Shown: positions 1 to 64,000 of the stretch, one piece after another
Layout: each line of letters opens with the position of its first letter
How positions within the stretch are numbered: the stretch's first letter is position 1
Source of the DNA: Prorocentrum cordatum
Taxonomy: Eukaryota
Assembly (NCBI GenBank): GCA_963575745.1
Contig: CAUYUJ010000298.1
Span: forward strand, 1 to 64,000
Length of the DNA stretch: 64,000 nucleotides
Reading direction: 5' to 3'
Position numbers and translations under genes: made by a program
Notes under the pieces: generated by a model
What the model was told of the DNA's origin: nothing
Seen by the model: only the letters and a program-made list of their open reading frames with translations
Database searches by the model: none

Positions 1-2456
1 CCCAGCACATTCAAACTCTCAACATGCTTGAAAGGTACAATCCGCGAGCCAATCTGAACCGTGACCGTATCAGTGTACTGAGTACCACACACCATCATCT
101 CTAGACTCTCCTCCTTCCACTCCATCCCCCAATCCCTGAGAGCAGTAGTGAAGGCAGTGGCCGCTACCTGCGCCTCCGATGCTGACTTGGCGGCCAGAAA
201 AATATTGTCAGCCCAGAGAGCATGATTCCAACGTGCATACCGACAATGATCATCATGGCATGGCATCTCGACTCCGACCCCGCGCTGATCCAGGCGAGCA
301 ATCACATCACGCCACATAGCAATAGTGACAATAGTAAACGCGATAGGTGATTCGGTACCCCCAGTACGGAGCGACCTATCCCACTGCACATTGGGGATTG
401 TCACTCCTTCAAACAGCACCGTGCATGAAGTAGATGAGAGAGGTTCCAATAACGCATACTGCAACCGTGCACTGATCCCAAGGGCCGTCATCGCTCTCGA
501 GACTGTCGGCAACGTCACAGCATCGAACGCCCGCTCGATGTCACAGCTGAGGAGCCACGCCGTTTGATCTCGCCCCCACGTGGAAGCATGTTGTGCAATA
601 CATTTCATGGCCAATGAAATCTCCCAGCAACGTCGTCCGCTGGTAAAACCGTAAACCGCCATATCACTCATGAAGGGTTCCACACATCGTTCCAGTAAAA
701 TCGTCACACACGCGAGATACCACTTGGCCAAGGTATTTCCGACGAGCAGGTTCCTTGTTTGTCGCAATGTTTCCAGTTTGCTCGTTGTCGGCATAAGTGT
801 TAGGTATACTTCCTGCCATTCCCTTGGCGTCGGGCGAAGCCCGTTGAATATATCAGAGAAAACCTTACCAATAGAACGCACTGACCTCCACGAAAGAGAC
901 TTGAGAAGTTCAACCGAGATGCCGTCGGGCCCACAGGCCCGTCCTGTTCGGAGCCTGCTCCGCGCCTGCAGAATAGTAGAGTATGTAATCGTAAGTGCGT
1001 TGTCCGAAGAGGCTGTTGATTGAGATGCATGGCGACGCAGTGTGGACACAAGCTCCCGATTGCGGGCTCTGGAGTCATCACGAGTCATACTCTGCACAGC
1101 ATATCGCTCCACCTCCTCCGCCCACAGTTCCCTGTCCTCCGTCACCATAGTCGTAGGTCCCATATCCCCTCCCCCAGTGTCCGTCACCCTCAACTCCGTC
1201 ACACGTGTCCTCCTCCCCTTCCTAGATGGTAGCGCCTCCCACTCCACCTTCCGTCGGCGATATTCCCGCGCAAGCGGTCTGATGCGACGTCGAAGGTCCC
1301 GAGCCAACGCTCTGTCCTTCCTAGCACGTGCCTCTCTGAGTTGCACCTCCAGGTCGGCATGCTGGGGAGTCCTACTCGGCGGGAGCCCTCGAGAGTACCT
1401 GGGGGCCCTCACCGTGAGGAGCGGTAACGCATGTCCAGCAATCGTTTCAGCAAGACGTTGTGGGGGCACCGTCGGGATCTGGACGTCCGCCAGGACCTGA
1501 AATTGGGCCTCCTCCCGATACGAGTGGAACTCTTTGTGGCTTGTGTGGTGGCTAGGGGGGCCTTGATATTTCGTGACCTGAGGGTTCTGCATATGGAACT
1601 CGGCGTAGACACAGGCATGATCCGAGAAGTTGGTAGTCGGGGTCTCTGGGATCCAATCCGTTCGGAATTCAACCAAGCCACCCTCCCAGGATTGTGGGAC
1701 CATGAGATAGTCAAGCACTTTTGGCGCAATAGTCTTCGCCCCAGACTTGCGTCGAGCATTATTCGCACGATGCACGAAAGTCGGCTGCCGAGAGTACGGC
1801 GAGCCAAGAGAATTGACTGCCAGCAAGCCCATCCGACACAGCCACTCCTGCAGCTGAGATCGCCACATGTCCTCCTCCCACCGTCTATCCTCCGTATCAT
1901 TCCCATATCCCCTCCCGTCGAGAATCTGCACAGCACCTCCAGTCACCGTGCCTCCTGAACAGGTGATGTCGGGCGCAAGCTCAACATTAAAATCCCCGGC
2001 AATCACAAGCTCACATGTGTATCTGCATTCCTCCTTCCACCTCCGATAAGTTGTTTCGATTGTTTTCAGCATCTCAAAAGCCACCTCCAGTGAACGATTC
2101 TCCGATCTGTTCGGAAAGTACGCAGAGACAAGAAAGATACACGGATGACGCAAGCACACAATAGCAAGACGAGCATGATTACTCCAAGAGCGAACTATGT
2201 TGTGACAAGACTGCCCCCTCAAAGCTATGGAAGCCTTCCTGTCACTTGAATAAACTAGGTGCCAGCCAAGCAGCTGAATTGAATTGGACGGTGAGTGTTC
2301 ACACTCCTGTAAACAGAACACTTCACAGCCGTGAGAAAGAAGTGCCCTCATGCAAGCAAGTCCCCGATCTGCTGTAGCCCCTTGTTTCATAAGATTCTGG
2401 GTGCCTAGCCTATGCTGGGCTGTGGGGCCACCAGCCCGACTGGCACCTCTGCACCG
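1..2456 (-). CDS. LINE ORF2: apurinic-like endonuclease + reverse transcriptase (partial, open to window edge)
   Basis: Hand translation finds no stop from 2456 to the window edge. APE motifs in order: GTQNL, FCLQE, SAYFP, IAGDFN, VLDY, FSDH. RT motifs: ACGPDGI, YGFTSGR, SCDIERAFD, SLRTGGTESP, LWADNI, GMEWK, LNVLG. The first in-frame ATG (2390) lies downstream of the first APE motif. Confidence 0.95.
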
Positions 2457-2459
2457 TCA
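2400..2459 (-). promoter_or_regulatory. Candidate stop-codon readthrough cassette (UGA-CGG, 9-nt spacer, stem-loop)
   Basis: TGA at 2459-2457 is followed by CGG in frame with ORF2. Stem pairs GGUGCC/GGCACC, AGUC/GGCU and GGGCUG/CAGCCC span 2447-2400. Confidence 0.6.
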
Positions 2460-4070
2460 TGTCCTGCCGGCAAGACTCGTAACAAATGTGTCGTATGTAG
2501 TCGTCACACCGCTTCGCATAAGTACCCCCTCCCAGATCTCGCGGTCCACTGTCCACCCCGCATTGATACGAAAGGATGCCAGTTCCACGGGTCGATGCTG
2601 AGGGTCCTGCGGCTTGGTCCACATTGTGCTCCGTCCGTTGGGTCCCGATCCTGTCTCCCCCCTGATCTCCATCGCCTCACTGTTGGTACACTCGCGGTAT
2701 GCCCCATAGAAGCGTCCCACAGCCCCGATATGATCACGTTTCCAAGGTGGGGCCTCTATGCGTACGCGGACCCGACTGGGTCGTTGTAACATGCCCGGGA
2801 ACATGCTGTCATAATCTGGAGGTGACCTCGAAACCTGAGCCGCATTCCTTTGGGGATTCGGAGTTAAAGCATCATCAAAAGCACGCTTCACGTTGTATAA
2901 TCTCGAAGAGTCGGTTCCTACAATGAATTTGATTTTGATCGTACTCAACATCATTCTACTTCCATTCATACGTAATGTGCCCTCGTAGTCGATCCTAGCT
3001 TCATCCTCTGCTGCGATGGCCGTCTTCAAATTAGTGATGAATTGTGCAGCGTCCGTGTCTCTCATCATACTGGCCGAACGTGTAACCGCTGTCCCATTCC
3101 AGTCTGTCCAGCCCGTGAGCTCCACATAGCTGGGACTGAAACTGGAGGGTCCTGAGAGTCCTGGTGGGCCCCCTCCGTAGGAAGGTGCCGTAGTCGAGGC
3201 TGCACCTGATATCACACTGGGGTTCTTCTTGAGATCCTGCATCTGTCGTTCCAAATTGTTCATCCTGATGTCGGAGGCCTCCTGACGCTTCGAGATACTC
3301 TGGATATCGGCCCTGGTTTCGACGTTTTCTTGTTGCCTAACTTTGCTCTCAAGCACGTTGAGCTCCGCGAAGGCCTTGAACCAGGATGGGGCCTCGTCCG
3401 AGACCACACTGAGTTTCTTTCGCTTCTCCTCGAGTTCTCCCAAGAGTGCCTCGTGAGGACCGTTGACACGATGTTTGACATTTTGTTGGGCGTCGTCGCT
3501 AACACCCTGCATACCCTGACGCTCCCCAGCACCTTCAGGGACAACAGCCGCTTGGGCCGCCGCCTGTTGTGCCTCCGTGGGCATACCTGGGGGTCCCCCT
3601 AGAGCACCTTGTGGAGCTGGGCCTCTAGGAACAACAGGAGCGCCTCCAGATCCTTGACCTCCAGGACTGACCTGACCTATTGGAACCCCTCCCGCACGCC
3701 CTCCGTTGGTTGTAGCTCCCGCCACAGCTGCGTTGGAAGAAGTCTGCATCATATTCATGAGTCCTGTATTCATATTCACAAATGAAGGTGGGACAACACA
3801 ATGGCTATCACTATCTGGTGTGGAGTCGGCAGTATTCAATCTCCCGTCCAATGGAAGGTCACGTACAATCTGCTCGGTATCCTGAACTTGCCTCTTCCGA
3901 GATGCCCTCTCAACAGCAGAATCTGGTCTCTGTCCGTAATCCTGTGAGTACTGCAAATATGGTACAGTCGGGGAAATATCCTCCAGCTGGAAACGTCTCG
4001 CAAGCACTGAAAAGTCGTGCCCGTCCGTCTTTGCACACACGACAAACAAAACAACAATTACAGCACACAA
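2457..4070 (-). CDS. LINE ORF1 (putative nucleic-acid chaperone); first ATG at 3773 gives 438 aa
   Basis: Long ORF directly upstream of ORF2. It has a Gly/Pro/Ala-rich N-terminus, a coiled-coil-like segment (ELEEKRKK…MNNLERQMQDLKK) and a globular-looking C-terminus. No CCHC knuckle seen. The track start at 4070 is TTG. Confidence 0.85.
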   Translation of the reverse strand: MCAVIVVLFVVCAKTDGHDFSVLARRFQLEDISPTVPYLQYSQDYGQRPDSAVERASRKRQVQDTEQIVRDLPLDGRLNTADSTPDSDSHCVVPPSFVNMNTGLMNMMQTSSNAAVAGATTNGGRAGGVPIGQVSPGGQGSGGAPVVPRGPAPQGALGGPPGMPTEAQQAAAQAAVVPEGAGERQGMQGVSDDAQQNVKHRVNGPHEALLGELEEKRKKLSVVSDEAPSWFKAFAELNVLESKVRQQENVETRADIQSISKRQEASDIRMNNLERQMQDLKKNPSVISGAASTTAPSYGGGPPGLSGPSSFSPSYVELTGWTDWNGTAVTRSASMMRDTDAAQFITNLKTAIAAEDEARIDYEGTLRMNGSRMMLSTIKIKFIVGTDSSRLYNVKRAFDDALTPNPQRNAAQVSRSPPDYDSMFPGMLQRPSRVRVRIEAPPWKRDHIGAVGRFYGAYRECTNSEAMEIRGETGSGPNGRSTMWTKPQDPQHRPVELASFRINAGWTVDREIWEGVLMRSGVTTTYDTFVTSLAGRT

Positions 4071-4184
4071 AGCAGGCGGCCTGGCTTGCCTGGAAGATGC
4101 CGTACTCGTCGATGGCAGCGATGGCCGCCGCGCCGCTTCCCCGCGGCGCCGACACCCCCTGAGCTCCTGTGGGATCCAGGAGCC

Positions 4185-4207
4185 CTAGAGCCGAGATGTC
4201 TTGAGCC
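4185..4207 (-). other. Dinoflagellate spliced-leader 3' tail plus relict SL at the LINE 5' end
   Basis: Minus strand reads GGCTCAAG (last 8 nt of DinoSL DCCGTAGCCATTTTGGCTCAAG; GGC is shared with the target), then ACATCTCGGCTCTAG, which matches the 15-nt relic CCATTTTGGCTCAAG at 11/15. Confidence 0.65.
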
Positions 4208-4386
4208 GGGAACCTCGTAGAGCTCCTTGTATCCGTGAGAAAGCTCAGGATCAAAGCAAGAGCTTTTGGGAGCTTTTCTACAAAAACTTCAAGTTTAGAT
4301 TTTTCAGAGTCAACATGAAGTCGGTTCCTCCAAGTGAACTGGCACTAAAAATGGCTCTAGAGGACTGAGCTGCTCAGGAAACAAAG

Positions 4387-4672
4387 TTTATTATAATTTA
4401 TCTTCAATTTATATATTTGTGTTTATTCTGGTAATTTATTTTTTATAATTTTTCTATATTATATATTTTATTATTATTATTTATAATATTATGTTATTAT
4501 ATTAGAATATAATTATATTTTCGTATTATATTTTTATATTTATTGTCATTTATTTGATTGGTTTATTTAATACGGTTTGATATTTATTTAGTTTTAGTTT
4601 TGTTGTTAATTTTTATTAATAATAAATAAGTTTATGTTTATTTTTATATTTTATATATATTTATATATATAT
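4387..4672. repeat. AT-rich low-complexity tract (degenerate (TA)n expansion) inside an F1 element
   Basis: Nearly all A/T. The flanks (acaaagtt…atgtcaatgctcgg) rejoin to the F1 sequence seen uninterrupted at ~24720-24745. Confidence 0.8.
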
Positions 4673-7600
4673 GTCAATGCTCGGAGTAAAAAAATCTGCT
4701 TTCTCAGAATGAATTGTCAAATATCCTTCAAAAAATTGCAAAACCACCCAAAAGTTACCACTTTGTCCTTTCTGGCCGGGTCGACCAACTAGCTCCACCC
4801 CGCGCCGGAATTCCTCTAGCTCATCGATGCCGAAGAGCTCTACGAGGTATATCTTTCAAAAAATCGCAAAACCATCCAAAAGTTGTCCCATTCTCCGCCT
4901 CAGCCGGGTGCGCCAACTGGCGCCGGCGGTGAACGGTCAACCTGGTCACCGCCGGGAACCTCGTAGAGCTCCTAGCACGCGTAAGAGTGCTCAGCATCAA
5001 AAGAGAGGGCTTCTGGAAGCATTTCTCAAAAAAAGAGAAAACCTGATTTTTTTATGTCGACATGAAGTTGGTTGCGCCAAGTGTTTTGATAGTAAAAGTG
5101 AATCTAGAGAGCTCACATTAAGACGGAGAGGCCCTCATAGTCGTTCACAGGTGCGAAAAATCTGCTTTCTCAAAATAAATGGTCAAATATCTTTGAAATA
5201 TTTGCAAAACCACCCAAAAGTTATCACACTGGGCGCCGGCGGTAAACCGTCAACCTTTCTTACCGCCGGGGGACTCGTAGAGCTTCCTGAGAATATATAA
5301 GGTTTCCAGACCTCTCGGATGCAACAGCCGAACGCCCCCGATACTTCTGGATTGTCTTCTGTACGAGCTCTCTAGCTCTCCTACAGCCCGAGTTACGTGC
5401 GCAAATTGACAGCACCTCTCATGATGACTCGAACAATACGAAGAGTTTGGCAAACATAGCTCGAGTATCAGACCGAGGTCAGACCTCTGCATGCGACAGG
5501 CGGACGTGTCTGATGTCTCTGAATCGATTCCTGTGATTAACAGCCCTGCAGCCCCCCCTATAGCCTCAGTTAAGTGCAGAAAACCGACAGCATCTCTCAG
5601 GATTCGAACAACACGAATAGTTTTACGGACCTAGTTCGGGCAGCAGACAGAGTTCGGAGCTCTGGATTCGAAAGGCGGACGCGCCTGATGTCTCCGGATC
5701 GATTCCAGTCTCGACCAGCCACGCAGCCCCCCCACAGTCCGAGTTAAGTGCAGAGAACCGACAGCATCTCTCCAGATGACTCGAACAATACAAATAGTTT
5801 CGGGATTCTAGATCGGGCAGCAGACCGAGTTCAGAGCTCTGGATTCAACAGACAACGGCCACTGATAAATCTGAACCAGATCCTGTACGTATGAGCTCTT
5901 TAGCTGTCCTGTAGCTCGAGTTAAGTACAGAAAACCGAGAGCGTCTGTCAAGATGACTCGAATAATACGAATAGGTTTGCGCACCTAGCTCGGCTAGCAG
6001 ACCGATTTCAGACTTCTGGATTCAACACGCGAACGCGCCTGATCATTCTGAGTGGATTAGCTGTGCTTACCAGCTCTGTAGCTGTCCTGAAGCTCGAGTT
6101 ATCTTGAGAAAACCGACACCGCGTGACAAGATGACTCGAAATGGCCGATCCCGCCGAAGCGCTTTTTGGCAGTAAAAGGTACCCGATCGAGCTGAGATCA
6201 AGATGGCGAGCGGGAATAAGATCGAATATCACGGAAAGAAATATTAGAGCTCTAACGAATTGCTGAATTTCAAGAACAAAATTTTCAACCGACCAAAAGT
6301 CAGCAAAAGGTCGGTCGATACTTTTCTTGCCAACTGGGCGCCGGTAAATGTCAACCTTTGTTACCGCCGGGGACTCGTAGAGCTTCCTGACAACATGTAA
6401 TGTCGAAAAAAAACACAGAAAAAAATAGTTTTCAGCCCAAGCAATTTCAGACCTCTCGGATGCAACAGCCGAACGCCCCCGATGCTTCTGGATTGTCTTC
6501 TGCACGAGCTCTGTAGCTCTCTTACAGCCCGAGTTACGTGCGTCAATCGAGAGCACCCATTGGCAAACCTCGCTCGAGTATCAGACCGAGTTCAGACCTC
6601 TGCATACGCGTCTGATATCAGCTAAGTGCAGGAAACCCACAGCACCTCTCAGATTATATTGAACAATACAATAGTTTTACGGACTTAGTTCGGACAGCAG
6701 ACAGAGTTCGAAGCTCTGGATTCGACAGACAGACGCGCCTGATGTCTCCGAATCGATTCCAGTGATTACCAGCCATGCAGCCCCCCTACAGCCCAAGTTT
6801 AGTGAAGAGAACCGACAGCATATCTCAGGATGACTCGAACAATACGAATAGTTTCGCGATAGATCGGGCAGCAGACCAAGTTCAGAGCTCTGTATTCGAC
6901 AGACAAACGCAACTAATAATTCTGAATCAGATTCTGCACGTATTGGCTCTGGAGCTGTCCTCAGGCTCGAGTTGAGAACAGAAACTGAGAGCGTCTGTTA
7001 AGATGAATCGAGTAATACGAATAGGTTTACGGACCTAGCTCGGCTAGCAGACCGAGTTCAGACGTCTTGCTTCAACAGGCAAACGCGCCTGATCATTCTG
7101 AGTGGATTCGCTGTGCTTACCAGCTCTGTAGCTGTCCTGAAGCTCGAGTTATCTTGAGAAAACCGACAGCGCGTGACAAGATGACTCGAAACGGCCGATC
7201 CCGCCGGAGTGCTTTTTGGCAGTGAAAGGTACCCGATCGAGCTGAGATCAAGATGGCGAGCGGGAATGAGATCGAATATCACGGGAAAAAATACTAGAGC
7301 TACAAAGAATTGTTGAATTTTAAGAACAAATTTTTAACCGACCAAAAGTCAGCAAAAGGTCCGTCGAGCTTTTTCTTGCCAACTAGCTCTCCAGCGCCCC
7401 GGAACTGGCGCCGGCGGTGAACCGTCAACCTGGCCACCGCCGGGAACCTCGTAGAGCTCATTTCACGCGTAAGAGTGCTCGGAGTCGAAAGAAAGAGCTT
7501 CTGGAAGCATTTCTCGAAAAAGAAAAAAATTGAATTTTTTCGTGTCGACATAAAGATGGTTCCCCCAAGTGTTTTGATAGTAAAACTGCGCCTACAGAGC

Positions 7601-7740
7601 TCATCCTAAGACAGAGAGGCCCTCATAGTCTTTCACAGGTGCGAAACATCAGGTTTCTCAAAATGAATTGTCAAATATCTTTCAAAAATTCGCAAAACCA
7701 CCCAAAACTGGGCGCCGGCGGTAAACCGTCAACCTTGGTT

Positions 7741-9700
7741 TTTGCTTTGCTCGGAGCCCACAGGGACAGAGGAGTCCCCGCTCAAGATTCAGGTCCGCAG
7801 CAGCGGAGCAGATGCTCGCCATCCAACACGAAGCATCCACGACTCGCCAAAAGCGAGACAGCGGACAACCTACAAGGGATGCTAGTTAGTAAACGTCTCA
7901 CCACGGGGAGTGCACAACAAGGCGAAGCCTTAGAATATGACATGAAGCAACATGTGCAGAAGCCACATTACACTAAAGCGGTCAACAATTACGCAACTCC
8001 AGTATACAAGAGGTTACCAACACGAAACTTTGGATACACATGATTATTGAGGGAGATCCACACTGTTCCGAAATCAGCCACAACCGACCAACAGGCAGAC
8101 CAAACGTTTGGAAGGGAAGGAAACACCCTAACCGTATATATGCGAAGTCCCAAGAAGATAAGCTCCCATTGGGCAGAAAAGGGTCGCTTCAACCCGTGCT
8201 GAGTTTTGGGAGCCAGTTCAATAACGTTTCAACCAACACAGCGATAACTCTAATCCATCGTCTCCAATAGGCGTCCAAGGAAGTGTTGTGCGAGAGACCG
8301 ATAATGAATAGCAAGCCCATCGTGTGCGACTATGTCCTGGAGGGTTCGGAGCATGTCGGGATAACATCCATACTCGAGGAGGTCAGCCCATTCGTGCAAG
8401 AAATGATCCCTCTCCTCCCGAGGGCAGCTTGTGTAAGCCGCTAAGAAGTCGACAACCCATTCAGTCTGCGCACTTTCGAACTCACTATCACTCGATTCCC
8501 CATCGTCATGGTATTTTGGAAACAACATCATGTACGCTCGCAGTCGACTCGGGTCCACATGTGGCCTCGGAAGGAGATGCTGGCATACATCCTCAAACAT
8601 CTCCTCAAACATCTCCTCACACATCTCCTCTGGATCTCTGTCTTCCACTGTTGGGTCCGCACTCGCTCCAACCTCGGACGAAGCTTGATTGGAAGAAACT
8701 TGATTGGAGCAAACTGGATTGGAAGAACCTTGATTTGAAGCTCCAACCTCTGTCGAAGCGCCAACCTCTGACGAAGCTCCAACCTCTGACGAAGCTTCCA
8801 CTGTTGGGTCCGCACTCGCACCAACCTCTGACGAAGCTCCAACCTGGTTTGAAGACACTTGATTGGAAGAACCTTGATTTGAAGGACTGCTCTGGTTGGA
8901 ACAACTGCCCAATTGATTTGAAGAAACTTGATTGGAAGAACCTTGAATTGAATAACTGCCATGATTTAAAGCACTGCCCTGGTTTGAAGAACGGCCATCG
9001 CTTTCCTCTCGCCCCCTCTTGTCGCCTCTTTCCCTGCCTGAAACTCGAGCGGAAGAACTGCCCACCACTGGACCGCTAGGCCTGAAAACTTGAGCGGAAG
9101 AACTGAGGCCGTCAGAATGCACCTGCGAAGGACCAACATGTTCGCCGAGGGCACCAGCCAGATAGATTGTGGCGGGAGCGCGTGTGGTGTCGAACGGAAC
9201 GGTAAACAAGCTATAGTCCACCTCAATCTGCCTCCAGGCAGCCAGAGTCAATCTACGGGTCTTGCGCTTCCAACTGATCGATTTGGGACCAGACACGGGG
9301 GACAGAGTAGGGGAAGTATGAGTGTTGTAACATGCATGCCAGTCGTGACTTATCTGAGACCGCTCACTTGAGTATGAATACCAAGGGGGTCCACCAAGAG
9401 AAGACAACATCGATTAGAGAATAAAAGAAAACTGCAACCAATCTGGAGATCTGTTATCTGTAATGCGTCCTGAGTGCACAACAAATCCACACACGATTGA
9501 AAACTGGCAAGAGTGCAGAGATCGGGCACCGTGATGGCTGTCACGGAGTCTGCGCTTGACTGCGTGCGTGCCCTCGTAACGTAAGCGGAACACAAGCTTT
9601 GCTGGCGTAGGGGCTCTAAACTGGAGGCGAGGTCCAGGCAGAGTTTAAAACCCCTGTCGGATGCGAAGAGCAACCACGCCTTGAGCAACCACGCCTTGAG
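7741..9700 (-). mobile_element. Retroposed insertion (retrocopy or non-autonomous retroelement) with 11-bp TSD
   Basis: Unique sequence flanked by direct repeat CAACCTTGGTT at 7730-7740 and 9701-9711, splitting an F2 3' hairpin. Minus-strand 3' end is …GCAAAGCAAA and 5' end is CTCAAG…. Confidence 0.8.
8250..9410 (-). CDS. Hypothetical protein (386 aa) with SSNQ, ASSEVG and EEMF repeats and an acidic C-terminal region
   Basis: ATG-initiated ORF in the sense of the insertion. Its internal repeats have frame-preserving periods (15, 18 and 12 bp). No family recognised. Confidence 0.5.
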   Translation of the reverse strand: MLSSLGGPPWYSYSSERSQISHDWHACYNTHTSPTLSPVSGPKSISWKRKTRRLTLAAWRQIEVDYSLFTVPFDTTRAPATIYLAGALGEHVGPSQVHSDGLSSSAQVFRPSGPVVGSSSARVSGRERGDKRGREESDGRSSNQGSALNHGSYSIQGSSNQVSSNQLGSCSNQSSPSNQGSSNQVSSNQVGASSEVGASADPTVEASSEVGASSEVGASTEVGASNQGSSNPVCSNQVSSNQASSEVGASADPTVEDRDPEEMCEEMFEEMFEDVCQHLLPRPHVDPSRLRAYMMLFPKYHDDGESSDSEFESAQTEWVVDFLAAYTSCPREERDHFLHEWADLLEYGCYPDMLRTLQDIVAHDGLAIHYRSLAQHFLGRLLETMD

Positions 9701-9701
9701 C
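9671..9701 (-). other. Tandem 15-bp SL-relic-like repeats at the 5' end of the insertion
   Basis: Minus strand reads (G)CTCAAG-GCGTGGTTGCTCAAG-GCGTGGTTG. The 15-nt unit matches CCATTTTGGCTCAAG at 10/15 and ends in GCTCAAG. Confidence 0.45.
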
Positions 9702-11920
9702 AACCTTGGTTACCGCCGGGAGACTCGTAGAGCTTCCTAGCTCGACTTAAGTTGAGGAAACCGATAGCAGCTACCAATATTCCGACTCATAGAATATGTT
9801 TTGATCTCGGAATGCGACAGGCGGACGCGTCTGATGTCTGCGAATTAACTCCTGTCATTACAGCCCTGCAGCTCAGCCCTTGGTTACCGCCGGGAGACTC
9901 GTAGAGCTTCCTAGCTCGACTTAAGTTGAGGAAACCGATAGCAGCTACCAATATTCCGACTCATAGAATATGTTTTGATCTCGGAATGCGACAGGCGGAC
10001 GCGTCTGATGTCTGCGAATTAACTCCTGTCATTACCAGCCCTGCAGCCCGCTACAGGCCGAGTTAAGTGCAGAAAACTGACAGCACCTCTCAGGATGACT
10101 CGAAGAATACAATAGTTTCGCATACCTAATTCGGGCAGCGGACCGAGTTCAGAGCTCTGAATTCGACAGGCGGACGCGTCTGATGTCTTCAAATCGATTC
10201 CTGTGACGACCAGCACTCTAGCCCTCTTAGCGCGAGTTCAGTGAAGAACACCAAGATCACTTCCCAAGATGACTCGACAAATACGAATAGTTTCGCGATC
10301 CTAGATCCGGCAGCAGACCGAGTTCAGGGCTCTGGATTCGACAGACAAACGCAACTGCTGATTCTGAATCGGTTCCTGTAAATATCAGTTCTGTAGCGTT
10401 CCTACAGCTCGAGTTAAGTACAGAACACCGAGAGTTCCTGTCAAGATAACTCGAATAATACGAATAGGTTTGCGGACCTAGCTCGGCTAACAGACCGAGT
10501 TCAGACCTCTAGATTCGAGAGGCGAACGCGCCTAATCATTCTACATCGATTAGCTGTGCTTACCAGCTCTGTAGCTGTCCTAAAGCTCGAGTTATGTTCA
10601 GAAAACTGTCAGCGCGTATCAAGATGACGCAAAACGGCCGATCCCGCCACAGTGCTTTTCGATAGTAATATTCACCCGATCGAGCTGAGATCAAGATGGC
10701 GAGCGGGAATAAGATCATAGATCACGGGACAAAATACTAGAGCTCTAACGAATGGTCAGATTTCGAGAACATAATTTTCAACCGAGCCAAAGTTGTGAAA
10801 AGTTCAGTCGAGATTTTTCGAGCCAACTAGCCTGCCAGCGTTTTCGAATTACTCTTAAGCTTCGCCGCTGCGCTCTCAGGGAAGCTCTACGAGTCAGTTG
10901 CCACATTGTCCGCCACGGCCGGGTCGACCAACTAGCTCCACCCCGCGCCGGAATTCCTCTAGCTCATCGACTGGGCGCCGGCGGTAAACCGTCAACCTTG
11001 GTTACCGCCGGGAGACTCGTAGAGCTTCCTAGCTCGACTTAAGTTGAGAAAACCGACAGCACCTACCAACATTCCGACTTATAGTGACTATTTTCTGACC
11101 TCTGAATGCGACAGGCGGACGCGTCTGATGTCTGCGAATCGACTCCTGTCATTACCAGCTGCAGCCCCCCTACAGCCCAAGTTAAGTGCAGAAAACCGAC
11201 AGCACCTCTCAGGATGACTCGAGCAATAGAGTAGTTTCGCAGACCTAATTCGGCAGCAGACCGAGTTCCGAGCTCTGGATTCGACAGGCGAACGCGCCTG
11301 ATATCTTCAAATCGATTCATGTGACCACCAGCACTGTAGCGCACTCTCAGCGCGAGTTGAGTGAAGAAAACCGAGAGCACTTCTCAAGATGACTCGATCA
11401 ATACGAATAGTTTTGGCGATTCTAGATCGGGCAGCAGACCGAGTTCAGAGCTCTGGATTCGACAGACAAACGCAACTGATGATTGTAAATCGGTTTCTGT
11501 AAATATTAGCTCTATAGCTGTCCTACAGCTCGAGTTAAGTAGAGACAACCGAGAGTTTCTGTCAAGATGACTCGAATTATACTAATAGTTGTGCGACCTA
11601 GCTCGGCTAACAGACCGAGTTCAGACCTCTCGAGTCAACAGGCGAACGCGCCTAATCATTCTACATCGATTAGCTGTGCTTACCAGCTCTGTAGCTCTTC
11701 TAAAGCTCGAGTTATGTTGAAAAAACCGTCAGCGCGCATCAAGATGACTCGAAACGGCCGATCCCGCCACAGTGCTTTTCGATAGTAATATTCACCCGAT
11801 CGAGCTGAGATCAAGATGGCGAGCGGGAATAAGATCGAAAGTCACGGGAAAAAATACTAGAGCTCTAACGAATTGTTGAATTCCGAGAACAAAATTTTCA
11901 ATCGACCAAAAGTCAGCAAA

Positions 11921-12965
11921 CTGGGCGCCGGCGGTAAACCGTCAACCTTGGTTACCGCCGGAGACTCGTAGAGCTTCCTAGCTCGACTTAAGTTGAGAAC
12001 ACCGACAGCACCTACCAACATTCCGACTCAGAGTGTATATTTTTTTGCCTCTGAATGCGACAGGCGGGCGCGTTTGATGTCTGTGAATCGACTCCTCTCA
12101 TTACCAGCCCTGCAGCCCCCCTACAGCCCGAGTTAAGTGCAGAAAACAAACAGCACCTCCCAGGATGACTCGAACAATACAGTAGTTTCGCAGACCTAGC
12201 TCGGGCAGCAGACCGAGTTGCGAGCTCTGCATTCGACAGGCGGACGTGTCTGATGTTCAAACCGCTTCATGTGACCACCAGGACTGTAGCCCGCCTCAGC
12301 GCAGTTTAGTGAAGAAAACCGAGAGCACTTCTCAAGATAACTCGACCAATACGAATAGTTTCGCGATTCTAGATCGGGCAGCAGACCGAGTTCGGAGCTC
12401 TGGATTCGACAGACAGACGCAACTGATGATTCTGAATCGGTTTCTGTAAATATCAGCTCTGTAGCTGTCCTACAGCTCGAGTGAAGTACAGAAAACCGAG
12501 AGTTCCTGTCAGGATGACTGGAATAATACGAATAGGTTTGCGGACCTAGCTCGGCTAACAGACCGAGTTCGGACCTCTGGATTCAACAGGCGTACGCGCC
12601 TAATCATTCTGCATCGATTAGCTGTGCTTACCAGCTCTCTAGCTGTCCTAAAGCTCGAGTTATGTTCAGATAACCGTCAGCGCGTATCAAGATGACTCAA
12701 AACGGCCGATCCCGCCACAGTGCTTTTCGATAGTACTATTCACTCGATCGAGCTGAGATCAAGATGGCGAGCGGGAATAAGATCGAATATCACGGGAAAA
12801 AATACTAGAGCTCAAACGAATTCTTAAATTTCGAGAACATAATTTTCAACTGAGCAAAAGTCACCAAAAGTTCCGTCGAGATTTTTCGAGCCAACTAGCT
12901 CTCCAGCGCGCGGGAATTACTCGGAGCTTCCAGCAATAACTTGCTAAGGGAAGCTCTACGAGTTA
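11921..12965 (-). mobile_element. F2 element, full-length, inserted inside another F2
   Basis: Both termini present. Removing it restores agtcagcaaa|agttccgtcg of the host copy with no TSD. Confidence 0.85.
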
Positions 12966-14033
12966 AGTTCCGTCGAAATTTTTCTTGCCAACTAGCTCTC
13001 CAGCGCGCCGGAATTACTCTTAGCTTCCAGCAACTGGGCGCCGGCGGTAAACCGTCAACCTTGGTTACCGCCGGGAGACTCGTAGAGCTTCCTAGCTCGA
13101 CTTAAGTTGAGGAAACCGACAGCACCTACCAACATTCCGACTCATAGTGAATATATTTTGACCTCTGAATGCGACAGGCGGACGCATCTGATGTCTGCGA
13201 ATCAACTCCTGTCATTACCAGCCCTGCAGCCCCCCTACAGCCCGAGTTAAGAACAGAAAACCGACAGCACCTCCCAGGATGACTCGAACAATACAGTAGT
13301 TTCGCAGACCTAATTCGACAGCGGACCGATTTCCGAGCTCTGGATTCGACAGGCGGACGCGCCTGCTGTCTTGAAATCGATTTCTGTGACCACCAGCACT
13401 GTAGCCCCCCTCAGCGCGAATTGAATGAAGAAAACCGAGAGCACTTCTCAAGATGACTCGAACAATACGAATAGGTTCGCGATTCTAGATCGGGCAGCAG
13501 ACCGAGTTCAGAGCTCTGGATTCGACAGACAAGCGTAACTGATGATTCTGAATCAGTTTCTGTAAATATCAGCTCTGTATCTGTTCTACAGCTCGAGTTA
13601 AGTACAGAAAACCGAGAGTTTCTGTCAAGATGACTCGAATAATACGAATAGGTTTGCGGACCTAGCTCGGCTAACAGACCGAGTTCATACCTCTGGATTC
13701 ATCAGACGAACGCGCCTAATCATTCTACATCGATTAGCTGTGCTTACCAGCTCTCTAGCTGTCCTAAAGCTCGAGTTATGTTCAGAAAACCGTCAGCGCG
13801 TATCAAGATGACTCAAAACGGCCGATCCCGCCACAGTGCTTTTCGATAGTAATATTCACTCGATCGAGCTGAGATCAAGATGGCGAGCGGGAATAAGATC
13901 GAATATCACGGGAAAAAATACTAGAGCTCAAACGAATTCAAATTTCGAGAACATAATTTTCAACTGAGCAAAAGTCACCAAAAGTTCCGTCGAGATTTTT
14001 CTTGCCAACTAGCTCTCCAGCGCGCCGGAATTA

Positions 14034-15082
14034 CTGGGCGCCGGCGGTAAACCGTCAACCTTGGTGACCGCCGGGAGACTCGTAGAGCTTCCTAGCTCGA
14101 CTTAAGTTGAGCAAATCGACAGCACCTACCAATATTCCGACTCTTAGTGAATATTTTTTGACCTCTGAATGCGACAGGCGGACGCGTCTGATGTCTGCGA
14201 ATCGACTCCTGTCATTACCAGCCCTGCAGCCCCCCTACAGCCCGAGTGAAGTGCAGAAAACCGACAGCATCTCTCAGGATGACTCGAACAATACGAATAG
14301 TTTCGCGGACCTAGTTCGAGCAGCAGACAGAGTTCAGAGCTCTGGATTCCAGAGGCGGACGCACCTGATGTCTTCGAATCGATTCCTGTGACCACAAGCA
14401 CTGTAGTCCCTCTCAGCGCGAGTTTTCTGCAGGAAAACCGAGAGCACTTCTGAAGATGACTCGACCAGTACGAATATTTTCGCGATTCTAGATCGGGTAG
14501 CAGACCGAGTTCAGAGCTCTGGATTCGACAGACAAATGCAACTGATAATTCTGAATCGGTTTCTGTAAATATCAGCTCTGTAGCTGTCCTACAGCTGGAG
14601 TTAAGTACAGAAAACCGAGAGTTTCTGTCCAGATGACTCGAATAATACGAATAGGTTTCCAGACCTAGCTCGGCTAACAGACCGAGTTCAGACCTTTGAA
14701 TTGAACAGGCGAACGCGCCTAATCATTCTACATCGATTAGCTGTGCTTACGAGCTCTGTAGCTGTCCTAAAGCTCGAGTTATATTCAGAAAACCGTTAGC
14801 GCGTATCAAGATGACTCAAAACGGCCGATCCCGCCACAGTGCTTTTCGATAGTAATATTCACCCGATCGAGCTGAGATCAAGATGGCAAGCGGGAATCAG
14901 ATCGAATATCACGGGAAAAAATTAGAGCTCTAACGAATTGTTAAATTTCGAGGAAAAAAAATTCAACCAACCAAAAGTCACCCAAAGTTCCGTCGAGATT
15001 TTTCTTGCCAACTAGCTCTCCAGCGCGCCGGAATTACTCTTAGCTTCCAGCAATAACTTGCTCAGGGAAGCTCTACGAGTTA
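14034..15082 (-). mobile_element. F2 element, full-length
   Basis: Starts ctgggcgccggcgg (3' end) and finishes gaagctctacgagtta (5' end). Internal ~177-bp monomers. Confidence 0.8.
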
Positions 15083-18000
15083 CTGGGCGCCGGCGGTAAA
15101 CCGTCAACCTTTCTTACCGCCGGGGGACTCGTAGAGCTTCCTGACAATATATGATGTCGAAAAAATTGCAGAGAACGAATAGTTTTTCAGCCCAAGCGAT
15201 GTCAGACCTCTCGATGCAACAGCCGAACGCCTCCCGATGCTTCTGGATTGTCTTCTGTACGAGCTCTCTAGCTCTCCTACAGCCCCAGTTAAGTGCGTCA
15301 ATCGACAGCATCTCTCAAGATGACTCGAACAAAACGAATAGTTTGGCAAACCCAGCTCGATTATCAGACCCAGTTCAGACCTCTCAATTCGACAGGCAGA
15401 CGCGTCTGATGTGTCCGAATGGATTCCTGTGATTACCAGCCCTGCAGCCCCCCTACAGCCCGATTTAAGTGTAGAAAGCCGACAGCATCTTTCAGGATGA
15501 CTCGAACAATACGAACAGTTTCGCGGACCGAGTTCGGGCAGGAGACCGAGTTCCGAGCTCTGGATTCCACAGGCGGACGCGACTGATGTCTCCAAATCGA
15601 TTGCTGTCACCACCAGCACTCTAGCCTCCCTACAGCCCAAGTTAAGTGCAGAAAACCGACAGCACTTCTCAAGGTGACTCGAACAATACGAACAGTTTCG
15701 CGATTATGGATCGGGCAGCAGACCGAGTTCAGAGCTCTGGATTCAACAGACAAACGCGACTGATGATTCTGAATAAGTTTCTGTAAGTATCAGCTCTGTA
15801 GCTGTCCTATAGCTCGAGTTAAGTACAGAAAACCGAAAGCGCCTGTCAAGATGACTCGAATAATACGAATAGGTTTGCGGACCTAGCTCGGCTAACAGAC
15901 CGAGTTCAGACCTCTGGGTTCAACAGGCGAACGCGCCTGATCATTCTGCATCGATTAGCTGTGCTTACCAGCTCTGTAGCTGTCCTGAAGCTCGAGTTAT
16001 CTTGATAAAACCGAGAGCGCGTATCAAGATGACTCGAAACGGCCGATCCCGCCTGCCTGCTTTCTGGCAGTAAAACTTACCCGATCGAGCTGAGATCAAG
16101 ATGGTGAGCGGGAATAATATCAAATATCATGGGAAAAAATACTAGAGCTCTAACGAATGGTCAAATCTTAAGAACAAAATTTTCAACCGACCAAAAGTCA
16201 CCAAAAGGTCCGTCGAGATTTTCCTTGCCAACTAGCTCTCCAGCGCCCCGGAACTGGCGCCGGCGGTGAACCGTCAACCTGGTCACCGCCGGGAACCTCG
16301 TAGAGCTCCTAGCATGCGTGAGAGTGCTCAGCGTCGAAAGAGAGGGCTTCTGGAAGAATTTTTCGAAAAAGAGAAAACATGATTTTTTCGATGTCGACCT
16401 GAAGTTGGTTCCGCCAAGTGTTTTGATAGTAAAAAGACATCTAGAGAGCTCATATTCAGACAGAGAGGCCATCATATTCGTTTACAGGTGCGGAAAATCT
16501 GCTTTCTCAAAATAAATGGTCAAATATCTTTCAAATATTCCCAAAACCACCCAAAAGATGCCACATTGTCCGCCTCGGCCGGGGCCAACTGGCGCCGGCG
16601 GTGAACCGTCAACCTGGTCACCGCCGGGAACCTCGTAGAGGTCCTCTTACTAGTAAGAGTGCAGAGAATCGACACAGAATGAAAAAATATAGATTTTTCG
16701 AAAATCTTGAAATTCGATGTTTTCGATGTTCAGATTCGCTCAGTTCCTGGAAGTCAACTCATGCAAAAATGCATCGAGAGAGCTGAGCTGCGATCAGAGA
16801 GGAGTTCATATGCCAATGCTCGGCGTAAAAATCTGCTTTTTCGAAATAAATGGTGAAATATCTTTCAAATTTTCGGAAAACCACGCAAAAGTTGCCACAT
16901 TGTCCGCCTCGGCCGGCTGGGCCAGCTAGCTCCACCCCGCGCCGGAATTCCTCTAGCTCATCGACTGGGCACCGGCGGTAAACCGTCAACCTTGGTTACC
17001 GCCGGGGAACTCGTAGAGCTTCCTAGCTCGACTTAAGTTGAGAAAACCGACAGCACCTACCAACGTTCCAACTTATAGAAGATATTTTTTGACCTCTGAA
17101 TGCGACAGGCAGACGCGTCTCATGTCTGCGAATCGACTCCTGTCATTACCAGCGCTGGAACCCCCCCCCCCCCTACAGCCCGAGTGAAATGCAGAAAACC
17201 GACAGCATCTCTCAGAATGACTCGAACAATACAATAGATTCGCAGACCTAATTCGGGCAGCAGACCGAGTTCCGAGCTCTGGATGCGACAGACGGACGCG
17301 CATGATCTCTTCAAATCGATTCATGTGAGAACCAGCACTGTAGCATGCTCTCAGCGGAAGTTGAGTGAAGAAAACCGAGAGCATCTCTCAAGATGACTCG
17401 ACCAATACGAATAATTTCGCGAGTCTGGATCGGGCAGCTGACCGAGTTCAGGGCTCTGGATTCGACAGACAAACGCAACTGACGATTCTGAATCAGTTAC
17501 TGTAAACATCAGCTTTCTAGCTGTGATACAGCTCGAGTTTAGTACAGAAAACCGAGAGTTTGAGTCAAAATGACTCGCATACTACGGATAGGTTTGCGAA
17601 CCTAGCTCGGCTCACAGACCGAGTTCAGACCTCTGGATTGAACAGGCGAACGCGCCTAATCATTCTGCATCGATTAGCTGTGCTCACTAGCTCCGTAGCT
17701 GCTCTACAGCTCGAGATATGTTCAGAAAACCGTCAGCGCATACCAAGATGACTCGAAACGGCCGATCCCGCCAGAGTGCTTTTCGATAGTAATTTTCACC
17801 CGATCGAGCTGAGATCAAGATGGATAGCGGGAATAAGATCGAATAGCACGGGAAACAATACTAGAGCTCAAACGAATTGTCAAATTTCGAGAACCAAATT
17901 TTCAACTGACCAAAAGTCAGCAAAAGTTCCGTCGAGGTGTTTCTTGCCAACTAGCTATCCAGCGCGCCGGAATTACTGGGAGCCGGCGGTAAACCGTCAA

Positions 18001-21000
18001 CCAGGTTGCCACCGGGAGCCTCGTAGAGCTCTTTTCTCGTGCGGGGCTACCCGGTACACATTGAGGGAGTTTTCTGCAAGATTTCTTTGCGAAAGAGCTC
18101 TCAAGCTGGTCTGGAGCTCGAGTTAAGTAGAAAAAACACCTTGAGTTCCAACAAAAATCGGTCGCATACGAATAGTGTTGCGAACCTAGCTTGGGTAGCA
18201 GACTGTGTTCAGAGCTGTAGATGCTCCAGCCGAACGCCCTGGATGATTCTGGATCGGTTTCCGTGCGTCCTAGCTCTCCAACTCTGCTACAGCTTCAGTT
18301 AAGTACAGAAGACCGACAGCGCCTGCAAAGAGAACTTGAAGAATGCGAATAGTTTGCGGACCTAGCTGGGGTAGCAGGCCGAGTTCAGACCGCTTGATGC
18401 AACAGACAGACGCGTCTAATGGTACAGAACCTTTCGTGTGCGTACCAGCTCTGTAGCTATTCTAGATCGCGAGTTAAGTGCAAACTAACAGCACTTGTCT
18501 AAATGACACGAAGATTACGAATAGATTTCGAGACCTAGCTCGGGCAGCAGACCGAGTTCAGAGCTCTCGATGGGAGAAACGTACCTCAAGATTCTGAATC
18601 GGTTTCAATAGACATCAGCTCAGTAGCTGTCTAAATCTCGAGATACGTACAGAAAACTGTCAACGCGTGACAAGATGACTCGAAACGGCCGTCAGTTCCA
18701 GCAAGTCTTTTGATAGTAATATTGCAGCTACGGACCTAAGAATTTGAATGGCAGACGCGGCATAACCCAGCACAGGTGAGAAAAATGCCAGTTCCCAAAA
18801 CGAATTTTCAAATTTCGCACAAAGATTGAAAAACCGACCCAAAGTTACCACATTGTCTCTTAAGGCCGGGTCGGTGAACTAGCTCAGCCTGCGCCCGAAT
18901 TCCTCTAGCTCATCGATGCCGAAGAGCTCTACGAGGTAATGGGCGCCGGCGGTAAACTGTCAACCTTTGTTACCGCCGGGGGACTCGTAGAGCTTCCTGA
19001 CAACATATAATGTCGAAAAAAAATGCAGAGAACGAATAGTTTTTCAGCCCAACTCGAGTATGAGACCGAGTTCAGACCTCTGAATGCGACAGACGGACGC
19101 GTCTGATGTCTCCGAATCGATTCCTGTGATTGCCCGCCATGCAGCCTCCCCAGCCCGAGTCAAGTGCAGAACGCCGACAGTAGCTCTCAAGATGAATGGA
19201 AGAATACGAACAGTTTTGTGATTCTGGATCGCGCAGCAGACCGAGTTCAGAGCTCTGCATTCGACAGACAAACGCGACTGGTGATTATGAATCGGTTTCT
19301 GTAACTATCAGCCCTGTATCTGTCCTATAGCTTGAGTTAAGTACAGGAAACCGAGAGCGCCTATCAAGATGATTCGAATAATACGAATAGGTTTGCGGAC
19401 CTAGCTCGGCTAGCAGACCGAGTTCAGACCTCTGGTTGGAACAGCCGAACGCGCCTGATGATTCTGAGTCGATGAGGCGTGCTTACCAGCTCTGTAGCTG
19501 TCCTATACCTCGAGTTAAGTTCAGAATACCGACAGTGCGAATCAAGATGACTTGAATTATACGAATAGGCTAGCAAACCGAGTTCAGAGCTCTGGATTCA
19601 ACAATCTTTTCTCGCACGGCGCTCCTCGGTACATATGCAGAGTCTCCCAAAAACTCGAAACATCACGTTTTATGTTTTCATCGAAAGGTGGTTTCGCCAA
19701 GTGTTTTGATGGCAATACTGCCCCTACGGGCATTAGAACTGGGCGCCGGCGGTAAACCGTCAACCTTTCTTACCGCCGGGGGACTCGTAGAGCTTCCTGA
19801 CAACATATAATGTCGAAAAAAAGTAAACAGAAAAAATGTTTTTCAGCCCAAGCAATTTCAGAGCTCTCGGATGCAACAGCCGAACGCCCCCGATGCTTCT
19901 GGATTGTCTTCTGTGCGAGCTCTGTGAACTCCTACAGCCCGAGTTACCGGCGTAAATCGACAGCACCTCTCAAGATGACTCGAAGAATACGAATAGTTGC
20001 AAACCTAGTTCGAGTATCAGACCGAGTTCAGACCTCTGCATGCGACAGGCGGACGCGTCTGATGTCTCTGAATCGATTCCTGTGATTACCAGCCCTGCAG
20101 CCCCCCCTACAGCCCGAGTTAAGTGCAGGAAACCGACAGCACCTCTCAGGATGACTCGAACAATACGAATAGTTTCGCGGACCAAGTTCGGGCAGCAGAC
20201 AGAGTTCGGGGCTCTGGATTCGAAAGGCGGACGCGCTGATGTCTCCGAATCGATTCCAGTGATTACCAGCCATGCAGCCCCCTACAGCCCGAGTTAAGTG
20301 CAGAGAACCGACAGCATCTCTCAAGATGACTCGAACAATACGAATAGTTTCGCGATTCTAGATCGGGCAGGAGTCCGAGATCAGAGCTTTGGATTCAACA
20401 GACAACGCCCACTGATAATTCTGAATCAGATTATGTACGTATCAGCTCTGTAGCTGCCCTCTAGCTCGAGTTAAGTACAGAAAACCGAGAGCGTGCGTCA
20501 AGATGACTCGAATAATACGAATAGGTTTGCGAACCTAGCTCGGCTAGCAGATCGAGTTCAGACCTCTGAATTCAACAGGCGAGCGCGCCTGAACATTCTG
20601 AATCGATTAGTTGTGCTTACCAGCTCTGTAGCTGTCCTAAAGCTCGAGTTATCTTGATAAAACCGTCACCGCGTGACAAGATGACCCGACACGGCCGATC
20701 CCGCCCGCGTGCTTTTTGGGAGTAAAAGGTACCCGATCGAGCTGAGATCAAGATGGCGAGCGGGAATAAGATCGAATATCACGGGAAAAAATACTAGAGC
20801 TCTAACGAATCTTCAAATTTGGAGAACAAGAAAAAAGACCAAAAGTCACCAAGAGGTCCGTCGAGATTTTTCTTGCCAACTAGCTCTCCAGCGCCCCGGA
20901 ATTACTCTTGAGCTTCCAGCAAGAAGCTCAACTTATAACTCGTAGAGCTTTCAACAGCAAGTGTTTGCTGGAAGCTGCGGGTATCCCGTGGAGCTTCCCT

Positions 21001-23469
21001 CAGCAAGTTATTGCTGGAAACTGGGCGCCGGCGCTAAACCGTCAACCTTCCTCACCGCCGGGGGACTCGTAGAGCTTCCTGAGAATATATGTGGGAAAGA
21101 ATTTCAGACAACGACTAGTTTTTCAGCCCAGGCGATTATAGACCTCTCAAGATCCTTCGCGAACATAGCTCGGGAAGCAGGCCGAGTTCAGAGCTCTTCA
21201 TTTAACAGACGAACACGCCTGATAATTCTCAATCGATTTCTGTGATTATCAGCTATGTGGCTGCCTACAGATCGAGTTAAGTACAGAAAACCGAGAGCGT
21301 CTGCTACAATGACTCGAATAATACGAATAGGTTTGCGACTCTAGCTCGGCTAACAGACCGAGTTCAGACCTCTCGATTCAACAGGCGAACGCGCCTGATC
21401 ATTCTGCATGCATTAGCTGTGCTGACCAGCTCTTTAGTTGTCCTGAAGCTCGAGTTATCTTCAGGAAACCGACAGCGCGTATCAAGATGACTCGAAACGG
21501 CCGTTCCCGCCCGTGCTTCTCGGCCTTCAAAGTTACCCGATCGAGCTGAGATCAAGATGGCGAGCGGGAACAAGATCGACTATCGTGGGAAAAAATACTA
21601 GAGCTCTAACGAATGTTCAAATTTTGAGAACAAAATTTTCAACCGACCAAAAGTCACCAAAAGGTCCGTCGAGATTTTTCTTGCCAACTAGCTCTCCAGC
21701 TCCCCGGAATTACTCTTAAGCTTCCAGCAATAACTTGCTAAAGGAAGCCCTACGATTTATGTTGACGAACGCAAAATAACCTACTACAGGTGCGAAAATT
21801 ACCGGTTCTCAAAATAAATGTTCAAATCTCTCATAAAGTTTATCCAACCGACCCAAAAGTTCGCACATTGTCCGTCGGGGCCGGATCGACCAGCTAGCTG
21901 CACCGCGCGCCCGAATTCCTCTAGCTCATCGATGCCGAAGAGCTCTACGAGGTACTCTTAAGCTTCCAGCAATAACTTGCAAAAGGAGACTCTACTTGCA
22001 ATAACTTGCTAAACTTGCTTAGGCTTCCAGCAACTAGCTGAGGGAAGCTCCACGGGCCACTCGTACGCTTCCAGCAACTGGCTTAGGGAAGCTCTACGTG
22101 TCATGCCGAAAAGCTCTACGAGGTATTTCTCTTAGTAACTCGTAGAGCTCCTTTAGCAAGTTATTGCTGGAAGCTTAAAAGTAATTCCGGGGAGCTGGAG
22201 AGCTAGTTGGCAAGAAAAATCTCGACGGACCTTTTGGTGACTTTTGGTCGGTTGAAATTTTGTTCTCAAAATTTGAACATTCGTTAGAGCTCTAGTATTT
22301 TTTTCCATGATATTCGATCTCATTCCCGCTCGCCATCTTGATCTCAGCTCGATCGAGTAACTTTGAAGGCCAAAAAGCACACGGGCGGGAACGGCCGTTT
22401 CGAGTCATCTTGATACGCGCTGTCGGTTTTCTGAAGATAACTCGAACTTGAGGACAACTAAAGAGCTAATTAGCACAGCTAATGCATGCAGAATGATCAG
22501 GCGCGTTCGCCTGTTGAATCGAGAGGTCTGAACTCGATCTGCTAGCCGAGCTAGGGCTGCAAACCTATTCGCATTATTCGAGTCATTGTAGCAGACACTC
22601 TCGGTTTTTCGTACTCAACTCGATCGGTAGGGCAGCCACAGAGCTGATAATCACAGAAATCGATTAAGAATTATCAGGCACGTTCGTCTGTTGAATCAAG
22701 GGCTCTGAACTCGGCCTGCTCCCCGAGCTAGGTTTGCGAACCTATTGGTATTGTTCGAGTCATCTTGAGAAGTACTCTCGGTTTTCTGTACTTAAATCGT
22801 GCTGGGGGAGGGTTACAGTGCTGCTGGTCACAGGAATCGATTTCGAGACATCAGGCGCGTCCGTTCGTCGAACCGAAAGCTCGGAACTCGGTCTGCTGCT
22901 CGGACGAGATCCGCGAAACGGTTGTATTATTCGAGTCATTCTGAGAAGTACTCTCGGTTTTCTGCACTTAACTCAGGCTGTACGGGGGGCTGCAGAGCTG
23001 GTAATCACAGAAATCGATCCGCAGACATCAGACGAGTCCGCCTGTCGCATTCAGAGGTCTGAACTCGGTTTCATACTCAAGCTCGATTGGAAAACTGTTC
23101 GTTTGGTTTGTTAGAATCATCTTGAGAGGTCTATAATCGCTTGGCCTGAAAAACTAGTCGTTCTCTGAAATTATTTTCCACACTGGGCGCCGGCGGTAAA
23201 CCGTCAACCTTTGTTACCGCTGGGGGACTCGTACAGCTTCCTGACAACATATAATGTCGAAGAAAATTGCAGAGAACGAATAGTTTTTCAGGCCAACTCG
23301 AGTATCAGACCGAATTCAGACCTCTGAATGCAGCAGACAGAGGCGTCTGATCTCTCCGAATCGATTCCTCTGCTTACCCGCCCTGCAGCCCCCCTACAGC
23401 CCGAGCTAAGTGCAGACCGCCGACAGTAGCTCTCAAGATGACTGGAAGAATACGAACAGTTCAGAGCAG

Positions 23470-24140
23470 CAGACCGAGTTCAGAGCTCTGGATTCAACAG
23501 GCGAACGCGCCTGATTATCCTGAGTGCGATAGATGTGCTTACCAGCACTGTAGCTGCCCTACAGTTCGAGTTAAGTAGAAAATACCGACAACGCGTATCA
23601 AGTTGACTCGAGTAATACAAATAGGTTTGCAGACCTAGCTCGGCTAGCAGACCGAGTTCAAAGCTATGAATTCAACAGGCGAACGCGCATGATTATTCTG
23701 AGTGCGATAGGTGTGCTTACCAGCACTGTAGCCGCTCTACAGCTCGAGTTGAGTAGAAAATACCGACAACGCGTATCAAGTTGACTCGAATAATACGAAT
23801 AGGTTTGCGGACCTAGCTCGGCTAACAGACCGAGTTCAGACCTATGAATTCAACAGACGACCGCGCCTGATCATTATCCGTGCGATAGGCGTGCTTACCA
23901 GCACTGTAGCTGCCCTACAGCTCGAGTTAAGTAGAAAATACCGACACCGCGTATCAAGTAGACTCGAATAATACGAATAGGTTTGCGGACCTAGCTTGGC
24001 TAGCAGACCGAGTTCAGTCCTATGGATTCAACGGGCGAACGCGCCTGATGATTCTGAAAGCGATAGCTGTGCTTACAAGCTCTGTAGCTGCCCTACAGCT
24101 CGAGTTAAATGCAAAATACCGACAGCGCATATCAACATGA
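23470..24140. repeat. Locally amplified 178-bp monomer array inside an F2 copy
   Basis: gaccgagttca recurs at 23472, 23650, 23828 and 24006 (exact 178-bp period) with similar monomers. Confidence 0.9.
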
Positions 24141-27100
24141 CTCGAAACGGCCGTTCCCGCCAGAGTGCTTTTTGGCCTTCAAAGTTACCCGATCGAGCTG
24201 AGATCAAGATTGCGAGCGGAAATAAGATCGAATATCACAGGAAAAAATATTAGAGCTCTAACGAATGTTCAAATTTTGAGAACAAAATTTTCAACCGACC
24301 AAAATTCCGTCGAGATTTTTCTTGCCAACTAGCTCTCCAGCGCGCCGGAATTACTCTTAGCTTCCAGCTAAAACTCGCTAAGGGAAGCTCTACGAGTTGT
24401 TATATATTGTCAGGAAGCTCTGCGAGTCCCCCGGCGGTAAGAAAGGTTGACGGTTCACCGCCGGCGCCCAGTTTCTAGCAATAACTTGCTGGGGGAAGCT
24501 CCACGGGACTGGCGCCGGCGGTGAACCGTCAACCTGGTCACCACCGGGAACCTCGTAGAGCTCCTTGAACCCGTAAGAAAGCCCAGGATCGAAGCGGAGA
24601 GCTCCTGGGAGCTTTCCTAGAAAAACGTAAAATTCAGATTTTTTGGAGTCAACATAATTTCGGTTCCCGGAAGTCAACTAATACTAACACTTGCTCTAGA
24701 GAGCTGAGCTGCTGAGAGAACAAAGTTGATATGCCAATGCTCGGCGTAAAAATCTGCTTTCTCAAAATAAATGGTCAAATATTTTTCAAATATTCGCAAA
24801 ACCACCCAAAAGTTGTCACTTTGTCCTTTCTGGTCGGGTCGACCAACTGGCGCCGGCGGTGAACCGTCAACCTGGTCTCCGCCGGGAACCTCGTAGAGCT
24901 CCTAGCACGCGTAAGAGTGCTCAGCATCAAAAGAGAGGGCTTCTGGAAGCATTTCTGGAAAAAGGGAAAACATGATTTGTTTCATGTCGACATGAAGTTG
25001 GTTGCGCCAAGTGTTTCCATAGTGAAAATGCATCTAGAGAGCTCATATTAAGGCGGTGAGGCCCTCATAGTCGTTTACAGGTGCGAAAAATTTGCTTTCT
25101 CAAAATAAATGGTCAGATATCTTTCAAATATTTGCAAAACCACCCAAAAGTTACCACATTGTCCGTTCTGGTCGGGTCGACCAACTAGCTCCACCCCGCG
25201 CCGGAATTCCTCTAGCTCATCGATGCCGTAGAGCTCTACGAGGTACTAGCTCCACCCCGCGCCGGAATTCCTCTAGCTCATCGATGCCGAAGAGTTCTAC
25301 GAGGTATACCCGCAGCTTCCAGCAAACACTTGCTTTTGAAAGCTCTACGAGTTATAAGTTGCTCAGGGAAGCTCTACGAGTTACTCCGAAGAGCTCTACA
25401 AGGTATTACTATTAAGCTCCCAGCAATAGCTTGCTCAGGGAAGCTCTACGAGTTACTAGCTCTCCGGCGCCCCGGAATTACTCGCAAGCTTCCAGCATTA
25501 ACTTGCTGAGGGAAGCTCTACGAGTTATTGTCCGTTCTGGTCGGGTCGACCAACTAGCTCCATCCCGCGCCGGAATTCCTCTAGCTCATCGATGCCGTAG
25601 AGCTCTACGAGGTACTAGCTCCACCCCGCGCCGGAATTCCTCTAGCTCATCGATGACGAAGAGCTCTACGAGGTACTTGGTAGCTTTCATTAGCAGCAAA
25701 ACCGAGAAAGTAAAGAGACTCTCGGGGACGGGCAAAGTTTCCTGGAGGGCTTCGGGGGGCTCCGCTGGAGCGCTTCGGAAGCGCTGCCAGAATCGCTTCC
25801 ACGCGTGCCTGCATGCACGCAGGCACGCGTGGATGCTTGCCAGCAGCTCTCCCCGACACGTTGCCGGGTCGCCGGCGTTTCTGCGGGGAACGTGGAGCGC
25901 CGTGGAGAAGCTCCTGGCAGGCACCACCACTGTCCAGCTTCTAATCTTAAACTCTTTAGCTCTCAGCGAGCTCCCCGGGAAAAACCCAGAGAGCAAAGGG
26001 CAAACACACCAGATGGCTTCCCTGGCGAGCCCTCCAATGCTCTCGGAAAGCTCGTCTGGCACTGTGGGAAACTTCCCTGCCGCGCTGCTGAAGCGCTGCC
26101 GGAAACGCTACCATGCGTGCCTGCACGCGCGCGGGCACGCACGGAAGCTTGCCGGAAGCTCTCCCGGCCACGTCGCCGGTTCAGGCGAGCTGCTGCGGAG
26201 ATCGTGCAGCGGCGGAGATGGGCTGCTGGCGAGCACAACCACAAGCCGGCTTCCAATCTACAACCCTTTGGCTCTCAGCGAGCTCTCCGGGAACTGGCTC
26301 TCCAGCGCCCCAGAATTACTCTTAAGCTTCCAGCAATAACTTGCGAAGGGAAGCTCTACGAGTTACTCGTGAGCTTCTAGCAATAACTAGCTAAGGGGAG
26401 CTCTACGAGTTACTGGGCGCCGGCGGTAAACCGTCAACCTTTGTTACCGCCAAGGGACTCGTAGAGCTTCCTGACAGTATATAATGTGGAAAGAGATTCC
26501 CGAGAACGGCTAGTTTTTCCCGGAGAGCTCTCTGAGAGCTAGAGGGTTTAAGATTAGAAGCTGGACGGTGGTGGTGCCCGCCAGCGGCCAATCTCCGCCA
26601 GCCCACGATCTTCGCAGCGCCTCGCCTGACCCGGCAGCTGGTCCGGGAGAGCTTCCGGCAAGCGCCCACGCATGCCTGCACGCGCGCAGGCACGCGTGGA
26701 AGCGTTTCTGGCAGCGCTTCAGAAGCGCAGCAAAGGGCCCCCCAGAGCCCCAGAGGAGCTTCCCGAGACCTTCTGTGGGCTTGCCAGGAAAGCTTTTCGG
26801 TGTGTGCCCACTTCGCTCTCTGGATCTTGGACGCTACCAAGTTCCCGGAGAGCTCGCTGTGGGCTAAAGGGTTTAAGATTAGAAGCCGGACGGTGGCGGT
26901 GGCCGCCAGCAGCCCATCTTCGCCGGTCCACGATCCTCGCAGCGACTCGCCTGAGCCGGCAGCGTGTCCGGGAGAGCTTCCGGCGACCGTCTAGGCATGC
27001 CTGCACGCGTGCAGGCACGCGTGGAGACGTTCCTGGCAGCGCTTCGGAAGCGCTGCCGGGGAGCCCCCCAGAGCCCCAGAGGGGCACCACTCGCAGGAAG

Positions 27101-30100
27101 GTTTTCCGGTGTGTGTTCTTCCTCTACGGGTTTTGGACGCTACCAATTCGTCCCAAGCGATTTCAGACCTCACAAGATGAAAATGAATTCAGACCTCTAA
27201 ATGCGACAGGCGGACGTGTCTGATGTCTATCTCTAGGGTAGCTACAGAGCTATGACTTGTAGAGCTTCCCTGAGCTAGTTGCTGGAAGCTTAAGAGTAAT
27301 TCCAGCGCGCTGGAGAGCTAGTTGGCTCGAAATAAAAGAACTGAACTGTTCAAACGTTTGATCGATTGAAAATTTGTGCTCTAGTATTTTTCCCCGTGAT
27401 ATTCGATCTTATTCCCGCTCGCCATCTCGATCTCAGCTCGATCGGGTATTTTTCCTGCCAAAAGCACACTGACGGGATTGGCCGTTTTGAGTCATCTTGA
27501 TACGCGTTGTCGATATTATGTACTTAACTCGAGCTGTAGGACAGCTACAGAGCTGATAAGCACACCTATCGAATTCAGAATTATCAGGCGCGCTCGCCTG
27601 TTGACTCCAGAGGTTTGAACTCGGTCTGCTAGCCGAGCTAGCAAACCTATTCGTATTATTGAAGTCATTTCGACAGACGCTCTCGGTTTTCTGTACTTAA
27701 CTCGAGCTGTAGGGCAAGTACAGGGCTCAGTTTGACAGACATCGATCGTACATCATTCGTCGCGTTCGTCTATTGAACCAAGAGCTCTGAACTCGGCCTG
27801 CTCTTGAGCTAGATTTGCGAAACTATTCGTATTATCCGAATGATCTTGATCTCGATGTTCTGCACTCAACTCGTGCTGGGCAGGGCTACAGTGCTGCGGG
27901 TCACAGATATCGATTTGCACACATCAGGCGCGTCTGCCCGTCGATTCCAGAGCTTGTTCAAACTAGGTTCGCGAAACTATTATGTTATTCGAGTCGATAC
28001 TGTCGGTTGTCTGCACTTAACTCGGGCTGTAGGGGGGCTGCAGAGCTGGGAATTACATGAGTGGATTTGCAGACATCAGACGCGCCCGTCTGTCGCATTC
28101 AGAGGTCTGAACTAGGTTTGATACTCGAACTAATTTGCGAAACTGTTTCTTTTTTGTCAGAGTCATCGTGAGAGGTGTGAAATCGCTTCGGCTGAAAACC
28201 TGATCGTCCTTTGGTGTTTTTTGCACACTATATACTGTTAGGAAGCTCTACGAGGCCCCGGCGGTAACAAAGGTGGACGGTTTACCGCCGGCGCCCAGTT
28301 AAACTTAACTCGGGCTGTAGTGGGCTACACTCGATTTGGAGGTGCTGTCGGTGTTCTGGACTGAAATCGGGCTGAAGGGGGGCTGCAGGGCTGGTAATGA
28401 CAGGAGTCGATGTGCAGACATCAGACCTGTCGCATTCAGAGAAAAAATGTTTACTATAAGACAGAATATTGGTAAGTGCTGTCGGTTTTCCAAACTTAAG
28501 TCGAGATAAGAAGCTCTACGAGTCTCCCGGCGGTAACCAAGGCGCCCAGTAATTCCGGGGCGCTGGAGAGCTAGTTGACAAGAAACATCTCGACAGACCT
28601 TTTGGTGACTTTTGGTAGGTTGAAAATTTTGTTCTCGAAATTCAACAATTCGTTAGAGCTCTAGTATTCTTTCCCGTGGTATTCGATTTCATTTCCGCTC
28701 GCTATCTTGATCTCAGCTCGATCGGGTGCCTTTTACTGCCAAAAGCACTCCTGCGGGATCGGCCGTTTCGGGTCATCTTGATACGCGGTGTCGGTTTTCT
28801 CCAGATAACTCGAGCTTCAGGACAGCTACAGAGCTGGTGAGCACAGCTAATCGATCCAGAATGATCAGCCGCGTTTGCCTGTCCAACCCAGGAGGTCTGA
28901 ACTCGGTCTGCTAGCCGAGCTATTCGTATTATTCGAGTCATCTTGACATACGCTCTCGGTTCTCTGTACTTTACTCGAGCTACAGCACAGATACAGAGCT
29001 GAAACGTACAGAATGCGATTCAGAGTCATCAGTACCTGTTGTCTGTTGAATCCAGAGCTCTGAACTCGGTCTGCTGCAGAATCTAGAATCGCCAAACTAT
29101 TCGTATTGTTCGAGTCATCTTGAGAGATGCTGTCGGTTCTCTGCACTCAACTCGGGCTGTAGGGGGGCTGCATGGCTGGTAATTACTGGAATCGATTCAG
29201 AACATCAGACGCGTCCGCCTTCCGAATCCAGAGCTCCGAACTCTGTCCGCTGCACGAACTAGGTCCGCAAAACTATTCGTATTCTTCAAGTCATGTTGAG
29301 AGGTGCTGTCGGTTTCCTGCACTTCACTCGGGCTGTAGGGAGGCTGCAGGCCTGGAAATCACAGGAATCGATTCAGAGACATCAGACGCGCCCGCCTGTG
29401 GCATGCAGAGGTCTGATCTTGGTGTGATACTCGAGCTAGATTTGCAAACTATTCGTATTGTTCGAGTCATCTTGAGAGGTGCTGTCGATTTACGCACGAA
29501 ACTCGGGCTGTCGGAGAGCTACAGAGCTCGTACAGAAGACCATCTAGAAGCATAGGAGGCGCTCGGCTGTTGCATCCGAGAGGTTTGAAATTGCTTGGGC
29601 TGAAAAACTATTTTTTTCAGTGTATTTACATTATTTTGTCAGGAAGCTCTACGAGTCTCCCGGCGGTAAGAGCGGTTGACGGTTTACCGCCGGCGCCCAG
29701 TCTCGACAGACTTTTTGCTGACTTTTGGTCGGTTGAACATTTTGTTCTTAAAATTTGAACCTTCGATTTTGTTCTCGGAATTCCTCAATTCGTTTAAGAT
29801 CTTGTATTTTTTCCCATGATATTTGATCTTATTTCCGCTCGCCATCTCGATCTCAGCTCGATCGGGTAGTTTTTATTGCCAAACAGCAGGCAGGCGGGAT
29901 CAGCCGTTTCGATTTATCTTGATAGGCGGTGACGGTTTCCTCAAGATAACTCGAGCTTCAGGACAGCTACAGAGCTGGTAAGCTCTTGGTTTTCTGTAAT
30001 TAACTCGAGCTACAGGACAGCTAAATAGCTGATACGTATAGAATCCGATTCAGAATCATCAGTGGCCATTGTCCGTTGAACCCAGAGCTCTAAACTCGGT

Positions 30101-31749
30101 CTGCTGCCCGATCTAGAATCGCGAAACTATTCGTATTGTTCGAGTCGCTTCCGAGATGCTGTCGTTCTCTGGTAATCACTGGAATCGATTCGGAGACATC
30201 AGGCGCATCCATCTGTCGCACCCAGAGCTCCGAACTCTGTCTGCTGACCAAACTAGGTCCGCAAAAGTATTCGTATTCCTCGAGTCATCCTGAGAGGTGC
30301 TGTCGGTTCCCTGCACTTAACTCGGGCCGTAGGGGGGGCTGCAGGGCTGGTAATCACAGGAATCGATTCAGAGACATCAGACGCGTCCGCCTGTTTGTTG
30401 CATGCAGGAGAGATCTGAAATTGCTTGGGCTGAAACACTATTTTTCTCTGCAATTTTTTCCGACATTATATGTTGTCAGGAAGCTCTACGAGTCCCCCGG
30501 CGGTAAGAAAGGTTGACGGTGCAGCTCTCAGGATGACTCGAATCATACAATAGTTTCGCGGACCTAGTTCGAGCAGCAGACCGAGTTCCGAGCTCTGGGT
30601 TCGACAGACGGACGCGCCTGATGTCTCCAAAGCGATTTCTGTGACCAGCAGCACTGTAGCCCTCGCCTTGCACGAGTTAAGTGCAGAAAACCGAGAGCAC
30701 TTCTCAAGATGACTCGAACAATACGAATAGTTTCGCAAACCTAGCTCAGGCAGCAGGCCGAGTTCAGAGATCTCGATTGAACAGACGAACGCGCCTGATG
30801 ATTCCCAATCGATTTCTGTGACTATGAGCTCTGTATCTGCCCTACAGCTCGAGTTAAGTACAGAAAACCGAGAGCGTCTGCTACGATGGGTCGAATAATA
30901 CGAATAGGTTGGCGGACCTAGCTCGGCCAGCAGACCGAGTTCAGATCTGGATCCAACAGGCGAACGCGCCTAATCATTCTGGATCGATTAGCTGTGCTTA
31001 CCAGCTCTGTAGCTGTCCTGAAGCTCGAGTTATCTTGAGAAAACCGACAGCGCGTATCTCGAAACGGCCGATCCCGCCGGAGTGCTTTTTGGCAGTGAAA
31101 GGTACCCGATCGAGCTGAGATCAAGATGGCGAGCGGAAATAAGATCGAATACCACGGGAAAAAATACTAGAGCTCTAACGAATGGTTGAATTTCGAGAAC
31201 AAAATTTTCAACCGACCAAAAGTCACCAAAAGGTTCGTCGAGATTTTCCTTGCCAACGAGCTCTCCAGCGCCCCGGAATTACTCTTAAGCTTCCAGCAAA
31301 AACTTGCTAAGGGAAGCTCTACGAGTTACTTGCTGGGGGAAGCTCTACGAGTTACTAGCTCCACCCCGCGCCGGAATTCCTCTAGCTCATTGATAACGAA
31401 GAGCTTTACGAGGTATAACTTGCTAAAGGAAGCTCTACGAGTTACTAGCTCCACCCCGCGCCGGAATTCCTCTAGCTCATCGATGCCGAAGAGCTCCACG
31501 AGGTACTAGCTCATCCCGCGCCGGAATTCTTCTAGCTCATCGATGCTGAAGGGCTTTACGAGGTAGAACGAAGAGCTCTACAAGGTAAGCTGAAGATCTC
31601 TGCGAGGTACAACTTCCTCAGGGAAGCTCTTCGATCGATAACGACGAGCTCTACAAGGTATTACTCTTAAGCTTCCGGCAACTAGCTCCGGGAAGCTCTA
31701 CGAGTTCCCAGCTAAGGGAAGCTTTACGAGTACGTGCCCAAGATGCATC

Positions 31750-33550
31750 ACTTGGTAGCGTCCTCTTGGTAGCGTCCAAAACCCGGAGAGCAAAGGGCAC
31801 ACACACACCAGTAACCTTTCCTGGCGAGCTGTCAGACTCTTTCGTAAAGCTCTTCTGGCGCTCTGGGGAGCGCCCCTGCCGCGCTGTTGAAGCGCTGCCA
31901 GAAATGTTCCATGCGCGCCTGCACGCGTGTAGGCACGCGTGGAAGCTTGCCGGAAACTCTCCCGGACACGTGGCCGGCTCTGGCGAGGCGCTGCGGGGGA
32001 CGTGGACCGCCGTGGAGGAGCTCCTGGCGGGCGCAACCACCGTCCGGCTTCTAATTTTAAACCCTCTAGCTCTCAGCGAGCTCCCCGGGAAAAACCTGGA
32101 GAGCGAAGAGGCCCTCGGGGGCAGGAAATCTTTCCTAGAGAGCTCTGCGGGGCATCCTTGCAGCGCTTCTGAAGCGCTGCCAGGAACGCTTTCACGCGTG
32201 CCTGCACGCGTGCTGGCACACGTTGACGCGCGTTGGAAGCGCTCCCGAACCCGCTGCCGGGCCCGGCAACCTCTCCGGGGATCGTGCACCGGCGGAGATG
32301 GGCTGCTCGCGGGCACCACCACCGTCCGGCTTCTAATCTAAAACCCTCTAGCTCTCAGAGAGCTCTTCGGGAATCTACGCTTGAGCGTCCCAAACCAAGA
32401 GAGCGAAGAGACCGTCGGGGAGAGGAAATCTTTCCTTGAGAGCTCCGGGGGCCCCCCTGCAGCGCTTCCGAAGCGCTGCCAGGATCGCTTCCACGCGGGC
32501 CTGCACGCGCGCGGGCACACATGGACGGAGCCCCCGAACCAGCTGCCGGGACGAGCGAGGCGCTGCGGCGGACGTGGACCGCCGTGGAGAAGCTCCTGGC
32601 GGGCACCACCACCGTCCGGCTTTTAATCTAAAACCCTCTGGCTCTCAGAGAGCTCTCTCTCCCGGAATGACGAAGAGCTTTACGAGGTACCTCTGGGGGG
32701 CCACCCAGAAGCGCTTCTCAAGCGCTGCCAGGCGCGCTTCCATGCGTGCCTGCGCGCGTGCAGGCACGCGTGGACGCGTGCCAGAACCTCTCCCGGACGT
32801 GCTGCCGGGTCATACGAACTTCTGCGGGGTTTCTGGACCGGCGAAGATGGGCCGCTGGCAGGCACCGACACCGTACCCTATAGCTCTCGGAGAGCTCTCC
32901 GGGAATGTTGAGCTTCGGTGTGGTCTTATTCCCGGAGAGCTCGCTGAGAGCTATAGGGTTTCAGATTGGCAGCGTCCAAAACCCGGAGAAACCGGAGAGC
33001 GAAAGCAACGCACACCGGAAAGCTTTCCTGGCAAGTCGTTGGACGCTCTCGCGATGCTTTTCTGGAGCCCCCCTGCAGCGCTTCTGAAGCGCTGCCAGGA
33101 ACGCTTCCACGCGAGCGTTCACGCGTGCAGGCACGCGCGGTCGCTTGCCAGGCTTTCCCGGACGGGCTGCGAGGTTTTACAGGTCGCTGCGGGGATCCCC
33201 GGGACCGGCGGAGATGGGCTGCTGGCAGGCACCACCACCGTCCGGCTTCTAATCTAAAACCCTCTAGCTCTCAGAGAGCTCTCCGGGAATTAGAAGCCGG
33301 ACGGTGGTGGCGCCTGCCAGGAGCTCCTCCACGGCGGCTCACGTTCCTCGCAGCGACTCGCCCGTCCCGGCAGCCCGTCCGGGAGCGCTTCCGGCAAGCG
33401 TCCACGCGTGCCTGCACGCGTGCCTGCACGCGTGCAGGCCCGCGTGGAAGCGTTCCTGGCAGCGCTTCAGAAGCCCTGCAGGGGGGCCCCCGAGCTCCAG
33501 ATGGGCTTCACGAGAGCGCCCGAGGGCTCGCTAGGAAAGCGTTCCGGTGT
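31750..33550. repeat. Cluster of GC-rich F3 elements, minus then plus orientation
   Basis: Repeated F3 modules (ggcaccaccaccgtccggcttctaatct…gagctctccgggaa) with the CACGCGTG palindromic core. Orientation flips at ~33289. Confidence 0.8.
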
Positions 33551-34417
33551 ACCTCGTAGAGCTCCTCGTTATCGATGAGCTAAGAGGAATTCCGGCGCGG
33601 GGTGGAGCTAGTTGGTCGACCCGGTGACAAAAGAAAGTGTGGTAACTTTGGGTCGGTTGTGCTAGAATTTGAAAGATATTTGACATTTCATTTTGAGAAA
33701 CCAGATTTTTCGCACCTGTAGTGGGTTATGCCGTGTCTGCCAGTGAAATTCCCAGGTCCGTAGGTGCAGTATTACTATCAAAACATTTCGGGGAAACGAC
33801 TTTGGATGAAAACCGAAAAATCGTCATTTTTGAAATTTTTCGGCTCTCGCTTCAGAAGCTTGCTATACGTGTCCGAGGAGCGCTGCGCAAGAAAAGAACT
33901 CTACGAGGTGCCCAGCGGTAACCTGATTGACGGTTTACCGCCGGATCCCAGTACATTCACTTTGCTCTCCCGGTTTTGGACGCTACCAAGTTGAGAATCC
34001 TGTCGGCAATGAAGCCGTCTTCCAATTTTCCCTGAAAGCTCTCTGAGAGCCGAAGGGTTTTAGATTGGAAGCCGGACGCTGGGTGGTCCTGCCATCAGCT
34101 CCTCCATGGCGGTCCAGGGTCCTCGCAGCATTTCGCCCGGGGTCCCACCTGGTCCGGGAGCGCTTCTGGCACGCGTCCACGCGTGCCTGCACGCGTTGCA
34201 GGCCCGCGTGGAAGCGTTCCTGGCAACGCTTTCGAGCCGCTTCAAGGGAGCTTCCCAGAGCTCTCAAGGAAAGATTTCCCGTCCCCGAAGGTCTCTTACC
34301 TCGCAGAGCTCTTCGGCAACGATGAGCTAGAGGACTTCCGGCGCGGGTGAAGCTAGTACATCGTAGAGCTCTTCGGCACCGATGAGCCAGAGGAATTCCG
34401 GCGCGGGGTGGAGCTAG

Positions 34418-35624
34418 TAACTCGTAGAGCTTCCCTTAGCAAGTTATTGCTGGAAGCTTAAGAGTAATTCCGGGGCGCTGGAGAGCTAGTTGGCAAGAAA
34501 AATCTCGACGGACCTTTTGGTGACTTTTGGTCGGTTGAAAATTTTGTTCTCGAAATTCAACCATTCGTTAGAGCTCTAGTATTTTTCCCGTGATATTCGA
34601 TCTTATTCCCGCTCGCCATCTTGATCTCAGCTCGATCGGGTACCTTTTACTGCCAAAAAACACACGGGCGGGATCGGCCGTTTCGAGTCGTCTTGATACG
34701 CGTTGTCGGTTTTCTCAAGATAACTCGAGCTTCAGGACAGCTACAGAGCTGGTGAGCACAGCTAATCGATCCAGAATGATCAGCCGCGTTCGCCTGTCCA
34801 ACCCAGGAGGTCTGAACTCGGTCTGCTAGCCGAGCTAGGTCCGCAAACCTATTGGTATTGTTCGAGTCATCTTGACAGACGCTCTCGGTTTTCTGTACTT
34901 AACTCGAGCTACAGGACAGCTACAGAGCTGATATGTACAGAATCTGATTCAGAATCATCATTCGCGTTTGTCTGTCCAATCCAGAGCTCTGAACTCGGTC
35001 TGTTGCCCGATCTAGAATCGCGAAACTATTCGTATTGTTCGAGTCATCTTGAGAGATGCTGTCGGTTCTCTGCACTTAACTCGGGCTGTAGGGGGGCTGC
35101 ATGGCTGGTAATGACAGGAATCGATTCGGAGACATGAGGCGCGTCCGCCTTTCGAATCCAGAGCTCCGAACTCTGTCTGCTGCTCGAAGTAGGTCCGCGA
35201 AACTATTCGTATTGTTCGAGTTATCCTGAGAGGTGCTGTGTGTTTCCTGCACTTAACTCGGGCTGTAGGGGGGGCTGCAGGGCTGGTAATCACAGGAATC
35301 GATTCAGAGACATCAGACGCGTCCGCCTGTCGCATCGAGAGGTCTGAACTCGGTCTGATACTCGAGCTAGGTTTGCCAAACTATTCGTATTGTTCGAGTC
35401 ATCTTGAGAGGTGCTGTCGATTTACACACGTAACTCAGGCTGTAGGAGAGCTACAGAGCTTGTACAGAAGACTATCCAGAAGCATCGGGGGCGTTCGGCT
35501 GTTGCATCCGAGAGGTCTGAAATTGTTTGGGCTGAAAACTATTTTGTCGACATTATATGTTGTCAGGAAGCTCTACGAGTCCCCCGGCGGTAACAAAGGT
35601 TGACGGTTTACCGCCGGCGCCCAG
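34418..35624 (+). mobile_element. F2 element, full-length (1207 bp), inserted at the CTAG^T site of an F1
   Basis: 5' T-AACTCGTAGAGCTTCC. Subterminal GGAAGCTCTACGAGT, then hairpin CCGGCGGTAA…TTACCGCCGG and end CGCCCAG. Flanks rejoin as ggtggagctag|ttggccgaccc. Confidence 0.9.
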
Positions 35625-38030
35625 TTGGCCGACCCGACCAGAAAGGACAATGTTCCCGGAGAGCTCGCTGAGAGCTAAAGGGTTTAAGATTAGAAGCCGG
35701 ACGGTGGTGGTGCCTGCCAGGAGCTCCTCCACGGCGGTCCACAGGCCTCATAGAAACTCCGGCGGCCCGGCAGCGCGTCCGGGGGAGCTTCCGGCAAGCT
35801 TCCACGCGTGCCTGCATGCGTGCAGGCACGCATGGAAGCGTTTCTGGCAGCGCTTCCACTGCGCTCCAGGGAGGCCCCCCAAGGCTCTCCATGAAAGATT
35901 CCCGGAGAGCTCGCTGAGAGCTAAAGGGCTTAAGATTAGAAGCCGGACGGTGGTGGTGCCCGCCAGGAGCTCCTCCACGGCGGTCCACGTTCCCCGCAGC
36001 GGCTCCGGTGACCCGGCAACTGGTCCGGGAGAGCTTCCGGCAAGCTTCCACGCGTGCCTGCACGCGTGCAGGCACGCATGGGGGCGTTTCTGCCGGCGCT
36101 TCGGCAGCGCTGCAGGGGAGCTTCCCAGAGCTCTCCAGGAAAGATTTCCCGTCCCCAAAGGGTTTCTTCGCTCTCCGGGTTTTGGACGCTACCATACCTC
36201 GTAGAGCTCTTCGGCATCGATGAGCTAGAGGAATAACTCGTAGAGCTTCCCTTAGCAAGTTGTTGCTGGAAGCTTAAGAGAAATTCCGGGGCGCTGGAGA
36301 GCTAGTTGGCAGGACAAATCTCGACGGACCTTTTGGTGACTTTTGGTCGGTTGAAAAATTTGTTCTCGAAATTCAACCATTCGTTAGGGCTCTAGTATTT
36401 TTTCCCGTGATATTCGATCTTATTCCCGCTCGCCATCTTGATCTCAGCTCGATCGGGTACCTTTTACTGCCAAAAAGCACACGGGCGGGATCGGCCGTTT
36501 CGAGTCATCTTGATACGCGTTGTCGGTTTTCTCAAGATAACTCGAGTTTCAGGACAGCTACAGAGCTGGTAAGCACAGCTAATCGGTGTCAGAATGATCA
36601 GCCGCGTTCGCCTGTCGAACCCAGAGGTCTGAACTCGGTCTGCTAGCCGAGCTAGGTCCGCAAACCTATTCGTATTATTGGAGTCATCTTGACAGACGCT
36701 CTCGGTTTTCTGTATTTAACTCGAGCTACAGGACAGCTACAGAGCTGATGCGTACAGAATCTGATTCAGAATCATCATTCGCGTTTGTCTGTCCAATCCA
36801 GAGCTCTGAACTCGGTCTGTCGCCCGATCTAGAATCGCGAAACTATTCGTATTGTTCGAGTCATCTTGAGAGATGCTGTCGGTTCTCTGCACTTAACTCG
36901 GGCTGTAGGGGGGCTGCATGGCTGGTAATGACAGGAATCGATTCGGAGACATGAGGCGCGTCCGCCTTTCGAATCCAGAGCTCCGAACTCTGTCTGCTGC
37001 TCGAAGTAGGTCCGCGAAACTATTCGTATTGTTCGAGTTATCCTGAGAGGTGCTGTGTGTTTCCTGCACTTAACTCGGGCTGTAGGGGGGGCTGCAGGGC
37101 TGGTAATCACAGGAATCGATTCAGAGACATCAGACGCGTCCGCCTGTCGCATCGAGAGGTCTGAACTCGGTTTGATACTCGAGCTAGGTTTGCCAAACTA
37201 TTCGTATTGTTCGAGTCATCTTGAGAGGTGCTGTCGATTTACGCACGTAACTCAGGCTGTAGGAGAGCTACAGAGCTCGTACAGAAGACTATCCAGAAGC
37301 ATCGGGGGCGTTCGGCTGTTGCATCCGAAAGGTCTGAAATTGGTTGGGCTGAAAAATTATTTTTTCTGTGTTTTTTTTTTCGACATTATATGTTGTCAGG
37401 AAGCTCTACGAGTCCCCCGGCGGTAACAAGGGTTGACGGTTTACCGCCGGCGCCCAGTTGGCCGACCCGACCAGAAAGGACAATGTTCCCGGAGAGCTCG
37501 CTGAGAGCTAAAGGGCTTAAGATTAGAAGCCGGACGGTGGTGGTGCCTGCCAGGAGCTCCTCCACGGCGGTCCACAGGCCTCATAGAAACTCCGGCGGCC
37601 CGGCAGCGCGTCCGGGGGAGCTTCCGGCAAGCTTCCACGCGTGCCTGCATGCGTGCAGGCACGCATGGAAGCGTTTTTTCTGGCAGCGCTTCCACTGCGC
37701 TCCAGGGAGGCCCCCCAAGGCTCTCCATGAAAGATTCCCGGAGAGCTCGCTGAGAGCTAAAGGGCTCGAAATTAGAAGCCGGACGGTGGTGGTGCCCGCC
37801 AGGAGCTCCTCCACGGCGGTCCACGTTCCCCGCAGCGGCTCCGGTGACCCGGCAACTGGTCCGGGAGAGCTTCCGGCAAGCTTCCACGCGTGCCTGCACG
37901 CGTGCAGGCACGCATGGGAGCGTTTCTGCCAGCGCTTCGGCAGCGCTGCAGGGGAGCTTCTCAGAGCTCTCCAGAAAAGATATCCTGTCCCCAAAGGGTC
38001 TCTTCGCTCTTCGGGTTGGCCGCTACCATC
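34418..38030 (+). repeat. Tandem duplication of a ~1.82-kb composite unit (F2 + F1 fragment + two F3)
   Basis: 34418-~36200 and 36234-~38030 share module order and junctions. Track ORFs 35012..35335 and 36829..37152 translate identically (offset 1817). Confidence 0.9.
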
Positions 38031-38200
38031 CCTCGTAGAGCTCTTCGGCATCGATGAGCTAGAGGTGGAAGCTTACGCTGGAAGCTTTAGAGTGATTCGT
38101 AGAGCTTCCCTCAGCTAGTTGCTGGAAGCCTAAGAGTAATTCCGGCGCGCTGGAGAGCTAGTTTGACAAGAAAAATCTCGACGGAACTTTTGGTGACTTT

Positions 38201-38526
38201 TTCCCGGAGAGCTCGCTGAGAGCTAAAGGGTTTAAGATTAGAAGCACGACGGTGGTGGTGCCCGCCAGCAGCCCATCTCCGCCGGTCCAGAATTCTCGCA
38301 GCAGCTCGTTCGACCCGGCAACGTGTCCGGGAGAGCTTCCGGCAAGCTTCCACGCGTGCCCGCGCGCATGCAGGCACGCGTGGAAGCGTTTTTGGCAGCG
38401 CTTCGGAAGCGCTGCCGGGGAGCCCCCCAGAGCCCCAGAAGAGCTTCATGCGTGCTTCCGTGGGCTTGCCAGAAAGGTTTTCCGGTGTGTGTTCTCTTTG
38501 CTCTCCGGGTTTTGGACGCTATCAAG
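38201..38526 (+). mobile_element. F3 element, full-length (326 bp), inserted in an F2
   Basis: TTCCCGGAGAGCTC…GGACGCTATCAAG. The empty site restores ggtgacttt|tggtcggttg with no TSD. Confidence 0.9.
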
Positions 38527-39986
38527 TGGTCGGTTGAAAATTATGTTCTCAAAATTCAACAATTCATTAGAGCTCTAGTATCTTTTCCCGTGATATTCGA
38601 TCTTATTCCCGCTCGCTATCTTAATCTCAGCTCGATCCGGTGAATTTACTATCAAAAAGCACTGTGGCGGGATCGGCCGTTTTGAGTCATCTTGAGACGC
38701 GCTGACGGTTTCCTGAACATAACTCGAGCTTTAGGACAGCTTCAGAGCTGGTAATCACAATGCAGAATGATTAGGCGCGTTCGCCTGTTGAATCTAGAGG
38801 TCTGAACTCGGTCTGTTAGCCGAGCTAGGTCCGCAAACCTATTCGTATTATTGGAGTCATCTTGACACGAACTCTCGGTTTTCTGTACTTAACTCGAGCT
38901 GTAGGACAGCTACAGAGCTGATATATTCACATAAGCCGATTCAGAATCATCAGTTGTGTTTGCCTGGCGAATCCAGAGCTCTGAACTCGGTCTGCTGCCC
39001 ATAGAATCGCGAAACTATTCGTATTGGTCAAGTCATCTTGAGAAGTGCTCTCGGGATTCTTCACTCAACTCGCGCTGAGGAGGCTACAGTGCTGGTGGTC
39101 ACAGAAGTCGATTTGAAGACATCAGGCGCGTCCGTCTCTCGAATCAAGATCTTGGAACTCGGTCTGCTGCCCGAATTAGGTCTGCGAAACTACTGTATTG
39201 TTCGAGTCATCCTGAGAGGTGCTGTCGGTTTTCTGCACTGAACTCGGGGTAGGGGGCTGCAGGGCTGGTAATGACAGGAGTCGATCCGCAGACATCAGAC
39301 GCGTCCGCCTGTCGCATTCAGAGGTCAAAAAATATTCACTATAAGTCGGAATGTTGGTAGTGCTGTCGGTTTTCTCAACTTAAGTCGAGCTAGGAAGCTC
39401 TACGAGTCTCCCGGCGGTAACGAAGGTTGACGGTTTACCGCCGGCGCCCAGTTCCGGAGAGCTAGTTGGCAAGAAAATCTCGACGGACCTTTTGGTGACT
39501 TTTGGTGTTCTCAGAATTCAACTATTCGTTAGAGCTCTAGTATTTTTTCCCGTTATATTCGATCTTATTCGCTCTCGCCATCTTGATCTCAGCTCGATCG
39601 GGTAGCTTTTACTGCCAAAAAGCACACGGGCGGGATCGGCCGTTTCGAGTCATCTTGATACGCGTTGTCGGTTTTCTCAAGATAACTCGAGCTTCAGGAC
39701 AGCTACAGAGCTGGTAAGCACAACTAATCAACTCAGAATGATCAGCCGCGTTCGCCTGTCGAACCCAGAGGTCTGAACTCGGTCTGCTAGCCGAGCTAGG
39801 TCCGCAAACCTATTCTTATTATTCGAGTTATCTTGAGAGACGCTCTCGGTTTTCTGTACTTAACTCGAGCTACAGGACAGCTACAGAGCTGATACGTACA
39901 GAGTCTGATCCAGAATTATCAGTGGCCATTGTCTGTTGAATTCAGAGCTCTGAACTCGGTCTGCTGCCCGATCTAGAATCGCGAAA

Positions 39987-40312
39987 CTTGATAGCGTCCA
40001 AAACCCGGAGAGCAAAGAGAACACACACCGGAAAACCTTTCTGGCAAGCCCACGGAAGCACGCGTGAAGCTCTTCTGGGGCTCTGGGGGGCTTCCCGGCA
40101 GCGCTTCCGAAGCGCTGCCAAAAACGCTTCCACGCGTGCCTGCATGCGTGCGGGCTCGCGTGGAAGCTTGCCGGAAGCTCTCCCGGACACGTTGCCGGGT
40201 CGAACGAGCTGCTGCGAGAATTCTGGACCGGCGGAGATGGGCTGCTGGCGGGCACCACCACCGTCCGGCTTCTAATCTTAAACTTTTTAGCTCTCAGCGA
40301 GCTCTCCGGGAA
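39987..40312 (-). mobile_element. F3 element, full-length (326 bp), inverted near-copy of 38201-38526
   Basis: The empty site restores aatcgcgaaa|ctatt with no TSD. Near-identical reverse complement of the 38201 copy. Confidence 0.9.
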
Positions 40313-40804
40313 CTATTTGTATGCTTCGAGTCATCTTGAGAGATGCTGTCGGTTCTCTGCACTTAACTCTGGCTGTGGGGGGGCTGCATGGCTGGTAATC
40401 ATTGTAATCGATTTGAAGACATCAGTTGCGTCCGCATTTCGAATCCAGAGCTCCGAACTCTGTCTGCTGCCCGAACTAGGTCCGCGAAACTATTGGCATT
40501 GTTCGAGTCACCTGAGAGGTGCTGTCAGTTTCCTGCATTTAACTCGGGCTGTAGGGGGGCTGCAGGGCTGGTAATCACAGCAATCGATTCGGAGACATCA
40601 GGTGTGTCCGCCTGTCGCATGCAGAGGTCTGAACCCGGTCTGATACTCGAGCTAGGTTTGCCAAACTATTCGTATTGTTCGAATCTTGAGAGGTGCTGTC
40701 GATTTACGCACGTAACTCGGGCTGCAGGAGAGCTACAGAGCTCGTACAGAAAACAATCCAGAAGCATCGGGGGCGTTCGGCTGCTACATCGGAGAGGTCT
40801 GGAA

Positions 40805-41199
40805 TACCTCGTAGAGCTTTTCGGCATCGAGGAGCTAGAAGAATTCCGGCGCGGGGTGGAGCTAGTTGGTCGACCCGATCAGAAGGACAATGTGACAACT
40901 TTTGGGTGGTTTTGCAAATATTTGAAAGATATTTGACCATTTATTTTGAGAAAGTAGATTTTTCGCACCTGCGAACGACTATGAGGGCCTCTCCGTCTTC
41001 ATATGAGCTCTCTAGGTGCACTTTTACTATCAGAACACTTGGCGAAACCAAGTTCATGTCGACATGAAAAAAATGTTTTCTCTTTTTCGAAAAATCCTTC
41101 CAGAAGCCCTCTCTTTTGATGCTGAGCACTCTTACGCGTGCAAGGAGCTCTACGAGGTTCCCGGCGGTGACCAGGTTGACGGTTCACCGCCGGCGCCAG
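40805..41199 (+). mobile_element. F1 element, full-length
   Basis: 5' T-ACCTCGTAGAGCT. Subterminal GAGCTCTACGAGGT, hairpin CCGGCGGTGA…TCACCGCCGG and end CGCCAG before T. Confidence 0.85.
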
Positions 41200-42133
41200 T
41201 AATACCTCGTAGAGCTCTTCGGCATCGATGAGCTAGAGGAATTCCGGCGCGGGGTGGGGCTAGTTGGTCGACCCGGCCAGAAAGGACAAAGTGGTAACTT
41301 TTCTGGGTGGTTTTGCAATTTTTTGAAAGATATGTGACAATTCATTTTGATAAAGCAGATTTTTACTCCGAGCATTGGTATCTTAGCTTTGTTCTCTGAG
41401 CAGCTCTACTATCGAAACACTTGGAGGAACCATCTTCATGTCGACACGAAAAAAAACAATTTTTCCCTTTTTTGAGAAATGTTTCGATAAGCTCTCTCTT
41501 TCGGTTCTGAGCACTCTTACACGTAAAAGGAGCTCTACGAGGTTCCCGGCAGTGGCCAGGTTGACGGTTCACCGCCGGCGCCAGTTCCGGGGCGCTGGAG
41601 AGCTAGTTGGCAAGAAAAATCTCGACCGACCTTTTGGTGAGTTTTGGTCGGTTGAAAATTTTGTTTTCGAAATTCAAGCATTCGTTAGGGCTCTAGTATT
41701 TTTTCCCGTGATATTCGATCTTATTTCTGCTCGCCATCTTGATTTCAGCTCGATCGGGTACCTTTTACTGCCAAAAAGCACTCTGGCGGATCGGCCGTTT
41801 CCAGTTATCTTGATACGCGCTGTCGATATATTGGACTCAACTAGAGATATAGGACATCTACAGAGCTGGTAAGCACAGCTCATCGATTCGGAATGATCCG
41901 GCGCGTTCGTCTGTTGCATCCAGAGGTCTGATCTCGGTCTGCTAGCCGAGCTAGGTTCGCAAACCTATTCGTATTATTCGAGTCATCTTGACAGGTGCTC
42001 TCGATTTTCTGTACTGAACTCGAGCTATAGGACATCTACAGGGCTGACACGTACAGAAATCGATTCAGAATCATCAGGCGCGTTCGTCTGTCGAATCTAG
42101 AGCTCTGAACTCAGTCTGCTGCCCGATCCAGAA

Positions 42134-43359
42134 TAACTCGTAGAGCTTCCCTTAGCAAGTTGTTGCTGGAAGCTTAAGAGTAATTCCGGGGCGCTGGAGA
42201 GCTAGTTGGCAAGAAAAATCTCGACGGAGCTTTTGGTGACTTTTGGTCGGTTGAAAATTTGATTCTTAAGATTTAACCATTTGTTCGAGCTCTAGTATTT
42301 TTTCCCGTGATATTCGATCATATTCCCGCTCGCCATCTTGATCTCAGCTCGCTCGGGCACCTTTTACTGCCAAAAAGCACTCCGGCAGGATCAGCCGTTT
42401 CGAGTTATCTTGATACGCGGTGTCGGTTTTCTCAAGATAACTCGAGCTTCAGGACAGCTACAGAGCTGGTAAGCACAGCTAATCGATCCAGAATGATCAG
42501 GCGCGTTCGTCTGCTGAACCCAGAGGTCTGAACTCGGTCTGCTAGCCGAGCTAGGTCCGCAAACCTATTGGTATTATTCGAGTCATCTTGACAGACGCTC
42601 TCGGTTTTCTGTACTTAACTCGAACTACAGGACAGCTACAGAGCTGATACGTACAGAGTCTGATTCAGAATCATCAGTGGCTGTTGTCAGTTGAATCAGA
42701 GCTCTGAACTCGGTCTGCTGCCCGATCTAGAATCGCGAAACTATTCGTATTGGTCGAGTCATCTTGAGAGATGCTCTCGGTTCTCAGCACTTAACTCGGG
42801 CTGTAAGGGGGGCTGCATGGCTGGTAATCACTGGAATCGATTCGGGGACATCAGGCGCGTCCGCCTTTCGAATCCAGAGCTCTGAACTCGGTCTGCTGCC
42901 CGAACTAGGTCCGCGAAACTATTCGTATTGTTCGAGTTATCCTGAGAGGTGCTGTCGGTTTCCTGCACTTAACTCGGGCTGTAGGGGGGGCTGCAGGGCT
43001 GGTAATCACAGGAATCGATTCAGAGAGATCAGACGCGTCTGTCTGTCGCATGGAGAGGTCTGAACTCGGTCTGATACTCGAGCTAGGTTTGCCAAACTAT
43101 TCGTGTTCTTCGAGTCATCTTGAGAGGTGCTGTCGATTTACGCACGTAACCCGACCTGTAGGAGAGCTACAGAGCTCGTACAGAAGACAATCCAGAAGCA
43201 TCGGGGGCGTTCGGCTGTTGCATCCGAGAGGTCTGAAATTGCTTGGGCTGAAGAAACTAGTTTTTTTCTGTGTAATTCTTTCAGACATTATATGTTGTCA
43301 GGAAGCTCTACGAGTCCCCCGGCGGTAACAAAGGTTGACGGTTTACCGCCGGCGCCCAC
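42134..43359 (+). mobile_element. F2 element, full-length, inserted at A^T inside another F2
   Basis: The empty site restores gatccagaa|tcgcgaaactg, matching the monomer consensus, with no TSD. Confidence 0.9.
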
Positions 43360-46300
43360 TCGCGAAACTGTTCGTATTGTTCGAGTCATCTTGAGAGATG
43401 CTGTCGGTTTTCTGCACTGAACTCGGGCTGTAGGGGGGCTGCAGTGCTGGTGGTGACATCAATCGATTTGGAGACATGAGGCGCGTTCGTGTGTGGAATC
43501 CAGAGCTCGGAACTCGCTCTGCAGCCCGAAATAGGTCTGCGAAACTGTTCGTATTGTTCGAGTCATCCTAAAAGATGCTGTCGGCTTTCTGCACTTAACT
43601 CGGGCTGTAGGGGGGCTGCAGGGCTGGTAATCACAGAAACCGATTCGGAGACATCAGGCGCGTCCGCCTGTTGCATTGAGAGGTCTGATAATCGAGCTAG
43701 ATTCGCGCAACTATTTGTATTGTTCGAGTGATCTTGAGAGCTGCTGTCTGTCGATTTTCGCACGTAACTCGGGCTGTAGGAAAGCTACAGAGCTCGTAGA
43801 GAAGACCATCCAGAAGCATCGGGGGCTGTTCGGCTGTTGCGTCGAGGTCTGAAATCGCTTGGGCTGAAAAACTATACGTTATCTGCAATTTTTTTCGACA
43901 CTATATTTTGTCAGGAAGCTCTACGAGTCTCCCGGCGGTAAGAAAGGTTGACGGTTTACCGCCGGCGCCCAGTTCCGGGGCGCTGGAGAGCTAGTTGGCA
44001 AGAAAAATCTCGACGGACATTTTGAAGACTTTTGGTCGGTTGAAAATTTTGTTCTCAAAATTCAACCATTCGTTAGAGCTCTAGTATTTTTCCCGTGACA
44101 TTCGATCATTTTCCCGCTCGCCATCTTCATTTCAGCTCGATCGGGTAGCTTTTACTGCCAAAAAACACTGCGGCGGGATCGGCCGTTTCGAGTCATCTTG
44201 ATTCGCGCTGTCGGTATACTGAACTTAACTCGAGATATAGGACAGCTACAGAGCTGGTAAGCACACCTCATCAGGCGCGTTCAGCTGTTCCAACCAGAGG
44301 TCTGAACTCGGTCTGCTAGCCGAGCTAGGTCCGCAAACCTATTCGTATTATTCGAGTCATCTTGACAGGCGGCGTTCGGTTGTTGCATACGAGAGGTCTG
44401 AAATTACTTGGGCTGCAGAACTTTTTTTTTGTGTAGTTTTTTTCGACATTATATGTTGTCAGGAAGCTCTACGAGTCCCCCGGCGGTAAGAAAGGTTGAC
44501 GGTTTACCGCCGGCGCCCAGTAACTCGTAGAGCTTCCCTTAGCAAGATATTGCTGGAAGCTTAAGAGCAATACTTCGTAGAGTTCTTCGACATCGATGAG
44601 CTAGAGGAATTCCGGCGCGGGGTGGAGCTAGTTGGGCGACCCGGCCAGACAGGACAAAGTGACAACTTTTGGGGGTTGATATTTGACCATTCATTTTGAG
44701 AAAGCAGATTTTTCGCACCTGCAGACGACTATAATGGCCTCTGCGTCTTAATATGAGCCCTCTAGATGCACTTTTACTATCAAAACACTTGGCGAAACCA
44801 ACTTGATGTCGACATGAAAAAAAACATGTTTTCTCTTTTTCGAGAAATGCTTCCAGAAGCCCTCGCTTTCGATGCTGAGCACTCCTATGCGTGCTACGTG
44901 CTGTACGAGGTCCCCGGCGGTGACCAGGTTGCCGTTTTACCGCCGGCGCCAGTTCCGGGGCGCGGGAGAGCTAGTTGGCAAGAAAAATCTCGACGGACCT
45001 TTTGATGACTTTTGATCGGTTGAAAATTTTGCTCTCGAAATTCTTCGTTAGAGCTCTAGTATTTTTTCCCGTGATATTCGATCTTATTCCCGCTCGCCAT
45101 CTTGATCTGAGCTCGATCGGGTACCTTTTACTGCCAAAAAGCGTCGAGGCGGGATCGGCCGTTTCGGGTCATCTTGTCACGCGCTGCCGGTTTTCTCAAG
45201 ATAACTCGAGTTTCAGGACAGCTACAAAGCTGGTGCGCACAGCTAATCGATTCAGAATGATCAGGCGCGTTCGCCTGTTGAACCGAGAGGTCTGAACTCG
45301 GTCTGCTAGCCGAGCTAGGTCCGCAAACCTATTCGTATTATTCGAGTCATCTTTACAGACGCTCTCGGTTTTCTGTACTTAAGAGCTGATACGTACAGAA
45401 TCTGATTCAGAATCATCAGTGGCTCTGTTGAACTCAGAGCTCTGAACTCGGTCTGCTGCCCGATCTAGAATCGCGAAACTATTCGTATTGTTCGAGTCAT
45501 CTTGAGAGATGCTGTCGGTTCTCTGCACTCAACTCGGTTTGTGGGGGGCCTGGTAATCACTGGAATCGATTCGGAGACATCAGGTGCGTCCGTCTTTCGA
45601 ATCTAAAGCTCCGAACTCTGTCTGCTGCCCGAACTAGGTCCGCGAAACTATTCGTATTGTTCGAGTCATCCTGAGAGGTGCTGTCCGTTTCCTGCACTTA
45701 ACTCGGGCTGTAGGGGGGCTGCAGGGCTGGTAATCACAGGAATCGATTCAGAGACATCAGACGCGTCCGCCTGTCGCATGCAGAGGTCTGAACTCGGTCT
45801 GATACTCGAGCTAGGTTTGCCAGACTATTCGTATTGTTCGGGTCATCGTGAGAGGTGCTGTCGATTTACGCACGTAGCTCGGGCTGTAGAAGAGCTACAG
45901 AGCTCGTACAGAAGACAATCCAGAAGCATCGGGGGCGTTCGGCTGTTACATCGGAGAGGTCTGAAATTGCTTGGGCTGAAAAACTATTTTTTCAGTGTAA
46001 TTTTTTTCGACATTATAGGTTGTCAGGAAGCTCTACGAGTCCCCCGGCGGTAACGAAGGTTGACGGTTTACCGCCGGCGCCCAGTTCCGGCGCGGGGCGG
46101 AGCTAGTTGGTCGACCCGGCCAGAAAGGACAAAGTGGTACCTTTTGGGTGGTTTTGCAATTTTTTCAAAGATATTTTACAATTCATTTTGAGAAAACAGA
46201 TTTTTCGCACCTGTAAACGACTATGAGGGCCTCTCTGTCTTAGTATGAGCTCTGTAGGCGCACTTTTACTATCAAAACACTTGGCGGAACCTTCTTCATG

Positions 46301-46502
46301 TCGACACGAGAAAAAATCATTTTTTCTCTTTTTCGAGAAATGCTTCCAGAAGCTCTCTCTTTCGACTCCGAGCACTCTTACGCGTGAAATGAGCTCTACG
46401 AGGTTCCCGGCGGTGACCAGGTTGACGGTTCACCGCCGGCGCCAGTTTCCCGTCCCCGAGATTCTCTTTGCTCTGCGGGTTTTGGACGCTGCCATGACAA
46501 CT

Positions 46503-46900
46503 TACCTCGTAGAGCTCTTCGGCATCGATGAGCTAGAGGAATTCCGGCGCGGGGTGGAGCTAGTTGGTCGACCCGGCCAGAGAGGACAAAGTGGTAACTT
46601 TTGGGTGGTTTTGCAATTTTGGGGGAGATATTTGACAATTCATTTTGAGAAAGCAGATTTTTCGCACCTGTAAACGACTATGAGGGCCTCTCTGTCTTAG
46701 TATGAGCTCTGTAGGCGCACTTTTACTATCAAAACACTTGGCGGAACCTTCTTCATGCCGACACGAAAAAAATTTGTTTTCTCTTTTTCGAGAAATGCTT
46801 CCAGAAGCTCTCTCTTTCGACTCCGAGCACTCTTACGCGTGAAATGAGCTCTACGAGGTTCCCGGCGGTGACCAGGTTGACGGTTCACCGCCGGCGCCAG
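46503..46900 (+). mobile_element. F1 element, full-length (398 bp)
   Basis: Both termini, the 14-bp asymmetric inverted repeat and the 3' hairpin are intact. Confidence 0.85.
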
Positions 46901-49794
46901 TTGGTGGGTTTTCCTAATACCTCGTAAGCTCTTCGACATCGATGAGCTAGAGGAATTCCGGCGCGGGGTGGAGCTAGTTGGCCCACCCGGCCAGAAAGGA
47001 CAAAGTGACAATTTTTGGGTGGTTTTGCAATTTTTCGAAAGATATTTGACCATTTATTTTGAGAAAGCAGATTTTTCGCACCTGTAGACGACTATGAGGG
47101 ACTCCCCGTCTTAATATGAGCTCTCTAGATGCACGTTTACTATCAAAACACTTGGCGAAACCAACTTCATGTTGACATGAAAAAAAATGATGCTATCTCT
47201 TTTTCGAGAAATGCTTCCAGAAGCTTTCATTTTTGATGCTAGGTACTCTTACGCGTGTTAGGAGCTCTACGAGGTTCCCGGCAGTGACCAGGTTGACGGT
47301 TCACCGCCGGCGCCAGTTCCCGGAGAGCTCTCTAAGCGCTAAAAAGTGACTTGTAGAGCTTCCCTAAGCTAGCAGCAGGAAGCTTAAGAGTAATTCGGAC
47401 GCACTGGCGAGCTAGTTGGCTCGAAAAATCTCGACGGAACTTTTGGTGACTTCTGCTCAGTTGAAAATTATGTTATCAAAATTTGAACATTCGTTTGAGC
47501 TCTAGTATTTTTCCCGTGATATTCGATCTTATTCCCGCTCGCCATCTTGATCTCAGCTCGATCGGGTGAATATTACTATCGAAAAGCACTGTGGCGGGAT
47601 CGGCCATTTCGAGTCATCTTGATGCGCGCTGACGGTTTTCTGAACAACTCGAGCTTTAGGACAGCTACAGAGCTGGTAAGCACAGCTAGTCGATGTAGAA
47701 TGATCAGGCGCGTTCGCCTGTTGAATCCAGAGGTCTGAACTCGGTCTGTTAGCCGAGCTAGGCCCGCAAACCTATTCGTATTATTCGAGTCATCTTGACA
47801 GGAACTCTCGGTTTTCTGTACTTAACTCGAGCTGTAGGACAGCTACAGAGCTGATATTTACAGAAACCATTTCAGAATCATCAGTTGCGTTTGTCTGTCA
47901 AATCCAGAGCTCTGAACTTGGTCTGCTGCCCGATCTAGAATCGCGAAACTGTTCGTATTGGTCGAGTCATCTTGAGAAGTGCTCTCGGTTTCTTCACTCA
48001 ACTCGCGCTGAGGGGGGCTACAGTGCTGGTGGTCACAGGAATCGATTTGAAGACATCAGGCGCGTGTGCCTGTCGAATCCAGAGCTCGGAACTCGGTCCG
48101 CTGCCCGAATTAGGTCTGCGAAACTATTGTATTGTTCGAGTCATCCTGAGAGGTGCTGTCGGTTTTCTGCACTTAATTCGGGCTGTAGGGGGGCTGCAGG
48201 GCTGGTAATGACAGGAGTCGATTCGCAGACATCAGACGCGCTCGCCTGTCGCATTCAGAGGTCACATAATTTTCACTATGAGTTAGAATGTTGGTAGTTG
48301 CTGTCGGTTTTCTCAACTTAAGTCGAGCTAGGAAGCTCTACGAGTCTCCAGGCGGTAACCAAGGTTGACGGTTTACCGCCGGCGCCCAGTTTCAGATGAG
48401 AAGCAGGACGGTGGTAGTGCCAGCCAGGAGCTCCTCCACGGCGGTCCACGTCCGCCGCAGCAGCTCGCCCGTGCCGGCAGCGGCGGCGCTTCCCGCACGC
48501 GTCCACGCGTGCTGCACGCGTGCAGGCACGCATCGAGGCGTGATTGGCAGCGCGTTCGAAACGCTTCAGGAGCCCTCCGGACCTCTTCAGGAAATATTTC
48601 CCGTTCCCAAGGGTCTCTTCGCTCTCCGGGTTTCTCCGGAGAGCTCTCTGAGAGCTAAAGGGCGTTAGAGAAACAGCCAGACAGTGGTAGTGCCCTCAGA
48701 GGTTCCTCCACGGCGGTCCACGTCCGCCGCAGCAGCTCGCCGGTGCGGCAGTGGGTTCGGGGGCCCGCGCGCGTCTACTCGTGCCTGCGCGCGTGCAGAC
48801 ACGCATGGAGGCGTGATTGGCAGCGCGTTCGAAGCGCTTCAGGGAGCACCCCAGAGCTCTTCAGGAAATGCCTTGTAGGGCTCGTCGGCATCGATGAGCT
48901 AGAGGAATTCCGGCGCGGGGTGGAGCTAGTTGGCCGACCCGACCCTAAGAGACGCAGTGATGATTTTGGGTCGGTTTTGCTAATATTCCCGGAGAGTTCT
49001 CTGAGAGCTAGAAGGTTTTAGATTAGAAGCCGGACGGTGGTGGTGCCCGCCAGCAGCCCATCTTCGCCGCCCCGGAATCCTTGCAGCAGTTCGTTTAACC
49101 CGGCAACGGGTCCGGGGGCGCTTCCGGCACGCGTCCACGCGTGCGCAAAGGCACGCATGGGGGCGTGCCTGGCAGCGCTTTCGAAGCGCTTCAGGGGAGC
49201 CCCCCGGAGCTCTCCAGGGAAGATTTCCCCTACCTCGTACAGCTCTTCGTCAAGGGGCTAAGAGGAATTCAGGCGGGTGGAGCTAGTTGGCCGGCCCGAC
49301 CAAAAGAGAAGATGTTCCCGGGAAGCTCTCTGAGAGCTAGAAAGTTTTAGATTAGAAGCCGGGCGGTGGTGGTGCCCGCCAGCAGCCCATCTCCGCCGCT
49401 CCACGATCCTCGCAGCACCTCGCCCGAGCCGGCAGCGGGTCCGCAGCAAGGCAGGATCGCTTCAGATGGGTTTGGCAGAGCTCTGCAGGCGCCCCAGGAA
49501 GGTTTGACAGCATTGCAGGAAGGCAAGCGTCCACGCGTGCCTGCACGCGTGCAGGCACGCATGGGGGCGTGTCTGGCAATGCTTTCGGAGCGCTTCAGGG
49601 GAGCCCCAGAGAGCTCTCTAGGAAAGATTTCTTGTCCCGAAGGGTCTCCCTCTTCGGGTTTTGGACGCTGCCAAGTAGTACCTCGTAGAGCTCTCCGTTA
49701 TCGATGACCTAGAGGCATTCCGGCGCGGGGTGGAGCTAGTTGGTCGACCCGACCAGAAAAAGTGGTGACTTTGGGTCGGTTTTGTTCAGATTTG

Positions 49795-49818
49795 ATATAT
49801 ATATATATATATATATAT
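49795..49818. repeat. (AT)12 microsatellite inside an F1 element
   Basis: Perfect AT run at the gatat position of the F1 consensus. Confidence 0.95.
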
Positions 49819-52800
49819 GAGAATTCATTTTGAGAAAGCAGATTTTTACGCCGAGCATTGGCATGTGAACTTTGTTCCCTGAGCAGCTCAGCTCTCTGGA
49901 GCCAGTTTTAGTATCAGTTGACTTCCGGGAACCGACTGCATCTTCACTCCGAAAATCTCAATTTGACGCTTCTTTAGAAAAGCTGCAAGTTCTTAGCAAG
50001 TTTTTCGTAGAGCTCTTCGTGGTCGATGAGCAAAGAGGAATTCCGGCGCGGGGTGGAGCTAGTTGGCTGACCCGACCAAAAGAGACAATGTGACACATTT
50101 GGGTCGGTTTTCCTAAGATTTGAAAGATATTTGACAATTCATTTTGAGTAAGCAGATTTTCACGCCGATTATCGGCATATCAACTTTATTCCCTGAGCAG
50201 CTCAGCTCTCTAGAGCCAGTTTTAGTATCGGAAAATTAGGAGCAATCAACATGAAATCAACACGAACAAATGTGAATTCGTTTTTTGTTTTTTCTTCTTT
50301 TTTTTTGTGTTGTTTTTCTCTTCTTCTGGAAATACCCCGAGAAGCTCCCTGCTTCGATCCTGGGCACTCTTACGAGTGCAAGGAGCTCTACGAGGTTCCC
50401 GGCGGTGACCAGGTTGACGGTTCACCGCCGGCGCCAGTTGTGCCTCGTAGAGCTCTTCGGCATCGATGAGCTAGAGGAATTCCGGCGCGGAGTGGAGCTA
50501 GTACCTCGTAGAGCTGTCGGCATCGATGAGCTAGAGGAATTCCGGCGCGGGGTGGAGCTAGTAACTCGTAGAGCTTCCCCCAGCAAGTTATTGCTGGAAG
50601 CTCAAGAATAACTCGTAGAGCTTCCCTCAGCAAGTTATTGCTGGAACTCGTAGAGCTCCCCTTAGCTAGTTGCTGGAAGCTTAAGAGTAATTCCGGCGCG
50701 CTGGAGAGCTAGTTGGCAAGAAAAATCTCGACAGACCTTTTGCTGACTTTTGGTCGTTTGAAAATACCTCGCATAGCTCTTCGACATCGATGAGCTAGAG
50801 GAATTCCAGCGCGGGGTGGAGCTAGTCCCTCGTAGAGCTCTTCGGCATCGAAGAGCTAGAAGAATTCCGGCGCGGGCTGGAGCTAGTTGGCCCACCCGGC
50901 CGGGGCGGACAATGTGACAACTTTTGGGTGATGTTGCGAATATTTCAAAGATATTTGACCATTTATTTTGAGAAAGCAGATGTTTCGCACCTGTGGACGA
51001 CTATGAGGGCCTCTGCGTCTTAATATGAGCTCTCTAGGTGCACTTTTACGATCAAAACACTTGACGAAACCAACTTTATGTCGACCTGAAAAACATCATG
51101 TTTTCTCTTTTTCGAGAAATGCTTCGAGAAGCCCTCACTTTTGATGCTGAGCACTCTTTGGCGTGCAAGGAGCTCTACGAGGTTCCGGCGGTGACCAGGT
51201 TGACGGTTCACCGCCGGCGCCAGTTGGTAGACCCAGCCAGAAAGGACAAAGTGGTGACTTTGGGTTGGTTTTGCTAAGATTTGAGAGATATTTCACAATT
51301 CATTCTGAGAAACCAGATTTTTCGCACCTGTAGTGGGTTATGCCGCGCTTGCCAGTACAATGTTTAGGTCCGTAGGTGCAGTATTACTATTATCCAAACA
51401 CGTGGCGGAACCGACGTTGGATAAAAACAGAAAAACATGTTTTTTCGAGTTTTTCGTTTCTCGCTCCAGAAGCTTTCTGCAAGTGTTCCGACGATCGCCG
51501 TGGAAGAGAAGAGCTCTACGAGCTTCCCGGCGGTGACCAGGTTGAGGGTTCACCGCCGGCGCCAGTTTTGTTTTCGAAATTCAACAATTCGTTTGAGCTC
51601 TAGTATTGCTTCTGACCATATTCGATCTTATTCCCGCTCGTCATCTTAACCTCAGCTCGATCGGGTAAATATTTCTGCAAAAAAGCGTCGCGGCGGGATC
51701 GGCTGTTTCGAGTCATCTTGATACGCGTTGTCGGTATTTTGTATTCAACTCGAGCTGCAGGGCAGCTAAAGAGCTCATACTCACAGAAATCGATTGCCAG
51801 TCATCAGGCGCGTTCGTCTGTTCCATCCAGAGGTCTGAACTCGGTCTGCTGCCCGAGCTAGGTTCGCGAAGCTATTTGTATTGTTCGAGTCATCTTGAGA
51901 GGTGCTGTCAGTTTTCTGCACTTAACTCGGGCTGTAGGGGGGCTACAGGGCTCGTGCTCACAGGAATCGATTCAGAGACATCAGCCGCGTCTGCGCGCCA
52001 AATCCAGAGCTCAGACCTCGATGTGCTGCCCGAGCTGGGTTTGCAAAACTGTTCGTATTCGTCGAGTCATCTTGAGAGGTGCTGTCCGTTTTCTGCTGTC
52101 AACTCGAGCTCTGAGGGGGCTGCAGGGCTGGTTATTACTGGAATCGATTCGGAGAAATCAGTTGCGTCCGTCTGTCACATCGAGAGCTCTGAACTCGGTG
52201 TGCTGCCCGAGCTAGGTCCGCGAAACTATTCGTATTGTTCGAGTCATCTTCAGAGGTGCTGTCGGTTTGGGCTGTAAGGGGGCTGCAGGGCTGGTAATCA
52301 CAGGAATCGATCCAGAGACATCAGGCGCGTCCGCCAGTTGCATTCAGAGGTCTGAACTCGGTCTGATACTCGAGCTACTTACGCGAAACTATTTGTATTG
52401 TTCGAGTGATCTTGAGAGGTGCTGTCGATTTTTGCACGTAACTCGGGCTGTAGGAGAGCTGCGGAGCTCGTTCGCACAGAAAACGATCCAGAAGCATGAG
52501 GGGCGTTCGGCTGTTGCATCGAGAGGTCTGAAATCGCATGGGCTGAAACTATTCGTTCTCAGCAATTCTTTTTACATTATATATGGTCAGGAAGCTCTAC
52601 GAGTCCCCCGGCGGTAAGGAAGGTTGACGGTTTACCGCCGGCGCCCAGTTCGGGGCGCTGGAGAGCTAGTTGGCAGGAAAAATCTCGACGGACCTTTTGC
52701 TGACTCTTGGTCGGTTGAAAATTCTGTTCTCGAAACTCCTCAATTCGTTTGAGATCTAGTATTTTTTCCCGTGGTATTCGATCTTATTCCCGCTCGCCAT

Positions 52801-55800
52801 CTTGATCTCAGCTCGATCGGGTATCTTTTACTGCCAAAAAGCACACTGGCGGGATCGGCCGTTTCGAGTTATCTTCATACGCGTTGTCGGTATTTTTGTG
52901 CTTAACTCGAGCTGTAGGGCAGCTACAGAGCTGGTAAGCACACCTATTCCATTGAGAATCATCAGGCGCGTTCGTCTGTTGAATCCAAAGGTCTGAACTC
53001 GGTCTGCTAGCCGAGCTAGGCCCGCAAACCTATTCGTATTATTCGAGTCATCTTGACAGACGCTCTCGGTTTTCTGTACTCAACTCGAGCTATATAACAG
53101 CTACAGAGCTGATACTTACAGAAACTGATTCAGAATGGTCAGTCGCGCTCGTCTGTTGAATGGAGAGCTCTCAACTCGGTCTGCTGCCCGATCTAGAATC
53201 GCAAAACTATTCGTATTGCTCGAGTCAGCTTGAGAGGTGCTGTCGGGTCTCTGTATTCAACTCGGGCTGCAGTGCTGGCAGTCACAGGGATCGATTTCAA
53301 AACATCAGGCGCGTCCGCCTGTCGAACCCAGAGCTCGGAACTCGGTCTGCTGCCCGAACTAGGTCCGCAAAACTATTCGTACTGTTCAAGTCATCCTGAG
53401 AGGTGCTGTTGGTTTTCTACACTCAACTCGGGCTGCAGAGGGGCTGCAGGGCTGGTAATCACAGGAATCGATTCGGAGACATCAGACGCGCCCATCTGTC
53501 GCATTCAGAGGTCTGGAATCGGTCTGATACTCGAGCTAGGTTTGCCAAACTATTCGTATTGTTCGATTCATCTTAGAGGTGCTGTCGATTTACGCACGTT
53601 ACTCGGGCTGAAGGAGGGCTACAGAGCTCGTACATCCAAAAGCATCGGGGGCGTTCGGCTGTTGCATCGAGAGGTCTGAAATCGCTTGGGCTGAAAAATT
53701 AGTCGTTCTCAACAATTTTTTCTCACATTATATATTGCCGGGAAGCTCTACGAGCCCCCCGGCGGTAAGAAAGGTTGACGGTTTACCGCCGGCGCCCAGT
53801 AACTCGTAGAGCTTCCCTTAGCAAGTTATTGCTGGAAGCTTAAGAGTAATTCCGGAGCGCTGGAGAGCTAGTTGGCAAGAATAATCTCGACGGACCTTTT
53901 GGTGACTTTTGGTCGGTTAAAAATAACTCGTAGAGCTTCCCTTAGCTAGTTGTTAGAGACTTAAGAGTAATTCCGGCGCGCTGGAGAGCTAGTTGGCAAT
54001 CAAAATCTAGACGGACCTTTTGGTGATTTTTGGTCGGTTGAAAATTTTGTGCTCGAAATAACTCGTAGAGCTTCCCTTAGCAAGTTAATGCTCGAAGCTT
54101 AAGAGTAATTCCGGAGCGCTGGAGAGCTAGTTGGCAAGAAAAATCTCGACGGACCTTTTGGTGACTTTTGGTCGGTTGAAAATAACTCGTAGAGCTTCCC
54201 TTAGCTAGTTGCTGGAAGCTTAAGAGTAATTCCGGCGCGCTGGAGAGCTAGTTGGCAAGAAAAATCTCGACGGACCTTTTGGTGACTTTAGGTCGGTTGA
54301 AACTTTTGTTCTCGAAATTCAACAATTCGTTTGAGTTCTAGTATTCTTTCTGACCATATTCGATCTTATTCCCGCTCGCCTTCTTAATCTCAGCTCGATC
54401 GGGTAAATATTTCTGCAAAAAAGCATCGCGGCGGGATCGGCTCTTTCGAGTCATCTTGAAACGCGTTGTCGCTATTTTGCACTTAACTCGAGCTGTAGGG
54501 CAGCTACAGAGCTCATTCTTACAGGAATCGATTGCAAATCATCAGGCGCGTTCGTCTGTCCCATCTAGAGGTCTGAACTCGGTCTGCTGCCCAAGCTAGG
54601 TCCGTAAAACTATTCGTGTTGTTCGCGTCATCTTGAGAGGTGCTGTCAGTTTTCTGCACTTAACTCGGGCTGTAGGGTTGCAACAGGGCTCGTACTGACA
54701 GGAATCGATTCGGAGACATCAGGCGCGTCCGCCTGCCGAATCCAGAGCTCAGAGCTCGGTGTGCTGCCCGAGCTAGGTTTGTATTCGTGGAGTCATCTTC
54801 AGAGCTGCTCTCCGTTTTCTGCACTTAACTCGAGCTGTAAGGGGGCTGCAGGGCTGGTAATCACTGGAATCGATTCGGAGACATCAGTCGCGTCCAGCTG
54901 TCGCATTCAGAGCCCTGAACTCGGCCTGCTGCCTCCGCGAAACTATTCGTATTGTTCGAGTCATCTTCAGAGGTGCTGTCGATTTTCTGCACTTAACTCG
55001 GGCTGTAAGGGGGCTGCAGGGCTGGTAATCACAGGAATCGATTCGGAGACATCAGGCGCGTCCGCCTGTTGCATTCAGATGTCTGAACTCGGTCTGGTAC
55101 TCGAGCTAGATTCGCGAGACTATTTGTATTGTTCGAGTGATCTTGAGAGGTGCTGCCGATTTTCGCACGTAACTCGGGCTGTAGGAGAGCTACGGAGCTC
55201 GTGCGCACAGAAAACAATCCAGAAGCATGAGGAAGTTTGGCTGTTGCATCGAGAGGTCTGAAATCGTGTAGGCTGAAAAACTATTCGTTCTCTGCAGTTT
55301 TTTTTCGACATTATATATGGTCAGGAAGCTCTACGAGTCCCCCGGCGGTAAGGAAGGTTGACGGTTTACCGCGGGCGCCCAGTGTCGTTCCCGAAATTCA
55401 ACAATTCGTTTGAGCTCTAGTAACTCGTAGAGCTTCCCTTAGCAAGTTATTGCTGGAAGCTTAACAGTAGTTCCGGGGCGCTGGAGAGCTAGTTGGCAAG
55501 AAACATATCGACGGACCTTCTTGGTGACTTTTGGTCGGTTGAAAATTTTGTTTTCGAAATTCAACAATTCGTTTGAGCTCGAGTATTTTTTCCCATGATA
55601 TTCGATCTTATTACCGCTCGCCATCTCGATCTCGCCTCGATCGGGTATCTTTTACTGCCAAAAAGCACACGGGCGGGATCGGCCTTTTCAAGTCATCTTG
55701 ACACGAGATGACGGTTTTCTGAACATAACTCGAGCTTTAGGACAGCTACAGAGCTGGTGAGCACAGCTAATCGGTTCAGAATGATCAGGCGCGGTCGCCT

Positions 55801-58800
55801 GTTGAATCCAGGTCTGAACTCGGTCTGCTAGCCGAGCTAGGTCCGCAAACCTATTCGTATTATTCGAGTCATCTTGACAGACGCTCTCGATTTTCTGTAC
55901 TTCACTCGAGCAACAGGACAGCTACAGAGCTGATAGGACAGAAACCGAGTCAGAATCATCAGTGGCAGTTGTCTGTTGAATCCGGAGCTGCACTCGGTCT
56001 GCTGCCCGATCTAGAATCGCGAAACCGTTCGTATTGTTCGAGTCATCTTGAGAAGTGCTCTCGGTCTTCTGCACTCAACTCGGGCTGAGGGGGGCTACAG
56101 TGCTGGTGGTCACAAGAATCGATTTGAAGACATCAGGATCGTCCGTCTGTCGAATCCAGAGCTCGGAACTCGGTCTGCTGCCCGAACTAGAATCGCGAAA
56201 CTATTGTATGTCATCCTGAGAGGCGCTCTCTGTTTTTTGTGTACTTAACTGGGGCTGTAGGGGGGGTTACAGTGCTGGTCACAGGAATCGATTCGCAGGC
56301 ATCAGATGCGTCCGCCTGTCGCATTCAGAGGGCTGAACTCGGTTTGATACTCGAGCTGGGTTTCCAACCTATTCGTTTTGTAGAGTCATCTTGAGAGGTG
56401 CTGTCGGTTTCCGCCCGTAACTCAAGGAGAGCTACAGAGCTCGTAAACAAGACAATCCAAAAGCATAGGGGGCGTTCGGCTGTTGGATCGAGAGGTCTGA
56501 AATCGCTTGGGCTGAAAAACGGTTCGTTCTCTGCATTTTTTCCCCCATTATATATTGTTAGGAAGCTCTACGAGTCCCCCGGAGGTAAGAAAGGTTGACG
56601 GTTTACCGCCGGCGCCCAGTATCTTTTCTGACCATATTCGATCTTATTCCCGCTCGCCTTCTTAATCTCAGCTCGATCGGGTAAATATTTCTGCAAAAAA
56701 GCATCGCGGCGGGATCGGATGTTTCGAGTCATCTTGATACGCGTTGTCGGTATTTTGTACTTAACTCGAGCTGTAGGGCAGCTACAGAGCTCATTCTCAC
56801 AGAAATCGATTGCAAATCATCAGGCGCGTTCGTCTGTTCCATCTAGAGGTCTGAACTCGGTCTGCTGCCAGAGCTAGGTTCGCGAAGCTATTCGTGTTGT
56901 TGGAGTCATCTTGAGAGGTGCTGACAGTTTTCTGCACTTAACTCGGGCTGTAGGGGGGCTACAGGGCTCGTGCTCACAGAAATCGATTCGGAGACATCAG
57001 GCGCGTCCGCCTGCCGAATACAGAGCTCGGAACTCGGTGTGCTGCCCGACCTAGGTTCGCAAAACTATTCGTATTCGTCGAGTCATCTTGAGAGGTGCTG
57101 TCCGTTTTCTGCACTTAACTCGAGCTGTAAGGGGGCTGCAGGGCTGGTAATCACTGGAATCGATTCGGAGACATCAGTCGCGTCCAGCTGTCGCATTCAG
57201 AGCCCTGAACTCGGCCTGCTGCCGGAGCTAGATCCGCGAAAATATTCGTATTGTTCGAGTCATCTTCAGAGGTGCTGTCGATTTTCTGCACTTAACTCGG
57301 GCTGTAAGGGGGCTGCAGGGCTGGTAATCACAGGAATCGGTTCGGAGACATCAGGCGCGTCCGCCTGTTGCATTCAGATGTCTGAACTCGGTCTGATACT
57401 CGAGCTAGATTCGCGAAACTATTTGTATTGTTCGAGTGATCTCGAGAGGTGCTGTCGATTTTCGCACGTAACTCGGGCTGTAGGAGAGCAGCGGAGCTCG
57501 TGCGCACAGAAAACGATCCAGAAGCATGAGGGGCGTTTGGCTGTTGCATCGAGAGGTCTGAAATCGTTTAGGCTGAAAAACTATTCGTTCTCTGCAATTT
57601 TGTTCGACATTATATATGCTAAGGAAGCTCTACGAGTCCCCCGACGGTAAGGAAGGTTGACGGTTTACCGCCGGCGCCCAGTTCCTCAATTCGTTTGAGC
57701 TCTAGTATTTTTTCCCGTGATATTCGATCTATTCCCGCTCGCCGTCTTGATATCAGCTCGATCGGGTACCTTTTACTGCCATAAAGCACACTGGCGGGAT
57801 CGGCCGTTTCGAGTCATCTTGATACGCGTTGTCGGTATTTTCTACTTAACTCGAGCTGTAGGGGAGCTACAGAGCTGGTAAGCACACCTATTCCATTCAG
57901 AATCATCAGGCGCGTTCGTCTGTTGCATCTAGAGGTCTGAACTCGGTCTGCTAGTCGAGCTAGGTCCGTAAACCTATTCGTATTATTCGAGTCATCTTGA
58001 CAGACGCTCTCGGTTTTCTGTACTTATCTCGAGCTATATAACAGCTACAGAGCTGATAATTACAGAAACCGATTCATAATGATCATTCGTGTTCGTCTGT
58101 TGAATGCAGAGCTCTCAACTCGGTCTGCTGCCCGATCTAGAATCGCGAAACTGTTCGTATTGTTCGAGTCAGCTTGAGAGGTACCGTTGGGTCTCTGTGC
58201 TCAACCCGGGCTGTGGGGGGGCCACAGTGCTGGCAGTTACAGGAATCGATTTGAAGACATCAGGCGCGTTCGCCTGTCGAATCCAGAGCTCGGAACTCGG
58301 TCTGCTGCTCGAACTAGGTCCGCAAAACTATTCGTATTGTTCGAGTCATCCTGAGAGGTGCTGTCGGTTCTCTGCACTCAACTCGGGCTGTAGAGGGCTG
58401 CAGGGCTGGTAATCACAGGAATCGATTCGGAGATATCAGACGCGACCGCCTGTCGCGTTCAGAGGTCTGAAATTATTCGTATTGTTCGATTCATCTTGAG
58501 AGGTGCTGTCGATTTACGCATGTTACTCGGGCTCTACGAGGGCTACGGAGCTCGTAAAGAAGACAATCCAGAAGCATCGGGGGCGTTCGGCTGTTGCATC
58601 GAGAGGTCTGAAATCGCTTGGGCTGAACAATTATTCGTTCTCAACAGTTTTTTCACATTATATATTGTCAGGAAGCTCTACGAGTCCCCCGGCGGTAAGA
58701 AAGGTTGACGGTTTACCGCCGGCGCCCAGTTGGACCACCCGACCAGAAGAGACAATGTGGCAACTTTGGGGTTGGTTTTTCCCGGAGAGCTCTCTGAGAG

Positions 58801-59130
58801 CAAGAGGGTTTTAGATTAGAAGCCAGACAGTGGTGGTGCCCGCCAGCAGCCCACCCCCGCCGCTCCACGATCCCCGCAGCAGATCGCCCGTGCCGGCAGC
58901 GGGTTCGGGGGCGCTTCCAGCACGCGCCCACGCGTGCCCTGCGCGCGCGCAGGCACGCGTGGAAGCGTTTCTCTGGCAGCGCTTCAGAAGCGCTTCTGGT
59001 GAGCTCCCGAGAGCCCTCCAGGGAAGATTTCCCGTTCCGATTCCGAAGGTCTCTTCGCTCTGCAGGTTTTAGACGCTACCAAGTAACTTGTTGAGCTTCC
59101 ATTAGCTAGTTGCTGGAAGCTTACGAGTAA

Positions 59131-59352
59131 TACCTCGTAGACCTCTTCGGCATCGATGAGCTAGAGGAATACCTTGTAGAGCTCTTCGGCATCGTTGAGC
59201 TAGGGGAATTCCGGCGCGGGGTGGAGCTAGTACCTCGTAGAGCTCTTCGTTATCGATGAGCTAGAGGAATTCCGGCGCGGGGTGGAGCTAGTACCTCGTA
59301 GAGCTTTTCGTCATCGATGAGCTAGAGGAATTCCGGCGCGGGGTGGAGCTAG
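59131..59352 (+). repeat. Stack of F1 5' heads (61-bp period)
   Basis: Heads start at 59131 (truncated), 59170, 59231 and 59292. Each complete head ends GGTGGAGCTAG. Confidence 0.9.
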
Positions 59353-60024
59353 TTGGCCCACCCGGCTGGGGCGGACAAATTGGTGACTTTTGGTCGGTTT
59401 TGCGAAAATTTGAAAGATATTTAAAAATTCATTTTGAGAAAGCAGATTTTTGCGCGTCTCAGTGGCATGTAAACTCCTCTCTGACAGCAGCTCAGCTCTC
59501 CCGATGTATTTTCTTGTGAGTTGACTTCCGGGAACTGAGCGAATGTGAACATCGAAAAAATCAAAAGTAAAGATTTTCGAAAAATCTCTATTTCTTTACT
59601 CTACTTCGATTCTCAGCACTCTTTCCAGTGTGAGGAGCTCCACGAGGTTCCCGGCGGTGACTAGGTTGATGGTTCACCGCCGGCGCCAGTTGGTCGACCC
59701 GACCAGAAAGGACAAAGTGGTGACTTTGGGTCGGTTTTGCTCAGATTTGAAAGATATTTGATAATTCATTTTCAAAAAACAGAATTTTTACGCCGAGCAT
59801 TGGCATATATACTTTGTTCGCTCAGCAGCTCAGCTCTCTAGAGCCAGTTTTAGTATTAGTTGACTTCCGGGGACCGACTTCTTGACTCCAACAATGTTAA
59901 TTTTACGTTTTTCTAGAAAAGCTCCCAGAAGCTCTCCGCTTCGATCCTGAGCTTACTTACGGGTGCAAGGAGCTCTACGAGGTTCCCGGCGGTGACCAGG
60001 TTGACGGTTCACCGCCGGCGCCAG

Positions 60025-60423
60025 TACCTCGTAGAGCTCTTCGGCATCGATGAGCTAGAGGAATTCCGGCGCGGGGTGGAGCTAGTTGGACCACCCGATC
60101 AAAAGAGACAGTGTGACAACTTCGGGTCGGTTTTCCTAAGATTTGGGAGATATTTGACAATTGATTTTGAGAAACCAGATTTTTCGCACCTGTAAACGAC
60201 TATGAGAGTCTCTGCGTCGAAATGTGAGCTCTGTAGGCGCACATTTACTATCAAAACACTTGGGGCAACCATCTTCATGTCGACATGACAAAAAATCAAT
60301 GTTGGATGTTTCGAGAAATGCCTCCAAAAGCTCTCTCTCCCAACTCTGAGCTCTCTCATGAGTGAAAAGAGCTCTACGAGGTTCCTGGCGGTGACCGGGT
60401 TGACGGTTCACGGCCGGCGCCAG
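60025..60423 (+). mobile_element. F1 element, full-length (399 bp), placed directly after the CCAG end of another F1
   Basis: Left junction …ggcgccag|tacctcgtag and right junction …ggcgccag|ttggccgaacc. Confidence 0.85.
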
Positions 60424-63400
60424 TTGGCCGAACCGGCCTTAAGAGACAAAGTGGTGACTTTGGGTCGGTTCTGCTAAGATTGATAAATATTTGACAATTC
60501 ATTTTAAGAAACCAGATTTTTCTCACGTGTAGTGGGTTATGCCTCGGCTGCCAGTTAAATTCTCATGTCGGTAGCTGCAATATTACTACCAGAAGACTTG
60601 CATGAACAGACTTTGGATGAAAACCGAAAAATCGTGTTTTTCGAGTTTCTCTGCTCTCGCTTCAGAAGCTTCCTTCATGTGCTCCGAGGAGCGCTGTGCA
60701 AGAAAAGAGCTCTACGAGGTGCCCGGCGATAACTTGGTTGACGGTAAACCGCCGGTTCCCCCTCCGGCGCGGGGTGGAGCTCGTAAGTCGTAGAGCTTCT
60801 CTGGGCAAATTGCTCGAACCTTAAAAGTAATTCCGGCGCGCTGCAGAGCTAGTAACTCGTAAAGCTTCTTTGAGCTAGTTGCTGGAAGCTTAAGAAAATA
60901 CCTCGTAGAGCTTTTCGGCATCGATGAGCTCGAGGAATTCCGGCGCGGGGTGGAGCTAGTACCTCGTTGAGCTCTTCGGCATCGATGAGCCGGAGGAATT
61001 CCGGCGCGGGGTGGAGCTAGTTCGCCGACCCGACCAGAAAGGACAATCTGATAACTTTTAGGTGGTTTTGCGAATATTTGAAAGATATTTGTCCATTCAT
61101 TTTGAGAAACCAGATTTTTCGCATCTGTAGACGACTATCAGGGCCTCTGCGTCTTGATATGAGCTCCCCAGGCGCACTTTACTATCAAAACACTTGGCGG
61201 AACCAACTTCGTGTCGACATCAAAATCATGAATTTTGATTCCTCCGAGAAATGATTTCAGAAGCTCTATCTTCCGACTCTGAGCACTCTTATTCGTGAAA
61301 AGAGCTCCGCGAGGTTCCTGGCGGTGACCAGGTTGACGGTTCACCGCTGGCGCCAGTACCTCGTAGAGCTCTTCAATCTCGATGAGCTGGAGGAATTCCG
61401 GCGCGGGGTGGAGCTGTACCTCGTAGAGCTCGTCGGCATCGATGAGCCAGAGGAATTCCGGCGCGGGGTGGAGCTTGCTGGTCGAGCCGACCAGAAAGGA
61501 CAATGTGGCAACTTTTGGTCGGTTTTCCGAATACCTCGTGGAGCTCTTCGGCAACGATGAGCTGGAGCAATTCCGCGCGGGGTGGAGCCAACTCTGGGTC
61601 GGTTTTGCTAAGATTTGAAATATATTTGACAATTCAGTTTGAGAAAGCAGATTTTCAGCACCTGTGAACGATTATGAGGGCCTCTGCGTCTTAATATGAG
61701 CTCTGTAGGCGCATATTTACCATCAAAACACTTGGCGGAACCAACTTCATATCGACATGAATAAAAACCAACTTTGCCTTTTTCGCGAAATGCTTCCAGA
61801 AGCTCTCTCTGTCGATTCTAAGCACTCTCACGCGTGGAAGGAGCTCTACGAGGTTCCCGGCGGTGACCAGGTTGACGGTTCACCGCCGGTGCCAATATTT
61901 GAAAGATATTTGACCATTTATTTTGAGAAAGCGGATTTTTCGCACCTGTAAAAGATTATGAGAGCCTCTGCGTCTTAATATGAGCTCTCTTGGCGCACTT
62001 TTACTACTGAAACACTTGGACCAACCTACTTCATTTCGACATGAAAAAAATGTTCAATTTTTCAAGAAATGCCTCCAGAAGCTCTCTTTTTGGACTCTGA
62101 GCTCTCGGGGAGCTCTACAGGGTTCCCGGCAGTGACCAGGTTGACGGTTCACCGCCGGCGCCAGTTGGTTGACCCGATCAGAAGGGACAAACTGATAACT
62201 TTTGGGTGGTTTTGCGAAAATTTGAAAGATATTTGACCATTTATTTCAAGAAAGCAGAATTTTACGCGTAGCATTAGTATCTAAACTTTATTCTGAAAGC
62301 AGATCAGCTCTCTGCAGAAAGTTTTACAATTCGAAAATGAGCGGGAACCGACGTCGGAGTTACATCGAAAAATAGAAAGTTGACGTTTTTCGAGAAAGGC
62401 CTGGAGAAACTGTCTGCTTCGATTCTGAGCACGGTCCACGAAACGAAGATGCAAAATTTGAAAAACAGATTTTTCGATATTTTTCTTTCACGCTTGAGAA
62501 AGCTTCTTTCGTGTGCTTCGAGCAGCGCCGCGCGAGAACAGAGCTCTACGAGGCTCCCGGCGGTTACCTGGTTGACGGTTTACCGCCGGATCCAGTTGGC
62601 CGACCCGACCAGAAGAGACAATGTGGCATTTTTGGGTCGGTTTTGCTAATATTTGAAAGATATTTGACCATTCATTTTGAAAAAGCAGATTTTTACGCCG
62701 ATTATTTTTCTGCTTTCAATCTAAGCACTCTTACGCGTGGAAAGAGCTCTACGAGGTTCCCGGCGGTGACCAGGTTGACGGTTCACCGCCGGCGCCAGCG
62801 CCTCGTAGAGCTCTTCGGCATCGATGAGCTGGAGGAATTCCGGCGCGGGGTGGAGCTGGTACCTCGTAGAGCTTTTCGACATCGATGAGCTAGAGGAATT
62901 CCGGCGCGGGGAGCTAGTTGATCGACCCGGCCAGAAAGGACAATGTGGCAACTTTGGGTCGTGAGAGCTCTGTAGGCGCACTTTTACTTTCGAAACACTT
63001 GGCGGAACCAACTTTATTTTGAGATGGAAAAAACTCAATGTTCAATTTTTTTCGAAAAATGCTTCCAGAAGCTCTCTCTTTCGGCCCTGAGCACTCTCAC
63101 GCGTGAAAGGAGCTCTACGAGGCTCCCGGCGGTGACCAGGTTGACGGTTCACCGCCGGTGCCAGTTGGCGGACCCGGCCTTAAGAGACAAAGTGGTGACT
63201 TTGGGTCGGTTTTGCTTCGATTTAAAAGATATTTGACCATTCATTTTGAGAGACCAGATTTTTCGCACCTGTAGTTGGTTATGCCGCGTCTGCCAGTCAA
63301 ATTCTCAGGCCCGTCTGTGCAGTATTACTATCAAAACACTTGGAACCGACTTGGATAAAAACAGAAAGACGTTTTTTTTTTGTTTCTCGATTTTTTCGTT

Positions 63401-64000
63401 TCTCGCTCTGGAAGCCTTCTTCATGTGTTTCGAGAAGCGCAGTGTGAGAAAAGAGCTCGACGAGGGTCCCGGCGGCAACCTGGTTGACGGTATACCGCTG
63501 GTTCCCAGTTTCGGCGTGCTGGAGAGCTAGTTCGCGAAAAGCTTCCAGAAGCTCTCTCTGTCGATTCTAAGCACTCTCACGCGTGGAAGGAGTTCTACGA
63601 GGTTCCCAGCGGTGACCAGGTTGACGGTTCACCGCCGGCGCCACTTCCGGCGGGCTGGAGAGCTAGTTGGCAAGAAAAATCTCGACGGACCTTCTGGTGA
63701 CTTTTGGTCGGTTGAAAATACCTCGTAGAGCTCTTCGTTATCGATGAGCTAAGAGGAATTCCGGCGCGGGGTGGAGCTAGTACCTCGTAGAGCTCTTCGT
63801 TATCGATGAGCAAGAGGAATTTCGGCGCGGGGTGGAGCTAGTTGGTCGACCCGACCAGAAAGGACAAAGTGGCAACTTTTGGGTGGTTTTGCGAATCTTT
63901 GAAAGATATTCGACCATTTATTTTGAGAAAACAGATTTTTTGCACCCGTGAATGACTATGAGGGCCTCTGCGTCTTTTCATGAGATCTTTAGGCGCACTT

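Follow-up and report, generated by a model that had tools for sequence, protein, structure and literature searches.

Among rolling-circle transposons, those of the Helitron2 and Helentron groups are understood least, and we know of no account of what determines their choice of target. The HINEs (Helentron-associated interspersed elements), as described by Thomas et al. 2014 (PMC4067079), carry subTIRs of 12–15 bp located 2–4 nt from the 5′ end and 38–60 bp from the 3′ end, together with a 5–10-bp palindrome 8–35 bp from the 3′ end; their target is not modified, and some copies contain tandem repeats, which a figure legend of the same source places centrally. The Helitron2 elements of Chlamydomonas and other organisms, in the account of Bao and Jurka 2013 (PMC3627910), have asymmetric terminal inverted repeats, a 5′ T, a 5′ hairpin in which the 5′ repeat takes part, a 3′ hairpin immediately after the 3′ repeat and usually no target-site duplication (TSD). 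In the Pacific oyster, Cg_HINE is described as harboring short monomer arrays (~168 bp for SAT-2_CGi, within a screened class of 100–500 bp) between two HINE modules and as spreading by transposition without a TSD (PMC7492417). FoHeli of Fusarium is described as combining Helitron2-like termini with a family-specific target other than T-T, TNAT^A, where the terminal T causes a one-base ambiguity (PMC5148889).

The window, by which we mean the whole stretch of 64,000 nucleotides that was analysed, contains a 60-kb satellite-like block, and we confirmed that this block consists of precisely nested mobile elements, small and non-coding, whose ends are of the Helitron2 type. The proposal of the initial annotation, that the apparent satellite represents three related element families (F1, F2 and F3), was borne out by the fixed termini of the elements, by their precise, TSD-less insertion and by alignment to three reference copies, which covered 54,698 of the 59,796 bases from 4205 to 64000 (91%). 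F1 is ~399 bp long, F2 is ~1.2 kb long with internal 177-bp repeats, and F3 measures ~305–326 bp. The array and its reference copies are as follows.

4205–64000, strand not assigned: whole array, with F1, F2 and F3 nested in one another, as found by alignment to the reference copies
60025–60423, plus strand: F1 reference copy, 399 bp, with the 5′ inverted repeat at 60026–60039, its 3′ partner at 60369–60382, then the hairpin and a CGCCAG terminus; it lies head-to-tail behind the 3′ end of another F1, and its right flank is the host F1 resuming at position 62
55421–56619, plus strand: F2 reference copy, 1199 bp, nested exactly within another F2, host position 163/164; TA, then the inverted repeat at 55423–55437 and a fold-back at 55431–55461; 177-bp repeats at about 55687–56343; 3′ partner at 56561–56575, hairpin arms at 56579–56588 and 56603–56612, tail CGCCCAG
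58779–59083, plus strand: F3 reference copy, 305 bp, inside F1 at host position 109/110; 5′ TT followed by CCCGGAGAGC, a degenerate 3′ partner at 59057–59066 and the terminus GCTACCAAG

The left edge of the array is a truncated F1, and on the right the array is cut by the end of the window. A core common to the families, CTCGTAGAGCT, occurred 109 times on both strands, compared to 0.11 expected from shuffles. Conservation was ~0.90–0.94 in the termini versus 0.35–0.87 in the interiors. The 177-bp unit of F2 was present in 1.8–4.8 copies per array, and no central tandem repeats were found in F1 or F3.

The elements start with TA(A/C) or TT and end with CCAG or CAAG. Once the reverse complements of 3′ modules were set aside, 61 core motifs were left, and 50 of them had T at element position 1, in agreement with the earlier statement that each family begins with T. 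The 5′ inverted repeat spans 14 nt from position 2 in F1, 15 nt from position 3 in F2 and 10 nt from position 3 in F3. Its 3′ partner lies directly upstream of the 3′ hairpin, 41 nt from the terminus in F1 and 44 nt in F2. The repeat pairs originally given for F1 and F2 were recovered in 17 and 18 copies and in 25 and 27 copies, respectively. For F3, the 5′ motif was found in 10 copies, but the 3′ partner first quoted, GAGCTCTCCAGGAA, occurred only once, as had been cautioned; it is better replaced by GCTCTCCGGG, which lies 17 nt before the 3′ end and is present exactly or with 1–2 changes in most of the nine F3 ends listed. The repeat pairs co-vary between families (GCTC/GAGC, GCTTCC/GGAAGC, and ACCTCG/CGAGGT versus ACTCG/CGAGT).

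The predicted combination of a 3′ hairpin and a CCA(A)G end was seen in F1 and F2, where all 45 aligned 3′ ends possessed the inverted repeat, the hairpin and CGCC(C)AG, whereas F3 has only a 4-bp mini-hairpin at its 3′ end. In F2 the stem of 10 bp ends 7 nt before the terminus. Because the folding energy of the 3′ modules was no better than that of GC-matched shuffles, we relied on pair counts as evidence for the hairpin: 97% of cells were paired, compared to 24–64% when the pairing was slid. A single compensatory pair (A-U 18, G-C 16) distinguishes the F2 hairpin from that of F1, so that the covariation effectively amounts to one event. The 5′ fold-back had been assigned to every family, and it was statistically clear for F2 (z −4.6; 89.7% paired, with no covariation inside the fold-back) but not for F1 (z −1.2) or F3 (z −0.9), which were indistinguishable from GC-matched shuffles.

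The tested structural hallmarks of Helitron2 and HINE elements recur at this locus exactly or approximately, with the exception of the T-T target rule and with a 5′ fold-back that is clear in F2 only. Like the HINE/DINE-1 elements, as far as these are described in PMC4067079, the three families are non-coding, and F2 fits that description with its 15-nt repeat, distances of 2 nt and 44 nt, 10-bp stem and 177-bp repeats, although its palindrome is ~1 nt nearer to the end than the HINE range; the F1 repeat lies 1 nt from the 5′ end and 41 nt from the 3′ end. The 3′ repeat of Helitron2 is placed 20–30 bp from the end in PMC3627910, compared to 41–44 in F1 and F2 and 17 in F3. Canonical Helitrons share with F1–F3 the precise insertion without a TSD, a 3′ hairpin a few nucleotides before the end, and cleavage in front of T both at the 5′ end and at the flank; A^T, their canonical site, is among the sites used here. 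By contrast, they have 5′ TC and 3′ CTRR ends and lack the pair of inverted repeats. Assignment to the canonical type (HLE1) was rejected on the basis of the ends (TA(A/C) or TT and CCAG or CAAG) and of the preceding base, which over 56 distinct contexts was A 24 times and G 21 times.

Precise insertion was apparent at the nucleotide level. The five nested copies singled out at the outset, listed below, could each be removed with exact restoration of the host, without duplication or loss, and each stood before a T on the strand of the element.

11921–12965, minus strand: F2 in F2, host position 98/100
34418–35624, plus strand: F2 in F1, at the hot spot 61/62 (CTAG^TTGG)
38201–38526, plus strand: F3 in F2, host position 111/112, exact and without a TSD
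39987–40312, minus strand: F3 in F2 in the opposite orientation, host restored exactly; the site on the element strand is TAG^T
42134–43359, plus strand: F2 within the 177-bp repeat zone of another F2, host position 596/597

At least 10 further exact TSD-less insertions were found. Overall, the host was exactly restored in 15 of 16 nested insertions checked by hand, the remaining one being without host continuity, and none of the 15 exact insertions within the array showed a TSD, as had been claimed for the five. A DDE cut-and-paste transposon with TIRs, or a MITE, was rejected given the lack of a TSD at these sites and a 3′ repeat that is internal rather than terminal. Automatic stack parsing mis-paired fragments, owing to the repeated use of identical hot spots, and it was replaced by nucleotide-level checks and by a blind bracket test with shuffled pairing. 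In that test, host coordinates were adjacent in 12 of 38 clusters, compared to 3.35 ± 1.44 (maximum 9) in 2000 shuffled pairings; the other 26 clusters were without host continuity.

To describe the target, we collapsed the junctions into distinct contexts, the 52 3′ junctions yielding 41 of these and the 79 5′ junctions 56. T directly followed the 3′ end in 49 of the 52 cases (38 of the 41 distinct contexts), consistent with the insertion at T that had been reported, but the site mostly reads purine^T, in contrast to the T-T that characterises the Helitron2/HLE2 group. Of the 56 distinct 5′ contexts, 45 had a purine (A or G) before the element, and AG^T and AA^T made up 15 each. TT followed the junction in 24 of the 41 distinct contexts, and only in these 24 does the one-base ambiguity permit a T^T reading. 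A single T preceded by a purine also differs from the T-rich or TT sites and terminal T runs described for HINEs (PMC4067079), and from the insertion after TTTT described for Chlamydomonas Helitron2 families (PMC3627910).

Insertion was further restricted in position and in orientation. Host flanks fell within the first 130 of 399 nt for F1 in 31 of 31 cases and within the first 165 of 1199 nt for F2 in 35 of 40, and among 131 junction flanks 114 had the same orientation as the host, nine the opposite one and eight were unmapped. The rules that are new here are thus that the elements insert almost exclusively into the first 130–165 nt of resident copies and in the orientation of the host. This oriented, 5′-proximal self-insertion yields nested shells, and it is the main architecture of the block, which the initial annotation had overlooked. 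Such insertion separates 5′ fragments from 3′ remainders, which accumulate on opposite sides, and the following features of the array were identified.

4917–25614, minus strand: outermost shell, 20,698 bp, within one F1 split at 61|62, with junctions complementary to uninterrupted copies
5229–25527, 6334–25455 and 7405–25405: inner shells, in F1 at 87|88, in F2 at 72|73 and in F2 at 50|51, respectively
25246–26412, minus strand: pile of 5′-terminal fragments (F2 1–47, F2 1–72, F3, F3, F1 1–61, F1 1–86, F2 1–73, F2 2–49, etc.)
26517–27253, plus strand: orientation switch, with F3 copies and then F2 on the plus strand, oppositely oriented within an F2 on the minus strand
34028–38201, plus strand: tandem segmental duplication of a ~1.85-kb multi-element block at 90% identity, in which the same junction recurs

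The four shells are concentric, span 18.0–20.7 kb and have junction sequences on both sides that are exactly complementary to uninterrupted copies; the piled fragments are the left halves of interrupted host elements. All elements to the right of the orientation switch are in plus orientation, and the sign of the AT skew flips there. The array held 79 5′ ends versus 52 3′ ends, and another pair of stretches, 3.1 kb in length, was 88% alike; besides insertion, the array has been shaped by deletion, recombination and one or more segmental duplications. Divergence from the consensus did not rise significantly with nesting depth (rho +0.44, p 0.17; rho +0.29, p 0.36) in a test that used the conserved 5′ part and is confounded by subfamilies.

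Self-insertion is also what sets the block apart from the described systems: the kind of transposon is known, and the self-targeting is what differs. Systematic oriented self-insertion forms no part of the HINE description in PMC4067079. Cg_HINE copies are described as dispersed over the genome at TT targets, whereas the copies analysed here are nested within a single block measuring 60 kb or more, and the word "nested" does not occur in the oyster text (PMC7492417). For FoHeli, an autonomous element of 6–11 kb in contrast to the non-autonomous F1–F3, insertion beside the 5′ end of another copy is reported as rare and anecdotal (PMC5148889), while it is the rule here.

We consider it likely, with a probability of roughly 70%, that F1, F2 and F3 are related non-autonomous families of rolling-circle-type transposons, HINE-like and of the Helitron2/Helentron (HLE2) kind, and that the block arose by their nesting. 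The original assignment to this kind is thereby retained as far as the terminal anatomy is concerned, which fits the published Helitron2 and HINE definitions, but not for the T-T target. Copies insert precisely between a purine and T, without a TSD, overwhelmingly within the first 130–165 nt of residents of their own kind, whose orientation they share, and occasional tandem duplication of multi-element blocks, together with some deletions, has contributed to the array. We infer that F1–F3 are mobilised by RepHel (HUH nuclease plus helicase) encoded elsewhere. This protein would nick purine|T at the 5′ end and peel off the top strand, recognise the 3′ end by its hairpin and by the inverted repeats pairing with each other, cut after CCAG, and pass the single strand into a single-stranded target. 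Self-targeting near the 5′ end in the same orientation would be expected if the strand unwound by RepHel at resident 5′ ends were the preferred target.

The window has no space for a RepHel gene, and Pfam searches revealed no Rep or helicase among the 10 longest ORFs of the window or among 58 ORFs of 10 related metagenome contigs. HINEs are described with a Helentron partner that has an endonuclease domain (PMC4067079), whereas no such partner is known for F1–F3. Our literature search found no such arrays described in dinoflagellates; it yielded only bulk repeat counts (PMC9087856) and one Helitron2-like RepHel, that of Symbiodinium microadriaticum, which Heringer and Kuhn 2021 (PMC8788227) describe as having no endonuclease domain and as branching outside Helitron2 plus Helentron. 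This class of RepHel is the obvious candidate for the autonomous partner if the window comes from a dinoflagellate.

The absence of a visible transposase among the ORFs of the window and of related contigs is compatible with genuine TSD-less transposons moved by a different enzyme. This could be an HUH Rep like those of Replitrons or IS200/IS605, with a single tyrosine and no helicase, or, as with Cryptons and IS607, a tyrosine or serine recombinase that works on a circular intermediate. We regard movement by another enzyme as unlikely, though it is the most serious competitor. Joined ends and targets share at most 1–3 nt, an identity that is too short for recombinase crossover sites. As described in PMC10288648, Replitron-1 inserts orientation-specifically directly 3′ of a purine-G motif, which recalls the purine before the insertion in 45 of 56 distinct contexts here, and all HUH transposons share subterminal hairpins and precise insertion. 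The same source, however, gives short direct terminal repeats as the hallmark of Replitrons, and between the first and last 30 nt of F1, F2 and F3 there was no direct repeat of at least 6 nt, the longest shared direct word being 4–5 nt. The asymmetric layout of inverted repeats and hairpin is moreover the published diagnostic of Helitron2 and HINE elements (PMC4067079, PMC3627910).

Two readings that dispense with transposition are each very improbable. A satellite or higher-order repeat generated by unequal crossing-over and microhomology-mediated recombination, whose "termini" would be recurrent breakpoints, might account for the tandem multi-element block at 90% identity, for the 3.1-kb pair at 88% and for the junctions where host continuity is missing. 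Yet the breakpoints always fall at the same two nucleotides per family while the partner varies, hosts resume at x+1 after whole elements, even across 18–20.7 kb and in mirrored order, the insertion in inverted orientation obeys the same rule, and other contigs carry the same termini on unrelated interiors. With 41 distinct contexts among the 52 3′ junctions, a nested, non-periodic order and one true tandem duplicate, we rejected this reading; microhomology recombination at random positions, named at the outset as a result that would overturn the transposon interpretation, is contradicted by the fixed breakpoints and the exact resumption of hosts. Repeat-rich sequence also invites the suspicion of a collapsed or chimeric assembly of dispersed repeats. 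The copies are, however, 70–90% alike and not identical, and mirrored, exactly complementary junctions 18–20.7 kb apart are unlike chimeric joins.

On the Helitron2/Helentron reading, the block preserves a natural record in which dozens of insertions followed three rules (purine^T, the first 130–165 nt, the same strand), and it offers a concrete route from transposon to satellite-like DNA without unequal crossing-over. Repeat annotation based on period only would misread such regions. More tentatively, the preference may reflect self-homing, in which the strand exposed when the enzyme unwinds a resident 5′ end would be a preferred, strand-specific landing pad, so that the family would burrow into its own newest members and build strand-polarised satellite-like domains tens of kilobases long. 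If this possibility holds, such domains might perhaps mark strand-switch regions of the chromosome.

The same 3′ module was present in 8 of 11 marine metagenome contigs, in some of them on unrelated interiors, which suggests that the families belong to a wider group in marine eukaryotes that has not been described. The match to the window was limited to ~55 nt in five contigs (L001, L003, L008, L010 and L011), and L006, and probably L002, represent a different kind of element. The module had no match in viral or prokaryote genome collections, and no Rfam match was obtained. Partial word sharing was seen in public runs that include marine metagenomes and poly-A metatranscriptomes, and we base no conclusion on it. 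L003 also contains a sub-threshold reverse-transcriptase fragment 1.6 kb away from the 3′ module. The ORF flanking the array in the window (2457–4184, minus strand) has two homologues, with 43–44% identity. In the metagenome contigs, T followed the terminus in 9 of 9 cases, and L010 represents a fourth family, with the inverted-repeat pair GCAC/GTGC.

The left flank of the window (1-4204) is unique, a self-comparison of the window having revealed no similarity between it and the repeat block, which extends from 4205 to the window end. One clean copy of each non-coding element family was taken as a reference:

60025-60423, F1 reference
55421-56619, F2 reference, 1199 nt
58779-59083, F3 reference

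From 4205 onward, 54,698 of the 59,796 bases aligned to these references in 197 pieces, consistent with the proposal of the initial annotation that three families make up the apparent satellite. Tandem Repeats Finder detected short arrays only, with a 177-bp unit at 1.8-4.8 copies per array and other units of 60-61, 90, 121 and about 246-290 bp. The bulk of the unaligned part consisted of 1,964 bp at 7737-9700 and a 353-bp AT-rich stretch. The latter, a low-complexity sequence of almost pure A+T (4337-4689), splits the left-edge F1 copy. The former comprises an unrelated 1,955-bp sequence plus a 9-bp duplicated end and lies within an F2 copy, in the loop of its 3′ hairpin. Bounded by the 9-bp direct repeat CAACCTTGG, it looks like a separate, TSD-forming kind of insertion; its 387-codon open frame, in which SSNQ-like repeats abound, had no match in Pfam. 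In the unique flank, the minus strand (2457-4184) carries a 575-codon open frame that is probably a real gene; its two database homologues are unnamed and show 43-44% identity to it (E 4e-84 and 5e-81). The frame has the same direction as the adjoining minus-oriented elements.

The families share an 11-nt core, CTCGTAGAGCT, which occurred 109 times on both strands versus 0.11 expected from shuffles. When listed with their context, 61 of these motifs were 5′ ends and 48 the reverse complement of the 3′ module (inverted-repeat partner, hairpin and terminus). T occupied element position 1 in 50 of the 61 5′ ends (TAA 23, TAC 23), in agreement with the claimed T start. The predicted inverted-repeat partner inside the 3′ end, hairpin and C-A-G terminus were found in all 45 aligned F1 and F2 3′ ends, in the order partner, 3-5 nt, 10-bp stem arm, 14-nt loop, other arm and CGCC(C)AG. 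The pairs are ACCTCGTAGAGCTC with GAGCTCTACGAGGT in F1 and ACTCGTAGAGCTTCC with GGAAGCTCTACGAGT in F2, so that the repeats of the two families differ at both ends and in both arms. For F3, the 3′ partner originally quoted occurred once; a better candidate is GCTCTCCGGG, which lies 17 nt before the end; after it come a mini-hairpin (TTGG...CCAA) and the terminal G. In the 3′ hairpin alignment 97% of cells were paired, versus 24-64% when the partner was slid, and one compensatory pair, amounting to one event, splits F2 from F1 (A-U in 18 and G-C in 16 distinct rows). Single-sequence folding energies of this hairpin were no better than those of shuffles. The 5′ fold-back, which had been ascribed to each family, was recovered in F2, where it uses part of the inverted repeat (z -4.6, 89.7% paired), and was not significant against shuffles in F1 and F3. 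Termini are conserved far better than interiors: 0.90 versus 0.61-0.87 in F1 and, in F2, 0.91 for the first 100 columns and 0.94 for the last 55 versus 0.35-0.58 in the stretch that immediately precedes the 3′ module.

We compared both flanks of 16 candidate nested insertions with a host-family copy that carries no interruption, the host being the older element into which the insertion went; in three, provisional boundaries were moved by 1-3 nt to the termini given by the motif and end listings. The host was restored exactly, with nothing duplicated or lost, in 15 of the 16, while the flanks of the remaining one came from different host positions. All five insertions for which exact integration without a TSD had been claimed (11921, 34418, 38201, 39987 and 42134) proved exact, and the inverted copy at 39987-40312 followed the same insertion rule on its own strand. 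On a larger scale, four successive 5′ fragments at 25.4-25.7 kb mirror four successive 3′ remainders at 4.9-7.4 kb with exactly complementary host coordinates:

Shell 1, host split at F1 61|62, encloses 20,698 bp
Shell 2, host split at F1 87|88, encloses 20,299 bp
Shell 3, host split at F2 72|73, encloses 19,122 bp
Shell 4, host split at F2 50|51, encloses 18,001 bp

In a blind test, 5′ and 3′ ends were paired purely by bracket matching, with 2000 shuffled pairings as a control. Host coordinates were adjacent in 12 of 38 matched clusters versus 3.35 ± 1.44 (maximum 9) after shuffling. The numerous failures reflect orphan ends and repeatedly used hot spots, both of which likewise misled automatic stack parsers of the nest.

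Of the 52 3′ ends, 49 were directly followed by T (38 of 41 when each distinct context was counted once), as expected from the claimed insertion before a T; TT followed in 24 of 41 distinct contexts, and A or G preceded the 5′ end in 45 of 56. Because the element begins with T and T comes after it, there is a one-base ambiguity in where the boundary falls, as also described for Helitron2-like elements of Fusarium in the available part of PMC5148889. We found the same orientation as the resident element at 114 junction flanks and the opposite one at 9, with 8 unmapped. Within F2 hosts, 35 of 40 flanks fell in the first 165 of 1199 nt (13.8% expected), and within F1 hosts all 31 fell in the first 130 nt; these counts include up to two flanks per insertion, and events in duplicated blocks are not independent. 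Hot spots lie at homologous positions, F1 39/40 corresponding to F2 50/51 and F1 61/62 to F2 72/73. The minus-to-plus switch at 26.5-27.3 kb (26517-27253) consists of two opposite-orientation insertions into an F2, which explain the mid-window AT-skew sign change and orientation flip. From there the array halves diverge, 5′ ends face to face. Head-to-tail F1 pairs with 3-nt spacers (TAA and TTG) occur at 41199-41203 and 50437-50441; the TAA-spaced pair is consistent with separate insertions at two adjacent hot spots, F2 47/48 and 50/51.

Duplication also occurred. A block of ~1.85 kb is genuinely duplicated in tandem, the same junction appearing twice (34028-36344 versus 35899-38201, 90%). Two 3.1-kb stretches at 9.9-15.1 kb also resemble each other (88%), yet all five of the successive 3′ junctions there differ. 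A 174-bp unit, present in two copies at 99% identity (9704-10047), duplicates the F2 3′ end region and is far younger than the rest of the block. Under the search patterns used, 5′ ends outnumbered 3′ ends (79 versus 52), in part because remainders of the plus-oriented nest fall past the window end. Copies differed by 3-14% from the consensus of the 5′ region, and this divergence showed no trend with nesting order.

In the parts of the cited sources available to us, Helentron-associated interspersed elements (HINEs) have subterminal repeats of 12-15 bp, set back from the 5′ end by 2-4 nt and from the 3′ end by 38-60 bp, together with a 3′ palindrome of 5-10 bp and, frequently, tandem repeats, and their T-rich targets are left unchanged (PMC4067079), and Helitron2 has asymmetric 8-15-bp repeats, a 5′ hairpin, a 5′ T and a 3′ hairpin right after the 3′ repeat (PMC3627910). 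F2 shows every one of these structural items, and F1 and F3 most of them. Insertion between T and T, reported for the HLE2 class in the same kind of excerpt (PMC11417382), fits the F1, F2 and F3 insertions only in part. By contrast, the TC and CTRR ends of canonical Helitrons are absent from all three families, as are the terminal direct repeats that the accessible portion of PMC10288648 gives for Replitrons. Oyster HINEs carry satellite-like repeats, but their copies are reported as dispersed in the portion available of PMC7492417. A Helitron2-like RepHel (Rep HUH nuclease plus helicase) is on record for Symbiodinium microadriaticum (PMC8788227, in part), and literature searches on Helitrons in dinoflagellates and Symbiodinium and on TSD-less hairpin elements in dinoflagellates yielded no account of such an array. 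The structural reading of the initial annotation is right and the finding is real; the most fitting description of the block is a nest of non-autonomous elements of Helitron2/HINE-like type. The kind of element is already known; what is unusual is that these elements prefer, in an oriented manner, the 5′ portion of related copies.

An exact search with the 24-nt 3′ arm matched 11 marine metagenome contigs, with zero matches among viral contigs and prokaryote genomes. Eight of the 11 contain the repeat core and hairpin. Of the other three, one is truncated where its contig begins, another shows just the hairpin and the third is unrelated. Each of the nine contigs with a CAG terminus has T right after it. 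Across 814 nt, L007 and a window F2 share 91% identity; L005 and L009 resemble F2, and L004 resembles F1. By eye, the sequence past the terminus in L004 and L005 is homologous to the hot spot at F2 48-51. In L001, L003, L008, L010 and L011 the match is limited to ~55 nt of the 3′ module, and L010 contains a whole ~1-kb element whose repeat forms a matched pair of its own, GCAC/GTGC. Rep and helicase domains were absent from the 58 ORFs of the related contigs. A reverse-transcriptase fragment in L003 (2709-3227; RVT_1, 29.1 bits versus a cut-off of 29.6), located downstream of the 3′ module at a distance of 1.6 kb, probably belongs to an unrelated retroelement nearby. L008 has two 3′ modules ~0.9 kb apart (1-29 and 943-989) and, near 1186, a further variant with a different and shorter hairpin.

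Follow-up and report, generated by a model that had tools for sequence, protein, structure and literature searches.

Candidate group-2 Helitron-like elements, probably nested by insertion into resident relatives, in a 64,000-nt window of Prorocentrum cordatum DNA

Introduction

At positions 59131-60781 of contig CAUYUJ010000298.1 from Prorocentrum cordatum (assembly GCA_963575745.1), a 61-nt sequence that we call a head is split into pieces of 39 nt and 19-21 nt, and these pieces flank the rest of a stack. Between the two halves, complete heads (H) and bodies of ~337 bp (B) form the balanced bracket string H H H B B H B B. What process sets heads and bodies down in such an order? A sequence-only reading of the locus had proposed that the elements insert serially into their own 5' heads at CTAG^T, and we followed up this proposal in the window, by which we mean the whole stretch of DNA analysed (positions 1 to 64,000 of the forward strand of the contig). 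Target choice of Helitron-like elements is usually given as a bare dinucleotide, and large local Helitron arrays are loosely explained by missed termination or "local propagation".

Results

Architecture and class of the repeated units

The window harbors at least two related families, F1 and F2. F1 consists of the 61-nt head, made up of a 39-nt hairpin (P) and a 22-nt module (Q) that ends GAGCTAG, followed by the ~337-bp body. F2 pairs a 72-nt head (P'Q') with a body of 1.13 kb that holds 3.5-4.8 copies of a 177-bp tandem repeat; counted over the individual F2 copies, TRF gave 1.8-4.8 repeats, and this central repeat is lacking in F1. The elements begin with TA(A/C)CTCGTAGAGCT and end with the reverse complement of the 5' terminus, then a GC hairpin, then CGCC(C)AG. 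The 14-15 nt at the 5' terminus are the reverse complement of the subterminal 3' sequence, and short asymmetric inverted repeats are thus present. The spacing from the 3' repeat to the end of the element is fixed at 42 nt in 17 F1 copies and at 44 nt in 24 F2 copies, and the repeats covary in a family-specific manner (...ACCTCGTAGAGCTC with GAGCTCTACGAGGT in F1, ...AACTCGTAGAGCTTCC with GGAAGCTCTACGAGT in F2). Both 5' hairpins are stable: P' (50 nt) gave a z of -5.2, with 0 of 200 shuffles as stable, and P (39 nt) a z of -2.3. At the other end, the F1 stem CCGGCGGTGAC...GTTCACCGCCGG lies 6 nt from the terminus (-17.9 kcal/mol, z -2.2, the values of the 3' hairpin of body B2), while the F2 3' end folds more weakly (z +0.4 in the one copy folded) and keeps a 7-bp GGCGGTAA/TTACCGC-type stem.

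Target-site duplication was absent at seven insertions internal to bodies, with flanks such as GAAAA/.../TTTTG, CGAAA/.../TTCCTC and CTCTAG/.../TATC. The element opens with T, and T also comes first in the right flank at most of the junctions listed. Read one way, the junctions are T^T (most) together with T^A (at CTAG^TAT); read the other way, they are A^T/G^T (R^T). The insertion rule is ambiguous because the first T of the element could belong to the target. TRF listed no microsatellite inside the elements or in the left flank.

The elements showed no coding capacity: in the 51 frames scanned, out of 98 open frames of at least 110 aa, the sole match was to a LINE RT/endonuclease located outside the elements, and neither Helitron_like_N nor PIF1 was matched. 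The RepHel gene is absent from the window, and two metagenome scans for an autonomous partner found nothing. The features of the units agree with published accounts of HINE/DINE-1, Helitron2 and HLE2, and the units have the appearance of non-autonomous group-2 Helitron-like elements (Helitron2/Helentron; DINE-1/HINE-like), a transposase class that we infer from DNA structure alone because the window has no RepHel gene. The sequence-only reading had not recognised the class. We rejected a canonical Helitron (HLE1; 5' TC, 3' CTRR), since the elements start with TA(A/C)C, terminate in CCAG or CCCAG, carry inverted repeats and have CTAG only at the internal end of the head. A MITE or foldback element moving by cut-and-paste was also rejected, given that the 3' repeat lies 42/44 nt internal and that no duplication flanks the precise insertions.

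The stack at 59131-60781

A BLAST map gave the order and coordinates that had been claimed for the locus, namely a half head ending GAGGAA, complete heads starting at 59170, 59231 and 59292, bodies, a full F1 and the remainder of the head (Table 1). Independently, TRF reported a 61-nt period at 59170-59353 (3.0 copies, 94%). When the block was submitted to a stack parser, four complete elements were peeled in last-in-first-out order and an intact head remained. The parse paired head H1 with the body at 60424-60760, and the head of the complete F1 (H4, 60025-60085) has 0 mismatches to the consensus. The 3' region of B1 carries the subterminal inverted repeat, the hairpin and CGCCAG; the 3' tail of B4 is atypical, with CCGCCGGTTCCCCC instead of the usual CGCCAG.

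The left half of the split head folds as a hairpin, like intact P. The head remainder expected at ~60761 is present and exact over Q positions 2-20, but it ends CTCG rather than CTAG. Joined, the two halves are identical to the intact head 60025-60085 at 57/61 positions, and together with the upstream P' they are 86-87% identical to the uninterrupted P'-P-Q paralogues at 60853-60959 and 44521-44631. Placing four heads and four bodies at random gives a balanced string 14 times in 70, which makes the focal block weak evidence by itself; the weight of the case for nesting lies in the split head and in the other precisely closed nests in the window.

Table 1. Coordinates of the focal stack and of further nests in the window
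Feature	Position	Strand	Remarks
Solo P'-type 5' hairpin module (F2-type head half)	59084..59130	+	directly 5' of the split head; 84% to P' reference (50 nt)
Left half of H0: P hairpin (39 nt) of an F1 head, interrupted after GAGGAA	59131..59169	+	92% to P
H1, complete 61-nt head, outer element	59170..59230	+	3 mismatches to consensus; last to be peeled (P^Q context)
H2, complete head, partner of body 59690-60024	59231..59291	+	2 mismatches to consensus; stack parse
H3, complete head, innermost, contiguous with body 59353-59689	59292..59352	+	2 mismatches; context Q^body
B1, body of innermost element, subfamily 1	59353..59689	+	nearest relative 16589-16925, 83.1%; 70.2% to adjoining body
B2, body, subfamily 2, closes H2	59690..60024	+	nearest relative 24509-24846, 88.2%
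Complete F1, head H4 + body B3 (subfamily 3)	60025..60423	+	between B2 end and outer body; peeled, context Q^body
B4, body, subfamily 4, closes H1	60424..60760	+	nearest relative 33612-33949, 81.1%
H0 right half, rest of 22-nt Q module	60761..60781	+	60763-60781 = Q positions 2-20 at 100%
Mirror stack; in element orientation head, head, body (subfamily 3), body (subfamily 2)	24509..25306	-	BLAST map, parser
Second nest; F2 head split P'(1-38)/Q'(4-22) by complete F2 50645-52648	50609..53799	+	parser
Third nest; F2 elements E2 > E3 > E4, E5	53924..58729	+	host coordinates resume; no target duplication
Complete F2 inside 177-bp repeat region (q517/523) of F2 41610-43972	42134..43358	+	parser
Minus F2 in 3' region (q1050/1057) of plus F2; only opposite-orientation nest	23183..24398	-	parser
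F1 between P' (44521-44570) and Q' (44953-44974) of F2	44571..44952	+	read by hand

Nesting across the window

The parser peeled 26 complete elements from the window, and the host was re-formed on removal in 15 of these cases (body-internal in 7, at Q^body in 6, and at P^Q and P'/Q' in 1 each). At the seven body-interrupting inserts the consensus coordinates of the host resume within 8 nt, and the inserts themselves run from TA(A/C)CTCG to ...GCGCC(C)AG, the latter end being exact to within one base. The last-in-first-out peeling and these seven further precise insertions uphold the proposal of serial insertion into elements of the same kind. Orientation agreed with that of the host in 19/20 insertions with a family host on both sides (n = 20, of which 19 came from the parser and one, at 44571, was added by hand because its body aligns only from q64 and the parser missed it).

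The F2 at 50645-52648 that splits the head in the second nest is itself split in its body (q48/q50) by a head-head-body-body block at 50765-51565, and the junctions of this block are exact (GAAAA/TACCTCG...CGCCAG/TTTTG). In the third nest, E2 (1-64 ... 69-1128) holds E3 (1-48 ... 54-89 ... 86-1128), which in turn holds E4 (54183-55382) and E5 (55421-56619). The mirror-image stack that had been noticed on the minus arm was recovered, with bodies at 24509-24846 and 24847-25184 and heads at 25185-25245 and 25246-25306; on this arm TRF gave a 61-nt period at 25184-25306 and 25553-25677. Heads and bodies are balanced in the focal block as had been predicted, but the agreement does not extend to the whole window, where 36 head motifs were counted against 25 F1 3' ends. 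Heads without a closing body lie at 50443-50561, 60899-60959, 59084-59130 and 60784-60895, and many F2 units on the minus arm begin with Q' and lack P'.

Insertion site preference

Of 11 insertions into F1 hosts, 8 are at a single CTAG^T, the head/body junction, among ~40 R^T sites (binomial 2e-11). In F2 hosts, 7/9 insertions fall within the first 161 of 1200 nt (2e-5). The CTAG^T that had been put forward as the insertion site is therefore the main one, but not the sole one: other insertions lie inside the head (GAGGAA^TT or GAGTAA^TT) and ~50-65 nt into the body (GAAAA^TTTT, CGAAA^TT), and there is one mid-body and one 3'-region site. Insertion beside a CCAG^T end, which had been taken to show that each element regenerates a target, can be read either as use of a fresh target or as re-use of the outer CTAG^T.

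Relatedness of adjoining copies

Adjoining bodies belong to different subfamilies and are 70-74% alike. B1 and B2 are 70% alike, and the nearest relative of each lies tens of kb away; among 23 bodies, a single adjacent pair is mutually nearest (46107/46564, 95.3%). Heads differed by a mean of 5.5 positions when adjacent and 5.1 when non-adjacent (Mann-Whitney p = 0.50), in line with the claim that they are not simple tandem duplicates. Tandem duplication fails as the origin of the stacks because neither adjacent bodies nor adjacent heads are closest relatives. Local tandem duplication also occurs in the window, with a 259-bp period at 53800-54318 (94%) and a 1.8-kb unit at 34418-38201 (94.8%). 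Inner copies were predicted to be the younger, an order that the divergences did not show: in the F2 nest, divergence from the consensus (5'/3' segments) was 9.6%/6.0% for the outer E2 versus 14.8%/8.9% for the inner E3, and outside the focal block the mismatch counts of heads followed no consistent trend with nesting depth.

Discussion

The termini, inverted repeats, hairpins, precise nesting and the bias of site and orientation are direct observations, and the window is probably a field of non-autonomous group-2 rolling-circle elements nested by insertion into resident relatives. New copies would enter resident copies of the same families without target duplication and nearly always in the orientation of the host, using a few preferred sites in the first ~150 nt, chiefly the CTAG^TT head/body junction. 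An insertion at CTAG^TT would leave the outer head on the left and the outer body on the right; repeated insertions at this site would therefore yield stacks of heads followed by stacks of bodies, closed in last-in-first-out order. The block at 59131-60781 would then be a split head that holds an outer element, which holds a two-layer nest and one simple element. A RepHel transposase acting in trans may mobilise the elements by way of a single-stranded circular intermediate, and the site bias could arise if the transposase recognised either the 5' hairpin of the resident copy or the motif ...GAGCTAG^T, which resembles a terminus. Tentatively, this bias might amount to a true homing signal, in which the transposase targets the 5' hairpin plus ...GAGCTAG^TT in a strand-specific manner, each insertion adds targets, and self-feeding safe-haven arrays of tens of kb result. 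Homing, if true, would be the growth mechanism of the large Helitron-derived heterochromatic/subtelomeric repeat fields reported in marine invertebrates.

The stack might instead have been built elsewhere, as a nested composite or a chimera with several 5' ends that was copied in one piece, beginning at the leftmost 5' end and stopping at a 3' end further downstream, before a single insertion into the head at 59169/59170. Such composites should stay mobile because the outer termini of the nest are intact. In three places (50887/51224, 60086/60424, 62962/63165) a body of subfamily 3 is succeeded by one of subfamily 4, head-head-body-body forms one precisely bounded block in F2, and the unmatched extra heads fit chimeric excision; composites were proposed by Chellapan et al. 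for multiple 5' termini (PMC5148889). Even so, the three B3-B4 pairs are not one copied unit, as the B3 at 50887 is 87-90% identical to other B3 and the B3 at 60086 at most 81% to any, and a first composite still requires nested insertion, so that the question becomes where it happened, not whether. We consider this single insertion unlikely. Less probable again is that each head and each body is a cassette of its own, with nick sites (..AG^T) at its borders. Strand exchange by the transposase, or solo heads and headless bodies inserting separately, would then join the cassettes without regard to order, and the bracket match would be a coincidence. Solo heads, solo P/P' modules and Q-first units do exist, all module boundaries are of the form R^T, and two contigs of public run X1 join a body 3' end straight to Q, skipping P (60024->60064). 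Free shuffling, however, does not predict that interrupted hosts resume at the right coordinate. Moreover, exactly two bodies follow 4/5 evaluable double-head runs (25306, 50765, 61357 and 62801, with one body after 60899), the triple head is balanced within the split head, and adjoining bodies are preceded by a matching number of complete heads except at 16254-16925 (partial head only) and 4849-5231.

The long-range structure rests on one assembly, as public-run contigs are only 58-153 nt long, and an order produced by mis-joined repeats has to be weighed. Both families are hugely abundant in the public runs (summed word depth 10^3-10^5), and many alternative joints are found there (15 + 167 more). 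Random mis-joins, however, would break and not make coordinate-exact last-in-first-out closures at 15 sites, and the junction of the B4 tail with the head remainder is bridged by a 94-nt contig (60703-60796, 0 differences, sides of 58 + 36 nt) from run X1, which may be the source of the assembly itself. We judge an artefact very improbable. An origin without any transposition, by separate expansion of a 61-bp minisatellite and a ~337-bp satellite through slippage or unequal crossing-over, is scarcely credible: the 61-nt arrays found by TRF (88-96% identity) and the tandem duplications elsewhere in the window would suit it, but adjoining bodies come from different subfamilies, adjacent heads are no closer than random pairs, and a split head and body-internal insertions with intact termini cannot arise in this manner.

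Under nested insertion into resident relatives, the order of events is directly readable because the outer halves of interrupted copies survive. The window thus offers one preferred site per 400-bp element, a near-absolute match of orientation and nests up to three layers deep, and with them a concrete, testable path from transposon to satellite-like field. Such stacks would mislead repeat annotators into recording two things, a 61-bp minisatellite and, apart from it, a 337-bp repeat.

Subterminal inverted repeats are common to the units and to HINE/DINE-1 elements (Thomas et al. 2014, PMC4067079), including Cg_HINE of the Pacific oyster (PMC7492417), and so are a 5' hairpin, formed by a short inverted repeat that directly follows the 5' repeat, and a palindrome that comes after the 3' repeat and close to the 3' end. 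Both lack target duplication and coding capacity and reach a very high copy number. Optional central repeats of satellite size are also shared, at 177 bp here and about 160-170 bp in oyster (PMC7492417). Central tandem repeats and/or a left-flank microsatellite are frequent, not universal, in HINE/DINE-1; unlike these, our elements have a left flank without a microsatellite and junctions that read as well R^T as T^T. In the parts available, the HINE/DINE-1 descriptions (PMC4067079, PMC7492417) include neither the 22-nt Q module (GAGCTAG) nor a preference for the element's own 5' region, and neither 'nested' nor 'inserted into' occurs in the oyster Cg_HINE paper (PMC7492417). Helentrons are defined by the endonuclease domain of the autonomous partner, whereas the elements here are placed by their DNA structure alone.

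Canonical Helitrons (HLE1) share rolling-circle-type ends and the lack of target duplication with our elements, in which the heads end CTAG (= CTRR) and one reading of the insertions places them between A (or G) and T. They differ in having TC and not TA at the 5' end, in the 3' end (CCAG or CCCAG here), and in lacking both the terminal inverted repeats and the 5' hairpin found here. Helitrons of bat, maize and silkworm are known to insert in tandem or next to one another (PMC4067079).

The ~372-bp Helitron-like unit of the hydrozoan Hydractinia (Kon et al. 2025, PMC11934779) forms local subtelomeric arrays with variable unit length and goes with a ~150-bp minisatellite, the two together making up a quarter of the genome. 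These arrays are similar in scale to the field of ~400-bp F1 and 177-bp repeats, a likeness by description only, and the available part of that account describes neither nesting nor site preference (PMC11934779). McGurk and Barbash (bioRxiv 10.1101/158386) treat double self-insertion of transposons as a satellite seed, and the passage from self-insertion to tandem repeats is a shared theme, although their work concerns other transposon classes in Drosophila.

The Helitron2 elements of Fusarium oxysporum (FoHeli1-5; Chellapan et al. 2016, PMC5148889) resemble ours in their asymmetric terminal inverted repeats, ambiguous terminal T and hairpins at both termini, with the Fusarium 3' repeat 20-40 bp from the end. 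In some copies the first 31, 65, 73 or 85 nt of the 5' end are repeated, which the authors ascribed to self-insertion close to the 5' end, with a subsequent excision that ran from the leftmost 5' terminus as far as the first 3' terminus (PMC5148889). Self-insertion near the 5' end is thus already proposed for Fusarium Helitron2 and is not new for the class. In the available part of that work, Fusarium offers only extra 5' ends and one nested case, and the nesting step is hypothetical (PMC5148889), whereas here the surviving outer halves let the nests close in order through as many as three layers, and the elements are short, non-autonomous and gathered in fields of tens of kb. The Fusarium hypothesis of extra 5' ends through self-insertion becomes countable in this window, and the stacks are a clean example of behaviour already suspected for Helitron2/Helentron-type elements.

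Structure of the F1 and F2 elements

We mapped the modules from the sequence and by BLAST with nine reference modules drawn from the window itself, and these nine modules account for 49,890 of the 64,000 window bases. F1 is made of a head, consisting of a 39-nt hairpin (P) and a 22-nt segment (Q), and a body of ~337 bp whose four subfamilies are 70-75% alike. F2 has the related P' (50 nt) and Q' (22 nt), followed by a 1128-bp body in which a 177-bp tandem repeat occurs 1.8-4.8 times. Both families start with TA(A/C)CTCGTAGAGCT and carry the reverse complement of this 5' terminus close to the 3' end; on both sides the sequence differs between the families. Measured from the 3' terminus, the internal inverted repeat ends at 42 nt in 17 F1 copies and at 44 nt in 24 F2 copies; a GC-rich hairpin comes next, and then CGCCAG (F1) or CGCCCAG (F2). 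Folding gave a z of -2.3 for the P hairpin and -5.2 for P', none of 200 shuffles reaching the stability of P'; the F1 3' region gave -2.2, and the one F2 3' region folded was no more stable than its shuffles. A scan of 51 of the 98 open frames of at least 110 aa gave no match to a Rep or helicase family, Rfam and tRNA scans of the whole window returned nothing, and exact-pattern scans of metagenome contigs for the head-head junction and the Q module yielded no loci. We considered head position 20 (G versus T or TT) as a type label pairing heads with bodies and rejected it; the variant occurred in about 9 of 41 heads and, in the outer pairs, had no consistent link to the body subfamily. The subfamily-4 bodies at 33612-33949 and 60424-60760 have the 3' tails CCGCCGGATCCCAG and CCGCCGGTTCCCCC instead of the usual CCGCCGGCGCCAG, a variant known from these two copies, two more subfamily-4-like copies in the window lying outside the comparison.

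Nested insertions

A split head, a stack of complete heads and an ordered series of bodies had been claimed at 59084-60781 by the sequence-only reading, along with a mirror-image stack on the minus arm. The sequence and the BLAST map bore out the former, and TRF independently found the 61-nt period there. The minus-arm stack was likewise recovered by the module map, as two bodies (24509-24846 and 24847-25184) and then heads (25185-25306). When joined, the halves of the split head are identical to an intact head at 57 of 61 positions; adding the upstream P' gives 86-87% matches to two uninterrupted P'-P-Q paralogues. Between the two halves, the modules written as brackets (H, head; B, body) read H H H B B H B B and are balanced; a random order would be balanced in 14 of 70 cases, so the case for nesting needs more than this block.

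We parsed the window with a de-nesting routine that strips a complete contiguous head and body, closes the gap, fuses flanks with continuing consensus coordinates and repeats. The routine peeled 26 complete elements (27 with looser head tolerances), and removal re-formed the host in 15 of the 26: six at Q^body, one at P^Q, one at P'/Q' and seven within the body (^, insertion point). This parse, which the sequence-only reading had proposed, removed four elements from the focal block in the order 59292-59689, 59231-60024, 60025-60423 and 59170-60760, and the P half of the split head (59131-59169) then adjoined its Q remainder (60763-60781).

Since the window has many paralogous copies, filled sites could be set against the host-copy consensus. 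The head-head-body-body block at 50765-51565 lies within an F2 body, between the flanks GGTCGTTTGAAAA and TTTTGTTTTCGAAATTC, which when joined give uninterrupted F2 sequence with no bases gained or lost. At 53924-58729, an F2 (body 1-64 ... 69-1128) holds another F2 (1-48 ... 54-89 ... 86-1128) that itself holds two complete F2, and each interrupted host continues at its break position. All inserts, including those listed in the table, start at the 5' terminus and finish at the 3' terminus or at most one base off, and no target duplication was seen at the compared insertions. The termini are real, and the elements have inserted into one another.

Positions of the focal-block modules and of further nested insertions
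Feature	Position	Strand	Source
P' hairpin module	59084-59130	+	BLAST map
P, first half (39 nt) of head, GAGGAA at end	59131-59169	+	BLAST map
Three complete 61-nt heads	starts 59170, 59231, 59292	+	BLAST map
Body	59353-59689	+	BLAST map
Body	59690-60024	+	BLAST map
Head	60025-60085	+	BLAST map
Body	60086-60423	+	BLAST map
Body	60424-60760	+	BLAST map
Remainder of second head half (positions 2-20 of 22-nt Q)	60763-60781	+	BLAST map
F2 in 177-bp region of another F2	42134-43358		
Minus-strand F2 within plus-strand F2	23183-24398		
F1 in F1 body, position 49	61532-61894		
F1 between P' and Q' of F2	44571-44952		

Orientation and target site

The orientation was that of the host in 19 of 20 insertions, the 20 being 19 parser events flanked on both sides by family members and one insertion read by hand. 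Eight of the 11 insertions into F1 hosts fell directly after the terminal CTAG of the head; CTAGT occurs only once per ~400-bp F1 copy, compared with about 40 R^T sites (binomial 2e-11 for 8 of 11). The remaining F1-host insertions were at GAGGAA^TT, after P and at body position 49. Among F2 hosts, seven of nine insertions lay inside the first 161 of 1200 nt (2e-5), and the positions from the 5' end were about 50, 120 (three times), 136, 161, 589 and 1122. Insertion is precise, duplication-free and orientation-matched, and is concentrated in the 5' ~150 nt, foremost at GGAGCTAG^TT.

Tandem duplication and assembly as alternatives

Heads and bodies could have expanded as satellites by tandem duplication, and neighbours would then be expected to be mutual closest relatives. 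Tandem duplication does act in the window, with a 259-bp period at 53800-54318 (94%) and a 1.8-kb unit at 34418-38201 (94.8%); the nested insertion in the duplicated 1.8-kb segment therefore shows twice by segmental duplication and does not represent two events. However, the first two bodies of the focal block are only 70% alike and have their nearest relatives at 16589 (83%) and 24509 (88%), and the nearest relatives of the other two are likewise distant. In the set of 23 bodies, a single pair of neighbours (46107/46564, 95.3%) resembles a local duplicate. Clustering of the heads as simple tandem duplicates, named in the sequence-only reading as an outcome that would speak against nesting, did not appear, since the eight adjacent head pairs differed at a mean of 5.5 positions compared with 5.1 in 398 other pairs (p = 0.50). 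Body number also tracks the number of preceding heads, with exactly two bodies following four of the five evaluable double heads. Satellite expansion is disfavoured because neighbours are not mutual closest relatives.

The order of modules could also reflect a mis-joined assembly, as the long-range order is that of the assembly alone, but 15 coordinate-exact closures are not expected from mis-joins. We compared 58700-61400 with Logan contigs of four public sequencing runs (best share 0.25), in which the pieces listed were 58-153 nt long with many alternative joints and the summed word depth was 10^3-10^5; both the very high depth and the alternative joints are what a huge repeat family would be expected to give. 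An exact 94-nt contig spans 60703-60796, from the atypical tail of the last body into the head remainder, but its run may be the assembly's own source and the contig is thus not independent support. Among the 32 pieces listed of 22,873 (four runs), 60760/60761 was the only key junction bridged with at least 31 nt on each side, and no contig bridged the P-P, head-body or body-body junctions. Over the head and 3'-end modules, summed word depth rose to 10^4-10^5 in two organism-labelled runs among the four (X1, X8, X2 and X3) and to 10^2-10^4 in the two labelled as metagenomes; wherever the organism or its relatives were sequenced, the families are therefore extremely abundant. Small shares of matching sequence were present in marine and freshwater metagenome runs.

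Unpaired heads and age order

The expected match between head and body counts held in the focal block and failed window-wide, where motif matches with up to two mismatches gave 36 heads versus 25 F1 3' ends. Heads or half-heads at 50443-50561, 60899-60959, 59084-59130 and 60784-60895 have no closing partner. The split outermost head has no body of its own behind it; further heads come next, and the stack is still open at the window end (64000). Stacks of P' modules also exist (for example 50562-50690, 25314-25527 and 31279-31731), and many F2 units of the minus arm start at Q', directly behind the preceding 3' end. Under the Fusarium model, extra 5' ends would arise when excision of a nest starts at its leftmost 5' end and stops at the first 3' end, and Q'-first units would result from nest closures at P'^Q'.

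Divergence from the window consensus (bodies, and 5'/3' segments of F2) mirrors subfamily, not age. In the nest at 53924-58729, the outer F2 (E2) diverges by 9.6%/6.0% and the inner E3, a member of a distinct subfamily, by 14.8%/8.9%. Head mismatches in the focal block were 3, 2, 2 and 0 for the heads at 59170, 59231, 59292 and 60025 and ~3 for the outermost split head, tiny numbers that run in the direction expected if inner copies are younger; other nests had no such trend. E4 resembles its host E3 at 93%, compared with 76-91% for most of the F2 pairs listed, which hints at local copying.

Other features of the window

Elements are nearly all minus to the left and nearly all plus to the right of a strand switch at ~31700-33550, a GC-rich (61%) centre without module annotation to which the 5' ends point. 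A palindromic duplication of the two arms was ruled out, as no collinear inverted match was longer than single elements. A third type of unit (58730-59083, 35625-36194, 37458-38030, 25681-26293 and 32092-32656) joins ~30-50 nt of F1-like body start to one or two copies of a GC-rich ~246-290-bp repeat and ends in GCTACCAAG; the inverted repeat and hairpin usual at the 3' end are missing from it, and its CCAAG^T end is often followed by heads. The duplicated unit at 34418-38201 is made up of P, one complete F2, the start of a body and the GC-rich repeat. The 259-bp period at 53800-54318 (2.0 copies) comprises two F2 heads that each carry 48-64 nt of body, and the first of four heads, at 53800-53922, is without a closing body half downstream. 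About eight F2-variant units of ~1.06 kb lie head to tail at 9981-18000 (minus), with the body cut at about consensus position 829 and an F1-like 3' end, most being Q'-first without the P' hairpin.

A LINE-type ORF (3-2456, minus) runs off the left window end and continues to ~4184; it matches reverse transcriptase (E 5e-12) and, weakly, endonuclease/exonuclease/phosphatase. The ORF marks the source as eukaryotic, and an Atlas look-up of its protein returned a mixture of eukaryotic phyla. The 575-aa open frame upstream of it (2460-4184) had no Pfam match. An F1 body (4205-4391) abuts this region. At 4392-4665 an F1 body is split, at consensus 122/118, by a 274-bp AT-rich segment that has short TA-rich tandem repeats and no kinship to the Helitron-like families. 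About 2 kb at 7737-9700 falls outside the modules. It includes several tandem repeats of 12-18 bp and 69 bp (8590-8998), as well as a 387-aa open frame (8253-9413, minus) that matched nothing in Pfam; a 174-bp repeat of 99% identity lies at 9704-10047.

Proposed mechanism and comparison with known elements

We propose that a RepHel transposase encoded elsewhere would nick the 5' end and peel off a single strand up to the 3' signal, and that a circle formed from this strand would join the target at a nick made there, steps drawn from what is established for Helitron-like elements. The preferred targets adjoin the resident 5' hairpin, and the main target shares the ..AG^T ending of the element's 3' end. 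Most simply, the transposase may be attracted to the 5' ends of resident copies or to motifs that resemble termini. Every insertion would then supply a new target, and the field would feed its own growth.

Thomas et al. (2014) and the oyster HINE, Fusarium Helitron2, HELIANO and Paramecium papers describe group-2 Helitron-like elements, together with the non-autonomous DINE-1/HINE derivatives of this group, as lacking coding capacity and as having inverted repeats in subterminal position, a second, short inverted repeat next to the 5' copy, a palindrome at the 3' end and, optionally, satellite-like repeats in the centre. F1 and F2 present the same combination of terminal, hairpin, repeat and non-coding features, and we classify them from their DNA as putative non-autonomous elements of this group-2, DINE-1/HINE type, a purely structural membership. 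They form an unnamed HLE2-type non-autonomous family in which self-targeting is unusually clear and countable. The open-access literature, as far as it was covered, yielded no description of site-preferential, orientation-matched nesting with the outer halves surviving. The closest precedent in these sources is Fusarium Helitron2, for which Chellapan et al. (2016) report copies with the first 31-85 nt repeated, along with one nested case, and propose that these arose by self-insertion.
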